This document shows positions 1 through 38,046 of a DNA stretch of 38,046 nucleotides, in pieces. The stretch spans positions 1 through 38,046 of the forward strand of contig JACRHU010000002.1 in the NCBI GenBank assembly GCA_016211995.1. Reading direction: 5' to 3'. Under the pieces are notes generated by a model. It saw only the letters and a list, made by a program, of their open reading frames with translations. It had not been told where the DNA came from and did not search any database. Numbering within the stretch: position 1 is the stretch's first letter; the number at the start of each line of letters is the position of its first letter. Position numbers and translations under genes: made by a program. Origin of the DNA: Candidatus Pacearchaeota archaeon. Lineage in GTDB: Archaea > Nanobdellota > Nanobdellia > Pacearchaeales > DTIR01.

Positions 1-132
1 AAATAAGAGAATACTAAATAGAAGGCAATTTTTTTGTAAAAGACAAGCTTGAGCTTAAATAAGAATGAATATTTTTTTATTTTTTTCTTTTGTTTTAGTT
101 AGTATATAATCCATTGATATGGATTACAATTG

Positions 133-204
133 TCTTTGCTTCAAGAAAATCAAAGATTTTCTGGATCCTAAAAACCTTTGGTTTTTCTGATGTCAGGGCA
201 AAGA
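133..204 (+). repeat. GGATCC-core hairpin-module element, copy R1
   Basis: Outer stem TCTTTGC(133)/GCAAAGA(198). GAAAATC-aaa-GATTTTC (145-161). T-GGATCC-T (162-169). AAAAACC-ttt-GGTTTTT (170-186). CTGA-tg-TCAG (187-196). Confidence 0.8.
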
Positions 205-299
205 ATTATCACATTAACTTATCTATTGAATTTATTAATCTTAGTAATTAATAAATCTTTTTTAGTAAGATTTATTAATAGAATGCATATAGTAGTCTT

Positions 300-2432
300 A
301 TGAAAAATAAGGTGGTTTTAGGGGTTTTTTTAGCAGTTTTCTTGTTTAGCCTAATTTCTGCTGCTTCTGCAGAAATCTTGCTTGGGCAGCCTAGCAAGAT
401 TTATATGCTTGGAAGCAATTTTGAACAACAAGTTGATATTTTAGAATCTGACTCTGCCACTGGATTGCTGCAGCTGACTCTTGTCTGTCCTTCTCAGAGT
501 GTTGTATTTTATGCTGATACAGTGAGTGTTAGTGCTAATACTCTATTTGAGCTTAAGAAAGGACTTGTTCTTACAGATGGCATTGGAGAATGCCATGTTA
601 CCTCTAGTTTTTTAAGCGAGAGTGCAAGAACTAGTAATTTTATTGTAAGTGATAATATAAAATTAGATATCACGCTGAGCGCAAAGAGCGTGAAACCTGG
701 TGAGCAGCTTGTAATTAATGGAAATGCTATTCGTGAGGATGGAATTCCTGTGAATGGATTTGCTGAAATTTCTGTTGGAGATGTTGCGAAGCAGACTATT
801 GCAGTTGTTGATGGTTCTTTTACAATTAACTTGAATATCCCTGAGAATGCAAGGCCAGATGCTTATGACATTGAAATTCTTGTTTATGAGAAATATAAAG
901 ACACTAGAACAAATAAGGCTGTTTTCCAAGATAAGATTTATGTTACAGTTGTGCCAACAAAGTTGGAACTTGCATTAAATAATGATAGTTTTATTCCTGG
1001 CTCTATTCTTACTGTCAAGGCTTTATTGTATGATCAAGCTGGAAATGAGATAAAAGATATTGTAAGGCTAGAGATATATGATTCAAGGGGGAATAATCTT
1101 GTTCAGGAGGGAATAGAAACAAGTTTAAGTAAAAATTATCAGATTCCAAATAATGCAACAGCTGGAGATTGGAAGATTTATGTGAGTATTTCTGACTTGA
1201 GGGAAGAGAGGATAATTTACATTCCAAAATATGAATCTGCGTCTGTAGAGCTTGTAAACAACAAGCTTGTGGTAACCAATACAGGAAATGTGCCTTACAA
1301 GAAAACTTTAGAAATTAAATTTAGTAGTGGTGGAACTGAAATTGATAAAACTAAAAAAGTTGTACTTGATGTGGATGATAAACAATCTTTCTTGTTAGAA
1401 GCTCCTAATGGAACATATGATGTTTCTGTTAATGCTTTGAGTGATGGAACTGAAACTATAGAGGAAGTAAAAGAGTTCAGGTCAGTGCCATTAACAGGCA
1501 GGGCAACAGCTGTTCTTGATCTTGAAGGAAGAAAAGGTTTATTCACTCAGTATCCTTTAATCTCTTTTATTGTCTTCATTATTTTGATTATATTTATTAT
1601 CTATATATCTAGACCTAAACAAGAGCTTGATTATGTTGAATCAAAAGGAGTTATAAGCAGAGGACAAGGCACCGGATATATTGTTGCAACAAGCTCCCTT
1701 CCAATACAGGCGAGAGATGCTGGAAAAAGCGAAGATGTAATAAGAAGAATTTATGACAAGTATGTTGACAAGAGCCTAGTTGAAAAGGTAGTACAGGGTT
1801 CTATTGTAGGTAATAGACAAGAGCTTAGTGTTTTATTTGTTTCATTAAAAAATCTTTCAGAAATTCAGAAAGATGATAATTTTACAGAACTGATAAATAA
1901 GTATTTCAGAATTGTTACGAATGCTGTTTATGGCAACCGCGGAGTTGTAGGGCATGTTGCTGGAAGTGATATAATTGCATTATTTAATGCTCCTAGAACT
2001 CAGGAAAATCATCAACTTGCTGCTGTTCGCGCTGCAACAAGAATTAATGAAGAACTATCAAAATTAGAAGTAGAACACGGCCTTGGAATAAATTCAGGAC
2101 AAGCAGCTGTAGGATTAAATGCTAAAGTTTTAAGATTCATGCCTACTGCAGGCCTTTCGCTTGTTGCTCAAAAACTAAAGGAAAAATCAAGAAATGAAAT
2201 ACTTGTAAGCAAGAGTATAAATGATGTTGCAAGAGATTATTTTAAAATTCAGAGATATGGTGTAGTTGATGCTGGTGTGCATGTTATTGAAGCTTTCAAA
2301 GTTGTCGGAGCAGGCGGTGCATTCACATCAGAAGAGAAAAAAGAGTCATCATTAGCTGATATGATTTCTAGAGTCAAGCTTGAGCAAGAGAAAAAAGAGG
2401 CTGAAAAAAGATTACAGAGAGGAAGTCAATAA
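300..2432 (+). CDS. Membrane-anchored surface protein with signal peptide, ~400-aa beta-rich ectodomain, one TM helix and a cytoplasmic degenerate class III nucleotidyl-cyclase-like domain
   Basis: ATG at 300. Signal-like N-terminus MKNKVVLGVFLAVFLFSLISAASA. TM helix LISFIVFIILIIFIIYI. The C-terminal LSVLFVSLKNLS...VAGSDIIALFNAP...AAVRAATRI...GINSGQAAVG resembles a cyclase homology domain, but the first metal Asp position is Ser and no clear Asn/Arg catalytic pair is seen. Confidence 0.6.
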   Translation: MKNKVVLGVFLAVFLFSLISAASAEILLGQPSKIYMLGSNFEQQVDILESDSATGLLQLTLVCPSQSVVFYADTVSVSANTLFELKKGLVLTDGIGECHVTSSFLSESARTSNFIVSDNIKLDITLSAKSVKPGEQLVINGNAIREDGIPVNGFAEISVGDVAKQTIAVVDGSFTINLNIPENARPDAYDIEILVYEKYKDTRTNKAVFQDKIYVTVVPTKLELALNNDSFIPGSILTVKALLYDQAGNEIKDIVRLEIYDSRGNNLVQEGIETSLSKNYQIPNNATAGDWKIYVSISDLREERIIYIPKYESASVELVNNKLVVTNTGNVPYKKTLEIKFSSGGTEIDKTKKVVLDVDDKQSFLLEAPNGTYDVSVNALSDGTETIEEVKEFRSVPLTGRATAVLDLEGRKGLFTQYPLISFIVFIILIIFIIYISRPKQELDYVESKGVISRGQGTGYIVATSSLPIQARDAGKSEDVIRRIYDKYVDKSLVEKVVQGSIVGNRQELSVLFVSLKNLSEIQKDDNFTELINKYFRIVTNAVYGNRGVVGHVAGSDIIALFNAPRTQENHQLAAVRAATRINEELSKLEVEHGLGINSGQAAVGLNAKVLRFMPTAGLSLVAQKLKEKSRNEILVSKSINDVARDYFKIQRYGVVDAGVHVIEAFKVVGAGGAFTSEEKKESSLADMISRVKLEQEKKEAEKRLQRGSQ

Positions 2433-2470
2433 ATAAAGATAATTACTCGACATGATAACCAAAATTGATG

Positions 2471-2541
2471 CAAACCATCATCGGGAAAACCTTTAGGTTT
2501 TCAAGATCCTAAAATCCTGATGGATTTTATGATGCGGTTTG
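2471..2541 (+). repeat. GGATCC-core hairpin-module element, copy R2
   Basis: Outer stem CAAACC-ATCAT / ATGAT-gc-GGTTTG. GAAAACC-ttta-GGTTTTC (2485-2502). Core AGATCC (2504-2509). AAAATCC-tgat-GGATTTT (2511-2528). Confidence 0.8.
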
Positions 2542-2609
2542 GACTTTAAGGATTGCTAATAAAGAACAAGGAAAAATCAGATTAGTGATTAAATTTTTTA
2601 GGAGAAAAA

Positions 2610-3242
2610 ATGTTTTATGGAAATTATAGATTGATTATTTTTGATTTTGATGGAACTTTGGCTGATTCTAGAGAACTTTATAGAAAACAAATTTTTCTTA
2701 ATTTAAAGAAATATGGCTATAAGATAAGTAAAAAGAAATTTGAAAAGAATTTTGGTCTCCGCTTGGATAGGATGTTGCATGCACTTGGGATTAAAAAACA
2801 TAGCAAACAAATAAGAAATGCTGTGAATGGATATGTCTTACAGCATGCAAATCAGATTAAAGCACTTCCGGGGATTAATGTTGTTCGAGAGTTGAAAAGA
2901 AAAAAATACAAGATTGCACTTGTATCAAATTCAAGAAGGAATTTTATTGTTAAGGCAGTAAGACATTTTGGAATCTACAAGTATTTTGATTATGTTTTAG
3001 GAGGAGATTATTTTGCAAGCAAAGTTAAAGCTTTCAAGCATCTTTTTCATGTTTTGAAGATAAGGCCTGAACAGGCAGTTTATATTGCTGATAGAGCAGG
3101 AGATATTGTTGTTGCAAAACAAGCAGGCTGCGATATGATTTCTATTAGTAATAAGTATTCCTGGTCTCCTAGGAGTGAAATTAAAAAAGCAACTCCTGAT
3201 AAAATAATTAAAAGTTTAAAGGAGCTTGAGAAGATTTTATAA
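2610..3242 (+). CDS. HAD-superfamily hydrolase (phosphoglycolate phosphatase-like)
   Basis: AGGAG 6 nt upstream of the ATG. Motif I FDFDGTLADS, motif II LVSNS, motif III-like K...ADRAGDIVVAKQAG. Confidence 0.8.
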   Translation: MFYGNYRLIIFDFDGTLADSRELYRKQIFLNLKKYGYKISKKKFEKNFGLRLDRMLHALGIKKHSKQIRNAVNGYVLQHANQIKALPGINVVRELKRKKYKIALVSNSRRNFIVKAVRHFGIYKYFDYVLGGDYFASKVKAFKHLFHVLKIRPEQAVYIADRAGDIVVAKQAGCDMISISNKYSWSPRSEIKKATPDKIIKSLKELEKIL

Positions 3243-3788
3243 TACTGGCTCTATTTCAAGAAACGCATTTACAGCTGCATATTTAATTTCTGGGTGCTTT
3301 TTTTCTAAGTCATTAAGAAAGTTTCTAACTTGAACCCCTAATTTGTCCTTGTCTTTCTGCTTATTGATTTTTATCTTATTGAGTTTTGCATAAAGCTCAA
3401 TTTCTTTATCAAGCAAAAGATAAAGAGGCTTGATTGTATTCTTGTATTTTGGCATCAGCTGCTTTACTTCCTGCTTTTTTTTCAGTTGGTTTAGAATTAT
3501 TTGGCATGCAATATTGCCTATTGAGGTTGAAAGCAAAATTTTATCTGTTTTTGTCTTTATTTTGCTTATTTTGTAAATAGGAAGTTTTCTAAATATATGC
3601 TCAATAATAGTTGTATATCTTCCTTTATCAATAAATATCTTATTTCCTTTTCTCAGAAGATTATATTTTCTTATTGTAAATAGTATTTTTTTCTCAAAGT
3701 AATGAATAAAACAGTTTTTGCATAGTTTTCTACCATTTATCATTACAAATACTGCATTAGTTTTACATTTCTTGCACATTTTAATCAT
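3237..3788 (-). CDS. Degenerate short TtuA/Ncs6-family paralog that keeps the N-terminal zinc finger but lacks the PP-loop
   Basis: CKKCK...LCKNCFIHYFEKKILFTIRKY matches the Ncs6/TtuA N-terminal CxxC..CxxCF..FE.K motif. IKPLYLLLDKEIELYA and VRNFLNDLEKKHPEIK match C-terminal family blocks. The SGGKDS position reads STSIGN. Only 183 aa. Confidence 0.55.
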   Translation of the reverse strand: MIKMCKKCKTNAVFVMINGRKLCKNCFIHYFEKKILFTIRKYNLLRKGNKIFIDKGRYTTIIEHIFRKLPIYKISKIKTKTDKILLSTSIGNIACQIILNQLKKKQEVKQLMPKYKNTIKPLYLLLDKEIELYAKLNKIKINKQKDKDKLGVQVRNFLNDLEKKHPEIKYAAVNAFLEIEPVL

Positions 3789-3821
3789 AATATTTTTAAA
3801 GTCTATAAATTATAAAGTTTA

Positions 3822-4493
3822 ATGTCTTATTTAAAGGATGCGAAAGAGGAACTTAGAAGAGATTTTAGGGGTATCTGGACAGATTTAGGTGTATTTTCTC
3901 TGAAACTAATGGCTTTGCCTTACAAATGCAGAGTTTATGGCAAGGAAAACATTCCGAAAAGTGGAGCAATATTAGCAGCAAATCATTCTAGCTACATGGA
4001 TCCTATTTTTATGGTTTCTGGCTTAAATAGAAGGATATATTTTTTTGTAAAGCATTATATTGCTCCTACAGCTGATTTTGAGCATTCAACATATGGAAGA
4101 CTTCTTGCATCTGTTGGCCAGATTTTGCTGAAGGACGGAGAAATTGATATAAATTCTATTAAAAAGGCAAAAAGAATATTAAAATCTGATTCTAGAAATA
4201 ATAAACTTGGTATATTTTCAGAAGGAACAAGAACTTATGATGGAAAATTTGGAAAAATTCAAGAAGGAACTGCATGGCTTTCTTATATTACTCATTCACC
4301 AATTATTCCTATTGGGATAAAAGGGACATATGACTTATGGCCGAGGCATAGAAAATTGCCGAGATTGTCTGGAAAAGTAAGAATTAATGTTGGTAAACCC
4401 TTATATCCTGATTATGGAATAGAAAAAAGAAAAGCGATTAAAGATTTAACAGAAATTTTACAAAATGAGATTGAGAGGTTAATTGAAAGTTAG
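3822..4493 (+). CDS. plsC: 1-acyl-sn-glycerol-3-phosphate acyltransferase family (PlsC-like)
   Basis: HxxxxD block ANHSSYMDP, FSEGTRT block, and IPIGIKGT near the C-terminus. Confidence 0.8.
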   Translation: MSYLKDAKEELRRDFRGIWTDLGVFSLKLMALPYKCRVYGKENIPKSGAILAANHSSYMDPIFMVSGLNRRIYFFVKHYIAPTADFEHSTYGRLLASVGQILLKDGEIDINSIKKAKRILKSDSRNNKLGIFSEGTRTYDGKFGKIQEGTAWLSYITHSPIIPIGIKGTYDLWPRHRKLPRLSGKVRINVGKPLYPDYGIEKRKAIKDLTEILQNEIERLIES

Positions 4494-4506
4494 ATTTGTT
4501 AAAGAA

Positions 4507-4553
4507 CAAGTGATTGACCATCACTTGCAAAAGTCCAAAGGGGTCAGCTTTGG
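4507..4553. terminator. Two hairpins between convergent genes (bidirectional terminator candidate)
   Basis: CAAGTGAT-tgacc-ATCACTTG (4507-4527) and CCAAAG-gggtcag-CTTTGG (4535-4553) lie between the plsC stop (4493) and the minus-strand PP-loop gene stop (4581). Confidence 0.45.
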
Positions 4554-4580
4554 ATTGTTAATGGTTATTTATTAAAGATA

Positions 4581-5576
4581 TTAAATCCTTAGATTTTCAA
4601 TTTCTTCTTGGGTTGCTTTTTTTGCAAGGATTATTTTTTTATTGAAGATGATTTCGCATTCTTGCTCACAATCAGAATATCTTGCAGTAAGCTCTGCTGC
4701 TTTTTTAAGTTCTTTTTCTCTGAGTTCTCCTATCACTAATGTAACAGGACCCATTACATCTTTGGCTTCCATAATTATATCTTTCTTTGTTGCTAACATT
4801 TGAAGTTTTTTATTTTCTTGTTCATTTCTTCCTATTACTACTCTTACATTTCCTATTCTGAAATGCCTGCCTGTTTTTAAAATTTCTATATCTGTTTCTG
4901 AAATTTCTTTATTATGGTTGAAAAGATTTTGCAGCTTTCTTGCAAAATCTTTTTCGCAGAGCAGGCAGCCGCCTGCTGGTGTTGGATAGCTCAGGTTGTA
5001 TTTTTTTGCTAGCTCAAGCTGAATTTTCCTGTTTCGTCCTTTTATTGCAAGAAATTTTTCTCTATCCAGTAATCCTTTTTTCTCTGCATCTGTTTCTGGT
5101 AATAGCTTGGCTGATAATGGCCTTAGAAGTTTGCCTTCTAATTTTGTTTCTTTTTCAATTAATTTTAATGCGCGCAGCTTTTGGCTCATAGGACGCTCTT
5201 CTAAAACTTCACCTGTTACAATCACATCTGCTTTTATTTTTTTAGCTAATTTTTTTGCTTCTTCTAAAATAAAGATTCTGCAATCAATGCATGGATTCAT
5301 TCCAGAGCCATGTCCATATTTTGTGTGCTTTACAATCTCAAGATATTTTTTGAATAGCTTGCCTTTAGTGCAATCAATTATCTTTAGTTTAACTCCTTGC
5401 ATCTGCGAGAAGTTAAAAGCACAATCTGGTTTACAGCATCCGCTACCAAATGGCAATGCTAAAAAGAGAGCAATAACTTCTGCGCCCTGCTCTTGCATGA
5501 GTTTTATTGCAAGCCTGCTGTCTAATCCTCCAGAGAAGAGGCAGACTGCTTTGCATTTCTTTCTTTTTTGTTCCAT
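4581..5576 (-). CDS. PP-loop ATP pyrophosphatase, MnmA/ThiI-like predicted tRNA sulfurtransferase
   Basis: PP-loop CLFSGGLDSRLA. NPCIDCRIF...ADVIVTGEVLEERPMSQ block. Further Cys pairs (GGCLLCEK). The exact family was not resolved by eye. Confidence 0.65.
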   Translation of the reverse strand: MEQKRKKCKAVCLFSGGLDSRLAIKLMQEQGAEVIALFLALPFGSGCCKPDCAFNFSQMQGVKLKIIDCTKGKLFKKYLEIVKHTKYGHGSGMNPCIDCRIFILEEAKKLAKKIKADVIVTGEVLEERPMSQKLRALKLIEKETKLEGKLLRPLSAKLLPETDAEKKGLLDREKFLAIKGRNRKIQLELAKKYNLSYPTPAGGCLLCEKDFARKLQNLFNHNKEISETDIEILKTGRHFRIGNVRVVIGRNEQENKKLQMLATKKDIIMEAKDVMGPVTLVIGELREKELKKAAELTARYSDCEQECEIIFNKKIILAKKATQEEIENLRI

Positions 5577-5610
5577 AGAATAAGGAAAAAAAGAAAGATT
5601 TTAAATCTAT

Positions 5611-5991
5611 TCAAACAAGCAAATCCATTTCTTCTGCTTCTTTATAGTAACCCTTGTGGTCGAAGTCATAGTTAAAATGTATGAAAAAGTCTTGCAAAAG
5701 CTCTTTATTCGCTTTTATCTCTTTGAGTATATCAAAAATTTCTTTAGTAAAACAATATGGGCATAGGAAGTCAGAATTCTTTTTACATATAATACATCTG
5801 CCTCCTCTTAATGAGGATTTTTTATATGCTCTAACTGCCTCAAGCAGTTTTTCCTTTAGTTTGAGGAGTTCTATTCTTCCTGAATTTTCATTTATCCACG
5901 CTTCTATTTCTCTCGCTAGGCAAGAAGGGCATATCGGATTAAATATGCTTTCCTTGCATTCAGCGCATGTTTGAAAAAGATTTTGTATCAT
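5611..5991 (-). CDS. Small Cys-rich zinc-ribbon protein, function unknown
   Basis: Two CxxC..CxxC knuckles: CAECKESIFNPICPSC and CIICKKNSDFLCPYC. Immediately upstream of the PP-loop gene on the same strand. Confidence 0.5.
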   Translation of the reverse strand: MIQNLFQTCAECKESIFNPICPSCLAREIEAWINENSGRIELLKLKEKLLEAVRAYKKSSLRGGRCIICKKNSDFLCPYCFTKEIFDILKEIKANKELLQDFFIHFNYDFDHKGYYKEAEEMDLLV

Positions 5992-6038
5992 TTTAATGTT
6001 GAAGAAAAATTGCAGGAGCCGAGAAGATTATCAAGCCC

Positions 6039-6164
6039 TTACAATGTCTTAGTTTTAACGCCGCAAATAGAGCCGCAGCCAAAACCAAAGACCTTGCACA
6101 TATAGGCATGTCTAGGTCTAGCTAAGAAAAAACTCCACATTCCTCTTTTCATATTTGCGTCCAT
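6039..6164 (-). CDS. Candidate 41-aa Cys/Gly-containing small ORF (below the ORF-track cutoff)
   Basis: My translation is MDANMKRGMWSFFLARPRHAYMCKVFGFGCGSICGVKTKTL. On the minus strand a TATA-like TTATTTAAA lies about 25 nt upstream of the ATG. The local sequence is noticeably more GC-rich than the surrounding spacer. Confidence 0.25.
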   Translation of the reverse strand: MDANMKRGMWSFFLARPRHAYMCKVFGFGCGSICGVKTKTL

Positions 6165-6248
6165 AGAAATTACAGCATTTTATGCTTTAAATAATTTTCG
6201 ATTCAATGTTCTATATATTATTTTAAGTGTTTTTATCTCTATAATAAG

Positions 6249-6258
6249 TTTTAAATAA
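6249..6258 (+). promoter_or_regulatory. TATA-box-like element for trxB
   Basis: TTTTAAATAA is centred about 25 nt upstream of the ATG at 6279 with no SD in between. This is consistent with an archaeal leaderless promoter. Confidence 0.4.
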
Positions 6259-6278
6259 GAATATTACTTGTTTTCTAT

Positions 6279-7226
6279 ATGGAAGAATATGATTTAATTA
6301 TTATCGGAAGTGGAGCAGCTGGCTTAACTGCTGCTATTTATGCATGCAGGAAGAAGTTGAAAACATTACTTCTTGGAAAAGAAGTCGGAGGACAAACTGC
6401 ATCAGCTGCAACTATTGAAAATTATCCTGGTTTCGAGAGAGTACGAGGAATGGATTTAATTAAGATATTTGAAAAACAAGCCCGAAGTTTTGGCGCAGAG
6501 ATTATACACGAGCAAGTTATAGAGATTAAGAAGAAAGGAAATTTTGTTATCAAGAGTGAAAGGAGAGAGTACTCTGCAAAGGCAATTATACTTGCTTTCG
6601 GAAAAACTCCTCGAAGCTTGGATGTGAAAGGTGAAAAAGAATTACTTGGAAGGGGAATAAGTTATTGCGCGACATGTGATGGTAATTTTTTTACTGGAAA
6701 GATAGTTGCAGTAGTTGGGGGTGGAAATTCAGCAATAGGAGCTGTTTATTTTCTTAGCAACATAGCAAAAAAAGTTTACTCTATTCATAGGAGGGATGAA
6801 TTTTTAGCAGATGAGGTTTTAATTGAAAAAATCAAGAAATTGAAAAATGTTGAGTCTTTAGTGCATTATGTTATTAAAGAATTCAAAGGAAAAAATTCTT
6901 TAACTTCTATTGTTATATCTGATAAAAAAGGGAAAACAAAAGAATTGAAAATTGATGGTTGTTTTATTGAAGTAGGTTCTGAAGTTAAAACTGATTTTAT
7001 CAAGAAACTTATGAAGTTAGATGCTTTTGGGCATATAATTGTTAATGAAAAATGTGAAACTTCTACTCCCGGAATATTCGCTGCAGGAGATGTCACAAAC
7101 ATTCCTTTTAAGCAGACAGTTATTGCAGCTGGTGAGGGTGCAAAAGCTGCATTAAGTGCTTATAATTATATTAAAGGCATTAAACCGAGATTTACAGCAG
7201 ACTGGATACATGGTAAAGAGGATTGA
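6279..7226 (+). CDS. trxB: Thioredoxin reductase
   Basis: FAD fold DLIIIGSGAAGLTAAIYA, redox-active CATCDG, second dinucleotide fold VAVVGGGNSA, and GIFAAGDV. Confidence 0.9.
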   Translation: MEEYDLIIIGSGAAGLTAAIYACRKKLKTLLLGKEVGGQTASAATIENYPGFERVRGMDLIKIFEKQARSFGAEIIHEQVIEIKKKGNFVIKSERREYSAKAIILAFGKTPRSLDVKGEKELLGRGISYCATCDGNFFTGKIVAVVGGGNSAIGAVYFLSNIAKKVYSIHRRDEFLADEVLIEKIKKLKNVESLVHYVIKEFKGKNSLTSIVISDKKGKTKELKIDGCFIEVGSEVKTDFIKKLMKLDAFGHIIVNEKCETSTPGIFAAGDVTNIPFKQTVIAAGEGAKAALSAYNYIKGIKPRFTADWIHGKED

Positions 7227-7291
7227 ATATAGATTCGGAATAAATCATTAATAATAACCAAAGCTGACCCCTTTGGTAGTTACTCAATCCT

Positions 7292-7371
7292 ATCATCAAA
7301 AAAATCTATAAGATTTTTAGGATCCCAAAAAGCTGGTTGCCTCCAGCAAAGCTGGAATGTTGAGCTTTTTG
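7292..7371 (+). repeat. GGATCC-core hairpin-module element, copy R3
   Basis: AAAAATC-tataa-GATTTTT (7300-7318). GGATCC (7320-7325). Long stem CAAAAAGCT(7326)/AGCTTTTTG(7363) enclosing GCTGG-ttgcct-CCAGC. Confidence 0.75.
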
Positions 7372-7437
7372 CGAATCGGCTTGATCCTTAATCAAGATTT
7401 CATAAGATTTAAAAGCATATTTTTTCTAGAGTTATTT

Positions 7438-7800
7438 ATGGTAGGAAAAAAGAAAAAGATTAATTTTTTGATATATCTGATTATTTTCCTTTTTATAATA
7501 GCGATTCTTGTTATTTATTTTGCAAGAAATAATCCTTCTGATCAATTTAAAGAGCAGTTAGCAAAATGCTTGACAGAAAAAGGAACTGTAATGTATGGTG
7601 CATACGGGTGTTCTCATTGCAAGGAACAGAAAGAGATGTTCGGAGATGCTTTTCAGTTTATAAATTATGTAGAATGCACTCAGCAGGCAGAATTATGTGA
7701 AGCTACTGGGATTACTGGCTACCCAACTTGGAAGATAAATAATACATTGTATCCTGGCTCTACAACTCTTGGAGAATTACAAAGATTAGCTGGATGTTGA
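7438..7800 (+). CDS. Membrane-anchored thioredoxin-fold protein resembling the VKOR-associated Trx-like domain
   Basis: I prefer the ATG at 7438 (MVGKKKKINF plus a TM helix). The upstream 27 codons of the track ORF lie in the repeat element. MYGAYGCSHCKEQKEMFG...YVEC...GYPTW...LAGC matches the Trx-like domain normally fused to bacterial VKOR homologs. Confidence 0.7.
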   Translation: MVGKKKKINFLIYLIIFLFIIAILVIYFARNNPSDQFKEQLAKCLTEKGTVMYGAYGCSHCKEQKEMFGDAFQFINYVECTQQAELCEATGITGYPTWKINNTLYPGSTTLGELQRLAGC

Positions 7801-7838
7801 GATTGAATTAAATTTAGAAATCTTAAAAACTATAAAAA

Positions 7839-8030
7839 ATGGCAAAATATAAAGTTAAGATTGACAAAGAAAAATGTATTGGATGTGGAAGTTGTGTTGC
7901 AGTTTGTGCTGGAAACTTTGAGTTAAAAGGCGATAAGGCTTTTGTTAAGAAAACAGAGAGTGATTTGGAATGTAACAAAGAAGCCGCAGACATTTGTCCT
8001 GTTCAGGCAATAACTGTCAAGAAAACTTAA
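7839..8030 (+). CDS. Small single-cluster ferredoxin
   Basis: CIGCGSCVAVC ... CP motif in a 63-aa protein. Confidence 0.8.
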   Translation: MAKYKVKIDKEKCIGCGSCVAVCAGNFELKGDKAFVKKTESDLECNKEAADICPVQAITVKKT

Positions 8031-8043
8031 AGAATTTTTTGGT

Positions 8044-8847
8044 TTACTCCATTCCAAAAAATTCTGCTAGCTTCATTCTCAAACTTTTCTTTATATATTT
8101 TTTTCCCAATAGATTTGCTGAAAGCTTTTTAAATGAAATGCTTGAGCTGCTTTTTGGCGAGTGTATAACCACTGGCAATCTTCTTGCAACAGCTTCTTCT
8201 ATATTTTCATCATAAGGAATAGATGCTAGAACTGGCAGACCAAAACTTGCTTCTAGCTCTTTTGTGGATACTTCATATTTTTTTCCACGTACTTTGTTTA
8301 ATATGACTCCTAAAATTGGTTTTTTAAGTTTCTTTGCTAAGTTTATTGTCTTCATGGCAGTTGCAACAGTTGGAAAATCAGGCGTTAGGACAAGAAGTAG
8401 AGCATCTGATGCTTTTATCGCAAGCTTTGCATCATCTTCAACACCTGGTGAAGAGTCTAGAAGAATTAAATCATAACTTTTCAGTTTTTTTAACTTCTTG
8501 TTTAAACCATTAGTATCTATTTTTCCTTTTTCTTTGACAAGTGAAGAAGGAATGACATGTAAACCACACTTATGTTTATGAACAGAACTCATTATTGTTA
8601 CAGGGTCCTTTATTATCTTATTTATGCTAACTGGATGATACGTTAAACCTAAGGCTAAACCAATATTTCCTGTGTTAATATTAGCATCAAGAATGAGTGT
8701 ATTCTTTTTAAATAAGGTAACTGCAGCTGCTCCTATATTTGAGACAGTCGTTGTCTTCCCTACTCCTCCTTTTGCTGAGACAATTCCAAGTACTTTAGTA
8801 TTGCCGTTAACTAGGCCACCATTCATTTTGAAAGATAATTTAATCAT
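8044..8847 (-). CDS. minD: MinD/ParA-family P-loop ATPase
   Basis: Deviant Walker A SAKGGVGKTTT and Walker B-like LILLDSSPG. The start could instead be the internal MNGG. Confidence 0.8.
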   Translation of the reverse strand: MIKLSFKMNGGLVNGNTKVLGIVSAKGGVGKTTTVSNIGAAAVTLFKKNTLILDANINTGNIGLALGLTYHPVSINKIIKDPVTIMSSVHKHKCGLHVIPSSLVKEKGKIDTNGLNKKLKKLKSYDLILLDSSPGVEDDAKLAIKASDALLLVLTPDFPTVATAMKTINLAKKLKKPILGVILNKVRGKKYEVSTKELEASFGLPVLASIPYDENIEEAVARRLPVVIHSPKSSSSISFKKLSANLLGKKYIKKSLRMKLAEFFGME

Positions 8848-8932
8848 TTTTATGTTTATAAAGTTTTCTTTATTCTAAAGTACAGAGATCGCCTAAGGTT
8901 AAATAGAACTGAGAACCAAAAGATTTATAAAT

Positions 8933-8954
8933 ATAAGTTAACAATAGTTAACTT

Positions 8955-8956
<2 letters not shown>
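8933..8956. promoter_or_regulatory. Perfect 10-bp inverted repeat between the TATA box and the start codon (operator candidate)
   Basis: ATAAGTTAAC-aata-GTTAACTTAT overlaps the ATG at 8955. A TATA-like TTTATAAAT lies at 8924-8932. Confidence 0.5.
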
Positions 8957-11266
<2,310 letters not shown>

Positions 11267-11268
11267 AA

Positions 11269-11817
11269 ATGTTTGAAGATGTTAAGGCTATATACAAGAA
11301 TGATCCTGCTGTAAGGAATATAGAGTTTTTACTCTATCCAGGATTACATGCTATAGTTGTTCATCGTTATATCACTCATCCATTACATTTTATTGGTATA
11401 CCCTTTATTCCACGTTTGATCTCACAATTAATGAGATTTTTTACAGGAATTGAGATACATCCTGGAGCACAGATTAGAAAAGGATTGTTTATTGATCATG
11501 GAATGGGTGTAGTAATAGGAGAGACAGCAGAGATAGGAAAAAACTGTGTGATGTATCAGAATGTTTCACTTGGAGGAACTGGAAAACATAAAGGGAAAAG
11601 GCATCCAACAATTGGAGATAATGTGTTGATTGGTGCAGGAGCAACATTACTTGGACCGATAAGAATAGGGAATAATGTTAAAATAGGCGCAGAGACCTTT
11701 ATCATAGACCGCAATGTCCCAGATAACTGCACAGTTGTTGGTGCTCCTGGGAGAATTGTAAAGCTTAATGGAAAAAAAGTTAATACTAAATTAAAAAAGA
11801 ATAAAAAGGGAGATTAA
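11269..11817 (+). CDS. cysE: Serine O-acetyltransferase
   Basis: [18 protein letters not shown], and [15 protein letters not shown] hexapeptide repeats. Confidence 0.9.
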
Positions 11818-11820
11818 AAA

Positions 11821-12102
11821 ATGTCAGAACAAAAACTTGAAAAAATAACTGAAAAAATTTTGCTTGCTGATTTATTTAAAGATGAAGGTGCTGTACAAAT
11901 ACTAGAAGAATATGGTTTTCCATGTATAGGCTGTCAACATCTTAAAAATGAATTAGGATTTCTAAGTCTAGAAAGCGTATCTGTTGGTTATGGACTTGAT
12001 GTTAAAGATATGATTAAAGACTTAAACAGTTATTTAGATAATAGAGAATTATATGAAATGGAGGGTATATTAAAGAAAAATGAAGATAAAGAAAAAAGTT
12101 AG
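11821..12102 (+). CDS. DUF1858-like redox disulfide protein (divergent paralog)
   Basis: ILEEYGFPCIGCQH resembles the hybrid-cluster-protein-associated redox disulfide domain. Tandem with the next gene. Confidence 0.5.
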   Translation: MSEQKLEKITEKILLADLFKDEGAVQILEEYGFPCIGCQHLKNELGFLSLESVSVGYGLDVKDMIKDLNSYLDNRELYEMEGILKKNEDKEKS

Positions 12103-12319
12103 AAAAATTAGCAAAGAAGCGATAACAAAAAATATGGATTTTGCTAGTGTTATGCACAAACATCCTGAAACAGCAGAAGTTTTTTTTAAGCATGGAATGG
12201 CCTGCTTTGGTTGCCCGATGGCAATGTCTGAGAGCATAGAGGCCGGAGCTATTGCACATGGCATTAATCCTGATAAGCTTGTTGATGAGCTAAATAAAGC
12301 TTTGAAAAAGAAAAAATAA
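12080..12319 (+). CDS. DUF1858 / hybrid-cluster-protein-associated redox disulfide domain protein
   Basis: ITKNM...HPETAEVFFKHGMACFGCPMAMSESIEAGAIAHGINPDKLVDELN is the canonical family pattern. Confidence 0.7.
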   Translation: MKIKKKVRKISKEAITKNMDFASVMHKHPETAEVFFKHGMACFGCPMAMSESIEAGAIAHGINPDKLVDELNKALKKKK

Positions 12320-12363
12320 GAATCGTTAATTAAATTGTTGGCAATGACAGGCCAACACAAATG

Positions 12364-12435
12364 CAAACCTGTCATCAAAAAAATCTATAAGATTTTTAGG
12401 ATCCCAGAAATCTATTATTTCTGCTAATAGGTTTG
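12364..12435 (+). repeat. GGATCC-core hairpin-module element, copy R4
   Basis: Outer stem CAAACC(12364)/GGTTTG(12430). AAAAATC-tataa-GATTTTT (12379-12397). GGATCC (12399-12404). CAGAAAT-ctatt-ATTTCTG (12405-12423). Confidence 0.8.
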
Positions 12436-12474
12436 ATACTTAATGATTAAAAACAAAAATAAGAAGGAGAAAAA

Positions 12475-12729
12475 ATGCCAGTATATGAATATAGATGCAA
12501 GGACTGCAATGCCAAATTCGAAGTTTTATACAGACAGGGGGATGAAGTGAAGTGCGAGTGTGGCTCAGAGAATTTAGAAAAATTAGTCTCAACTTTTGCT
12601 CTGAAAATAACCGGAACACATTTTGTAGGAGAAAAGAAAATAGAAGAATATGAGTGCGACTCATGTGAAGATAAGAAATGTGAGATGAAAAATTTAGTGG
12701 AAGGAGGAAAAAATGACAATAAATTATAG
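12475..12729 (+). CDS. FmdB-family zinc-ribbon protein
   Basis: MPVYEYRCKDCNAKFEVL ... CECGSENLEKLVS. AGGAGA SD upstream. Confidence 0.75.
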   Translation: MPVYEYRCKDCNAKFEVLYRQGDEVKCECGSENLEKLVSTFALKITGTHFVGEKKIEEYECDSCEDKKCEMKNLVEGGKNDNKL

Positions 12730-13108
12730 CAAGAAGGTAATGCAACATTTTTTTCACCCCAAACATGCTAACGAAATGAAGAATTTTAGTATCAAAGGCA
12801 GGATGGGGAATATAAAATGTGGAGATATTATGGAATTTTATCTAAAAATAAAAGATGATAAGATTATTGATGCTTCTTTTAAAACTTACGGATGTACTGC
12901 TGCAATTGCATGCTCGGATGTATTATGTGATCTTGTGATAGGCAAAAAAATAAAGGATGCCTTAAAAATAACAGCAAAAGATATTTACAATGCTCTCGGT
13001 CAATTACCCCCTCAAAAATATCACTGCTCTGTTCTTGGTATGCAAACATTTAGAAAAGCTATTAAGAATTATTCAAAAAAACAAAAGAAATATGAAAAAG
13101 TTTTTTAA
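12713..13108 (+). CDS. iscU: Fe-S cluster scaffold, IscU/NifU N-terminal type
   Basis: Three ligand cysteines in KCGDIM, YGCTAAIA and YHCSVLG. AGGAGG SD upstream. Confidence 0.85.
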   Translation: MTINYSKKVMQHFFHPKHANEMKNFSIKGRMGNIKCGDIMEFYLKIKDDKIIDASFKTYGCTAAIACSDVLCDLVIGKKIKDALKITAKDIYNALGQLPPQKYHCSVLGMQTFRKAIKNYSKKQKKYEKVF

Positions 13109-13943
13109 AAAAGAAAAATTGAATAAGCTTATAGAATTAGCCAGAACAAAAAAATATTCTGCACCAAAACTTGCTAAAAAATTTAGATGTGATAGAAAGA
13201 CTATTTTCAGAATACTTAAAGATAAAGAGATTATGCTCCCTAATCTCGGGCGATTTAAAAAAAGAATTTATTGTAATGAAAAATTCTTTAAAAAATTAAA
13301 TAAAATTTCTGCTTATTGGTTAGGATTTATTGCAGCTGATGGTGTTCTTTCTTTAAGAGATAAAAGTGTATTGATATGCTTATCAGAAAAAGATAAAAAA
13401 CATTTGTATAAATTTAAAAAAGCCATTAAAACAAATGCTAAAATTGGACTTATAAAAAGTAATAGGAGTGCCCACATAGGGATTTGTGATAAAGATCTAT
13501 TTGAATCATTAGTTGAAAGAGGCGTAACCCCAAATAAAAGTTTAAGCATAAAAAAGGTTAAATTCCCACAAAGGCTAAGTTCTCATTTTATTCGTGGTGT
13601 GTTTGATGGTGATGGAAGCATAAGCGGTTCTGATATTTCCCATATTCAGCTTATGATTGCTGGGAATAAGGAGTTCCTAGAACAATTACAAGATATATTA
13701 ATTAAGAATTGTAAGTTAAATAGAGTTAAACTTTATAGATTAACTAAAGGTAATGCCTATAAACTTCAGTATACTGGCCCACAAATATTTAAAATTTTGA
13801 AATTTTTGTATAGAAACTCTAATAAAAATATGAGATTAGATAGAAAATATACAAAATATCTAATATTCAAAAGAAAGTTTAAAGCAGATGCGTTGCATGC
13901 AGCAATTCTCGATTATGAAAACAAAAAAAGAAAGAATATCTAA
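13092..13943 (+). CDS. Free-standing double-motif LAGLIDADG homing endonuclease with an N-terminal HTH
   Basis: I prefer the ATG at 13092 (MKKFFKKEK). Motif 1 YWLGFIAADGVLS, motif 2 FIRGVFDGDGSIS. N-terminal SAPKLAKKFRCDRKTIFRIL is HTH-like. Overlaps the iscU end and the nth start. Confidence 0.8.
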   Translation: MKKFFKKEKLNKLIELARTKKYSAPKLAKKFRCDRKTIFRILKDKEIMLPNLGRFKKRIYCNEKFFKKLNKISAYWLGFIAADGVLSLRDKSVLICLSEKDKKHLYKFKKAIKTNAKIGLIKSNRSAHIGICDKDLFESLVERGVTPNKSLSIKKVKFPQRLSSHFIRGVFDGDGSISGSDISHIQLMIAGNKEFLEQLQDILIKNCKLNRVKLYRLTKGNAYKLQYTGPQIFKILKFLYRNSNKNMRLDRKYTKYLIFKRKFKADALHAAILDYENKKRKNI

Positions 13944-14574
13944 AATTTTCAAGATTCTTGGTAAATTTTATGAGAAATCTGAAAAGCCGACTATAAGAAA
14001 GACATCTGAAAAAAATGATCCCTTTAAAACTTTGATTACATGTTTGCTTTCTCTGCGTACACAGGATAAAAATACAGCAAAAACTTCTACTGCACTCTTC
14101 GCAGTTGCAGATACTCCTGACAAAATTGTTAAACTTCCTGTTAAGCAACTTGAAAAGCTGATTTACTCTTCTGGGTATTACAAAAACAAAGCAAGAACGA
14201 TCAAACATGTTTCTCAAGTGATATTAGAAGAGCATGATGGAAAAGTTCCTGAATCTGAGTATGAACTGCTTAATATAAAGGGAATAGGAAGAAAAACAGC
14301 CAATATTGTGTTGAGTTTTGCTTTTAAGAAAGAGGTCATCCCTGTTGATACCCATGTTCATGTTGTTTCAAATCGTTTAGGATGGGCTAAAACAAAAAAT
14401 GCTACTCAAACTGAGCTGGAGTTAATGAAAGTTGTTCCTCGAGCGTATTGGAAAGAGCTGAATACTATTTTTGTTTTGTTTGGCAAGGAGATATGCATAA
14501 CTCAGTCTCCTCTTTGTAGTAAATGTCCCGTTTCAAAGCTTTGTCCAAGAATTGGAGTTAAGAGGAGCAGATAG
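13915..14574 (+). CDS. nth: Endonuclease III (HhH-GPD DNA glycosylase with a 4Fe-4S cluster)
   Basis: LLSLRTQD, HhH IKGIGRKTANIVL, PVDTHV, and Cys-x6-Cys-x2-Cys-x5-Cys (CITQSPLCSKCPVSKLC). I prefer the start at the ATG at 13915. Confidence 0.85.
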   Translation: MKTKKERISKIFKILGKFYEKSEKPTIRKTSEKNDPFKTLITCLLSLRTQDKNTAKTSTALFAVADTPDKIVKLPVKQLEKLIYSSGYYKNKARTIKHVSQVILEEHDGKVPESEYELLNIKGIGRKTANIVLSFAFKKEVIPVDTHVHVVSNRLGWAKTKNATQTELELMKVVPRAYWKELNTIFVLFGKEICITQSPLCSKCPVSKLCPRIGVKRSR

Positions 14575-14622
14575 ACAAATTTAAATAAGTATATCAGCAT
14601 AGAAATATAAAGGAGGTGTAAA

Positions 14623-14847
14623 ATGTTAGAAGAAAAGACTATAAATGTCAAAGGAATTAAAGGCTGTGGCTGTGCAGACAGTCTGGCGGAGTCTTTAAAG
14701 TGTATTGGTGTAGAAAAAGTTTGCATTGATGCTAAGAGTGGAAAAGTCAATTTGAAATATGATTCCTGCAAAGTAGACTATGAAAAAATAAAGGGAAAGA
14801 TAAAAGATTCTGGTTATGAGATTGAATGTAAAAGCTGCTGTAAATAG
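14623..14847 (+). CDS. HMA-fold-like small metal-binding protein with a variant CGC motif and a C-terminal CxxCC
   Basis: AGGAGGTG SD. INVKGIKGCGCADSLAESL replaces the usual GMxCxxC. Ends in ECKSCCK. Confidence 0.55.
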   Translation: MLEEKTINVKGIKGCGCADSLAESLKCIGVEKVCIDAKSGKVNLKYDSCKVDYEKIKGKIKDSGYEIECKSCCK

Positions 14848-14972
14848 AAATTTTAGAGAGTTGAATTAAATGTTTTAATGAGAGATTAAGAAAAATTTTA
14901 TTAGATGTATCTATCAATACCGATAGAACTATAATCGATTAACTTTTTAAATGACTAAGTTAAAATATTAAA

Positions 14973-15467
14973 ATGGAAAATAGGCAAGTAGGATATATTA
15001 TAATTGGAATGGCTGTTGTGATTGGAATTATAATTTTTCTTTTTAACAGTGCATTAAAAGATATTGTAGGGACTTCATGTTCTCATGGAACAACCTGTCC
15101 AATGTATGGGGATATAAAAACTCAGACAATTATTGGGCTCGTTTTAGTAGGCATAATTGCAATAATAGGTATTGTACTTATTTTTGGTAAGGAAAAAGAA
15201 AAGATAATTGTAAGGACTAGAAAAATTAAGGATGAACTTGCAGAAAAGCTGAAAGAAGAAAAAGAAAAAAATCTTAAATTGTTGAACAAAGAGGAAAAAG
15301 CAATTTATGTAATTTTAATGAAAGAAGGAAGCATGTTCCAGGCAGATATAGTTGACAAGTCAGGATTTGGAAAAGTAAAGGTTACAAGAATTCTTGACAG
15401 GCTTGAAAGCAAGAACCTTATTGAAAGAAAAAGAAGAGGAATGAATAATATAGTGGTCATAAGATAA
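14973..15467 (+). CDS. Membrane-tethered winged-helix transcriptional regulator
   Basis: Two TM helices flank the loop CSHGTTCPMYG. The C-terminal EEKAIYVILMKEGSMFQADIVDKSGFGKVKVTRILDRLESKNLIERKRRG is a MarR/TrmB-like wHTH. Confidence 0.65.
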   Translation: MENRQVGYIIIGMAVVIGIIIFLFNSALKDIVGTSCSHGTTCPMYGDIKTQTIIGLVLVGIIAIIGIVLIFGKEKEKIIVRTRKIKDELAEKLKEEKEKNLKLLNKEEKAIYVILMKEGSMFQADIVDKSGFGKVKVTRILDRLESKNLIERKRRGMNNIVVIR

Positions 15468-15493
15468 TTAGAAGTTACTAAGGAAGTTGAACC

Positions 15494-15587
15494 ATCATAA
15501 AATCCTTATGGATTTTAGGATCCTGAAAATCTTTTGATTTTCATGATAAGAAACCTTGGTTTCTTAGGTATGAAACTAGTTTCATAC
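15494..15587 (+). repeat. GGATCC-core hairpin-module element, copy R5, with two extra hairpins
   Basis: ATCAT/ATGAT outer stem. AAAATCC-ttat-GGATTTT (15499-15516). GGATCC (15518-15523). GAAAATC-tttt-GATTTTC (15525-15542). Then AGAAACC-tt-GGTTTCT and TATGAAAC-tag-GTTTCATA. Confidence 0.8.
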
Positions 15588-15621
15588 AAATTCATTAATA
15601 GTTCTTTTTTCTGGGTTTTTT

Positions 15622-17031
15622 ATGAAAAAGTTATTTAAGATAAAAGGAATGCACTGTAATTCGTGTGAGAGATTGATTGAGATTGAATTGAAAGATAGAG
15701 TTAGCAGCATAAAAGTAAGTTATGCAAAAAATGAAGCATTGATTGATTTTGATCCTGAAAAGATAAGTGAAAAAGAAATAACTGAAAGCATTAAAAAATT
15801 AGGTTATGAAGTTATCTCACAGAATTCAAATGCTCCTGTAAAGAAAGATAGAGTCGGTTTATTTGTTTTGATAGGCGTAAGCATATTAGCCTTGTTTTTT
15901 TTATATTATCTGTTTGGCTCGAGCATTAAAATTCCTGAATTTAAGATTCCAGAGATAGGAGAAAATGTAAGTTTGGTTTTATTGTTTATTGCTGGATTGC
16001 TTGTAGGATTTCATTGTGTATCTATGTGTGGAGGCTTTGTTGTTTCATACACAGCCAAGAATGCATTAAATGGCCATAAGAGTTTGAAACAACACCTTGT
16101 TTATGGTGGTTCAAAAGTAGTTTCATATGCTATTATAGGGGGAATTTTTGGTTTAATAGGAGGAATAATTGCTTTTAGCACTAAATTGCGCGGATGGGTT
16201 GCAATTCTTGCTGGATTATTTATGATATTTTATGCATTAAGCATGTGTGGCATTGCATTTTTCAGAAGATTTCAATTTAATCCTAAATTTTTATCAAAAG
16301 TTGCTAGCAGGACACCAAAAGGACCATATGCAGGACCATTCTTTACAGGTTTGTTAAATGGATTATTCATTGCTTGCGGACCATTGCAAGCAATGTATCT
16401 TTATGCAGCAGGAACAGGAAGCTTTGTGAAAGGAGCAACAAGCTTGGCTGTTTTTGGTTTTGGAACTATTCCAGTAATGCTTGGATTCGGAAGTCTTGCT
16501 ACTGTAATAAGCCATAGCACTACAAGAAAAATTTTGAAAATTTCAGCAGTCATTGTTCTGATACTTGGATTAGTAATGTTAAACAGAGGATTAGCCTTAA
16601 CTGGAACAAATTTTGGATTAAGTTCGATAAAACCTAGCAGTAATGGAAATGTTATTAGTGGGAATATAGTAAATGGTGTTCAGGAAATAAATATGAATGT
16701 TGATGCGAGCGGTTATCATCCTAACTCTTTTGTCCTGAAAAAAGGAATTCCTGTAAAATGGAATGTGAATGTCAAAGAGCTGACAGGATGTAACAGTGAA
16801 TTAGTAGTAAATGACTACAAAATAGATGCAAGATTAAAACAAGGATTGAATGTCTTTGAATTTACTCCTGATAAAGTTGGAACAGTGAGATTCAGCTGTG
16901 GGATGGGGATGTTGCAAGGAAGTTTTATTGTTACAGAGAGTGGTGAGGCAACACAGCAACAAATTAATTCTGCTACTCCAAAATCTTCTGGAAGCTGCGG
17001 TATGGGTAGCGGATGTGGATGTGGAATGTGA
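15622..17031 (+). CDS. HMA domain, DsbD_2/TauE-like polytopic membrane domain and cupredoxin-like domain protein with a Cys/Met/Gly tail
   Basis: GMHCNSCERL; TM block GFHCVSMCGGFV; C-terminal YHPNSFVLKKGIPVKW...FSCGMGMLQG; tail GSCGMGSGCGCGM. Confidence 0.7.
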   Translation: MKKLFKIKGMHCNSCERLIEIELKDRVSSIKVSYAKNEALIDFDPEKISEKEITESIKKLGYEVISQNSNAPVKKDRVGLFVLIGVSILALFFLYYLFGSSIKIPEFKIPEIGENVSLVLLFIAGLLVGFHCVSMCGGFVVSYTAKNALNGHKSLKQHLVYGGSKVVSYAIIGGIFGLIGGIIAFSTKLRGWVAILAGLFMIFYALSMCGIAFFRRFQFNPKFLSKVASRTPKGPYAGPFFTGLLNGLFIACGPLQAMYLYAAGTGSFVKGATSLAVFGFGTIPVMLGFGSLATVISHSTTRKILKISAVIVLILGLVMLNRGLALTGTNFGLSSIKPSSNGNVISGNIVNGVQEINMNVDASGYHPNSFVLKKGIPVKWNVNVKELTGCNSELVVNDYKIDARLKQGLNVFEFTPDKVGTVRFSCGMGMLQGSFIVTESGEATQQQINSATPKSSGSCGMGSGCGCGM

Positions 17032-17075
17032 TTTAGAATAAAGAATTTTATAAAGTTGATTGGATATATTATAGA

Positions 17076-19262
17076 ATGAGAAAAGTTGATTTTAGAATAA
17101 CTGGAATGCATTGTGCTAGCTGTGCTACCTTAATAACCAATGGCTTACAAAAAGATCCTGCTGTAAAATACGCAAATGTTAATCTCACAACAGAAAAAGC
17201 AACTGTAGAGTTTGATGAGAGCAGAACAAGTGAAGCAAAAATTATTAGTATAATTCAAAGTCTAGGTTATGGTGTAGAGATTTCTTCATTGGATAAATAT
17301 AAAGAAGAGGCAAAAAGAAAGAAAAAATTAATGGATTTAAAAAAATTGGTAATTTTCAGCTTAATTTTTGCTATTCCTGCTTTTCTCATGGGAATGGTTT
17401 TTATGTGGATTGGGATAGAAATTCCTTATAAAAATTATATTCTGTTTGCATTAGCAACACCTGTACAATTTATTGTTGGTAGAAGAATATATCAAAGCGC
17501 AATTAGTGCATTAAAGCATAAAACAGCAAATATGGACAGCTTGATAGCACTTGGAACAAGCGCAGCTTATTTCTTTAGCGTTTACGTGACTTTATTTGCA
17601 CCTATGCAAGACCAATATTTTGAAGCTGCTGCAATTCTGATTACTTTTGTTATGGTTGGAAGATATCTTGAAGCTGTAGCTAAAGGAAAAACAAGTGAAG
17701 CTATAAAAAAATTAATGAACCTGTCTCCAAAAATTGCAATAGTGATAAAAAATGGAAAAGAGATTAAAATTAAAGTTGATGAGCTGATTGTAGGAGATAT
17801 TATTATTGTAAAGCCTGGAGAAAGAATTCCAGTTGATGGAATTATAATTAATGGTGAATCTGCTATTGATGAATCCATGCTTACAGGCGAAAGCATGCCT
17901 GTTGAAAAGAAAAAAGGAGATACAGTAATAGGAGCTACAATAAACAAGTATGGAAGTTTTAAGTTTAAGGCAACAAAAGTCGGAGCAAATACTACACTCT
18001 CTCAAATAATAAAGCTGATAGAGGACGCCCAAGGAAAAAAGGCTCCTATCCAAAGATTTGCAGATAAAATTTCTGCTTATTTTGTTCCTGTTGTAATAGC
18101 TATTTCTTTAATAGCTTTCTCTATATGGTATTTTGTTATAGGGATGCCTTTTTCCTTTGCTCTTATAATTGCTGTGTCTGTTCTTGTCATAGCATGCCCC
18201 TGTGCTTTAGGATTAGCTACGCCAACAGCAATAATGGTTGGAACAGGAATGGGAGCTGAAAAAGGAATTTTAATAAAAGGAGGAGATGCTTTAGAAACTG
18301 CACATAAGATAAAAGTAGTAGTTTTCGATAAAACAGGAACACTCACAAAAGGAAAACCAGAGGTTACTGATATAATTTCATTAAACAAAAAAGAAAAAGA
18401 ATTGCTAGAGATTACTGCAAGCATTGAACAGCATTCAGAGCATCCTCTTGCGCAAGCAATAGTCCAAAAAGCAAAAGATTTCAGAATAAACTTGAAAAAG
18501 ATAAGGAGCTTTAAAGCAATTCCTGGCCATGGAGTTGAAGGAATTTATGGAAAAAACAAGATTATTGTAGGAAAACCAGAATATCTTAAGAGAATACGTT
18601 CTCTAACAAAATTAGAAGAAAAAATTTCTGAGCTGGAGAATAATGGAAAAACAGTAGTTGTTACTTGTATGAATAAAAAGATTTTGGGGATAATAGCAAT
18701 AGCTGACACTCCTAGACCTGATTCAATAAGCGCTGTAAAAGTATTACAGCAAAGTGGGATATTTGTTTATATGATTACAGGAGATAATAAAAGAACAGCA
18801 AATGCAATTGCAAAACAACTTGGAATTAATCATGTACTTGCAGAAGTTTTGCCAGAAGATAAAGCAAAAAAAATAAAAGAATTGCAAAAACATGGAAAAA
18901 TTGTTGCAATGGTAGGTGATGGAATAAATGATGCTCCTGCTCTTGCGCAGGCAGATATTGGCATAGCAATTAGATCTGGCACAGATGTTGCAATGGAAAC
19001 AGGAAATATTGTTTTAATGAATAATTCAACATTAGATGTTATAAAAGCAATAAAATTAAGCAAAATGACTTTAAAAAAGATAAAACAAAATATGTTCTGG
19101 GCGTTATTTTACAATTCAATGGGAATTCCAATTGCTGCAGGATTGCTATATCCTGTTACAGGGTGGTTGCTTTCTCCAGTAATTGCAGGAGGAGCAATGG
19201 CTCTTTCATCTGTGAGTGTTGTTTTGAATACACTATTAATGAAGAGATATAAAATTAAATAA
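17076..19262 (+). CDS. copA: Copper-translocating P1B-type ATPase
   Basis: [34 protein letters not shown] and GDGINDAP. Confidence 0.92.
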
Positions 19263-19286
19263 AAATAAGATACAGAAATATTAATA

Positions 19287-19532
19287 TCACTCAACCTCTA
19301 TCCCAATTCTATAATATGCTCCTTCTTGTTGTGCATAAACAATCTTATAACCATAATTTTTTATGCTTTTAACAATATCGCCGCAAAAACTTTCATCAAT
19401 TATTGCCTCAAGAATCCTTTTTTTATTTTCTGATTGTATCTCCTCAATCTTTAAGATTATTTTTGTGAAATTCATAGGGCATACCTCTCCCCTCAAATCA
19501 AGAACTTCTTTTTCTTGTTTTTCTTCTGTCAT
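19287..19532 (-). CDS. tusA: TusA/SirA-family sulfurtransferase
   Basis: LDLRGEVCPMNF conserved Cys-Pro motif in an 81-aa protein. Confidence 0.7.
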   Translation of the reverse strand: MTEEKQEKEVLDLRGEVCPMNFTKIILKIEEIQSENKKRILEAIIDESFCGDIVKSIKNYGYKIVYAQQEGAYYRIGIEVE

Positions 19533-19647
19533 TTTAGTTGATAAGTTATGTTGCCTTCTATTTAAATTTCTGATAATATCGATATTCTTCTTTCAATTTA
19601 TGATAGTTATCTACTATCATTTTTATTCTTCTATCTTATTCTCTATT

Positions 19648-19875
19648 CTAAATCTGATACTCTGGAGCTGGAATTTTCCTGCCCCATTTTACGTTTTCCC
19701 ACGCCCTTTCATGATAATAATAAAGAACAAACCTAATAGCATGAAATGTCAAGGAGATTACACCTGTCTCTGCCCAATTGCCTGTAATAAAATATGTTAT
19801 AGCTCCGAGTATAATAATGCCTATTATACGCCATGTCAATGACTTCATAATGGATCTTTTTCTTGTGTCTCTCAT
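19648..19875 (-). CDS. DUF2061 small membrane protein
   Basis: SLTWRIIG...ITG...LTFHAIRFVLYYYHERAW pattern. Confidence 0.6.
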   Translation of the reverse strand: MRDTRKRSIMKSLTWRIIGIIILGAITYFITGNWAETGVISLTFHAIRFVLYYYHERAWENVKWGRKIPAPEYQI

Positions 19876-19883
19876 TTTATCAA

Positions 19884-19960
19884 AAAAACCTGTTGGTTTT
19901 TAGGATGCTAAAAACAGAAAACTGCATTCTTTAGATTGCAGATGAATGTTTTCTGTTTTT
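19884..19960 (+). repeat. Degenerate GGATCC-core hairpin-module element, copy R6
   Basis: AAAAACC-tgtt-GGTTTTT (19884-19901). Core GGATGC (19903-19908). 13-bp stem AAAAACAGAAAAC(19910)/GTTTTCTGTTTTT(19948). Confidence 0.65.
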
Positions 19961-19998
19961 TTCATAATATCACATTTTTTTAATAGATATGAGAAGAA

Positions 19999-20913
19999 TT
20001 ATGCCCAAAGTTCTGTACTCAGGTATCTTTCGCCTGTATCTGGCAATATAACTACAACCTTTTTTTTCTTCCCCAGTCTTTTTGCTACTTGCAATGCTGC
20101 AGAGACATTTGCCCCGGATGAGATTCCTGCAAAAATTCCTTCATATTTTGCAAGTTTTCTTGCAGTCTCCATTGCATCTTCATTTGAAACCTTTATTATC
20201 TCATCAACAAGTTTTGTATTCAGAACATTTGGGATAAATCCTGCACCAATTCCTTGTATTTTATGCGGTCCAGGTTTTTCTCCAGACAAAACAGCAGAGT
20301 CTTTTGGCTCTACTGCTATAATTTTTATTGAGCTATTTTTTTTCTTTAAAATTTCTCCTACACCGGTTATTGTTCCGCCTGTTCCAACACCTGCAACAAA
20401 TGCATCTAAATCAGGAACTTGCTCTAAAATTTCTTTTGCTGTTGTCTTACGATGAATTTCAGGATTTGCGAGATTGTTAAATTGTTGAGGCTGGAAATAA
20501 CTATATTTTTTTGCAAGCTCTTCTGCTTTTTCAACTGCCCCCCGCATTCCTTTTAAGCCCTCTGTTAATATTAGCTGTACACCAAATGCTTTCAATATTT
20601 TCCTTATTTCAATACTCATTGTTTCTGGCATTGTTACAATCAATTTATATCCTTTAACAGCACAAACAAATGCAAGTCCAATGCCTGTATTCCCCGATGT
20701 TGCTTCTATAATTGTTGAATTTTTTTTAAGCCTGCCTTGTTTCTCTGCAGATTCAATCATCGCTAGGCAAATTCTATCCTTCACAGAGCTCATAGGATTA
20801 AATGATTCTAGTTTGGCATAAATAGTTGCAGAATTTTTATCTGTTACTCTATTCAATCTAACAACTGGTGTGTCTCCTATAAGCTCCAGTATATTTTTTG
20901 CTACTTTTGCCAT
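19999..20913 (-). CDS. cysK: Cysteine synthase (O-acetylserine sulfhydrylase)
   Basis: PLP lysine [19 protein letters not shown], and [10 protein letters not shown]. Confidence 0.9.
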
Positions 20914-20914
20914 T

Positions 20915-21205
20915 TTAATTTATATTTCCCCCATAAATATTATTTTGATTTTCATCTTTTATTAATGCTACATCTTTCCAGTAAACTATGAAGGTATGAG
21001 TATAAAGAGTATCTGGTTTTTCGCCCAGATAAAAAAAATCAGAAGAAACATGCTTCAAATATCCTTCTTTTTTAATTTCTGTATTCTCTCCGCATGTTAC
21101 TATTATCTTTTTCTCAAGATATTCTTCCAAGGTTTTACATGGAAATTTTTCTATTTCAGTTTTTTCTACTGTATTATTATTTTTTCTTCTTCCAAATATT
21201 TTCAT
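20915..21205 (-). CDS. Small hypothetical protein embedded in the sulfur operon
   Basis: I prefer the ATG at 21205, which forms an ATGA overlap with the cysH stop. The track start is a GTG 27 nt upstream. One-nt gap to the cysK ATG. No motif recognised. Confidence 0.5.
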
Positions 21206-21936
21206 TTTAACCTTTTTGTGTGAATCCCACACTCGCCGCCATGCTTAGCTGTTCCTTGCCATCTTCCTGCTCTTTCTGATTCATCTTCATCTGTAACTTT
21301 TGAGCATGGCGCACATCCAAGGCTCCTATAACCTTCTGCATACAAAGGATTTGCAGGAATTTGGTTTATAGCAAGATACCTCCATACATCAAGCTCTGTC
21401 CATTCAAGAATAGGATTTATTTTTGTTATGTTTCCTATTATTTCAATTTCTTGAAAATTTTCTCTAGTGAATCCTTCTGTCTTCCTTAAACCTGCAATCC
21501 ATGCATCTAAATTTTTAACAGCTTCCTGAGTTGGCACAACTTTTAAAAGCCCGCAGCATTCATCTGGGCACACAGAATACATCTCCTTGTTTAGTTCTTT
21601 CCTTACATAATCTGATTCTTTTTCAAAATCTTCATAAGGCAATAAAACAACATTCACTTGTTCTAGAATTTCAGGAGTCTCTTTTGCAACAACATAGACA
21701 AGAGTATTAAGATCAAATTTTTTATTTATCTCAACAAGATATTCCAAAGTTTTTTGGGGTTTATAAATTGTCATGATTGAAAATACTGAAATTTCGGGAG
21801 CAACTGTTCTTGCTAGATGAACAGTAACCATACTATCCTTCCCGAAAGAACAGCCAACAGCTATCCTTTCATATTTTTTTGCACTTTCAGCTATTAATTC
21901 TTTTGAATGTTCTATTTTGTCTATAAACGTTGCCAT
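21202..21936 (-). CDS. cysH: Phosphoadenylyl-sulfate / adenylyl-sulfate reductase (CysH family, Fe-S type Cys pattern)
   Basis: SFGKDSMV, C-terminal catalytic ECGIH, and the ECCGLLKV plus SLGCAPCS Cys pairs typical of the APS-reductase subclass. Confidence 0.85.
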   Translation of the reverse strand: MATFIDKIEHSKELIAESAKKYERIAVGCSFGKDSMVTVHLARTVAPEISVFSIMTIYKPQKTLEYLVEINKKFDLNTLVYVVAKETPEILEQVNVVLLPYEDFEKESDYVRKELNKEMYSVCPDECCGLLKVVPTQEAVKNLDAWIAGLRKTEGFTRENFQEIEIIGNITKINPILEWTELDVWRYLAINQIPANPLYAEGYRSLGCAPCSKVTDEDESERAGRWQGTAKHGGECGIHTKRLK

Positions 21937-21945
21937 TTTTCTTGT

Positions 21946-22218
21946 TTATCCTCCGGCTATGCTTGGAATTATACTTATAACACTACTGTCTTTAAGTTTT
22001 GTTTCTAAATTATCCAAAAACCTTATATCCTCGTCATCTACATATATGTTAATAAATTTGTGGAGTCTTCCTTCTGTATCATAAAGTCTTGCTTTTATTG
22101 GGTGCTCTTCAAAAAATTTATCTAAAACTTCTTTTACTGTTTTCCCTTCATAGCCTTCATAACTCAATTCCCTTTCTCCTTTTTCAGCTAGAACAGCCGG
22201 CAATCTTATAGTTACCAT
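21946..22218 (-). CDS. MoaD/ThiS-family ubiquitin-like sulfur carrier ending in GG
   Basis: 90 aa. The C-terminus ...IIPSIAGG runs directly into the stop. FINIYVDDEDI is a beta-grasp-like pattern. Confidence 0.8.
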   Translation of the reverse strand: MVTIRLPAVLAEKGERELSYEGYEGKTVKEVLDKFFEEHPIKARLYDTEGRLHKFINIYVDDEDIRFLDNLETKLKDSSVISIIPSIAGG

Positions 22219-22232
22219 TTTTCCTTTTTAAT

Positions 22233-22442
22233 TTATATTGAATAATTATCATGGGGCTCTAATGTATTGATCTTTTTTATCTCGAGGCTATTCTTTTTTT
22301 CCTCTATGCTAACCTCTTCACCATCTGAGAGCTGGTATTTTCTAACAATTGATTTGGGAATTCTTAAGCCGAGATTTAAACCCCATCTTGTTAATTTCAC
22401 CACATAAGCTCTTCCTTTCTTTTCAGTCCCTTTCCAAGCCAT
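22233..22442 (-). CDS. AbrB/SpoVT-domain DNA-binding protein
   Basis: GLRIPKSIVRKYQLSDGEEVSIE swapped-hairpin motif. I prefer the ATG at 22442 because the track start at 22463 is a TTG inside a palindrome pair. Confidence 0.55.
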   Translation of the reverse strand: MAWKGTEKKGRAYVVKLTRWGLNLGLRIPKSIVRKYQLSDGEEVSIEEKKNSLEIKKINTLEPHDNYSI

Positions 22443-22443
22443 A

Positions 22444-22463
22444 TTGATATCAATTGATATCAA
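22444..22463. promoter_or_regulatory. Two abutting perfect 10-bp palindromes TTGATATCAA (operator candidate)
   Basis: TTGATATCAATTGATATCAA lies immediately upstream of the ATG at 22442 on the minus strand. A direct repeat TAGAATATATA x2 follows at 22483-22507 in the AT-rich promoter region. Confidence 0.5.
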
Positions 22464-22520
22464 TTTAAAAAGCTTTATATTATAGAATATATAGTTTAGA
22501 ATATATATTAATCATAAAGA

Positions 22521-23282
22521 TTAGTAAAAAATCTCACCGGTTACTATTTTTTCCAAGCTGGATGTTATCAGAAATCCGTTTTCATCTATTTCTTTTATTG
22601 TAACCTGCTTTTCTTCATTTTTTAACATAGGATTTCTTACACTTACTGTTCTTCCAATTGTTGTTGACATGCTTTTCCATTTTTCAAGAATTTTTTCATA
22701 CTGCTTTTCAACTAGAAGATTATAATTCTCATCAAAATTTGAAAGAAGAGAGATAATAAAGTTATCATTGTCAATTTTTTTTCCTGTTTCAAGATGGATG
22801 GATGTTGGGTGAAGCATGAATTCTCCTTCAAACTTGTCTGTATTTGTATTTATTCCTGTGCCTATAATGTAATAGTTTCCTAATTTTTCAGTTAATATGC
22901 CTGAAATTTTTTTTCCATTAATAAGAATATCATTAGGCCATTTAATTTCTGCTTCTGAAAGATAGTTTCTAATGGCTTCACAGCTTGCAACTCCAGCCAT
23001 CAGGCTTAATATGCCCTGTTTTTTAAGTTCTATTTCTCTGAACAAGATAATTGATAAATAAACTCCTCCAAATGGGGAAAACCAGTTCCTGTTATATCTT
23101 CCTTTTCCTGCTGTTTGTTGCTCTGCTATTATTACTGTGCCGTCTGCCGTCTCTTGCTCAATAAGTTTTCTTGCATCTTCCATTGTAGAATCTGTCGTAT
23201 CTAGATAAAGAATTTCTGAACCGATGTATCTACATGGATTAATTGCAGATTTTATTAAATAATCTTTTTCTACTAGTCTCAT
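22521..23282 (-). CDS. birA: Biotin-[acetyl-CoA-carboxylase] ligase
   Basis: GKGRYNRNWFSPFGG, and KWPNDILINGKKISGIL. Confidence 0.88.
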   Translation of the reverse strand: MRLVEKDYLIKSAINPCRYIGSEILYLDTTDSTMEDARKLIEQETADGTVIIAEQQTAGKGRYNRNWFSPFGGVYLSIILFREIELKKQGILSLMAGVASCEAIRNYLSEAEIKWPNDILINGKKISGILTEKLGNYYIIGTGINTNTDKFEGEFMLHPTSIHLETGKKIDNDNFIISLLSNFDENYNLLVEKQYEKILEKWKSMSTTIGRTVSVRNPMLKNEEKQVTIKEIDENGFLITSSLEKIVTGEIFY

Positions 23283-23397
23283 TTTAATCTTTAAAATTTT
23301 AATAGTTAATGTTCAAGCCGCATGATGGCTTACAATTGTCCGAGACTATCAGGCTCGGGTTAGTATTATTTATTGATGGTTTTTAAATCATTGGGTT

Positions 23398-23958
23398 TCA
23401 TTTCAGTCCTATCAATTTACCCCCCCTGTAAATTGTTTGACCATCATCGAAATAAATTTTAGCTATTATTCCGTCCAAAGTTGAAGGAATTTCTTCTTTC
23501 TGTTTCATTATTGAGGCAATGCAAACAATTTGGTTTTTAGCTATTTTATCTCCTACCTTGATATATGGTTCTGCCCCGGGGTATGGTGCTCGAAAATAAT
23601 CGCACTCGAATGCTGCAGTGATAAAAGAATAATGTTTTTCCTCCCATTCCTCTCTTAAATTAATCATTACAGTATGCTCGATTGAGACTAAAGGAACATT
23701 GAATTGTGCAAATCTTGGAATTTTAATATTTTCTGTGAGATAATAGGGTGCTACTTCTGATATAATTCCTTTAAAATCTGATTTAATTTCTTTTTCTGTA
23801 CCAACACGAGTTATTTTATACAGCACATCACCAATATTAATCTGTTGTCCTTTTTTTACTAGAATTTTTGGATAACCTGTATGTATTGTTCTGTATTCCT
23901 TAATTCTTTTTTCTGCTCTGTATAAATTTGGCGCAGGAGGTTCTTCAGCTTGTGTCAT
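23398..23958 (-). CDS. accB: Biotin carboxyl carrier protein-like, tandem biotinyl-type domains (first one degenerate)
   Basis: The C-terminal VGDKIAKNQIVCIASIMKQKEEIPSTLDGII retains the M-K biotinylation dipeptide. The N-terminal INIGDVLYKITRVGTEKEIKSDFKGII is hammerhead-like and has no M-K. Confidence 0.7.
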   Translation of the reverse strand: MTQAEEPPAPNLYRAEKRIKEYRTIHTGYPKILVKKGQQINIGDVLYKITRVGTEKEIKSDFKGIISEVAPYYLTENIKIPRFAQFNVPLVSIEHTVMINLREEWEEKHYSFITAAFECDYFRAPYPGAEPYIKVGDKIAKNQIVCIASIMKQKEEIPSTLDGIIAKIYFDDGQTIYRGGKLIGLK

Positions 23959-23984
23959 TTTAATTTTTAATTTAATACATTTAT

Positions 23985-26045
23985 TTAATATAGAGAGATT
24001 ATTTTTTCTAGTGTTTTTTTGAGATTATGCCTATGCGCAACTAAATCTAAAACACCCCTTTTCTCAGCCTCTTCTGCAAATCTAAATTCTTTTTTAATTT
24101 CCTCTCCTATTGTTTTTTTAATAACATCCTCGCCTGCAAAACCAATCATTGCATTTTTTTCTGCTATCACAAAGTCTGCATTGCCTGCATAGCTCGCAAG
24201 AATTCCTGCCATTGTTGGATCTAATAGGACGGAAATTAAGGGTATGCCTTCTTCTTTGAGAAGAGAGCAAGCTTGACTTGAAGTTATCATTTGTGCTACA
24301 CCAATAGGGCCTTCTTCAAGCCTTATTCCGCCGCCTTTATTGAACATTATAACAGGAACAATTTTTCCTGCTGATTTGTATTCCACTGCTTTTTTTACTG
24401 CTCTCACAATTTTTTCGCTTTCTGCTGATGCAAAACTTCCTCCTCTAAAATCATTTTGTGTTAATATTGCAATTATCTCCTTTCCCCCAATTTTTGCTTT
24501 TCCAGATATTAACGCTGAACCTGTTCCTGCTTTTTTTCTTGCCTCTTCTAAAAGTTTTTCAGAACCTTCAAAGCCTATTGCATTTATTGATTCTATAGTG
24601 TAGTCAAATTCCTCGAAAGAATTTTTGTCTAATATATTCTCAATATAAAATTCCAAAGGCATCCTGAAATGATAGTCACAATTTGGACAGACACCTTGAT
24701 ATTTATGAAAAAGAGTTCTTGGGTGCATATCCTTGCAGTTTTTTTCTTGATTATTAGGGCAGCTCTCCCATTTTTTTGTTTCTTCGCTAACCCAATTTTT
24801 AAATCTTTTTGAGAATTTTTGTTGTTTTTGTGGTTTGCCTTCAGAAAATCTTTCTACTTGCCTGTATTTTTCAAGCCTTCTTTGGATTACCTCTTTTTTA
24901 TTTTTAAAGCTTTTTTCCTCTAATAAGTTTAAATTTCGGAGAATAGATTCTTTAACTTCTTCATATACAAGTTTAGGATTGCTGTGCACCCCATAAAGGG
25001 GCTCTTCTATAACCTCATCTGCTATTTTAAATTCCAAACAATCTTTTGCTGAAAACCTTAAATTTTTTGCTGCATATTCTAAGTCATCTTTGTTTGAGGG
25101 GTCTAATTTAACTCTCTCTCCTTTTTCATTTGTTTTTTTTAGGATTCCACAAGCACCTTCTGGAGAAATAACAGAAAAATAGGAGTTGCTTAGCATTAAC
25201 ATTTTGTCTGCAGCGCCTATTCCAACTGCTCCACCAGAACCTCCCTCGCCTACTACAACAGAGATTATTGGAACAGTGAGCTGGCCCATTTTTCTTATGC
25301 TCTTTGATATTTCCTGAGCTTGTATATCTGTAACTAAATCATCTACCTTAATTTTTATCTTATATGGAGACTCATTTACCTGTATTTCAACCTCTTTGTC
25401 TTCATCGCCTACAAGTGTTCTTTTTCCATCAATAGAAATAGAGACATTTCCACTCAAAGTTTCTTTAATTGGATTTGCTCCTGGTGTATCTATAAAAGTT
25501 ATTAGCGGAAGATTTAATTGTTCTGCAATTTCCATTAGTCTTTGGCTTTTTCTATAGCCTGCTGGTTTCATTACCCCGCCTTCACGGTAATGTGCATCTT
25601 CTCCAAGTATGCCTTTTTCCTGCCCCATGATTACAAACTTTCTATTTCCAAGCCTAGCTATTCCGCCAATCACAGAAGGATCAGGGCTTGTATCTTTTTC
25701 TCCTACTAATTCTGTAAAGTCATCAAAAATTGCTCTTATATAATCAGAAGTTTTTGGCCTAGCAGGATGCCTTGAAAGCTTAAATCTTTGATATGCAGAA
25801 AGATTTGAGAAAGTTTTGTTAGCGATCTCTTCTAAATAAGCTATAGGCTCAGCAGCTTGATTGATAAAGTCTGCCAGTTTACTTGGGTCTGAAGAGAGTT
25901 TATCCTTAGAGTTTATTATATCCTGGACTTTCTCTTTGTCATAAGGAACTTCTAAATAACTCAAATCTTGTACTATTCCATAAATGGTATCAAGTTTAGT
26001 CACTATCGCCTCCAAAGCAGCATATTCTGCCTTTGACAATTTCAT
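23985..26045 (-). CDS. accAD: Acetyl-CoA carboxylase carboxyltransferase, fused alpha (N-terminal) and beta (C-terminal) subunits
   Basis: AccA blocks RHPARPKTSDYI..FDDFTEL, TFIDTPGA, VVGEGGSGGA and VISPEG. AccD blocks VCPNCDYHFRMP and GGSFASAE. About 45 aa are inserted after TFIDTPGA. Confidence 0.85.
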   Translation of the reverse strand: MKLSKAEYAALEAIVTKLDTIYGIVQDLSYLEVPYDKEKVQDIINSKDKLSSDPSKLADFINQAAEPIAYLEEIANKTFSNLSAYQRFKLSRHPARPKTSDYIRAIFDDFTELVGEKDTSPDPSVIGGIARLGNRKFVIMGQEKGILGEDAHYREGGVMKPAGYRKSQRLMEIAEQLNLPLITFIDTPGANPIKETLSGNVSISIDGKRTLVGDEDKEVEIQVNESPYKIKIKVDDLVTDIQAQEISKSIRKMGQLTVPIISVVVGEGGSGGAVGIGAADKMLMLSNSYFSVISPEGACGILKKTNEKGERVKLDPSNKDDLEYAAKNLRFSAKDCLEFKIADEVIEEPLYGVHSNPKLVYEEVKESILRNLNLLEEKSFKNKKEVIQRRLEKYRQVERFSEGKPQKQQKFSKRFKNWVSEETKKWESCPNNQEKNCKDMHPRTLFHKYQGVCPNCDYHFRMPLEFYIENILDKNSFEEFDYTIESINAIGFEGSEKLLEEARKKAGTGSALISGKAKIGGKEIIAILTQNDFRGGSFASAESEKIVRAVKKAVEYKSAGKIVPVIMFNKGGGIRLEEGPIGVAQMITSSQACSLLKEEGIPLISVLLDPTMAGILASYAGNADFVIAEKNAMIGFAGEDVIKKTIGEEIKKEFRFAEEAEKRGVLDLVAHRHNLKKTLEKIISLY

Positions 26046-26293
26046 TTTTCATCTGCCATAACAGAAACAACAAACTTAAAAAGTTTTATTTTCTGCACTA
26101 TACAGGTTAAAATTAAGGATAAATGAACCAACTGCATCGCAGGGAGGAAGATTATTTGAGAACTTGCTCATTGAGTATTAAAATTTAGACTTTTTAGAAA
26201 CTCATCAAATGATTTTGCAAGTTCTGGGAATCTTTTAATCATTCTCTTTATTCTTCTTTTATATTTGGGATTTTCAAAAAATTCCTTTGTTTT

Positions 26294-26315
26294 ACCACAC
26301 ACTAAAGTGTGTGGT
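26294..26315. terminator. 9-bp stem hairpin downstream of mazF
   Basis: ACCACACAC-taaa-GTGTGTGGT, with T-rich runs nearby on both strands. Confidence 0.4.
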
Positions 26316-26343
26316 TTGTTTTTAGGGAGAGGATTTTTTAGCA

Positions 26344-26679
26344 TTAAAATATTCTAAGAATTTCTTTCTTAATCCTATCAAATGTTTTATCATTAACAAC
26401 ACCTATCTTCATTATTGCTAAGTTCTTTTCTACTGTGAAAAGTTTATCTGCTCTTACTCTGCTTGACCTTAGTAATCTGCCGGCAGATAAATCTTCTTGG
26501 TTTATTATAACTGAAAAAGGCTCTTCTTTTATTATTGTTGTTAGGGGAACCATTATGCAATCATCTGACTTTTTATTAAAAGAATCATTTGATACAACAA
26601 GAGCTGGACGAACTTTGGTTCCTTCCAAATTTGAGAAAGGAAAAGGCAATAAAACTAAATCCTTTTGTTGAACATTCAT
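26344..26679 (-). CDS. mazF: MazF/PemK-family toxin endoribonuclease
   Basis: LVLLPFPFSNLEGTKVRPALVVS... ATGA overlap with the upstream antitoxin gene. Confidence 0.85.
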   Translation of the reverse strand: MNVQQKDLVLLPFPFSNLEGTKVRPALVVSNDSFNKKSDDCIMVPLTTIIKEEPFSVIINQEDLSAGRLLRSSRVRADKLFTVEKNLAIMKIGVVNDKTFDRIKKEILRIF

Positions 26680-26930
26680 TTTAGATATCTACTCCAGATA
26701 TCATCTTTTTTATTACCCCAAATTTTTCTTAGTGATCTTTCGCTAAATTTTAACAAGTCTCTAAAATCATCTTTCGCTTTTTCCTCTGTTCTTTGTGCCT
26801 TTTCAAGCAAGAGTTTTCCATCTAGCTGAAATAGGACTAAATCGTCTCCCTTAACAATTCCTAATTTTTCTCTTATGGATTGTGGGATAGCAATCTGCCC
26901 TTTATCTGAAACTTTTACTGTCTTCATCAT
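26676..26930 (-). CDS. mazE: AbrB/MazE-type antitoxin
   Basis: VKVSDKGQIAIPQSIREKLGIVKGDDLVL SpoVT/AbrB fold. 84 aa. Confidence 0.8.
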   Translation of the reverse strand: MMKTVKVSDKGQIAIPQSIREKLGIVKGDDLVLFQLDGKLLLEKAQRTEEKAKDDFRDLLKFSERSLRKIWGNKKDDIWSRYLK

Positions 26931-26954
26931 TTTTATTTTCTCCTTTATTACTCA

Positions 26955-26974
26955 AAGTAAGAATTTTCTTACTT
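26955..26974. promoter_or_regulatory. 9-bp inverted repeat upstream of mazE (autoregulatory operator candidate)
   Basis: AAGTAAGAA-tt-TTCTTACTT lies 25-44 nt upstream of the mazE ATG. A minus-strand TTTATAA overlaps and extends past its distal end. Confidence 0.45.
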
Positions 26975-27130
26975 ATAAATCTTTTGGTTTGTTTGTTTTC
27001 TTTAGTTTTTATACCTCGAAAATATCCGCCAAGTTTTTTCCTCTTTTTGTCTCTAGCTCCTTTTGGTCTGCCTAAAGGCTTACCTTTATATCTCCGAAAG
27101 GTTTTTATTTAGAAAGAAAGTTCTCACTGA

Positions 27131-28420
27131 ATGTTCGATAAAGTGCTTATAGCAAATAGGGGGGTAATAGCAGTAAGGATAATTGAAGCTTGTAAAGAGC
27201 TGGGCATCAAGACAATAGCTGTTTATACTCCAGATGATGAAACCTCCATGCATGTTAAACTTGCTAATGATGCATTCTGCATAAGCAATTATGATGATGA
27301 AGCCGAGTATATAAGCATCTGTGAAGAAATTGAAGCAGATAAAAGAAAGTATAATATAGCAATTCATCCAGGTTATGGTTTTTTAGCAGAAAATGAAGTT
27401 CTCGGAGAAGTATGCAAATATCACAATATATCTCTTGTCGGACCTAGACCAGATGTTATAGAAAGATTGGGTAATAAATTGCAGGCAAAAGAAGGTGCAA
27501 GAAAAACTAAAGTAGAAACAGTGCCTGGAACAGGAGAGATTGAAACAGAAAAAGATGCTCTGAAACAGGCATCAAGATTAAGTTATCCTATAATGATTAA
27601 AGCTGTTGCTGGCGGCGGTGGAAGAGGAATAGAAAGAGTCAATTCAGAGAGAGAGCTTATTCCAACATATAGAAGAGTAAAAGGTCTAGCAAAAATATTA
27701 TTCAGAAATGATGCTGTTTTCTTTGAAAAAGCAGTTGATGAGTTCAGGCATATAGAAGTCCAAATAGTTGGCTATGGCAAGCAAAATGTTGTCCATTTTT
27801 ATGAAAGAGACTGCAGCATACAAAGGAGGAACCAAAAGCTAATAGAATTTTCTCCTGCAGATATTTCTGAAAGTTTACGAGAAAAATTAACTGATTCTGC
27901 ATTAAGGGTTGCTAGATATTTTGATTATACAAATGCTGGCACAGTTGAATTTATTGTAGCAGGCAATAATGTATATTTTATGGAGGTAAATACCAGAATA
28001 CAGGTAGAACATAGAGTAAGTGAAATGTTGACTGGAGTTGATTTAGCTAAACAACAGTTTGAAGTAGCTGCAAATGATAAATACTTTAAACCATTGAAAC
28101 AAAAAGACATTAATAGAAAGGGTTTTGCATTAGAATGCAGGATTTATGCAGAAGACCCTGAAAAAGATTTCTGGCCAACACCTGGAGTTGTTGAGAGAAT
28201 TGAGATTCCTACGGCTCCTTACTTAATTGTTGATACTCATCTCTATAATGGATATAAAGTTGGCTCAACATATGATGCTTTGATTGCAAATGTTATAGTT
28301 CATGGAAAAGACAAGGAAGATGCTGTTGAGAAAATGAGAAAATCCTTGCTTGAGTTGAAGATAGAAGGGGAAATTAAAACAACAATTCCTTTCCATCTTG
28401 AGAAGATAAAAGAGCTTTAG
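27131..28420 (+). CDS. accC: Biotin carboxylase
   Basis: KVLIANRGVIAVRIIEACKELGI, ATP-grasp KAVAGGGGRGI, MEVNTRIQVEH, and ECRIYAEDP. Confidence 0.9.
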   Translation: MFDKVLIANRGVIAVRIIEACKELGIKTIAVYTPDDETSMHVKLANDAFCISNYDDEAEYISICEEIEADKRKYNIAIHPGYGFLAENEVLGEVCKYHNISLVGPRPDVIERLGNKLQAKEGARKTKVETVPGTGEIETEKDALKQASRLSYPIMIKAVAGGGGRGIERVNSERELIPTYRRVKGLAKILFRNDAVFFEKAVDEFRHIEVQIVGYGKQNVVHFYERDCSIQRRNQKLIEFSPADISESLREKLTDSALRVARYFDYTNAGTVEFIVAGNNVYFMEVNTRIQVEHRVSEMLTGVDLAKQQFEVAANDKYFKPLKQKDINRKGFALECRIYAEDPEKDFWPTPGVVERIEIPTAPYLIVDTHLYNGYKVGSTYDALIANVIVHGKDKEDAVEKMRKSLLELKIEGEIKTTIPFHLEKIKEL

Positions 28421-28441
28421 ATAGTTAATGTGACAATTAGA

Positions 28442-28481
28442 GAGCATTGATATGCTCCAAATGTAATCCTCTCAAGGATTA
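28442..28481 (+). terminator. Two hairpins followed by a T-run after accC
   Basis: GAGCAT-tgat-ATGCTC (28442-28457) and TAATCC-tctcaa-GGATTA (28464-28481), then TTTTAAATT. Confidence 0.45.
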
Positions 28482-28511
28482 TTTTAAATTAACGATTAAC
28501 AAATTTATAAA

Positions 28512-29357
28512 ATGGAAAACAATTTTACAAAAAAATTTGAATCAAAAGTCTTGGAAACTATTCAGAAGTATAAACTTTGTAGCAAGAAAGACAGGATTGC
28601 TGTGGCATGCTCTGGGGGGAAGGATTCTACAACTGTACTTTACTTGTTGCATAAATTTGGATTCAATGTTTTTGCCATTTATATTAATTTGAGGATGAGT
28701 GAATATAGTGAAAATTGTTTGAAGGAGTTGAGAAGATTTTGCAAGATGTATGAAATTAAATTGCATGTCCTTGATACAAAACAAATTTATGGAAGCAGCA
28801 TGTGTTTCATAAGGAGCAGGATTCAACAAAAACAAAAATTGAGCAATTGCACTATATGTGGGATAATGAAAAGATGGCTGCTTAATAAAAAAGCTCGTGA
28901 GTTGCATGCCACTAAACTTGCTACAGGCCATAATCTTGATGATGAGGCTGAAACAGTTATTGTAAATTATTCAAAGGGAAATCTTTTGCTTGGGATTAAT
29001 TCTGGCCCTGCAACTGGAATTGTTGCAGATAAAAAATTTGTTCAAAGGATAAAGCCATTATACTTCTGCTCTGGAAAACAGATTTATGAGTATGCTAAGA
29101 ATGCTGAATTTCCTTTTTGGCATGAAAAATGCCCCTGTGCTATTGGTAGTTATAGAATTGATGTCCGCAAGTTTTTAAACCAATTTGATGATTCTGTGAA
29201 AGAGAATATTGTCAATAATTTTATAAAAATTCTTCCTAAGTTAAGAAGAGAATTTTTTGATAAGCAGAAGAAAGTTATTTATTGTAGTGTTTGTGGTGAA
29301 CCTTCTCGCAATGAAATATGCAGTGTATGCAATCTTGTTTCTGGAAAGTTCAAATAA
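28512..29357 (+). CDS. TtuA/Ncs6 (NcsA)-type tRNA 2-thiolation PP-loop ATPase
   Basis: PP-loop VACSGGKDSTTVL. Fe-S Cys triad NCTICG plus KCPCA. ATGHNLDDEAET. C-terminal zinc finger CSVCGEPSRNEICSVC. No N-terminal zinc finger. Confidence 0.8.
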   Translation: MENNFTKKFESKVLETIQKYKLCSKKDRIAVACSGGKDSTTVLYLLHKFGFNVFAIYINLRMSEYSENCLKELRRFCKMYEIKLHVLDTKQIYGSSMCFIRSRIQQKQKLSNCTICGIMKRWLLNKKARELHATKLATGHNLDDEAETVIVNYSKGNLLLGINSGPATGIVADKKFVQRIKPLYFCSGKQIYEYAKNAEFPFWHEKCPCAIGSYRIDVRKFLNQFDDSVKENIVNNFIKILPKLRREFFDKQKKVIYCSVCGEPSRNEICSVCNLVSGKFK

Positions 29358-29372
29358 ATTTTAATAAAATAA

Positions 29373-30401
29373 TTAAAAAACTACTTCTGTATTGAGATAG
29401 TCTGAAAAGAGATTTCTATATTGTTCAAAAAATGGTTTTGTCATTTTTATTTTTTCTATTCCCCTTGCTGCCATCTGCGATTCTAATTTTTCTTCTGATG
29501 TATTATCACAGTTATATCTAAATCCAGAATTTTCTTGTTTTTCTTGTGTATAATCAAAAAATTCCACAATTCCTTTTGCAAAATTAGCTACTTGCTCATC
29601 AGAAGCAGGAGTTATGGATAGACCAAGTTCTACGGCAAATTTTCTAAGTTGTTTTCTATCATAACTTGCCCAGCTTGAATTCTCTCCTATGCTAACAAGA
29701 GGTATAAGCTTATATTTTGATGCTATTTCTTTTAACTTTTTTAAAAGATCATTAAGCTGACTGAAATTATTGATGGTTCTTTCAAGGGCACTAATCTTTT
29801 TTGTTACATTGGTCTGGTCTTTATCTTCTTTATGTCTATAGACTAAACCACTTTGGGAGAAAAAGTCTTCAATTGCAAAAATAGGGACTGAAAGTTTTTC
29901 TCCCCTACCAAAAGAGGCAGAAAGTATAAGATTACCCTTATTTTCTCTTTTATAAGGATTTTCATAATCAGAATCTATTTCAACATTTTTATATTTCCAG
30001 CCACGAACATCTGCAATTAAGGCTGAATCTATACCAGTTGAATTTTCGTATTCTCTTTGTCGAGCATGATATGTGCAGCCACATCTATGTACACTAGGAT
30101 CTTTTTCATCAGGCTTCATTTCCACAACTACTCTTTCTATAAAATCTGGGCTTACACTTGAGAATATTCTTGTTATTTCTTCTGCTTTCTGCGAATCTAC
30201 ATCTGAAGCTGCACTTTCTTTTTTATTTAGCGGGTTTTGAAGATATTTTTGAAAGAGCTCTTCAAAGCGCTCAGTGCCCAAGATGCTTAAGTCGCTTATA
30301 TCCACTAGGTGATTTCCAGTAAGTATAGAATCACCAATAGATTCTCTTATTACATCTTCAAGTTTATCTAATAATTCTAATTTTTTATTTTCTTTTGTCA
30401 T
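29373..30401 (-). CDS. Hypothetical protein (orphan operon, gene 2)
   Basis: 342-aa ORF with an ATGA overlap onto the upstream gene. No motif recognised. Predicted soluble, with a coiled-coil-like central segment (KKISALERTINNFSQLNDLLKKLKEI). Confidence 0.6.
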   Translation of the reverse strand: MTKENKKLELLDKLEDVIRESIGDSILTGNHLVDISDLSILGTERFEELFQKYLQNPLNKKESAASDVDSQKAEEITRIFSSVSPDFIERVVVEMKPDEKDPSVHRCGCTYHARQREYENSTGIDSALIADVRGWKYKNVEIDSDYENPYKRENKGNLILSASFGRGEKLSVPIFAIEDFFSQSGLVYRHKEDKDQTNVTKKISALERTINNFSQLNDLLKKLKEIASKYKLIPLVSIGENSSWASYDRKQLRKFAVELGLSITPASDEQVANFAKGIVEFFDYTQEKQENSGFRYNCDNTSEEKLESQMAARGIEKIKMTKPFFEQYRNLFSDYLNTEVVF

Positions 30402-31222
30402 TTTTCATTACCTTGCTTATAACCAAAACCAAATCTTTCTTTCAAATCGCGTTCCTTGCATTCTCTTTCCAAGTTTTTCTTCTTTCTTAACTTCTCTCCA
30501 GATAATTTCCTCCATTCGCTAGCTTCTTCTTTTAATTCAATTGCTAACAACTTCGTCCATTTGCCAGGAATATATCTTTCTACTTTAAGTCCTAGTGGCC
30601 CAACTATGGCCCATTGTTTGTAGAAGTCGCGCTTCACTTCGTCATGGCCTTTGCTTGCAAAATATTCACCTTTACTGCCACCAAAACCCTGAAAAGTGCC
30701 AGGAGGATATATTGGCCTGTTAAAGCAGAAATACACTTCATCAAATTGTCCCTGAAATACATCTCGTCCCTTAATTACATCTGATATCTTACATTCGATA
30801 TATAACGCACGAGGTTCAGGGAAACCTGATACAACACCCCAATCAAATTTGTGGGCGTATGATGAAAATTGTATTTCGTGTATTTTAACATTTAGTTCAA
30901 ACTTCAAATCAGAGAGGTCATAAGTCATATTTTCCTCAAAATATGGTGAACGTGGATATGTTGGACGTGGATCTGGAGCATTATTATTTATCCAAAAATG
31001 TGGGTGCATAATTGCCATAAGGTAATCATCTATATTTCCGACACGACTTGGATCCCAAACCCCTAGTCCACCCAGATCACGACGTTTACTAAGTAATCTC
31101 TCATATTTTTTAATCAGCACAAGCCCAAGAGCTGTTTCTAGGATCCTCTTATCTTCTGCTTCTTGAATTCTTTCTGCAACTCGTTTCTTAATATCTTGTG
31201 ATACCATTTTGATTTTTCTCAT
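30398..31222 (-). CDS. Hypothetical protein (orphan operon, gene 1)
   Basis: 274-aa ORF with charged helical N- and C-terminal tails and a Pro/aromatic-rich core (HPHFWINNNAPDPRPTYPRSPYF, FDWGVVSGFPEPRALYIECK). No family recognised. Confidence 0.6.
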   Translation of the reverse strand: MRKIKMVSQDIKKRVAERIQEAEDKRILETALGLVLIKKYERLLSKRRDLGGLGVWDPSRVGNIDDYLMAIMHPHFWINNNAPDPRPTYPRSPYFEENMTYDLSDLKFELNVKIHEIQFSSYAHKFDWGVVSGFPEPRALYIECKISDVIKGRDVFQGQFDEVYFCFNRPIYPPGTFQGFGGSKGEYFASKGHDEVKRDFYKQWAIVGPLGLKVERYIPGKWTKLLAIELKEEASEWRKLSGEKLRKKKNLERECKERDLKERFGFGYKQGNEK

Positions 31223-31358
31223 TATGTTTTATTTTGTGTTTAGTTTGAAGCAGTTATTTTTTAACCACTTCTTAATAGTAATCTAAATTAGAGGTATATA
31301 AATATTTGTTGTAATTAAGATAACAACATTTTTAAATCTAATTGTCTATGGTTATTTT

Positions 31359-32087
31359 ATGGATGAAGAGATACAAAAACAGCTACAAGAATTTGGGCTA
31401 AGCAACACAGAGGCTAAAGTATATCTGGCTTTGCTTGGACTAGGAAAGAGTCAAGCCGGGACAGTAACAAAGAAATCCAATGTAAATAGAACAAATGTCT
31501 ATGATGCCTTAGAAAGACTTATAGAAAAGGGGCTTGTTTCTTATGTTACAGAAAACAACATCAAATTCTTTGAGGCTGTAAATCCAGAAAGACTAAGAGA
31601 GATGCTTGGAGAGAGACAAAAGAAGCTAGATAAAACAATAGAAGAATTAAGGTTAAGATATAATAAAAGTAAAAAAGAGGAAGATGCCTTTATTTTTAGG
31701 GGCAAAAAAGGAATAAAATCTATTTTTGAAAATATATTAAGCGAGAAAAAAGACTTATTTGTTTATGGGGCAGAAAGTAGATTTAAAGAAATGTTTCCTT
31801 TTTATCAAAAGCATTGGAATGAAGAAAGAGCAAAATTAAAAATAAATGTAAAGATGATTTATAGTGAAAAAGTAAGAGAAATAAAGAGAAAAGAGCATCT
31901 TAAACTGCTTGAAATGAAATTTTTGCCCGAGATATATGATTTTCCATCTACAATTATGATTTATTCAGATAAGGTTATTACTATTATTTGGCTTGAAGAG
32001 CCTTTTGGATTTATGATAAAAAGTAAAGAAGCTGTAACAAGTAATATGAATTTTTTTGAATTATTATGGAAAATCTCAAAGAAATAA
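31359..32087 (+). CDS. trmB: TrmB-family transcriptional regulator
   Basis: LQEFGLSNTEAKVYLALLGLGKSQAGTVTKKSNVNRTNVYDALERLIEKGLV. A TATA-like TTTTTAAATC lies about 25 nt upstream. Confidence 0.85.
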   Translation: MDEEIQKQLQEFGLSNTEAKVYLALLGLGKSQAGTVTKKSNVNRTNVYDALERLIEKGLVSYVTENNIKFFEAVNPERLREMLGERQKKLDKTIEELRLRYNKSKKEEDAFIFRGKKGIKSIFENILSEKKDLFVYGAESRFKEMFPFYQKHWNEERAKLKINVKMIYSEKVREIKRKEHLKLLEMKFLPEIYDFPSTIMIYSDKVITIIWLEEPFGFMIKSKEAVTSNMNFFELLWKISKK

Positions 32088-32132
32088 TTAATCTTTCAAA
32101 AGCTTTATTAATCATATTTCTTTTACTTATTT

Positions 32133-33644
32133 ATGACAAAGAGAGTGAAGATTAAATTGCTTAAGGAGAGGCTTGCTTTGCAGCCCTGCCCAATTGGACT
32201 TGAAGGAAAATGCTGTAAGAATTGCTTGATGGGACCTTGTCGGGTGTGCTCATATAAGGTTTCTGGGGTTTGTGGGGCAGACATGGACTTAGTTGTTGCA
32301 AGAAACATATTAAGATTTGTTGCTGGTGGCGCTTCAGCACATGTTGGACATGCTTTTCGTATGCTCAATTTCTTGAATTCAAAATATAGTGACAATTACA
32401 TAAAACAAAAAGCTCCTCCTTACTTGTATAAGTTATGGAACAAACTTGGAATTGTTCCTAAAATCCATTTTGAACATTTCAAAGACATATCAGAAGCATT
32501 GCATGCCTCTACAATGGGAGTTGATGCAGATTATGTTGATATTTTAAAACTGGCAATGAAGCTTGGAATTATTGATGGTTATTATGGAATGTATCTTGCG
32601 ACCGAGCTAGAAGACAAAAAATTTGGAAAACCTAGGATTATTAGGGGAAAACTAAATTTAGGAGTTATTAAGAAAGATAAGGTGAATATTGCTGTTCATG
32701 GCCATTATCCTGTTATTGCAGAGACGCTTGTTGCCGAGTGTAAGAAAAAAGAAAATTCTGATATCAATTTGATTGGTGTATGCTGTACAGGTGCAAGCAT
32801 ACTCGCTAAGCATGGAATTCCACTTGCTGCAAATTTTTTATTACAAGAAGATGTTATTTCAACAGGAGCGATAGAGGCAATGGTTGTTGACATGCAGTGC
32901 ATAATGCCTTCACTTGCTGATTTGTGCGAATGCTATCATACAAAACTAATTACAACAAATGAATTATGCAGGATTTCTAATTCTACTTATTTGCCTGTTG
33001 ACAGGAAGAATGCTTATCAGATTGCGAAAAAAATAATTAAAATTGCCCGTGAGAATTTAAAGAAAAGAAAAAGTGTTAATTTAAGCTCTGAAGTGAGAGA
33101 AGTTGTTTCTGGTTTTTCAGAACATAATTTTCCTTATGATTGGGTTATTAGAATGATGAGAAAAAAAGAAGTAAAGGGAATCATTGCTGTTATTGGTTGT
33201 GTGAATCCTCGTGTTGAACTTGATTCTTGGATTGATGTTTATAAGAAATTGTCAAAAGATTATATTATTCTGACTACAGGTTGTATTGCATTTGAGTTTG
33301 GAAAAAGAGGATTGCTGGATGGAAAAAGATTTTTCCATCTCGGAAGTTGCGTGAATAATTCAAGAACTGCTGAAATTTTTAAAATTATTTCTGAGAAAGT
33401 TGGAAAACAGATTAATGCAATGGAGTTTATTGTCTCTTGTCCTGCACCAATAACAGAAAAAGCAGTTGCAATAGGCTTTTTCTTTGCTGCTTATGGTGTA
33501 GATGTGCATTTTGGCTATCCATTCATGCTTGCGTCTGATACTAAGATTTCACATTTTTTAATTCATCTTTTAAGAGATGACTTTAAGAGCAGGATTTATC
33601 TGGAAACAAATCCAAGCAAGATATTTAAAATACTGGAGTCTTGA
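32133..33644 (+). CDS. cooS: Compact CooS-like Ni,Fe carbon monoxide dehydrogenase catalytic subunit
   Basis: D/B-cluster CPIGLEGKCCKNCLMGPC...GVCGA. C-cluster ligand blocks AVHGHYPV, GVCCTG, VDMQCIMPS, VIGCVNP, TTGCIAF and LGSCVNNSR. 503 aa, against the roughly 630 aa I recall for classical CooS. Confidence 0.8.
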   Translation: MTKRVKIKLLKERLALQPCPIGLEGKCCKNCLMGPCRVCSYKVSGVCGADMDLVVARNILRFVAGGASAHVGHAFRMLNFLNSKYSDNYIKQKAPPYLYKLWNKLGIVPKIHFEHFKDISEALHASTMGVDADYVDILKLAMKLGIIDGYYGMYLATELEDKKFGKPRIIRGKLNLGVIKKDKVNIAVHGHYPVIAETLVAECKKKENSDINLIGVCCTGASILAKHGIPLAANFLLQEDVISTGAIEAMVVDMQCIMPSLADLCECYHTKLITTNELCRISNSTYLPVDRKNAYQIAKKIIKIARENLKKRKSVNLSSEVREVVSGFSEHNFPYDWVIRMMRKKEVKGIIAVIGCVNPRVELDSWIDVYKKLSKDYIILTTGCIAFEFGKRGLLDGKRFFHLGSCVNNSRTAEIFKIISEKVGKQINAMEFIVSCPAPITEKAVAIGFFFAAYGVDVHFGYPFMLASDTKISHFLIHLLRDDFKSRIYLETNPSKIFKILES

Positions 33645-33719
33645 GTATTTATAAAAGATACAAAATAAGATATTTAAAATACTAGAGTCTTGATTATTTG
33701 TAAAATTTATAAAAGATAA
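33619..33719 (+). repeat. Direct duplication of the cooS-like 3-prime end (2 copies, 49-nt offset)
   Basis: AAGATATTTAAAATACTGGAGTCTTGAGTATTT (33619-33651) against AAGATATTTAAAATACTAGAGTCTTGATTATTT (33668-33700), with 2 mismatches. Both are followed by ATAAAAGATA. Confidence 0.85.
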
Positions 33720-33721
33720 AA

Positions 33722-34507
33722 ATGAAACTTTTGTTGTTTAGAATGATGGATAGGTTAAAGTTGCAGTACCTCATAGTTTTATGGGTTATTGTTGGAATTT
33801 TATTTGGAATAGTCTACTGGCTTTTTCCAGGAAGCTTGATTGTTGCTGGAAAGGCTACATACAGCATTTTTGATGCTGTATATTTTAGTTTTGTAACCAT
33901 TCTTACTCTTGGTTATGGAGATATTTCACCAATTGGAGGAATAAGAATTCTCGTAATAGTTGAAGGACTTTTAGGATGGATAACTTTTGGAGTAATTGTA
34001 TATAAAATAGTCTCTGTAAAGGAAGATGTAATTCTTGACGAGCTGCATAGCATGTCTAATTCAGAATATGTTAGCAGAATAAGGCATTATTTATTTGTTT
34101 CAAATACAAATCTTTTAAGGTTTATTAATAATATTAAAACAAAGAAAAAAATCGAAAAATCAGATATTTATGAGCTAAGCATTATTTCAACTACACTTGA
34201 AGCAAACATTGCTGATGCAAGAAGGTTTTTATGTAGAGAAAGAACACCTTTCCTAAAGTCTATTGATGATGATGATATTATGCTAATTCTAAAAAGTATT
34301 GATCTATGCGTTACAAATCTGATAAACGCTCTTCAGGTGCTTCCAGAAGATGTGAAAAAAGAGATAGTTCTTCATGATAACATAGGTAAGATTATAGATT
34401 ATAATAAAAGAATATATAGTTTCTGCAATATACAGGTTGGAGACAAAAAAATTGATGAATTACGAGAGTTGACTGAAAGGCTTGAAAAATATACAAGAGA
34501 AAAGTAA
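33722..34507 (+). CDS. Two-TM potassium channel with an unrecognised cytoplasmic C-terminal domain
   Basis: Selectivity filter TLGYGD between two TM helices. The C-terminal ~150 aa have no RCK Rossmann motif. Confidence 0.8.
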   Translation: MKLLLFRMMDRLKLQYLIVLWVIVGILFGIVYWLFPGSLIVAGKATYSIFDAVYFSFVTILTLGYGDISPIGGIRILVIVEGLLGWITFGVIVYKIVSVKEDVILDELHSMSNSEYVSRIRHYLFVSNTNLLRFINNIKTKKKIEKSDIYELSIISTTLEANIADARRFLCRERTPFLKSIDDDDIMLILKSIDLCVTNLINALQVLPEDVKKEIVLHDNIGKIIDYNKRIYSFCNIQVGDKKIDELRELTERLEKYTREK

Positions 34508-34550
34508 AATCTTTCTTCCAAAGAAACAAAGAAAAGATAAATGATATACG

Positions 34551-34609
34551 GCTATGTGTAAGTCTATCTCATAAAAAGATGGAATAATAACTCCTTTTTT
34601 ACACATAGC
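34551..34609. repeat. 11-bp inverted repeat with a 37-nt loop, flanked by direct ATGATATAC repeats
   Basis: GCTATGTGTAA (34551-34561) and TTACACATAGC (34599-34609). ATGATATAC occurs at 34541 and 34611. Confidence 0.7.
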
Positions 34610-34666
34610 TATGATATACATAAATTTTATAAATGAGTTTTTGCTTCTTGCTTTGAGGTAGAAAAA

Positions 34667-35035
34667 ATGGTTTTTTGGTTGTGCATACCCTGTCTGACAT
34701 TATTGCTTTATTTTGGAATACTTAGTATTTTCATTCCAAAATATAGACTTTATATTAGAGATGCCTGGAGATGTTTTATTGACAAATTAAGGGGAAGAAA
34801 ATGCCCTGTAAGCTTTGACAAGAAAATGCATCAAGCATTTATTTTATGGCTTGCTCATAAGAACCAGGTTAAACTAGGAAGGTATTTCAGTGACAAGAAA
34901 AAATTTGATTTATGGGTTATAATTATTTTCTTAATATTCTCAGTTGTATCTACTTATTTGTTTTGGCTATTGATAAAATTCTTGTTTATCAAATCTCCTT
35001 GTGCTGGTACGAGTGGAATTTGCACTGGAACTTGA
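34667..35035 (+). CDS. Hypothetical small membrane protein
   Basis: GAGGT 8 nt upstream. Hydrophobic N- and C-terminal helices and several Cys residues. No family recognised. Confidence 0.45.
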   Translation: MVFWLCIPCLTLLLYFGILSIFIPKYRLYIRDAWRCFIDKLRGRKCPVSFDKKMHQAFILWLAHKNQVKLGRYFSDKKKFDLWVIIIFLIFSVVSTYLFWLLIKFLFIKSPCAGTSGICTGT

Positions 35036-35036
35036 A

Positions 35037-35429
35037 ATGATTCCAGAAAAGCTTTCAAAAAGAGAAAAAAAAGATTTAGAGGGATTGATGAAAGAGGTTA
35101 GCCCTAAAATTTTTAATGAAGCAGCTCATTTATATTTTGAAATGCCTCAATATTATGAGAGTAAGAGAGAAATTGTAGAAAAAAGAGCAAAAATCTTGCA
35201 TGCTGCCAGGATTGCCCAACAAACAGACTTCCCTACTAAAGATGCTTTTATGAGAGTCTATTACTGGGCGAATGCATATATCTATGATGGTGTTAATGTT
35301 TATCAGATACAAAAATGTATTGATGGACTGGATGAAGAAATTATAAAAGAATTAGAAGGAGAAGATGCTTACGAATTACTTTGTGTTCAGTGTGAAGAGC
35401 ATGATAAATGCCATTTAGAAAATCAATAA
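35037..35429 (+). CDS. Hypothetical protein with a C-terminal CxxC..C.H motif
   Basis: I prefer the ATG at 35037, one nt after the upstream stop. The track start is a GTG within the upstream gene. CVQCEEHDKCH at the C-terminus. Confidence 0.45.
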   Translation: MIPEKLSKREKKDLEGLMKEVSPKIFNEAAHLYFEMPQYYESKREIVEKRAKILHAARIAQQTDFPTKDAFMRVYYWANAYIYDGVNVYQIQKCIDGLDEEIIKELEGEDAYELLCVQCEEHDKCHLENQ

Positions 35430-35471
35430 AGCTTCCGAAAGCTTTATTAATGCCTTGTCTATCATTTTTTT

Positions 35472-35828
35472 ATGGATTATGGAAGGCTTGAAAAAATGGC
35501 AAAAAAGACAGAAGTTCAGGATATAAATGATTCTGATTTTGAATCAATTATTAAAAAAAATAATCTTGTTGTTGTAGATTTTTATGCAGACTGGTGCATG
35601 CCATGCGTCATGATGTCTCCTATTGTTGATGAACTTGCTCAAACATATGCTGGCAAGATTTCATTTTTTAAAATAAATGTTGATGATAATAAGGCAAGTT
35701 CAGCAAAATTCAGGGTAATGGGAATTCCTACACTCTTAATTTTCAAGAATGGACAGCTTGTTGATAGAAATGTTGGTGCAAGCTCTTTTGATATATTGCA
35801 AGAGAGACTGAAAAAATATTTAAGCTAG
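35472..35828 (+). CDS. trxA: Thioredoxin
   Basis: VVDFYADWCMPCVMMSP active site and GIPTLLIFKNG. The start may be the internal MAKK at 35496. Confidence 0.9.
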   Translation: MDYGRLEKMAKKTEVQDINDSDFESIIKKNNLVVVDFYADWCMPCVMMSPIVDELAQTYAGKISFFKINVDDNKASSAKFRVMGIPTLLIFKNGQLVDRNVGASSFDILQERLKKYLS

Positions 35829-35927
35829 AGCTGTTAGTATATTATAAGAGAGATTAAAAAAATATTTAAGCTAGAGCTGTTGATATATCGCAAGAGAGAT
35901 TAAAAAAATATTTAAGCTAGGACTGCT
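35790..35927 (+). repeat. Tandem repeat, 3 x 46 bp, whose first unit is the last 13 codons of trxA
   Basis: Units at 35790-35835, 35836-35881 and 35882-35927, with 6-8 mismatches per pair. Each unit carries AAAAAATATTTAAGCTAG. Confidence 0.9.
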
Positions 35928-35943
35928 TTATTTTTATATAAAA

Positions 35944-37254
35944 ATGGTTGAAAAAGAAAGAGAAGAGATTGATGGAATAAAAGAAGTGGCAGAAGTAGAG
36001 ATAGGGCTTGGAGAATCTAGTGGTTTATATGAACAATTTTTGGATAAACTTGAGCTGGTTAATTCTAAGATAAAGATTCCTAAACAAGTTTATGAAAGGT
36101 TAAAAGAATGTGATTCTTCTGTTGAAGTTGATTTACCTATTTTGCTTGATAAAAAATGGCATGACAAAGATATGGTGAAAATTTACCATGCTTATAGGGT
36201 TCAGCACAACAATTTTTTAGGCCCGTATAAAGGAGGAATAAGATTTCATCCTTCTGTAAATCTCGATGAGATTAAGTATCTTGCAGCGCTAATGACAATT
36301 AAGACTGCACTAGTTGATGTGCCTTTTGGCGGTGCAAAAGGAGGTGTTGTTGTTAATCCAAAAACATTGACAAAACATGAAATTCAAAGACTTGCTAAAG
36401 GCTATGTTAAAAAAGTTTACAGATTTTTGGGTCCTCGCAAAGATATTCCAGCACCTGATGTAGGAACTGATGCAAATGTAATGGCTTATATGTATGAAGA
36501 ATACAAGGAGCTAAGCAAAGATGAAAATGCAAGGGCAGCATTTACAGGAAAACCAGTTAATAACGGAGGGATAGAAGGAAGAGAAGAAGCAACAAGCCTC
36601 GGAGGTTTTTACATTTTAGATGAAATAATAAAACAAAAAGGAGTTAGTGGAGAGTTAAAAGCTGTTGTACAAGGATTCGGAGCTGCTGGCTATCACATAG
36701 CAAGAATCTTAAAAGAAAAAGGATATAAGATTATTGGAATTTCTGATTCTACTGGTGGAATTGCTTCAATTAAAGGCTTTGACCCTGATGAAGTTGCCAG
36801 ATGGAAAAGATCTAAAGGCACTGTCATGGGAATTCCAGGAGCAATTAATCTGACTAATGAAAGACTTCTCAAATTAAAGACAGATATTCTTGTTTTAGCT
36901 GCAGTTGAAAATCAAATTACAGAAGAAAATGCTTCTGAAATAAAAGCAGATATTATTCTTGAGCTTGCAAATGGAGCGATTTCTTCTAGGGCTGAAGAAA
37001 TGCTTTATGGAAAAACAATTATTCCTGATGTTTTGGCAAATGCTGGTGGAGTTGTTGTAAGCCATCTTGAATGGTTGCAAAATATTGAAGACAAAAAATT
37101 CAGAATTGATGAAGTTGAAAATGCACTTAAAGAAAAAATGCTTACAGCCTTACAAGAAGTTATACTTAGTCAACAAAAGTATGAAGTTAACATGAGGGAC
37201 GCTGCTTATATTGTTGCTATAGAAAGAATTATAGAAAAGGCTGTTGAAGAATAA
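35944..37254 (+). CDS. gdhA: Glutamate dehydrogenase
   Basis: GPYKGGIRFHP, VPFGGAKGG, and dinucleotide fold VQGFGAAGYH. Confidence 0.92.
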   Translation: MVEKEREEIDGIKEVAEVEIGLGESSGLYEQFLDKLELVNSKIKIPKQVYERLKECDSSVEVDLPILLDKKWHDKDMVKIYHAYRVQHNNFLGPYKGGIRFHPSVNLDEIKYLAALMTIKTALVDVPFGGAKGGVVVNPKTLTKHEIQRLAKGYVKKVYRFLGPRKDIPAPDVGTDANVMAYMYEEYKELSKDENARAAFTGKPVNNGGIEGREEATSLGGFYILDEIIKQKGVSGELKAVVQGFGAAGYHIARILKEKGYKIIGISDSTGGIASIKGFDPDEVARWKRSKGTVMGIPGAINLTNERLLKLKTDILVLAAVENQITEENASEIKADIILELANGAISSRAEEMLYGKTIIPDVLANAGGVVVSHLEWLQNIEDKKFRIDEVENALKEKMLTALQEVILSQQKYEVNMRDAAYIVAIERIIEKAVEE

Positions 37255-37421
37255 TTGTTACTAGGGCCAATAAATAATCAACCGCGACTGGTTGCTAATC
37301 TTTTTTGATATAGCCACTAGCAAAGATAGAAACTAGTCATCCAGTTCTTAATACTGATTTAATTGTTCTAAAAATGTTTTTAAACTCTTTAATCCTTATC
37401 TCTTAAGTATAAAAGAGGAAG

Positions 37422-37937
37422 ATGAAGAAAGCAATTTCTACACTTGTTGCTACAGTATTATTAATTCTAATAGTTATTGCTTTGATTGCAATTATTTGGG
37501 GAGCTGTTCTTCCAATGATTACAAGATCAACTGAAATAGGACAGGCGTGCTCTGATGCAAGAATTAGCATAAATACTATTTCTGGTTATAGCTGTTATAG
37601 TGAAAATGCAAAAACTACAATGGTGATGATTGATAGAGCAAGTGAAAAAGAGCTTGCTGGACTGCAGATTTCATTAAGAGAGGGAGGAAAAAGAACTGCT
37701 TATATAATAAGAAAAGATTCTTCATTAGTTTTTTTAGTTGAATTTGAAGAAGGTTCTGGAAATATAATCAGAGAATACATTTCTGATGCACAATATCCTG
37801 TTTCTCCTGCTACTCCTGCTGTATGGAGCATAGGCAGACTTGGAAACTCTCTTGTTTTTGATGGAACTACATTTGTTAGTGCACAGCTTGATAGCAGCAA
37901 AGAAATAACAATTGAAACATGGGTGAAGCCAGAATGA
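37422..37937 (+). CDS. Archaeal type IV pilin-like protein (class III signal peptide) ending inside a LamG-like domain
   Basis: MKKAISTLVATVLLILIVIALIAIIW is a DUF361-type N-terminus. The C-terminal LGNSLVFDGTTFVSAQL...ITIETWVKPE looks like the first ~30 aa of a LamG/concanavalin-like domain, then a stop. Confidence 0.65.
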   Translation: MKKAISTLVATVLLILIVIALIAIIWGAVLPMITRSTEIGQACSDARISINTISGYSCYSENAKTTMVMIDRASEKELAGLQISLREGGKRTAYIIRKDSSLVFLVEFEEGSGNIIREYISDAQYPVSPATPAVWSIGRLGNSLVFDGTTFVSAQLDSSKEITIETWVKPE

Positions 37938-38046
37938 AAAAGATAATTTTTGGAATTTTTTTATTATTAATTTTACTAGAGATAAATTTTAGCTCAGGAA
38001 TAACAACTTTGACAAATATTTCAACAAGCCTTGGAATTGAAGACAT
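37934..38046 (+). CDS. Partial ORF with a signal-peptide-like N-terminus (runs off the window)
   Basis: The ATG overlaps the preceding stop (ATGA). MKKIIFGIFLLLILLEINFSSG. Confidence 0.35.
   Translation, partial: MKKIIFGIFLLLILLEINFSSGITTLTNISTSLGIED

Follow-up and report, generated by a model that had tools for sequence, protein, structure and literature searches.

The closest analogues of the repeats described here are REP/REPIN sequences, mini-elements of the IS200/IS605 type and the Rickettsia palindromic elements (RPEs). The REP/BIME/REPIN sequences of bacteria, with their RAYT (TnpA_REP) enzymes, resemble our family in being short, multi-copy, mostly extragenic imperfect palindromes that form inverted doublets folding into larger hairpins, build mosaic arrays, produce no target-site duplication, are retained among related lineages and, presumably, are recognised in the folded single-stranded state. 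IS200/IS605 ends and PATEs (e.g. those of Haloquadratum; PMC3119063) share with it subterminal hairpins, a short conserved left-flank target, insertion without target-site duplication and an occurrence in archaea together with Y1 transposases. RPEs are likewise small palindromic repeats from the reduced, AT-rich genome of a host-dependent organism and invade both intergenic DNA and, in frame, protein-coding genes; R. felis has 728, of which 85 lie within ORFs (PMC1166351). Classical MITEs (with terminal inverted repeats, target-site duplication and DDE transposases) are similarly non-autonomous, short, multi-copy, mostly intergenic and nestable, and in a MITE census one Woesearchaeal genome was noted to carry 105 per Mb (PMC11602168).

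Here we describe six related intergenic sites, R1–R6, in 38,046 nucleotides of a Candidatus Pacearchaeota genome (GCA_016211995.1, contig JACRHU010000002.1, positions 1 to 38,046; hereafter the window). We consider it likely that they represent a miniature mobile DNA element, palindromic and non-autonomous, and propose that it is mobilised in trans as a folded single strand.

Materials and Methods

A strict descriptor (a perfect stem of ≥6 bp, RGATSC and a second perfect stem of ≥6 bp) was applied to the window and to dinucleotide shuffles of it. A covariance model (CM) was built from the 40-nt left half of the window copies. Mobility was assessed by aligning four copies of one IS200/IS605 tnpA gene (L226, L246, L247 and L215), and ends and targets were analysed in 94 distinct elements.

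Results

All six sites, which measure about 50–85 bases (Table 1), carry the architecture claimed for them in the original prediction: hairpin A, then A or T plus GGATCC, then hairpin B, with the centre reading AGATCC in R2 and GGATGC in R6, or (A)GGATSC overall. The dinucleotide-shuffle test proposed alongside that claim, run with the strict descriptor, returned seven matches in the window (R1, R2, R4 and R5, with both strands counted for R1, R4 and R5) and none in 200 shuffles; the long, imperfect hairpin B of R3 and R6 prevents a match on that side, so that these two sites pass with their left hairpin alone. Each site also folds better than its own 200 shuffles (z −3.2 to −4.5).

Table 1: Elements and outer stems in the window, with matches to the left-half CM.
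Feature	Position	Strand	Description	CM match
R1	142..192	.	51 nt; CAAG-AGAAAATC/GATTTTCT hairpin, GGATCC centre, AAAAACC/GGTTTTT hairpin, CTGATG; two-fold symmetric	137-175(+) 50.1 bits; 156-194(-) 47 bits
R1 outer stem	134..203	.	CTTTGC 134-139 pairs with GCAAAG 198-203; from sequence and MFE fold	
R2	2479..2534	.	56 nt; CATCG-GGAAAACC/GGTTTTC, A-AGATCC centre, TAAAATCC/GGATTTTA, TGATG; nearly symmetric	2477-2516(+) 54.8 bits; 2497-2536(-) 42 bits
R2 outer stem	2471..2541	.	CAAACC 2471-2476 pairs with GGTTTG 2536-2541; stem sequence same as that of R4	
R3	7294..7376	+	83 nt; left half identical to R4 (CATCAAAAAAATCTATAAGATTTTTAGGATCCCA); long hairpin B CAAAAAGCT...AGCTTTTTG with an inner hairpin within; ends CGAAT	7292-7331(+) 57 bits
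R4	12373..12428	+	56 nt; left half as R3; hairpin B CAGAAAT/ATTTCTG; ends CTAAT	55.5 bits
R4 outer stem	12364..12435		CAAACCT 12364-12370 pairs with AGGTTTG 12429-12435	
R5	15496..15545	.	50 nt; CAT-AAAATCC/GGATTTT, AGGATCCT centre, GAAAATC/GATTTTC, ATG; almost perfect two-fold dyad	15491-15530(+) 55.3 bits; 15511-15550(-) 49.4 bits
R6	19881..19965	+	85 nt; centre AGGATGC, as in the wider family; CAAAAAAACC/GGTTTTT hairpin A; long hairpin B AAAAACAGAAAAC.../...GTTTTCTGTTTTT; ends TTCAT	19876-19915(+) 54.9 bits

The six sites scored 50–57 bits against the left-half CM (E 1e-11 to 1e-13), which found no further copies in the window; since the next unrelated match reached just 13.7 bits (E 0.19), the statement that no copies lie in the last 18 kb holds. 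Scanning 710 kb of unrelated metagenome loci with the same model gave no matches at E ≤ 0.01. As meaningful patterns, both the clustering of copies in the first 20 kb and their common orientation are statistically weak. An outer stem, said to enclose the unit as a rule, is present at R1, R2 and R4 and absent from R3, R5 and R6. That of R1 is either a host or older hairpin with R1 inserted in its loop or part of a larger unit; beyond their common outer stem, R2 and R4 show about 20 nt of weaker similarity on each side.

R1, R2 and R5 are two-fold symmetric, their minus strands fitting the same CM at 47, 42 and 49 bits, and consist of two inverted half-units, whereas R3, R4 and R6 are oriented; the uniform + orientation ascribed to all six thus applies to the latter three only. 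Because the symmetric copies match the CM on the minus strand, stem types that seemed to swap position between copies are inverted half-units, and the supposed module grammar of stem types is better explained by a pseudo-palindromic unit plus nested insertions. The mosaic look of the repeats comes from one element being nested inside another.

In 596 Gb of genomes, a 30-nt pattern derived from the window left half had 24 matching stretches, against an estimated chance expectation of at most about one; every one of the 24 came from a DPANN MAG or a mislabelled DPANN-like MAG. From these stretches we derived a sharp two-hairpin consensus, AT/CATAAAAATC-loop-GATTTTTAGGATGC-CAAAAAnn-loop-nnTTTTTGWGCAT/RA (slashes mark the element ends), and the CM from the window copies scores a canonical family copy at 47.4 bits. 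The 20-nt centre GRWTTTTAGGATGCCAAAAA yielded at least 120 matches; among the matches listed nearly all were from Woesearchaeota and single MAGs held ≥10 copies (about 11–14). No family members were found in viral contigs. Short forms span 51–62 nt and long forms up to about 165 nt, with ends and centre unchanged; the shortest units (51 nt) are probably near the lower size limit of MITE-finding software. R1–R6 are a local GGATCC-centre sub-family of this multi-copy family, which is nearly confined to Woesearchaeota/Nanoarchaeota MAGs and proves common among DPANN archaea of the Woesearchaeota type. Orthologues of the window genes come from Woesearchaeota/Nanoarchaeota, and the best matches, at 61–67% amino-acid identity, are not close relatives of the window's organism. 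The idea of structured palindromic repeats of the REP/BIME/MITE type, dispersed through a DPANN genome as a family, is borne out and, in line with the prediction's own impression that no equivalent had been described for DPANN-like archaea, the literature that we searched held no prior description.

Across the family, structure is conserved rather than sequence in hairpins A and B. Hairpin A is 98.2% paired, with compensatory changes in six of eight pairs, confirming that pairing is maintained despite stem changes; in 24 of 26 copies hairpin B has a perfect stem of 7–11 bp whose apical pairs vary. Inserts of 45–64 nt leave the stem in place. Within the window, conservation of structure in place of sequence is only half the picture: hairpin pairing is kept, but the left halves are about 79% identical and R3 and R4 have 35 identical bases in common.

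A multi-copy small structured RNA gene, or a cis-regulatory RNA or riboswitch whose centre and ends bind a protein or ligand, would also account for a covarying fold that resembles a three-way junction or two tandem hairpins, for long arms (in the 155–165-nt forms) that are conserved and covary among genomes, and for strong conservation of ends and centre over many MAGs. We nevertheless judge an RNA of this kind highly unlikely: neither short nor long forms match Rfam even at E ≤ 10, copies occur in unrelated contexts without an accompanying promoter, the element is absent at orthologous loci (e.g. copper-operon upstream regions), copies are nested in one another and also lie within ORFs, and three window copies are strand-symmetric. 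That the elements are duplex sites at which a dimeric regulator or a nucleoid/partition protein reads the GGATCC palindrome and the inverted repeats beside it, defining a regulon of redox, sulphur and metal genes, is scarcely credible, even though the core is palindromic, four of the seven GGATCC sites in the window fall within elements and the neighbouring genes follow one theme (TrxR, thioredoxin-like, IscU, copper ATPase, CysK). Compensatory stem changes and a half-site spacing that varies by 45–64 nt with pairing kept fit a folded strand, not a duplex site; moreover, the family-wide centre, GGATGC, is non-palindromic and orthologous promoters are without the element.

Evidence for mobility comes from the tnpA alignment, which is drawn from genomes other than that of the window's organism (L246 and L247 derive from the same MAG) and contains precise filled and empty sites for units of 51, 53 and 54 nt without target-site duplication. 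At site 2 there is no insert in L226, and L246 has a single 51-nt element whose junction is unambiguous and free of duplication; in L247 and L215 this 51-nt element is itself interrupted at its centre by a 52-nt element. L247 and L215 also carry a 53-nt element at site 3, where L226 and L246 have none, and L215 alone has a 54-nt element at site 1. Among the 94 distinct elements, the left flank has T at −1 in 94, A at −2 in 91 and A at −4 in 69, the right flank reads RA, and flanking direct repeats are not commoner than in a shuffled-partner control. One long copy (L386) has a 10-nt flanking direct repeat. These comparisons show that units are gained as precise 51–54 nt blocks, most often immediately 3′ of (A)AWAT and with no target-site duplication, and that insertion of units into one another produces multi-hairpin mosaics.

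Apart from the copies in tnpA, two of the 94 elements lie inside a long open reading frame. A 165-nt copy inside carB is in frame and stop-free, and the resulting insert (~62 aa) has no counterpart in human CPS1 (5dot_A), demonstrating that elements can persist in frame within protein-coding genes. Such insertions might be harmless if the elements were intron-like and cut from RNA (e.g. by the archaeal splicing endonuclease): the tnpA and carB reading frames are intact around the copies, the same interrupted tnpA allele occurs in two MAGs (89% amino-acid identity) and the fold is two-fold pseudo-symmetric. Splicing is, however, most improbable, as three of five coding insertions are stop-free multiples of 3 (51, 54 and 165 nt), which selection for read-through would produce but which would be needless if the insert were spliced out; furthermore, no bulge-helix-bulge motif could be drawn by eye at the site-2 junction and the L215 allele contains an in-frame stop.

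In the window, elements appear to be tolerated in intergenic DNA only. R2–R5 lie 27–66 nt past + strand stop codons and before the TATA-like box of the next gene; at R1, R3 and R5 the downstream gene has a TATA-like box of its own, which sits after the element. R5 is found 3′ of the stop codon of a TrmB/DUF7343-type regulator, before the operator and promoter of a copper operon, with a stop-to-operator spacer of 104 nt compared with a median of 1.5 nt at 20 orthologous loci; orthologous copper-operon upstream regions carry the GAAACTAGTTTC operator only, without the element. R6, flanked by two minus-strand genes (cysK and DUF2061), is consequently antisense to both neighbours. In an independent Logan assembly, a contig start falls within R4 and a contig end within R5.

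The position of R2–R5, stems that finish in T4–T5 runs and the T-runs after hairpin B of R3 and R6 would suit an element of transcript 3′ ends, in which hairpins with U-runs and a protein-binding core end transcription or stabilise the upstream mRNA. This is very unlikely to be what the elements are, and a terminator or mRNA-stability role as defining function does not survive comparison with other genomes, where copies occur in every orientation, between divergent genes and inside ORFs. Across 26 copies, flanking genes are arranged +/+ in about six cases, −/− in six, +/− in four and −/+ in five, with the rest lacking an ORF on one side, so that the orientation of elements relative to neighbouring genes is random and about five of the 26 lie between divergent gene starts. 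R6 is antisense, other copies interrupt the tnpA and carB coding sequences, and the filled and empty sites show gain by insertion, although termination may remain a side effect. Terminators, riboswitches and operators are rejected as the identity of the elements.

Discussion

That the left flank is conserved, that duplications are lacking and that the hairpins keep their structure all suggest that a trans-acting enzyme mobilises the elements as folded single-stranded DNA. As an imperfect palindrome, each unit is predicted to fold, as a single strand, into two adjacent A/T-rich hairpins; base pairing of the hairpin feet with the AGGATSC centre and with the element termini (CAT... ...GCAT or ...ATG), all of them conserved, would bring the element's two ends beside its centre. 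A host- or IS-encoded enzyme could then recognise the folded strand and move elements in trans, the leading candidate being an HUH/Y1-type nuclease, as for IS200/IS605 and REP/RAYT. Effects on neighbouring transcripts, with hairpins and T-runs acting as terminators, would be a by-product. Ordinary MITEs do not usually show such conservation of ends and centre over many MAGs, for which a cellular function is another possible reason.

Mobilisation by a RAYT, as originally proposed, stays conjectural, because no RAYT or IS200-type (Y1) transposase occurs in the window and none was found recurrently linked to copies elsewhere. Nor did the window, or ~2 Mb of related loci, contain a RAYT gene flanked by repeats. 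We likewise found no gene family recurring beside copies in 900 kb, no long copy with family ends carrying a gene and no tnpA/tnpB partner with matching ends. Elements were found together with one tnpA only, which serves them as an insertion target and has an unrelated hairpin at its own left end. An IS200/IS605-like mechanism should not simply be assumed, since the 3–4 nt between cut site and hairpin foot is much shorter than in IS608.

The REP/BIME-like reading of the original prediction is partly correct. In contrast to REP/BIME, the DPANN family is archaeal, lacks the GTAG/CGTC tag and a repeat-flanked RAYT gene, and is built of a constant two-hairpin unit whose ends and centre are conserved and which also occurs inside ORFs. 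It differs from IS200/IS605 in the short distance from cut site to hairpin foot, in the strand symmetry of three window copies and in having ends unlike the left end of the co-resident Woesearchaeal IS. RPEs are unrelated in sequence and domain of life and measure about 100–150 nt, compared with 51 nt for the shortest DPANN units; of the 94 DPANN copies, just two were inside a long ORF, those in tnpA apart. Unlike classical MITEs, the DPANN elements lack target-site duplication and conserve internal hairpins and centre, not just terminal repeats. In one genome, a family element lies within a 215-nt MITE with 15-bp terminal inverted repeats.

Sequence and structure of the copies in the window

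All six sites of the original prediction could be read in the sequence as two hairpins around a GGATSC centre (R1–R6; refined limits in the table), and each was more stable than its own shuffles (z −3.2 to −4.5; equally stable shuffles 0 of 200). A strict descriptor, consisting of a perfect stem of ≥6 bp, RGATSC and another perfect stem of ≥6 bp with spacers of 0–2 nt, matched the window seven times and had no match in 200 dinucleotide-preserving shuffles, the control set beforehand as the refuting test. These seven matches represent R1, R2, R4 and R5, with R1, R4 and R5 each counted on both strands; in R3 and R6 the right hairpin is long and imperfect, so that they match at the left hairpin alone. 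A left-only match at position 34759 lies inside coding sequence and was rejected as a copy. GGATCC by itself is unremarkable (7 sites in the window vs 3.4 expected, 4 of the 7 within elements).

Alignment of the six copies with MAFFT gave the left-half consensus ATCATCAAAAAAATC-TTAA-GATTTTTAGGATCCTAAAAAC, and 35 identical bases are common to R3 and R4. The proposal that structure rather than sequence is conserved is therefore right as regards structure, but the left half is conserved in sequence too. A covariance model built from the 40-nt half-unit (the left part of the element) scored 50–57 bits at the six sites, and the best unrelated match in the 38 kb reached 13.7 bits (E 0.19), which bears out the absence of copies from the last 18 kb. 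Minus-strand matches to the same model at R1 (47 bits), R2 (42 bits) and R5 (49 bits) identify these three as two inverted half-units with a common palindromic centre. The reported swapping of stem types between positions is thus real and is explained by the inverted half-units, while the claim that all copies have + orientation falls away, as R1, R2 and R5 are symmetric and orientation is defined for R3, R4 and R6 only. Neither the clustering within the first 20 kb nor the orientation common to these three informative copies carries much statistical weight, and neither is compelling. All six copies are intergenic, as expected if selection otherwise acts against insertions in this gene-dense region.

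R1, R2 and R4 each lie within the loop of an outer hairpin; the outer stem GCAAACC...GGTTTG is common to R2 and R4, with weaker similarity over ~20 nt further out, so that the elements may have entered an older repeat or form part of a composite unit. The same organism was also assembled independently in Logan, and there contigs break exactly inside R4 and R5, as is typical of repeats or palindromes, so that these elements interrupt short-read assemblies. The small hairpins adjoining R3, R4 and R5 could be either terminators or what is left of other small palindromic elements. The inverted repeat before the ORF at 34667 is unrelated to this element family.

Location of elements, genes and associated features (positions are those of the window unless a locus from another genome is named)
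Feature	Location	Description
R1	142–192	two-hairpin element
R2	2479–2534	two-hairpin element
R3	7294–7376	two-hairpin element
R4	12373–12428	two-hairpin element
R5	15496–15545	two-hairpin element
R6	19881–19965	two-hairpin element
Hairpin adjoining R3	7259–7281	ACCAAAG...CTTTGGT
Hairpin adjoining R4	12336–12359	TGTTGGC...GCCAACA
Hairpin adjoining R5	15549–15566	AGAAACCTTGGTTTCT
IscU/NifU_N gene	12713–13108	
LAGLIDADG-type ORF	12990–13943	317 aa; overlaps 3′ end of IscU/NifU_N gene
DUF7343 regulator gene	14973–15467	membrane-anchored, TrmB/MarR-like
GAAACTAGTTTC-type palindrome	15570–15585	ATGAAACTAGTTTCAT; downstream of R5
HMA-DsbD_2 protein	15622–17031	
Inverted repeat	34540–34620	imperfect, ~20 bp, GATATACGGCTATGTGTAA...TTACACATAGCTATGATATAC; intergenic
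tnpA site 1	after ATGACTAAA	empty in L226, L246, L247; 54-nt element in L215
tnpA site 2	after TGCAAATAT	empty in L226; 51-nt element in L246; that element plus nested 52-nt element in L247 and L215
tnpA site 3	after AAGAGAT(AT)	empty in L226, L246; 53-nt element in L247, L215
tnpA with up to three insertions	L215 1809–2582 (minus); L246 3001–3612; L247 173–613	
carB-borne copy	L371 5464–5628	165-nt long form in CAYWNO010000014.1; 55 codons, no stop
Long-form copy	L386 2682–2839	flanking 10-nt direct repeats GAAATGTTAT
Long-form copy	L372 3542–3699 (JACRKM01)	flanking 6-nt direct repeats AGTAAT
Y1-transposase-like ORF	L360 6087–6545 (minus)	152 aa, distant; 1.4 kb from element copy

Distribution of the family

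The window itself belongs to DPANN, as had been guessed, because the orthologues of its HMA-DsbD_2 protein come from Woesearchaeota, Nanoarchaeota and Pacearchaeota MAGs (identity ≤67%). Close relatives in which empty sites could be compared were sought with a NifS metagenome scan, where the best match had 61% identity, and by exact-protein look-up, which returned a 3.2-kb Logan contig only.

The window-derived pattern ATCANAAAAWYC-N3-5-GRWTTTTAGGATSC was searched in genomes of 185,579 species (596 Gb) and matched only 24 stretches, all in DPANN MAGs or in MAGs that look mislabelled, against an estimate of at most ~1 chance match. A first genome scan with CATCN{12,28}TTTTAGGATCC had been too loose and produced chance matches only. 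The consensus of 26 copies reads (A)AT and then, from the element boundary, CATAAAAATC-loop-GATTTTTAGGATGC-CAAAAAnn-loop-nnTTTTTG(A/T)GCAT. The usual centre in the family is GGATGC, as in R6, and the GGATCC of the window is its perfectly palindromic variant. A model built from R1–R6 scores the canonical copy in locus L215 at 47.4 bits, and R1–R6 are members of this wider family.

A search with the 20-nt centre gave at least 120 matches. Among the matches listed nearly all were Woesearchaeota, and some individual MAGs, again among those listed, carried at least 10 copies, about 11–14 (JABMQF01, CAYWNO01). DPANN genomes are tiny and streamlined, yet many copies of the family are spread across many Woesearchaeal MAGs. 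Some matches in bacterial records (Legionella, Spirochaetaceae, Desulfosarcina) are chance matches without the element, and true elements in bacterial records on short contigs are probably mis-binned. True copies were seen on contigs of MAGs labelled Pseudomonadota, ‘bacterium’ or Phycisphaerae (L339, L376, L381) and in several ‘uncultured Methanosarcinales’ binchicken MAGs (e.g. L204, L205, L209). Bacterial or Methanosarcinales labels on element-bearing contigs suggest mis-binning or mislabelling; several such contigs look misassigned, and the family could act as a lineage marker for binning. No copies were found in viral contigs or in 710 kb of unrelated metagenome loci. In DPANN loci totalling 1.15 Mb the half-unit model also picked up relatives that match more weakly; in some of them hairpin A has an insert of 45–64 nt and yet keeps its stem.

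Filled and empty sites in a transposase gene

In L215 a Woesearchaeal IS200/IS605 tnpA gene is seemingly flanked by copies, which suggested that the copies were the ends of an IS200/IS605 element. Alignment with an intact tnpA (L226) and two further tnpA copies from another MAG (L246, L247) revealed them instead as insertions into the gene, and the ends of the element bear no relation to the left end, ATGACAYACTCC with hairpin CCAGCTAAAGCTGG, of the co-resident IS. At the three insertion sites (see table) the alignment demonstrates the insertion of discrete blocks of 51–54 nt without target-site duplication. The site-2 element of L246 is CACAGAAATCTAAGATTTCTGGGATGCCAAAAATCTTCGATTTTTGTGCAC, with unambiguous junctions and no duplication; the nested element sits at its centre, directly after GGGATGC, and the site-3 element has the canonical 53-nt form. 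The 51-nt and 54-nt copies are in frame and are read through in tnpA (P0002).

Nested insertion explains the multi-hairpin arrays at other loci (L140, L168, L214, L223) and the impression of a mosaic of modules. The ‘module grammar’ of the original prediction is better accounted for by the inverted half-units together with one element lying inside another, as at site 2, and such nested mosaics resemble designed regulatory modules. In GenBank the interrupted tnpA allele appears as a 146-aa transposase, which takes its start and stop codons from the inserted elements and retains the HUH motif and YYCGS region.

Anatomy of the element and its target site

Both ends were located for 94 distinct elements, whose lengths comprise a short form of 51–62 nt, intermediates and peaks near 115, 138, 155–158 and 165 nt. 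In the long forms the ends and centre are those common to all, and both hairpins are lengthened by long conserved arms, which differ between copies yet stay paired. Hairpin A is 98.2% paired, with both-sided changes in six of eight pairs, far above shuffled and slid controls; hairpin B has perfect 7–11-bp stems with varying apical pairs (including TG/CA, GG/CC, TC/GA and GCC/GGC) in 24 of 26 copies. Conservation of hairpin structure, like nesting and a multi-copy distribution limited to one lineage, is thereby demonstrated. AUC at the 5′ end is complementary to GAU in the centre, and GCAU at the 3′ end to AUGC in the centre; with these pairs formed, both ends would adjoin the centre in a single strand. 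The complementarity can be read directly from the sequence, and its functional meaning is one that we infer. Readings as C/D-box or H/ACA sRNA, K-turn, attC or bulge-helix-bulge were dropped by eye, the defining boxes or geometry being absent, and no Rfam family matched in the loci with long-form elements.

The elements have a preferred, conserved left flank, with T at −1 in 94/94 copies, A at −2 in 91/94 and A at −4 in 69/94, and the right flank is RA. Target-site duplications were absent from all three tnpA sites, and flanking direct repeats across the 94 copies did not exceed a shuffled-partner control. Two long-form copies with flanking direct repeats (L386, L372) are exceptions, the rest of the family having no such repeats. 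Three copies in L220/L221 (DATDXI01) are embedded in a larger, classical MITE of ~215 nt whose terminal inverted repeats (GTACGTATTTAGTTC...GAACTAAATACGTAC) measure 15 bp; a further 33-nt insert occurs in one of these copies.

Relation to genes

Apart from the elements the window holds ordinary chromosomal genes (thioredoxin reductase, thioredoxin-like protein, Thi4, NifS, CysE, IscU, endonuclease III, a TrmB/DUF7343-type regulator, copper ATPase, TusA, CysK, PAPS reductase and MazEF) and no tRNA genes. The LAGLIDADG-type ORF could encode a free-standing homing endonuclease or be the remnant of an intein.

A role as terminator or 3′-UTR element, one of those first proposed, is contradicted by the orientation of neighbouring genes, which is random with respect to the element: among 26 copies about six were +/+, six −/−, four +/− and five −/+, the remainder having no flanking ORF on one side, and some copies separate divergent genes or fall within ORFs. 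Both neighbours of R6 are minus-strand genes, to which it is antisense, and R1 and R3 are followed by TATA-like boxes ~25 nt ahead of start codons.

A riboswitch or leader in a 5′ UTR was considered for R5, which precedes the copper operon. Among orthologues of this operon in dozens of DPANN genomes (L121–L170), the conserved upstream feature is a palindrome, GAAACTAGTTTC, with a TATA-like box after it. This palindrome usually either overlaps the DUF7343 regulator gene at its stop codon or is no more than ~25 nt away from that codon, and it is probably the operator of that regulator. No GGATCC element was found upstream of these orthologues. From regulator stop codon to palindrome the median distance over 20 orthologous loci is 1.5 nt; in the window it is 104 nt, which places R5 within extra DNA upstream of the promoter. 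The leader reading was rejected because the copper operator and TATA-like box lie downstream of R5, the orthologues do without the element, and none of the Rfam 15 families, riboswitches included, matched in the window at gathering score or at E ≤ 10. The elements introduce hairpins and T-runs into the spaces separating genes. Once they are recognised, they need no longer be mis-annotated as riboswitches, terminators or operators.

Of the 94 copies, only two are located within long open frames. One of these is the stop-free copy in carB, so that a conserved core metabolic gene can be occupied in frame. When this CarB is aligned to human CPS1 (5dot_A), the query skips from residue 129 to residue 192 at position 914 of the chain, which marks the element-encoded peptide, HKNPTTLDYAPLRPEF..., as an insertion in a linker that adds about 55–62 residues relative to 5dot_A. 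In-frame insertion in carB and tnpA argues against removal by RNA splicing.

Comparison with known systems

We rate the family as miniature palindromic mobile DNA. With REP/BIME-REPIN systems it has in common short imperfect palindromes, many per genome and largely extragenic (six in 20 kb, all intergenic, in the window), but the GTAG/CGTC tag of REPs is absent, the ends here being CAT(A/C)A... after a flanking AT and ...GCAT. RAYT genes are single-copy Y1 genes flanked by inverted REPs; no such gene occurs in the window or recurrently beside copies in the fetched loci, and the tnpA core flanked by inverted copies in L215/L247 owes this arrangement to insertions into the gene. Like PATE-type miniatures of IS200/IS605, the elements insert on the 3′ side of a short specific target and leave no target-site duplication, but their ends are unrelated to the left end (ATGACAYACTCC...CCAGCTAAAGCTGG) of the co-resident IS. 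Classical MITEs differ in having a fixed-length target-site duplication flanking terminal inverted repeats. In-frame, stop-free insertion into conserved coding genes (carB, tnpA) resembles Rickettsia palindromic elements, a likeness of behaviour and not homology. Cassette-like organisation as in integrons is lacking, since the 2.3–5-kb intervals hold several housekeeping genes on both strands; no recombinase was recognised among the window ORFs read or scanned (27–38 kb covered incompletely), and no attC-type R′/R″ cores were noticed by eye at the six sites.

MITEs are dense in some DPANN genomes, one census giving a Woesearchaeal genome with 105 per Mb (PMC11602168). The literature searched contained no description of this family, or of REP/RAYT-like or Rickettsia-type palindromic elements, in these archaea, and in its REP/RAYT part archaea were named in reference lists only. 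To our knowledge, REP/RAYT-type systems have so far been described in bacteria, and few mobile DNA units on record would be smaller than one of 51 nt.

Proposed mobilisation

The elements pose the question of which enzyme moves a 51-nt, duplication-free, two-hairpin unit in archaea. By analogy with IS200/IS605 and REP/RAYT, a nuclease of HUH/Y1 type, or another that is structure-specific, may act in trans and mobilise them as a folded single strand. Several observations speak against a simple analogy: the cut site lies only 3–4 nt from the hairpin foot; the IS left end is unrelated; tblastn with Woesearchaeal Y1 TnpA found no Y1 gene in the window; clustering of neighbouring ORFs revealed no recurrent gene family beside copies; and no gene-carrying copy with these ends was present in the fetched loci, where 5′ and 3′ end motifs 0.3–4 kb apart yielded no convincing autonomous copy.

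More speculatively, and in our judgement rather improbably, Woesearchaeota might possess an archaeal counterpart of REPIN-RAYT, in which a persistent, possibly domesticated single-strand nuclease maintains self-folding elements of 51–165 nt. Such a nuclease would persist vertically and be HUH-type or something new, and the elements, with ends that fold onto the conserved centre, would colonise essential genes in frame.

Six of seven same-locus pairs ≤8 kb apart have the same orientation, a tally that gives a weak hint of strand bias. Across ~2.2 Mb of loci the tblastn search recovered the insertion target only, plus one distant Y1-like ORF (L360), which has an HVHV motif and carries SGKFCAS at the usual position of the IS200-type catalytic tyrosine motif.

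Follow-up and report, generated by a model that had tools for sequence, protein, structure and literature searches.

Clusters that combine ThiS/MoaD, JAB, E1, SirA, PAPS reductase, sulfite reductase (Sir) and sulfhydrylase genes have been described as class 4e, with Wolinella succinogenes among the species that carry them (Iyer et al., 2006; PMC1779556). We compared these and other systems with a locus in a 38,046-nucleotide stretch of DNA (the window) from a groundwater DPANN archaeon, whose genome of ~1 Mb is represented by a MAG that is 78% complete. The HcyS/HcyF/HcyD/MetY/Sir pathway of W. succinogenes has reportedly been worked out biochemically, by Krishnamoorthy and Begley in 2011. The original prediction, made from the letters of the window alone, had set the coupling of a carrier to a sulfonucleotide reductase apart from the Mycobacterium CysO-CysM route; class 4e already has that combination (Iyer et al., 2006; PMC1779556), and the locus is a reduced variant of the known ThiS/MoaD, SirA/TusA, PAPS reductase and sulfhydrylase cluster, not a new kind. 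As in class 4e, the carrier, TusA, CysH and the sulfhydrylase of the window are all co-oriented, within 19287-22218, and the genome has an E1 without a rhodanese domain elsewhere; a full example is provided by the related locus L080, an HcyS-type cluster carrying the same CysH clade. The window cluster differs in that it is without JAB, E1, Sat and Sir (no JAB or Sir was found in the assembled genome either), in that its sulfhydrylase is an O-acetylserine CysK rather than MetY, and in that its carrier is CysO-type with a free GG. It also adds an AbrB regulator with a candidate operator, a probably Sm-like ORF and DUF2061, in a DPANN host of ~1 Mb.

A carrier is likewise linked to a CysK/M-family enzyme in the CysO-CysM-Mec system of Mycobacterium tuberculosis (PDB 3DWG/3DWM), and the window carrier shares the pattern H(K/R)F(I/V)NIYV(D/N)DED(I/V)RF...P.(I/V)AGG. 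Unlike that system, the window has a CysK-type partner (460 bits with the cysK model; 299 bits, below cut-off, with the cysM model), its unit includes CysH and TusA, and neither a Mec-type JAMM nor a MoeZ-type E1-rhodanese was found in its genome. In Streptomyces, MetM/MetO serve thiocarboxylate-dependent homocysteine synthesis (GapMind 2026, PMC13759103). The same layout is seen in the related locus L093, where a carrier 49% identical to that of the window accompanies a ThrC-like enzyme and a ThiF, whereas a ThrC-like gene was not found in the window's genome, which has just a MetY-like gene on another contig. The TtuA/TtuB (Thermus) and NcsA/SAMP2 (Haloferax) systems are similar in that a GG-ended carrier, TtuA-like PP-loop enzymes and IscS occur in one genome, but the window carrier stands apart from the thiolases and is by sequence CysO-like, not TtuB/SAMP2/Urm1-like. 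YeeE/YeeD (TsuA/TsuB) thiosulfate uptake pairs a membrane transporter with a TusA-like partner (PMC11073785). Here, too, TusA-family proteins lie by membrane proteins (DUF2061 in the window, TauE in the relatives L006 and L009), but no YeeE/YedE-family transporter was identified and the link to CysH is foreign to YeeE/YeeD. Cysteine synthases also accept persulfide donors (PMC13188885).

Operon layout and candidate operator

Five co-oriented ORFs on the minus strand encode, in gene order, an AbrB-type regulator, a ThiS/MoaD carrier, CysH, a 96-aa protein and CysK, with spacings read from the window sequence of 14 nt, 9 nt, an ATGA overlap and 1 nt. The unit extends past CysK into a small membrane protein of the DUF2061 family (19648..19875, minus strand; PF09834, E 4e-13), which is co-oriented and begins 123 nt downstream of CysK, and then into a TusA/SirA-family sulfur-transfer protein (19287..19532, minus strand; PF01206, E 2e-10) that has the conserved Cys in VCPMNF and whose top NCBIfam match, YedF, scores 35 bits, below its cut-off of 79. 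On the plus strand lie IscS (10106-11266; PF00266, 313 bits), which might supply persulfide, and CysE (11269-11817), the O-acetylserine supplier, which scores 209 bits against a cut-off of 150 with NF041874 (serine O-acetyltransferase EpsC) and 205 bits, slightly under the cut-off of 210.65, with TIGR01172 (cysE). Two PP-loop thiolases (TtuA-like and ThiI/MnmA-like) are located in the window 6-16 kb from the carrier and outside the operon. On all of this the original prediction held up well: the five packed minus-strand genes with their 1-14 nt gaps and ATGA overlap agree with ORFs, spacings and family matches alike, profile matches uphold the identities it gave to TusA, DUF2061, CysE, IscS and the two thiolases, and neither an E1 nor a JAMM occurs in the 38-kb window, although an E1 exists on another contig.

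The first gene encodes an AbrB/SpoVT-fold regulator (22233..22442, minus strand; PF04014, E 1.5e-7). Reading from a TTG start would extend the ORF to 22233-22463; the ATG at 22442, which gives 69 aa, is most likely the start, and the TTG-extended frame passes through a palindrome. This candidate operator (22444..22463, given without strand) abuts the ATG and consists of two copies of the 10-bp palindrome TTGATATCAA, which together form one 20-bp perfect palindrome. The 10-bp palindrome has exactly two exact copies in the whole window, both of them here, and the 16-nt core of the operator occurs once in the assembled genome. This core, GATATCAATTGATATCAA, is invariant and keeps its position in L006 and L008, where it likewise precedes the AbrB orthologue; the flanking sequences diverge (mean column identity of 51%). 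At the head of the L006 cluster, the AbrB orthologue is 58% identical to the window regulator, and a sister Pacearchaeota-type lineage has the same operator in the layout AbrB-CysK-[ThiS-TusA]-CysH-TauE. Membership of the AbrB family is indicated by the PF04014 domain together with the invariant palindrome kept with the orthologue in L006 and L008, and DNA binding is predicted. Reading the first gene as a MazE antitoxin was ruled out by the absent toxin partner, its neighbour being the carrier, and by the conserved operator. Upstream of the operator lies a putative archaeal promoter, a TATA-like A/T-rich stretch (22471..22490, minus strand) reading ctataatataaagc..., and L006 has ttaaatataa at the equivalent place. 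Among the sequencing runs listed for this DNA there is no RNA run, only groundwater metagenome DNA runs that may come from the source sample. The AbrB protein may bind the two palindromes where transcription would begin and so repress the whole unit. A genome-wide search for a regulon based on the operator returned two 2-mismatch sites only, the first within an ORF and the second where a contig ends, and was therefore uninformative.

The carrier, the enzymes and the 96-aa ORF

The carrier (90 aa; 21946..22218, minus strand; PF02597, E 7.7e-12) ends in IAGG followed by the stop codon; since its GG is free, it needs no trimming. By sequence comparison it is shown to have CysO-type affinity. Its closest solved relatives are CysO proteins rather than MoaD or SAMP, namely those from Amycolatopsis and M. 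tuberculosis (4n6e_B, 65 bits, E 4e-17; M. tuberculosis 3dwg_C, 49 bits, E 5e-12), and the alignment with CysO structures runs end to end. MoaD-related structures reach at most 31 bits and SAMP1 structures 14-26 bits (~14 for Haloferax volcanii SAMP1). Among NCBIfam models, SAMP1 is on top at 53.9 bits, under its cut-off of 60, and moaD_arch gives 42 bits, under 49.5; in an alignment of carriers, the ending IP.xAGG is invariant. As MoaE was not found in the genome and moaD_arch lies below cut-off, we dropped the reading of this gene as the small subunit of molybdopterin synthase; grouping with MoaD beside a MoaE, named at the outset as the outcome that would count against a cysteine role, is thus not what we see. 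Besides the carrier gene, no ThiS-family gene turned up in the assembled genome, and the sole other CysO-like gene in the phylum (in genome G044) lies outside any sulfur cluster. Homologues of the carrier occur in the layouts JAB-CysO-E1, Rrf2-CysK-[ThiS-ThiF]-CysM-like-CysO and [ThiS-CysK]-Sir-TusA-ThrC-like-CysO-ThiF, the last being locus L093 with its ThiS-CysK fusion. The only E1 found in the window's genome is an atypical tandem ThiF on contig C63, whose operon also encodes five proteins without a Pfam match.

CysH, a member of the assimilatory sulfonucleotide reductases (21202..21936, minus strand; PF01507, E 2.4e-42, 145 bits), passes the NF002537 cut-off of 154 bits with a score of 184, and its best solved relative is M. 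tuberculosis CysH (7lhr). In an alignment of the clade, C127, C128, C208 and C211 of the window protein are invariant, as is ECGIH (residues 235-239), which holds the catalytic cysteine near the C-terminus; the four other cysteines line up with 7lhr and match the [4Fe-4S] ligands by which APS-specific enzymes are recognised. The clade motif KCGGECGIH has an extra Cys where the window protein has His. From the Fe-S motif (CC...CxxC) and the ranking of PDB matches, we take CysH to be of the Fe-S (APS) type.

CysK (19999..20913, minus strand) is assigned to the O-acetylserine sulfhydrylases by TIGR01139 (460 bits against a cut-off of 351); it stays below the cut-offs of the cysM model TIGR01138 (299 against 394 bits) and of the cysteate synthase model CapA (229 against 600), and its best structure match is PDB 2egu, at 414 bits. 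The assembled genome yielded no other gene of the CysK/M family, so that the sole sulfhydrylase of that family is CysK-type rather than the CysM-type partner of the CysO system; nor did a CysM- or ThrC-like partner turn up in the same assembly.

Although the 96-aa ORF (20915..21205, minus strand, ATG start) is lineage-restricted and without a family match, it is a real gene. A word-index homology search returned only the ORF itself, but among 1.8 billion representatives it has one true homologue, P0122, at 51% identity. P0122 sits downstream of a CysH, between a CysK/M-like PALP and TauE, and the FPCK cysteine is common to both known copies. The small ORF had been put forward as a possible accessory component, and its conservation in a CysH/CysK-like/TauE context fits this, with the role itself predicted. 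Its matches in the protein atlas all lie below 0.9 and give a lead only (DUF150_C in 18% of one cluster). AF2 gave an unusable model from the single sequence (pLDDT of 37.6) and one with a pLDDT of 69 from the two-sequence alignment; this latter prediction, of the kind called for at the outset, points to an Hfq/Sm/LSm-like fold. Its best Foldseek matches are Hfq, Sm and LSm proteins (E 0.02-0.07), and VIA-align to Hfq gives a Z of 8.5 and an rmsd of 2.1 over 61 residues. The Sm/LSm/Hfq fold is defined by five bent beta strands behind an N-terminal helix and by ring assembly, and no match to this or any other family was found at the sequence level. Judged from the model, the 96-aa protein is probably a Sm-like beta-barrel. 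A 102-aa gene that follows CysK in L004 was considered as its counterpart and proved unrelated.

Missing steps and the relatives of CysH

CysD is present on another contig (NF003587, 357 bits), while Sat and APS kinase were not found in the genome; the presence of CysD together with the failure to find APS kinase fits an APS-type CysH. No sulfite reductase was detected in the genome, either with Pfam NIR_SIR or with an HMM made from 12 Sir proteins whose genes adjoin those of the CysH clade, and the sulfite-to-sulfide step is without a candidate enzyme in the assembled genome. Similarly, PF14464, PF01398 and a custom HMM from three JAB proteins adjoining ThiS-family carriers (L080, L106 and L108) retrieved no JAMM/JAB from the window or the assembled genome, which is 78% complete, so that the absences of Sir and JAMM are not proof. 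Thus, of the genes to which the original prediction pointed outside the window, the E1 was found (the tandem ThiF), and ATP sulfurylase (Sat) and sulfite reductase were not. The sister genome G004 has no match to ThiF, CysD or Sir; a weak JAB-like match there (20.7 bits, below cut-off) comes from a 223-aa frame 17 kb away. More widely, NIR_SIR exceeds its cut-off in 0 of 12 CPR/DPANN genomes with this CysH clade, as well as in neither G000 nor G004, all of them incomplete MAGs. Across 13 related small genomes no sulfite reductase was found, and CysD or Sat is present in only 2 of 13.

Neighbours of the CysH clade were counted in 80 loci. DUF2061 occurs in 26, in 24 of these on the same strand and within 3 kb, and CysK/M-like enzymes are also among the usual partners. 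A TusA domain is found in 21 of the 80 (counted by a non-iterated search with a Pfam check, as an iterated TusA HMM had drifted into PALP sequence), fused to sulfhydrylase in nine, to an ABC ATPase in two and to Sir in one. The window TusA shares 46% identity with the corresponding half of the Pacearchaeota ThiS-TusA fusion. A small Sir is adjacent in 14 of 63 loci. ThiS-family carriers recur with CysH, CysK and TusA in the sister lineage, L093 and L080, but are rare beside the CysH clade, standing alone in 1 of the 80 loci (L080), plus the window and G004. TauE follows CysH in L006 and L009, Asgard/ANME-type loci have a cysteate/threonine-synthase-like PALP, sulfopyruvate-decarboxylase-like TPP enzymes and ComB as neighbours, and in CPR a sugar cluster encodes CysH as one protein with a cytidylyltransferase-like domain. 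A 389-aa gene after CysH in L004, considered as a sulfur enzyme, is a Cys-rich membrane protein resembling the copper-handling gene of the window.

Competing explanations and wider context

We favor, at a probability of roughly 0.45, the reading that this is a rare sulfur-assimilation/cysteine operon, probably laterally acquired, of the kind that unites ThiS/MoaD, SirA/TusA, a reductase and a PLP sulfhydrylase. CysH would reduce APS, provided by CysD, to sulfite; reduced sulfur would be held on proteins, as a persulfide on TusA and as a thiocarboxylate on the carrier after adenylation by E1; and CysK would couple this sulfur with O-acetylserine from CysE. The same carrier may additionally serve the PP-loop tRNA thiolases, and the probably Sm-like protein would be an accessory. 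Several observations weigh against this reading: Sir, JAMM and a CysM/ThrC-like partner were not found in the 78%-complete genome, the E1 is atypical and on another contig, CysK is of the ordinary sulfide-using type, ThiS carriers are rare beside the CysH clade, and the sister genome is without ThiF, CysD or Sir matches. The carrier could instead be general-purpose, TtuB/SAMP2-like in use and mainly feeding the TtuA-like and ThiI/MnmA-like thiolases, its place in the operon reflecting co-regulation and CysK using sulfide from sulfidic groundwater. Its being the sole ThiS-family gene found, the two thiolases in the window, the canonical CysK with CysE present, and the failure to find a JAMM that would free cysteine from a carrier-Cys adduct all point this way. 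Carriers of the CysO/MoaD type can also be promiscuous, as reported by Sasaki et al. in 2014, the source of PDB 4N6E. We nevertheless hold this to be rather unlikely, as the sequence is far nearer CysO than SAMP, Urm1 or MoaD, homologues adjoin PALP sulfhydrylases, JAB and E1, not TtuA, and the thiolase genes lie 6-16 kb off, outside the operon. That the protein is chiefly a SAMP-like ubiquitin-like modifier, activated by the tandem E1 and placed in the operon for regulation rather than sulfur transfer, seems very improbable: it would suit the free GG, the top NCBIfam rank of SAMP1 and an only E1 that has two ThiF domains and shares an operon with five Pfam-less proteins, but the SAMP1 score falls short of its cut-off, H. 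volcanii SAMP1 structures give ~14 bits against 65 for CysO, no JAB/MPN desampylase was found and homologues lie in sulfur-metabolic contexts.

CysH might also act outside a sulfate-to-sulfide pathway, with sulfite as its end product or passed to partners (cysteate, S-sulfocysteine, thiosulfate with TusA, or export by TauE) and with ThiS and TusA supplying reduced sulfur separately. The lack of NIR_SIR matches and the scarcity of CysD or Sat across the small genomes favor this, as do the Asgard/ANME-type neighbours, the CPR fusion and the TauE genes of L006 and L009, and an unclear APS source with sulfonate synthesis as a possible role has been noted before (Yu et al., 2018; PMC6286981). Yet the window PALP is a canonical CysK, far below the cysteate synthase cut-off, small Sir genes adjoin 14 of the 63 loci of the same clade, and the genomes are incomplete MAGs; we consider such a role for the window CysH quite unlikely. 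A little more doubtful still is a general proposal, in which the CPR/DPANN CysH clade without ATP sulfurylase or siroheme sulfite reductase would, with TusA and a ThiS/CysO carrier, form a protein-bound relay that feeds the PLP sulfhydrylase directly or uses sulfite-level sulfur. If true, this would be assimilation in which the six-electron step is absent or has been replaced, and DUF2061 and the probably Sm-like ORF would be unrecognised components.

The usual picture of DPANN archaea is one of organisms that cannot make most of their building blocks. Here sulfate-derived sulfur, carriers, cysteine synthesis and a conserved candidate repressor site come together in one operon, which suggests that an autonomous route to cysteine has been retained or gained in some lineages. 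That many small-genome organisms have CysH without sulfite reductase raises the question of its role there. TusA, which in relatives is fused to sulfhydrylase, Sir, an ABC ATPase or ThiS, emerges through its fusions to sulfhydrylase, Sir and ThiS as a recurrent physical partner of assimilatory enzymes, and DUF2061, as the commonest neighbour of the CysH clade, gains a context for its family.

Operon structure and a conserved candidate operator

The five minus-strand genes at 19999-22463 are packed as tightly as the original prediction described, a point borne out by ORF calls, spacings and Pfam/NCBIfam matches. In 5' to 3' order they encode an AbrB/MazE-fold protein starting at the ATG at 22442 (PF04014, E 1.5e-7), a 90-aa ThiS-family carrier with the C-terminus ...IAGG-stop (PF02597, E 7.7e-12), the 244-aa sulfonucleotide reductase CysH (PF01507, E 2.4e-42; NCBIfam NF002537, 184 bits, cut-off 154), a 96-aa ORF with no family match, and a 304-aa CysK (TIGR01139, 460 bits, cut-off 351). 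Successive spacings are 14 nt, 9 nt, an ATGA start/stop overlap and 1 nt, leaving no space for separate promoters, and both the gene identities and the operon structure are established. Downstream of CysK and co-oriented with the operon, at intervals of 123 and then 115 nt, lie DUF2061 (19648-19875) and TusA (19287-19532). Sulfur genes are abundant in the rest of the window (Thi4, IscS, CysE, IscU, a thioredoxin reductase, a thioredoxin-like protein and two PP-loop thiolases), and all the neighbours previously named, namely TusA, DUF2061, CysE, IscS and two thiolases, are present; neither an E1 nor a JAB (JAMM) gene occurs in cis, as had also been claimed. The window corresponds to contig C51 in an assembly of 0.92 Mb (86 contigs, 78% complete, 33% G+C). 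Its DNA is present in groundwater metagenome runs, and the nearest organism-named CysH carries the label Candidatus Pacearchaeota. A free-standing LAGLIDADG/HTH ORF (12990-13943) overlaps the end of iscU.

The palindrome TTGATATCAA stands twice, end to end, at 22444-22463, directly 5' of the ATG at 22442; these are its only exact copies in the window, and the 16-nt palindrome core occurs once in the assembled genome. The corresponding cluster of a sister lineage (loci L006, L007 and L008, and genome G004) is likewise headed by an AbrB gene, whose protein is 58% identical, and the core GATATCAATTGATATCAA is conserved at the matching place just 5' of its ATG, the remaining upstream DNA having diverged. 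The conserved palindrome core is a phylogenetic footprint, and the most economical reading is an AbrB-type repressor that regulates itself from a candidate operator lying across the 5' end of a transcript with little or no leader. Because the footprint is read as an operator, we place the start of the AbrB gene at 22442 rather than at the TTG at 22463. The window holds a second AbrB-fold protein, the MazE of a MazE/MazF (PemK) pair at 26344-26930 that is inserted among acetyl-CoA carboxylase genes; this one has a toxin partner.

The carrier, its relatives and the 96-aa protein

The affinity of the carrier to CysO is clear. Its best match among solved structures is the ThiS/MoaD protein of 4N6E (65 bits, E 4e-17), which we take to be the BexX-CysO complex of Amycolatopsis orientalis, and it matches M. 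tuberculosis CysO (3DWG) at 49 bits (E 5e-12). Both alignments run from residue 2 or 3 through the terminal GG and have in common a motif around HxFxNIYVxDEDxRF. MoaD-related, SAMP1 and MoaD structure entries reach at most 31 bits, and the NCBIfam models SAMP1 (53.9 bits) and moaD_arch (42.1 bits) both score under their cut-offs. A grouping with MoaD beside a MoaE, named at the outset as a result that would speak against the original prediction, was therefore not obtained: MoaD-type scores are low, and no MoaE was found in the assembled genome (78% complete).

Homologues of the carrier, 42-51% identical, occur in three gene layouts, which are those of thiocarboxylate-dependent cysteine or homocysteine synthesis. 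In one, JAB, carrier and E1 follow one another (L106; in L108 the contig ends just downstream of JAB and carrier). The second (L092) runs Rrf2, CysK, a ThiS-ThiF fusion, a CysM-like enzyme and the carrier, and the third (L093) a ThiS-CysK fusion, a small sulfite reductase, TusA, a ThrC-like enzyme, the carrier, ThiF and NIL; the CysK part of this fusion is 66% identical to the window CysK. Neither a CysM- nor a ThrC-like enzyme was found in the assembled genome (78% complete). Many homologues would need trimming because at least two residues follow their GG, and the window carrier, which has no such tail, would not. The trait is rare among relatives: a CysO-like gene occurs in 1 of 400 genomes of the phylum, outside any sulfur cluster, and CysH in 1 of 40 genomes of the same order.

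In the Pacearchaeota-type sister lineage, whose genome G004 is a single 575-kb contig, the gene order at L006 is AbrB, CysK (79% identical), a 145-aa ThiS-TusA fusion, CysH (62%) and TauE. The TusA half of the fusion is 46% identical to the window TusA; the ThiS half is of a short ...YYMGGG type (NCBIfam thiS, 60.9 bits), unrelated to the window carrier at the sequence level. This same type is fused N-terminally both to TusA (L006:5552-5989, protein P0124) and to canonical CysK (L093:67-1206), the two being 47% identical, and the internal position of the GG in both fusions implies either cleavage or a non-carrier role. That two archaeal lineages of one family place different ThiS domains beside CysH, CysK and TusA argues for a functional rather than an accidental link.

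When 1.8 billion representatives were scanned exhaustively with HMMER, the 96-aa ORF had one true homologue (P0122; 99 aa, 51% identity, E 1e-16), encoded on a 2.4-kb contig in the order CysH, CysK/M-like PALP, ORF, TauE. Since this is a like cluster, the ORF is real and tied to a CysH/sulfhydrylase context, in another gene order. The cysteine of the motif EKFPCK is common to both copies. The structure prediction proposed for this protein was run with AF2 on the two-sequence alignment and gave a short helix followed by six strands (pLDDT 69, pTM 0.59). Nearly all of the top 50 Foldseek matches to the model are Hfq/Sm/LSm proteins (target-normalised TM-scores mostly 0.55-0.74, E 0.02-0.07), and VIA-align placed Hfq foremost (Z 8.5, rmsd 2.1 over 61 residues), with archaeal SmAP and LSm next. 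The protein is probably an Sm-like small barrel, a claim that extends to the general fold only.

The CysH clade and its neighbours

The CC and CxxC cysteines of CysH are invariant, the protein carries a C-terminal ECGIH, and among solved structures M. tuberculosis CysH (7LHR) is closest to it. A CC...CxxC cluster is the established signature of APS-specific assimilatory reductases. A predicted APS-type enzyme agrees with the genome, in which the proposed search for ATP sulfurylase found CysD on contig C75 (NF003587, 357 bits); neither an APS kinase nor a Sat-type ATP sulfurylase was found in the assembly (78% complete). CysD adjoins a TauE-family transporter and shares its contig (L097:1004-9778) with a type I phosphodiesterase-like protein, an epimerase, a DegT aminotransferase and a GT4 glycosyltransferase; no CysN was seen adjacent to it on C75. 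A second free-standing LAGLIDADG/HTH ORF (C75:1939-2862) separates cysD from the TauE gene, and an integrase gene lies close to CysD.

The clade to which CysH belongs, with the hallmarks CSFGKDS and KCGGECGIH, has more than 500 relatives in CPR bacteria, DPANN, Asgard, ANME/Methanosarcinales, Thermoplasmata, Dehalococcoidia, Omnitrophota and Planctomycetota; in the window protein a His replaces the extra Cys of the clade. The neighbourhood comparison suggested earlier was carried out on 80 fetched loci, of which 63 gave a CysH ORF and entered neighbour clustering, with neighbours identified by Pfam on cluster representatives and by HMM searches. DUF2061, a small membrane protein to which a limited set of papers mentioning the family assigns no function, is the most frequent neighbour and mostly adjacent (26/80 loci, 24 of them within 3 kb on the same strand). 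A TusA domain occurs in 21/80 loci, a CysK/M-family PALP in more than 20, a small NIR_SIR sulfite reductase with a ferredoxin insert in 14/63, an E1 in eight, Rrf2 regulators in five and O-acetylhomoserine sulfhydrylase in four. Across the lineages compared, links to TusA, sulfhydrylase, sulfite reductase and ThiS are recurrent; the conserved core of the clade is CysH, DUF2061, TusA and a sulfhydrylase, with or without sulfite reductase, to which a ThiS/CysO carrier is an occasional addition.

Nine of the 21 TusA domains form the C-terminal part of a divergent CysK/M-like enzyme whose gene comes next after CysH. Seven such fusions were Pfam-checked, five scoring above the TusA cut-off and two just under (L045:8736-9941, L032:8660-9931, L018:8757-9944, L026:3285-4499, L020:4111-5355, L038:1743-2984 and L019:4431-5690). 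One domain is fused to a sulfite reductase (L080:12080-14332, 751 aa) and two to an ABC ATPase, L030:4312-5322 being another of the listed fusion loci, and nine stand alone, several immediately after a PALP gene. A limited literature search found no description of these sulfhydrylase, sulfite reductase and ABC ATPase fusions. The only stand-alone ThiS gene among the 80 loci is in L080 (labelled Pirellulales), where Rrf2, DUF2061, CysH, a MetY-like enzyme, ThiS (GGGKCL tail), E1 and JAMM precede the Sir-TusA fusion, a layout of the Wolinella HcyS type; in L076 a CysO-type match lies inside the frame that holds the E1. Asgard/ANME-type loci (among them L060, L061, L043, L085 and L051) add a 400-450-aa cysteate/threonine-synthase-like PALP, a sulfopyruvate-decarboxylase-like enzyme with N- and C-terminal TPP domains, and the 2-phosphosulfolactate phosphatase ComB, which is a coenzyme-M-like sulfonate gene set. 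The clade-wide pattern of TusA fusions, a DUF2061 link and CysH without sulfite reductase in CPR/DPANN merits specialist follow-up.

Readings of the operon

Class 4e neighbourhoods, with examples in Wolinella and the crenarchaeon Pyrobaculum, were defined by Iyer, Burroughs and Aravind (2006; PMC1779556), who proposed that assimilated sulfur finishes on the carrier. Compared with these, the window cluster is a reduced member in which CysK replaces MetY and the carrier is CysO-type; it lacks JAB, E1, Sat and Sir in cis and has an AbrB regulator with a candidate operator, a probable Sm-like ORF and DUF2061. Of the original interpretation, the CysO-like carrier and the recurrent sulfur links stand, and its novelty does not: the locus is a new reduced variant of a kind already described.

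We tentatively read the operon, with a probability of about 0.45, as an AbrB-repressed route from APS to cysteine via TusA persulfide, carrier thiocarboxylate and CysK. The AbrB protein would repress the operon, CysH would convert APS to sulfite, sulfur would be held by TusA as a persulfide and by the carrier, once an E1 has adenylated it, as a thiocarboxylate, and CysK would make cysteine from O-acetylserine. Recent experiments support the acceptance of persulfide donors by cysteine synthases and the release of zero-valent sulfur by assimilatory Sir (PMC13188885), and such persulfide use fits the TusA fusions. The main rival, in which the carrier's chief role is in tRNA thiolation and sulfide itself is the substrate of CysK, is a lesser but serious contender; two thiolases lie nearby and no second ThiS gene was found in the assembled genome (78% complete), and the carrier homologues keep company with cysteine synthases. 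A reading without sulfite reductase, in which sulfite stays unreduced, is unlikely, and it is very improbable that the carrier is a protein modifier. The proposed genome search for an E1 found a single one, encoded on contig C63 (L098:12132-13613, minus); this 493-aa protein, in which two ThiF domains stand in tandem, is translationally packed with five co-oriented Pfam-less proteins (L098:10477-18256; 131, 425, 461 and 517 aa upstream, 552 aa downstream); this locus may represent a distinct ubiquitin-like or conflict system and not an ordinary MoeB. No JAMM/JAB gene was found in the assembled genome (78% complete).

The proposed search for sulfite reductase, run with Pfam NIR_SIR and with an HMM built on 12 Sir proteins whose genes adjoin those of the CysH clade, found none in the assembled genome (78% complete), and the sister genome G004 gave no NIR_SIR, ThiF or CysD match. 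NIR_SIR was above cut-off in 0 of 12 further CPR/DPANN genomes with the CysH clade (those behind L012, L013, L016, L033, L036, L058, L063, L064, L067, L073, L081 and L086), one of them a single 774-kb chromosome, and CysD or Sat occurred in 2 of 13 relatives (these 12 and G004); all genomes examined are MAGs, in which each absence is weak singly. Pooled, the absences suggest that small-genome CysH often stands without its classical pathway neighbours, and CysH appears orphaned from the classical pathway in these CPR/DPANN genomes. Yu et al. (2018; PMC6286981) commented along these lines on ANME and methanogens, naming sulfonate synthesis as a possible role.

In two CPR genomes CysH forms part of a 473-484-aa ORF (L012:7281-8735, labelled Saccharibacteria; L013:5990-7411, labelled Paceibacterales), whose extra N-terminal part in L012 reads, by eye, like an acylneuraminate cytidylyltransferase. 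Around both ORFs is a sugar-modification cluster that also encodes a B12 radical-SAM enzyme and SDR epimerase/dehydratases, a hint that sulfite may be supplied there for a sulfonated sugar.

Follow-up and report, generated by a model that had tools for sequence, protein, structure and literature searches.

What are the two adjoining minus-strand genes that lie beside a divergently transcribed TrmB-type regulator in a Pacearchaeota genome, and do they constitute a system that works only as a pair? The window analysed is a stretch of 38,046 nucleotides at the start of contig JACRHU010000002.1 (assembly GCA_016211995.1, Candidatus Pacearchaeota archaeon). The original prediction, made from the letters of this DNA, described the two ORFs (gene 1 and, downstream of it, gene 2; Table 1) as a coupled orphan operon and as the best candidate in the window for an undescribed system, such as defence or stress.

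Table 1. Features of the operon, its control region and its surroundings (window coordinates)
Feature	Position	Strand	Remarks
MazF	26344-26679		Window neighbour, 2.7 kb from operon; sole accessory neighbour
Gene 2 ORF	29373-30401	-	342 aa; from ORF list
Gene 2 Cys/His codons C107-G-C109-T-Y111-H112	30066-30083	-	Alignments A1, A4
ATGA overlap	30398-30401	-	Gene 1 stop TGA (30400-30398) over gene 2 start ATG (30401-30399); sequence read directly
Gene 1 ORF	30398-31222	-	274 aa from first ATG; from ORF list
Initiation region GAGAAAAATCAAAATG	31205-31220	-	Corresponds to conserved GAGGAAAATCAAAATG / GGAGAAAAATAAAATG before first cargo gene of related loci
Leader hairpin GAAGTGGTT-AAAAAAT-AACTGCTTC	31247-31271	-	At inferred 5' end of cargo transcript
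Conserved box TTAACCACTTCTTAAT	31261-31276	+ (coordinates)	Within leader hairpin entry; exact match
TATA box TTTATATA, gene 1-gene 2 promoter	31295-31302	-	Read in sequence; GGTATATAAAT conserved across loci; putative promoter element
Palindromic operator TGTTGTAATTAAGATAACAACA, 22 bp	31307-31328	.	Between both TATA boxes; presumed TrmB binding site
TATA-like box TTTTTAAATC, TrmB promoter	31329-31338	+	~21-30 nt before TrmB ATG; putative promoter element
TrmB-family regulator	31359-32087	+	242 aa; divergent from gene 1; PF01978 E 2.1e-19, residues 9-77

Both ORFs are genuine genes of one operon

The coordinates of the two minus-strand ORFs and their ATGA overlap are as predicted when read in the sequence, and each of the two is a true coding gene. 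Shuffling the window 200 times produced no stop-free run beyond 186 codons (mean of the longest runs 122), and the two ORFs are 1.5-1.8 times as long as this maximum. The in-frame codon-usage log-likelihood per codon is +0.27 for gene 1 and +0.32 for gene 2, with the remaining two frames negative, and these values are comparable to those of the reference genes (TrmB +0.23, tRNA-thiolation gene +0.19). GC1>GC2>GC3 holds in both genes alike, and no other ORF of at least 60 aa is listed on either strand within 29373-31222. The operon sequence was recovered identical in two further samples, and at 99.99-100% identity two other assemblies of this organism allow no population dN/dS. That gene 1 and gene 2 form a real, compact and translationally coupled operon is supported. 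Gene 1 probably begins at its second ATG (31207), which makes the product 269 aa long, since the public gene call (P0001) uses this ATG and since it is positioned after the GAG(G/A)AAAATCAAAATG initiation region conserved in related loci.

Sequence and structure searches with the two products

Searches of gene 1, gene 2 and the gene 2 family members against Pfam, NCBIfam, PADLOC and PHROGs gave nothing significant, PDB sequence and profile searches with both proteins returned noise only (E >=0.05), and gene 2 had no enzyme-family profile match, family profiles included. With PADLOC-DB 2.0, 0 families were matched by either protein at E up to 1. No TM segment was found in either product (maximum Kyte-Doolittle 19-residue mean <=1.0). 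The expected lack of recognisable domains and of TM segments was therefore borne out, and the view that both products are soluble and outside any described family is supported at the level of sequence. The AF2 models are unusable (pLDDT 42.6 for gene 1 from the single sequence and 38.0 for gene 2 from a 4-sequence alignment), and the matches of both to the PDB in Foldseek (best E 0.05-0.12, TM <0.2) were discarded as meaningless.

The gene 1 product is basic (net +9); its two ends are charged and helical and flank a Pro/aromatic-rich core predicted to be beta. A word-indexed search of 5.8 billion clustered proteins returned the self-hit alone and no relative was found in ~200 related loci, showing gene 1 as a singleton ORFan, unique to this organism.

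The gene 2 product is acidic (net -9) and belongs to a family that surfaced through exhaustive HMMER only; the word-indexed search of 5.8 billion gave self-hits and a profile re-search added nothing, whereas the full HMMER search of 1.84 billion representatives found P0003 (1.5e-28), P0004 (1.9e-08) and P0005 (7.5e-06). Additional members were found in L112, L099 and L173 (SAG AAA011-G17), and the fast-evolving family, known from DPANN and environmental data alone, comprises 7 sequences. Its rarity is marked, at 7 members in ~15 billion proteins and one genome in 185,579 species. Alignments A1 and A4 show an N-terminal motif, G-[DN]-x-[IL]-L...L-x-[IV]...E-[RK]-[FL]-x-E, and C-terminal features consisting of K/R-P-x-F-x-x-Y and a terminal aromatic residue. 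The sole Cys/His motif of the family, C-x(0,1)-C-x-Y-H, is kept in 5/5 members covering the region, and its C-x-C-x-Y-H form in gene 2 suggests a metal or thiol site.

Gene 2 recurs beside TrmB without gene 1

Four gene 2 relatives show their upstream flank, and in 4/4 (L083, L112, L099 and L173) the homologue adjoins a divergent TrmB orthologue with no gene 1 between them and is monocistronic. At L085 the gene 2 homologue follows an unrelated ORF; the ORF fragment upstream there was considered as a gene 1 relative and rejected on comparison. Gene 2 relatives thus recur in the slot across three TrmB sub-clades without gene 1. At L083 the TrmB is 70% identical and gene 2 only 33%, and dN/dS is ~0.7 for gene 2 versus 0.23 for TrmB, on the basis of just 15 substitutions. 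The two genes are neighbours nowhere else, so that of the predicted two-gene unit the coupled operon stands, while a conserved gene 1-gene 2 system is contradicted both by the lack of any gene 1 homologue and by the gene 2 homologues that do without it.

A conserved TrmB gene and control region

The flanking genes are those originally named, a tRNA-thiolation-type gene (PF01171/PF03054), which converges on the operon with the stop codons 15 bp apart, and the divergent TrmB. The N-terminal 110 residues of the latter match Pyrococcus furiosus TrmB 3QPH (residues 9-115; profile match 5e-07), and matches to Pfam and PDB are confined to this wHTH and coiled coil; sequence searches of the same databases with residues ~115-242 found no match, the sugar-binding C-terminal domain included. 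Orthologues at 62-82% identity occur in more than 40 loci at about one per MAG, and the idea of multi-copy modules per genome was rejected on this ground. Four-fold synonymous identity in TrmB is ~0.5, i.e. synonymous sites are near saturation, which implies old purifying selection rather than recent transfer, and recent horizontal spread of the module was likewise rejected.

A DNA alignment of related loci shows conservation running from TrmB through a TATA box, the operator, the second TATA box, the hairpin and the SD to the ATG, followed by divergence, and the hairpin at the leader start and the ribosome-binding site with its ATG are conserved in the closest clade. The conserved unit is the TrmB gene plus ~150 bp that include two back-to-back TATA boxes around a palindrome. 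The original prediction rightly pointed to the divergent TrmB as a relevant neighbour and missed this conserved module of TrmB, operator and leader with its hypervariable slot. From conservation and archaeal promoter geometry we infer the functions of the operator, the transcription start and the hairpin. The operator palindrome is unique in the window (chance expectation 0.01), and a TGTTG-N6-16-CAACA palindrome lies <=130 bp upstream of TrmB in 91/110 related loci. The distance of the TATA-like box from the TrmB ATG implies a leaderless TrmB mRNA, and most of the other first genes in the window also lack a leader.

The leader box or hairpin is conserved in 13 loci, and the hairpin has a predicted MFE of -10.2 kcal/mol. 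Its pairing is kept in 83.8% of cells, compared with 26-65% when the partner is slid, and the one-sided changes (UA/UG and GU/GC) are of the G-U type solely on the cargo strand. With a 5' arm that hardly varies, covariation cannot be told apart from that of shuffles, and the conserved box could be a protein-binding site instead of a hairpin. Rfam gave no match on the whole window or on the leader. Part of the resemblance between initiation regions could come from a generic A-rich SD context.

The genes behind the control region vary

Downstream of the conserved ATG the genes, which we refer to as cargo, differ in nearly every lineage and are mostly small orphans, with one to three genes per locus. 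Fifty-six cargo proteins fall into 38 BLAST clusters, and Pfam matches at E <=0.001 were obtained for 5/35 (three Peripla_BP_6, one UPF0175 and one Ocnus). In more distant orthologous slots, Peripla_BP_6 binding proteins occur along with an isochorismatase and an Ocnus-type protein, and one cargo protein of another locus matches the candidate defence model PDC-S70. The first-cargo proteins of L086 and L139 have only their first 12 residues in common. Between L086 and L096 the TrmB, PIN and AbrB genes are syntenic at ~84% and the cargo is different, this being the one pair that serves as a flank-conserved control for turnover of the slot. Synteny is generally low among DPANN genomes, and part of the variability may for that reason be ordinary genome shuffling.

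Mostly housekeeping genes in the neighbourhood

The surroundings had been described as accessory-looking. The window neighbours are, however, acetyl-CoA carboxylase subunits, biotin ligase, the tRNA-thiolation gene, a Prismane-family protein, an ion channel, thioredoxin and glutamate dehydrogenase; the neighbourhood is mostly housekeeping and is no defence island. When synteny was followed through the tRNA-thiolation gene in 80 DPANN or archaeal loci, neighbours were not shared and homologues were not found. The proposed link to defence found no backing, as PADLOC and tblastn searches of phage and plasmid collections were empty for both genes; IMG/VR scans with gene 1 and with the TrmB profile were empty too. 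No integrase, repeats or tRNA were found near the operon and no recombinase among the window neighbours, and a search around gene 1 for repeats that would mark an insertion gave short chance repeats only. The GC content of 30001-31000 is 0.361 against ~0.32, and GC of 0.36 is found elsewhere in the window too. As regards an origin in defence, toxin-antitoxin or mobile elements, the evidence points to none of them.

Discussion

We favour, with moderate confidence, the reading that this Woesearchaeota/Pacearchaeota-like DPANN archaeon carries a conserved TrmB module with a variable slot, which gene 1-gene 2 fills as a lineage-specific cargo operon. A TrmB dimer would bind the palindrome and block TBP/TFB at both promoters, giving autoregulation together with repression of the cargo, and a signal sensed by a C-terminal domain of non-sugar type would lift this repression. 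The cargo mRNA would then start at ~31272, with a leader of ~65 nt that would be unusual in an otherwise mostly leaderless genome, and its 5'-terminal hairpin may stabilize or gate the message. Translation would begin at the ATG at 31207, with ribosomes re-initiating at the ATGA overlap, so that the basic gene 1 protein and the acidic gene 2 protein would be made together; they probably associate, the coupling and the charges being what points to a complex. Gene 2 may be the older, self-sufficient cargo, possibly using C-x-C-x-Y-H for metal or thiol chemistry, with gene 1 presumably added upstream of it in this lineage. The role of the operon is accessory and rapidly evolving rather than housekeeping.

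The classical targets of TrmB regulators are neighbouring genes for uptake or metabolism, and in the Thermococcales TrmB/TM system TrmB represses the adjacent trehalose/maltose ABC operon through a palindromic operator that overlaps the promoter. The module described here is similar in that a PF01978 wHTH regulator adjoins its presumed target, in that a palindrome, the predicted operator, lies at the TATA boxes, and in that ABC-type binding proteins occupy three of the distant orthologous slots (3/35 cargo proteins with Peripla_BP_6). It differs in that TrmB has no sequence match to the sugar-binding C-terminal domain, the targets are ORFans that lack transport and glycolytic domains and are swapped between lineages while regulator, operator and leader stay fixed, and the cargo mRNA has a conserved predicted 5' hairpin. 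An integron platform combines a Pc promoter with exchangeable promoterless cassettes, and here too a fixed promoter, leader and initiation region precede unrelated exchangeable small genes, with junctions at or just inside the 5' end of the first gene. Unlike an integron, the module has no integrase gene beside it in the window, no attC-like repeats around gene 1, and one to three cargo genes rather than arrays. The overlap and translational coupling of the two genes, and the opposite charges of their products, recall type II TA operons; the proteins are, however, two to three times larger, match no toxin or antitoxin family in Pfam, NCBIfam or PADLOC and are not conserved as a pair, and the autoregulator would be the separate divergent TrmB gene. 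BrxR/CapW regulators co-localize with diverse defence systems (PMC9122601), and as in that case one conserved DNA-binding regulator and operator stand upstream of highly variable cargo. Here, in contrast, the regulator is a TrmB wHTH and not WYL, it is single-copy with housekeeping flanks, the host is an archaeal DPANN, and the cargo has no known defence domain save for the one candidate-model match at another locus.

Other explanations account for part of these observations. Gene 2, with or without gene 1, might belong to a TrmB nutrient-response regulon as an unremarkable protein of metabolism or of metal/redox chemistry, looking orphan because of DPANN drift and poor sampling, and the classical role of TrmB, the binding proteins, isochorismatase and Ocnus-type protein of distant slots, the Cys/His motif and the genome-typical codon usage would all fit; we think this unlikely given the absence of enzyme-family profile matches, the extreme rarity of the family, the unrelated ORFans in most slots and a TrmB that resembles PF01978 and 3QPH in its N-terminal part alone, with no sequence match to the sugar-binding domain. 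The dedicated two-component defence, stress or TA-like system originally envisaged, its genes working only together, is quite improbable. It draws on the ATGA coupling, the opposite charges, the fast evolution of gene 2 (33% identity against 70% for TrmB, and the dN/dS from those 15 substitutions), the BrxR/CapW pattern of conserved regulator and variable cargo at defence islands (PMC9122601), and the PDC-S70 and UPF0175 matches of single cargo proteins elsewhere, yet gene 1 occurs nowhere else, gene 2 homologues stand alone beside TrmB in four loci, PADLOC matches neither protein, 269 and 342 aa are atypical sizes for type II TA, the flanks are housekeeping genes instead of a defence island, and relatives are absent from the phage and plasmid collections and, for gene 1 and the TrmB profile, from IMG/VR.

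The ORFan content, the slightly raised GC of 30001-31000, the MazF toxin gene and the mosaic 5' ends of cargo genes at other loci could also be taken to indicate a mobile-element or virus remnant inserted beside TrmB. We regard this as highly unlikely, as integrase, repeats and tRNA are all absent nearby, the phage and plasmid searches (gene 1, gene 2) and IMG/VR scans (gene 1, TrmB profile) were empty, codon usage is that of the host, the GC value is not special within the window and housekeeping genes abut tightly on both flanks. Very little probability likewise attaches to one or both ORFs being non-functional, decaying or spurious frames: a gene 1 without any homologue, the low AF2 confidence for both proteins and the dN/dS of ~0.7 in the gene 2 family would be expected of such frames, and are outweighed by ORF lengths beyond those of all 200 shuffles, codon bias that is frame-specific and as strong as in confirmed genes, the absence of competing frames, the identical sequence in two further samples and the full length kept by gene 2 in 4 divergent relatives.

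The preferred reading, a cargo operon in the slot of a TrmB module, can be carried a step further, and we put this forward tentatively, as a possible though doubtful extension. In Woesearchaeota/Pacearchaeota-like archaea, TrmB, operator, hairpin leader and fixed initiation region might act as a single-copy 'expression dock' that takes up unrelated ORFans by recombination at the start codon or a few codons past it, an undescribed hotspot of cassette turnover without a recognizable recombinase, whose cargo would provide lineage-specific conflict or host-interaction functions under one common signal.

DPANN archaea are obligate symbionts with small genomes in which a large share of the genes cannot be annotated. 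At this locus a regulator and ~150 bp of control DNA have stayed fixed across distances large enough to saturate synonymous sites, whereas the genes driven from them were swapped. The slot thus points to a group of ORFans for which co-regulation by a single signal is probable, and the module predicts a testable pair of operator and regulator. Gene 1 and gene 2 are best studied as cargo of TrmB rather than as partners that depend on each other, gene 2 being the one that recurs, and the slot suggests where lineage-specific adaptation genes get installed in these organisms.

Coding reality and family searches

Gene 1 and gene 2 are real genes. Both ORFs were found exactly where the original prediction had put them, on the minus strand, and the ATGA overlap and the lack of transmembrane segments in both proteins likewise held. 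When the 32%-GC window was shuffled 200 times, no stop-free run exceeded 186 codons, fewer than in either gene, and both genes show GC1>GC2>GC3. A codon model trained on the confident genes of the window gave in-frame scores (+0.27 per codon for gene 1, +0.32 for gene 2) comparable to those of the adjacent TrmB and tRNA-thiolation genes, with negative scores in the other frames. The ORF listing contains no overlapping competing ORF of at least 60 aa in this region, and the same DNA recurs in two other public assemblies at 99.99-100% identity. The match of GAGAAAAATCAAAATG to a conserved initiation region argues that gene 1 starts at 31207, giving a protein of 269 aa, and the public gene call uses this start. 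The gene 1 protein is basic (net charge +9) and the gene 2 protein acidic (-9).

The two proteins represent undescribed families. Neither had a significant match in Pfam, NCBIfam, PADLOC or PHROGs or in PDB sequence and profile searches, which bears out the expectation of no recognisable domain, and tblastn found nothing significant in phage or plasmid collections or in IMG/VR. The proposed structure comparison was run with AF2 and Foldseek but was uninformative, as the models were unusable (pLDDT 42.6 for gene 1, 38.0 for gene 2) and the matches noise only.

Gene 1 matched only itself among 5.8 billion clustered proteins, with no tblastn or phmmer match in ~200 related loci. A word-indexed search with gene 2 also returned only itself; exhaustive HMMER against 1.84 billion representatives gave three relatives, P0003 (329 aa, 33% identity, 1.5e-28), the fragment P0004 and P0005 (338 aa, 7.5e-06). 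Local searches added relatives in loci L112 and L099 and one of 336 aa in L173, the single-cell genome Nanoarchaeota archaeon SCGC AAA011-G17, which is the sole match among 185,579 species genomes. Three features recur in the aligned family: near the N-terminus a helical motif reading G-D/N-x-I/L-L ... I-E-R/K-F-x-E-L-F; a C-x(0,1)-C-x-Y-H signature, which in gene 2 consists of C107, C109, Y111 and H112; and, towards the C-terminus, K/R-P-x-F-x-x-Y ahead of a final aromatic residue. The C-x-C-x-Y-H of gene 2, pointing to possible metal or thiol chemistry, is the sole lead to an activity.

Gene 2, not the pair, is associated with TrmB

In all four loci where the upstream flank of a gene 2 relative reaches the opposite-strand neighbour, the relative and a TrmB orthologue are immediate neighbours in divergent orientation, about 105-125 bp apart, with gene 1 absent between them (TrmB identity to that of the window 70% in L083, 69% in L112, 82% in L099 and 70% in L173). 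In another locus, L085, the relative lies downstream of an unrelated same-strand ORF. A coupled two-gene system had been predicted; the pair is not conserved as neighbours elsewhere, the outcome named beforehand as refuting it, and the prediction is weakened. As judged from these loci the conserved association is that of gene 2 with TrmB rather than with gene 1. Since gene 2 relatives adjoin TrmB without gene 1, gene 1 is best read as a lineage-specific addition, the alternative of loss everywhere else being less parsimonious. Gene 2 diverges fast, with 33% identity between the window and L083 where TrmB keeps 70%; between L083 and L112 dN/dS is ~0.7 for gene 2 and 0.23 for TrmB, from only 15 substitutions.

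Candidate operator, leader hairpin and initiation region

TrmB orthologues were sampled from 80 metagenome loci and 36 genome loci (genomes at about one per MAG). Of 110 loci, 91 have a TGTTG-N6-16-CAACA palindrome in the 130 bp preceding TrmB; among those with TrmB at least 60% identical the count is 40 of 46. The copy in the window is unique there (chance expectation 0.01). In the clade of at least 76% identity, conservation on the cargo side (the genes opposite TrmB) runs through the box ATTAAGAAGTGGTTAAA, a complementary arm, an SD-like GAGG/GGAG and the ATG, box and arm forming a 7-10-bp hairpin. Pairing is retained in 83.8% of cells against 26-65% with the partner slid. One-sided UA/UG and GU/GC changes are tolerated on the cargo strand only, which favours, suggestively, an RNA element; hairpin counts do not exceed shuffles because the 5' arm is nearly invariant. 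In archaea the TATA centre falls ~26 nt before the transcription start, and this geometry would place the cargo start at about 31272, at the base of the hairpin.

The TrmB of the window and its orthologues share a four-fold synonymous identity of ~0.5, near saturation for this composition, so that the conserved intergenic DNA reflects purifying selection over the long term; recent transfer of the module (TrmB, operator, hairpin and initiation region) is rejected on the same grounds. IMG/VR held no relatives of TrmB or of gene 1.

Features of the window and related loci
Feature	Locus	Position	Strand	Remarks
Gene 1 ORF	window	30398-31222	minus	274 aa; ORF listing
Gene 2 ORF	window	29373-30401	minus	342 aa; ORF listing
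ATGA overlap	window	30398-30401	minus	gene 2 ATG over gene 1 TGA; sequence
Predicted operator palindrome TGTTGTAATTAAGATAACAACA	window	31307-31328		between two TATA boxes
TATA box toward cargo	window	31295-31302	minus	
TATA-like box toward TrmB	window	31329-31338		
Exact box ATTAAGAAGTGGTTAAA	window	31261-31276	plus	
Leader hairpin	window	31247-31271		MFE -10.2 kcal/mol
Initiation region GAGAAAAATCAAAATG	window	ends at ATG 31207		
Module upstream of TrmB match	window; L091-L170, L083, L086-L090, L171-L205	31247-31338 (window)		
First cargo genes with common 5' tag	L086; L139; L099	~4153; ~2049; ~228	minus	
PIN/AbrB-like pair	L086; L096; L097	5005-5663; 3101-3759; 4119-4777		4-bp overlap with TrmB 3' end
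Second TrmB paralogues	L087; L088; L102	6001-7445; 431-1198, 3794-4513; 3972-4730, 5989-6708		
Extra TrmB-strand gene	L093; L103	1308-1955; 5319-5954	plus	211-215 aa
Carboxylase set	window	22521-28420		
MazF/PemK toxin gene	window	26344-26679	minus	PF02452, E 4.5e-18
Overlapping small ORFs	window	34667-35429	plus	122 and 142 aa; no Pfam match
159-aa ORF	window	19363-19842	plus	no Pfam match; LLR -0.01 per codon (weak coding signal)
710-aa protein	window	300-2432	plus	weak MG2 match
Copper-handling pair	window	15622-19262	plus	

Variable cargo beside a fixed regulator

Where TrmB is at least 62% identical, one to three small, often overlapping genes follow the conserved initiation region, and their 56 proteins fall into 38 BLAST clusters. 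Thirty of 35 scanned had no Pfam match at E <=0.001; the others comprise three Peripla_BP_6 binding proteins, one UPF0175 and one Ocnus-like protein. One cargo protein of another locus matches the candidate defence model PDC-S70, and more distant slots hold isochorismatase, TPR proteins and further ORFans. By these comparisons Woesearchaeota/Pacearchaeota-like contigs widely carry the module, with different ORFan cargo at almost every locus.

L086 and L139 encode first cargo proteins that agree only over their initial 12 residues (MT[RK]xITPEEDRR) and are completely divergent thereafter, and the gene 2-like protein of L099 has a similar N-terminal tag (..TPEER). Such mosaic 5' ends suggest that recombination breakpoints fall a short way into the first ORF. 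Between L086 and L096, TrmB and a downstream PIN/AbrB pair are syntenic at ~84% amino-acid identity beside unrelated cargo. This flank-controlled comparison, of one pair, and the tag shared by L086 and L139 suggest replacement of cargo rather than mere drift, with the caveat for the variability argument that synteny is poor throughout the compared genomes. The downstream pair is convergent (133 and 86 aa), by eye a PIN-type toxin and an AbrB/SpoVT-type antitoxin, and keeps synteny with TrmB in three loci whose cargo sides differ. Because L093 and L103 carry an extra gene between the operator/leader module and TrmB, insertions occur on the regulator side too. In some contigs the conserved TrmB has a second paralogue nearby, only distantly related at about 30-50% identity.

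Source organism and other genes of the window

With a tRNA-thiolation gene at best 53-54% identical to those of Aenigmatarchaeota, Woesearchaeota, Nanoarchaeota and Pacearchaeota MAGs, and TrmB 62-81% identical to Woesearchaeota and Pacearchaeota MAG genes, the source is placed as a DPANN archaeon without a close sequenced relative. Its mRNAs appear mostly leaderless, since most first genes (e.g. 8955, 3822, 14973, 31359) have a TATA-like box 25-30 nt ahead of their ATG. SD-like GGAG motifs occur mainly ahead of internal operon genes, and the gene 1 leader, ~65 nt, is an exception to the leaderless pattern.

The window also carries a full acetyl-CoA/acyl-CoA carboxylase set (biotin ligase, BCCP, a 686-aa fused carboxyltransferase with ACCA plus Carboxyl_trans, and biotin carboxylase), notable given the reduced DPANN genome, with the toxin gene between its members. 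The copper-handling pair (a DsbD-like/HMA/cupredoxin membrane protein and a P-type ATPase) shows synteny with L123, a Woesearchaeota contig of 1.56 Mb. The MG2 (alpha-2-macroglobulin-type) match reached 28.5 bits, below the 32.8 cut-off.

Proposed regulation and alternatives

On balance we lean slightly towards a TrmB-repressed cargo operon with a 5' hairpin, in which gene 1 and gene 2 are coupled and gene 2 is the older. TrmB bound between the TATA boxes would keep the cargo operon, as well as its own leaderless mRNA, repressed until some ligand or signal intervened; its C-terminal half had no match to a sugar-binding domain. The cargo mRNA would open with a protective or regulatory hairpin within a leader of about 65 nt, with translation from 31207 and coupling to gene 2 across the ATGA overlap. 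The oppositely charged products probably associate, gene 2 being a self-sufficient, fast-evolving cargo and gene 1 a recent add-on.

That the genes instead encode commonplace, though divergent, metabolic cargo under a TrmB that responds to nutrients is rather unlikely: it fits the classical role of TrmB and the few annotated cargos, but profile support is absent. A dedicated two-gene defence or toxin-antitoxin system is improbable, given that the pair is not conserved, that its neighbours are mostly housekeeping genes and that PADLOC had no match to either protein. We give very little weight to a mobile-element remnant, against which stand host-like codon usage, tightly abutting housekeeping flanks and the absence of MGE matches, and equally little to non-functional ORFs, against which the coding statistics of both genes speak.

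The arrangement would be that of a TrmB-type locally acting repressor, although effector domain and target class both differ from those of the classical TrmB sugar system. BrxR/CapW regulators, which accompany variable defence cargo (PMC9122601), share the logic of regulator plus variable cargo, and integron platforms are alike in logic, but the defining proteins and sites of both are absent here. No description of a TrmB-operator-leader module was found in the literature, and nothing yet shows gene 1 and gene 2 to be a new kind of system. The module itself, a local TrmB regulon in which a fixed platform carries hypervariable ORFan cargo, is apparently an unreported feature of DPANN archaea, and one that is concrete and testable.
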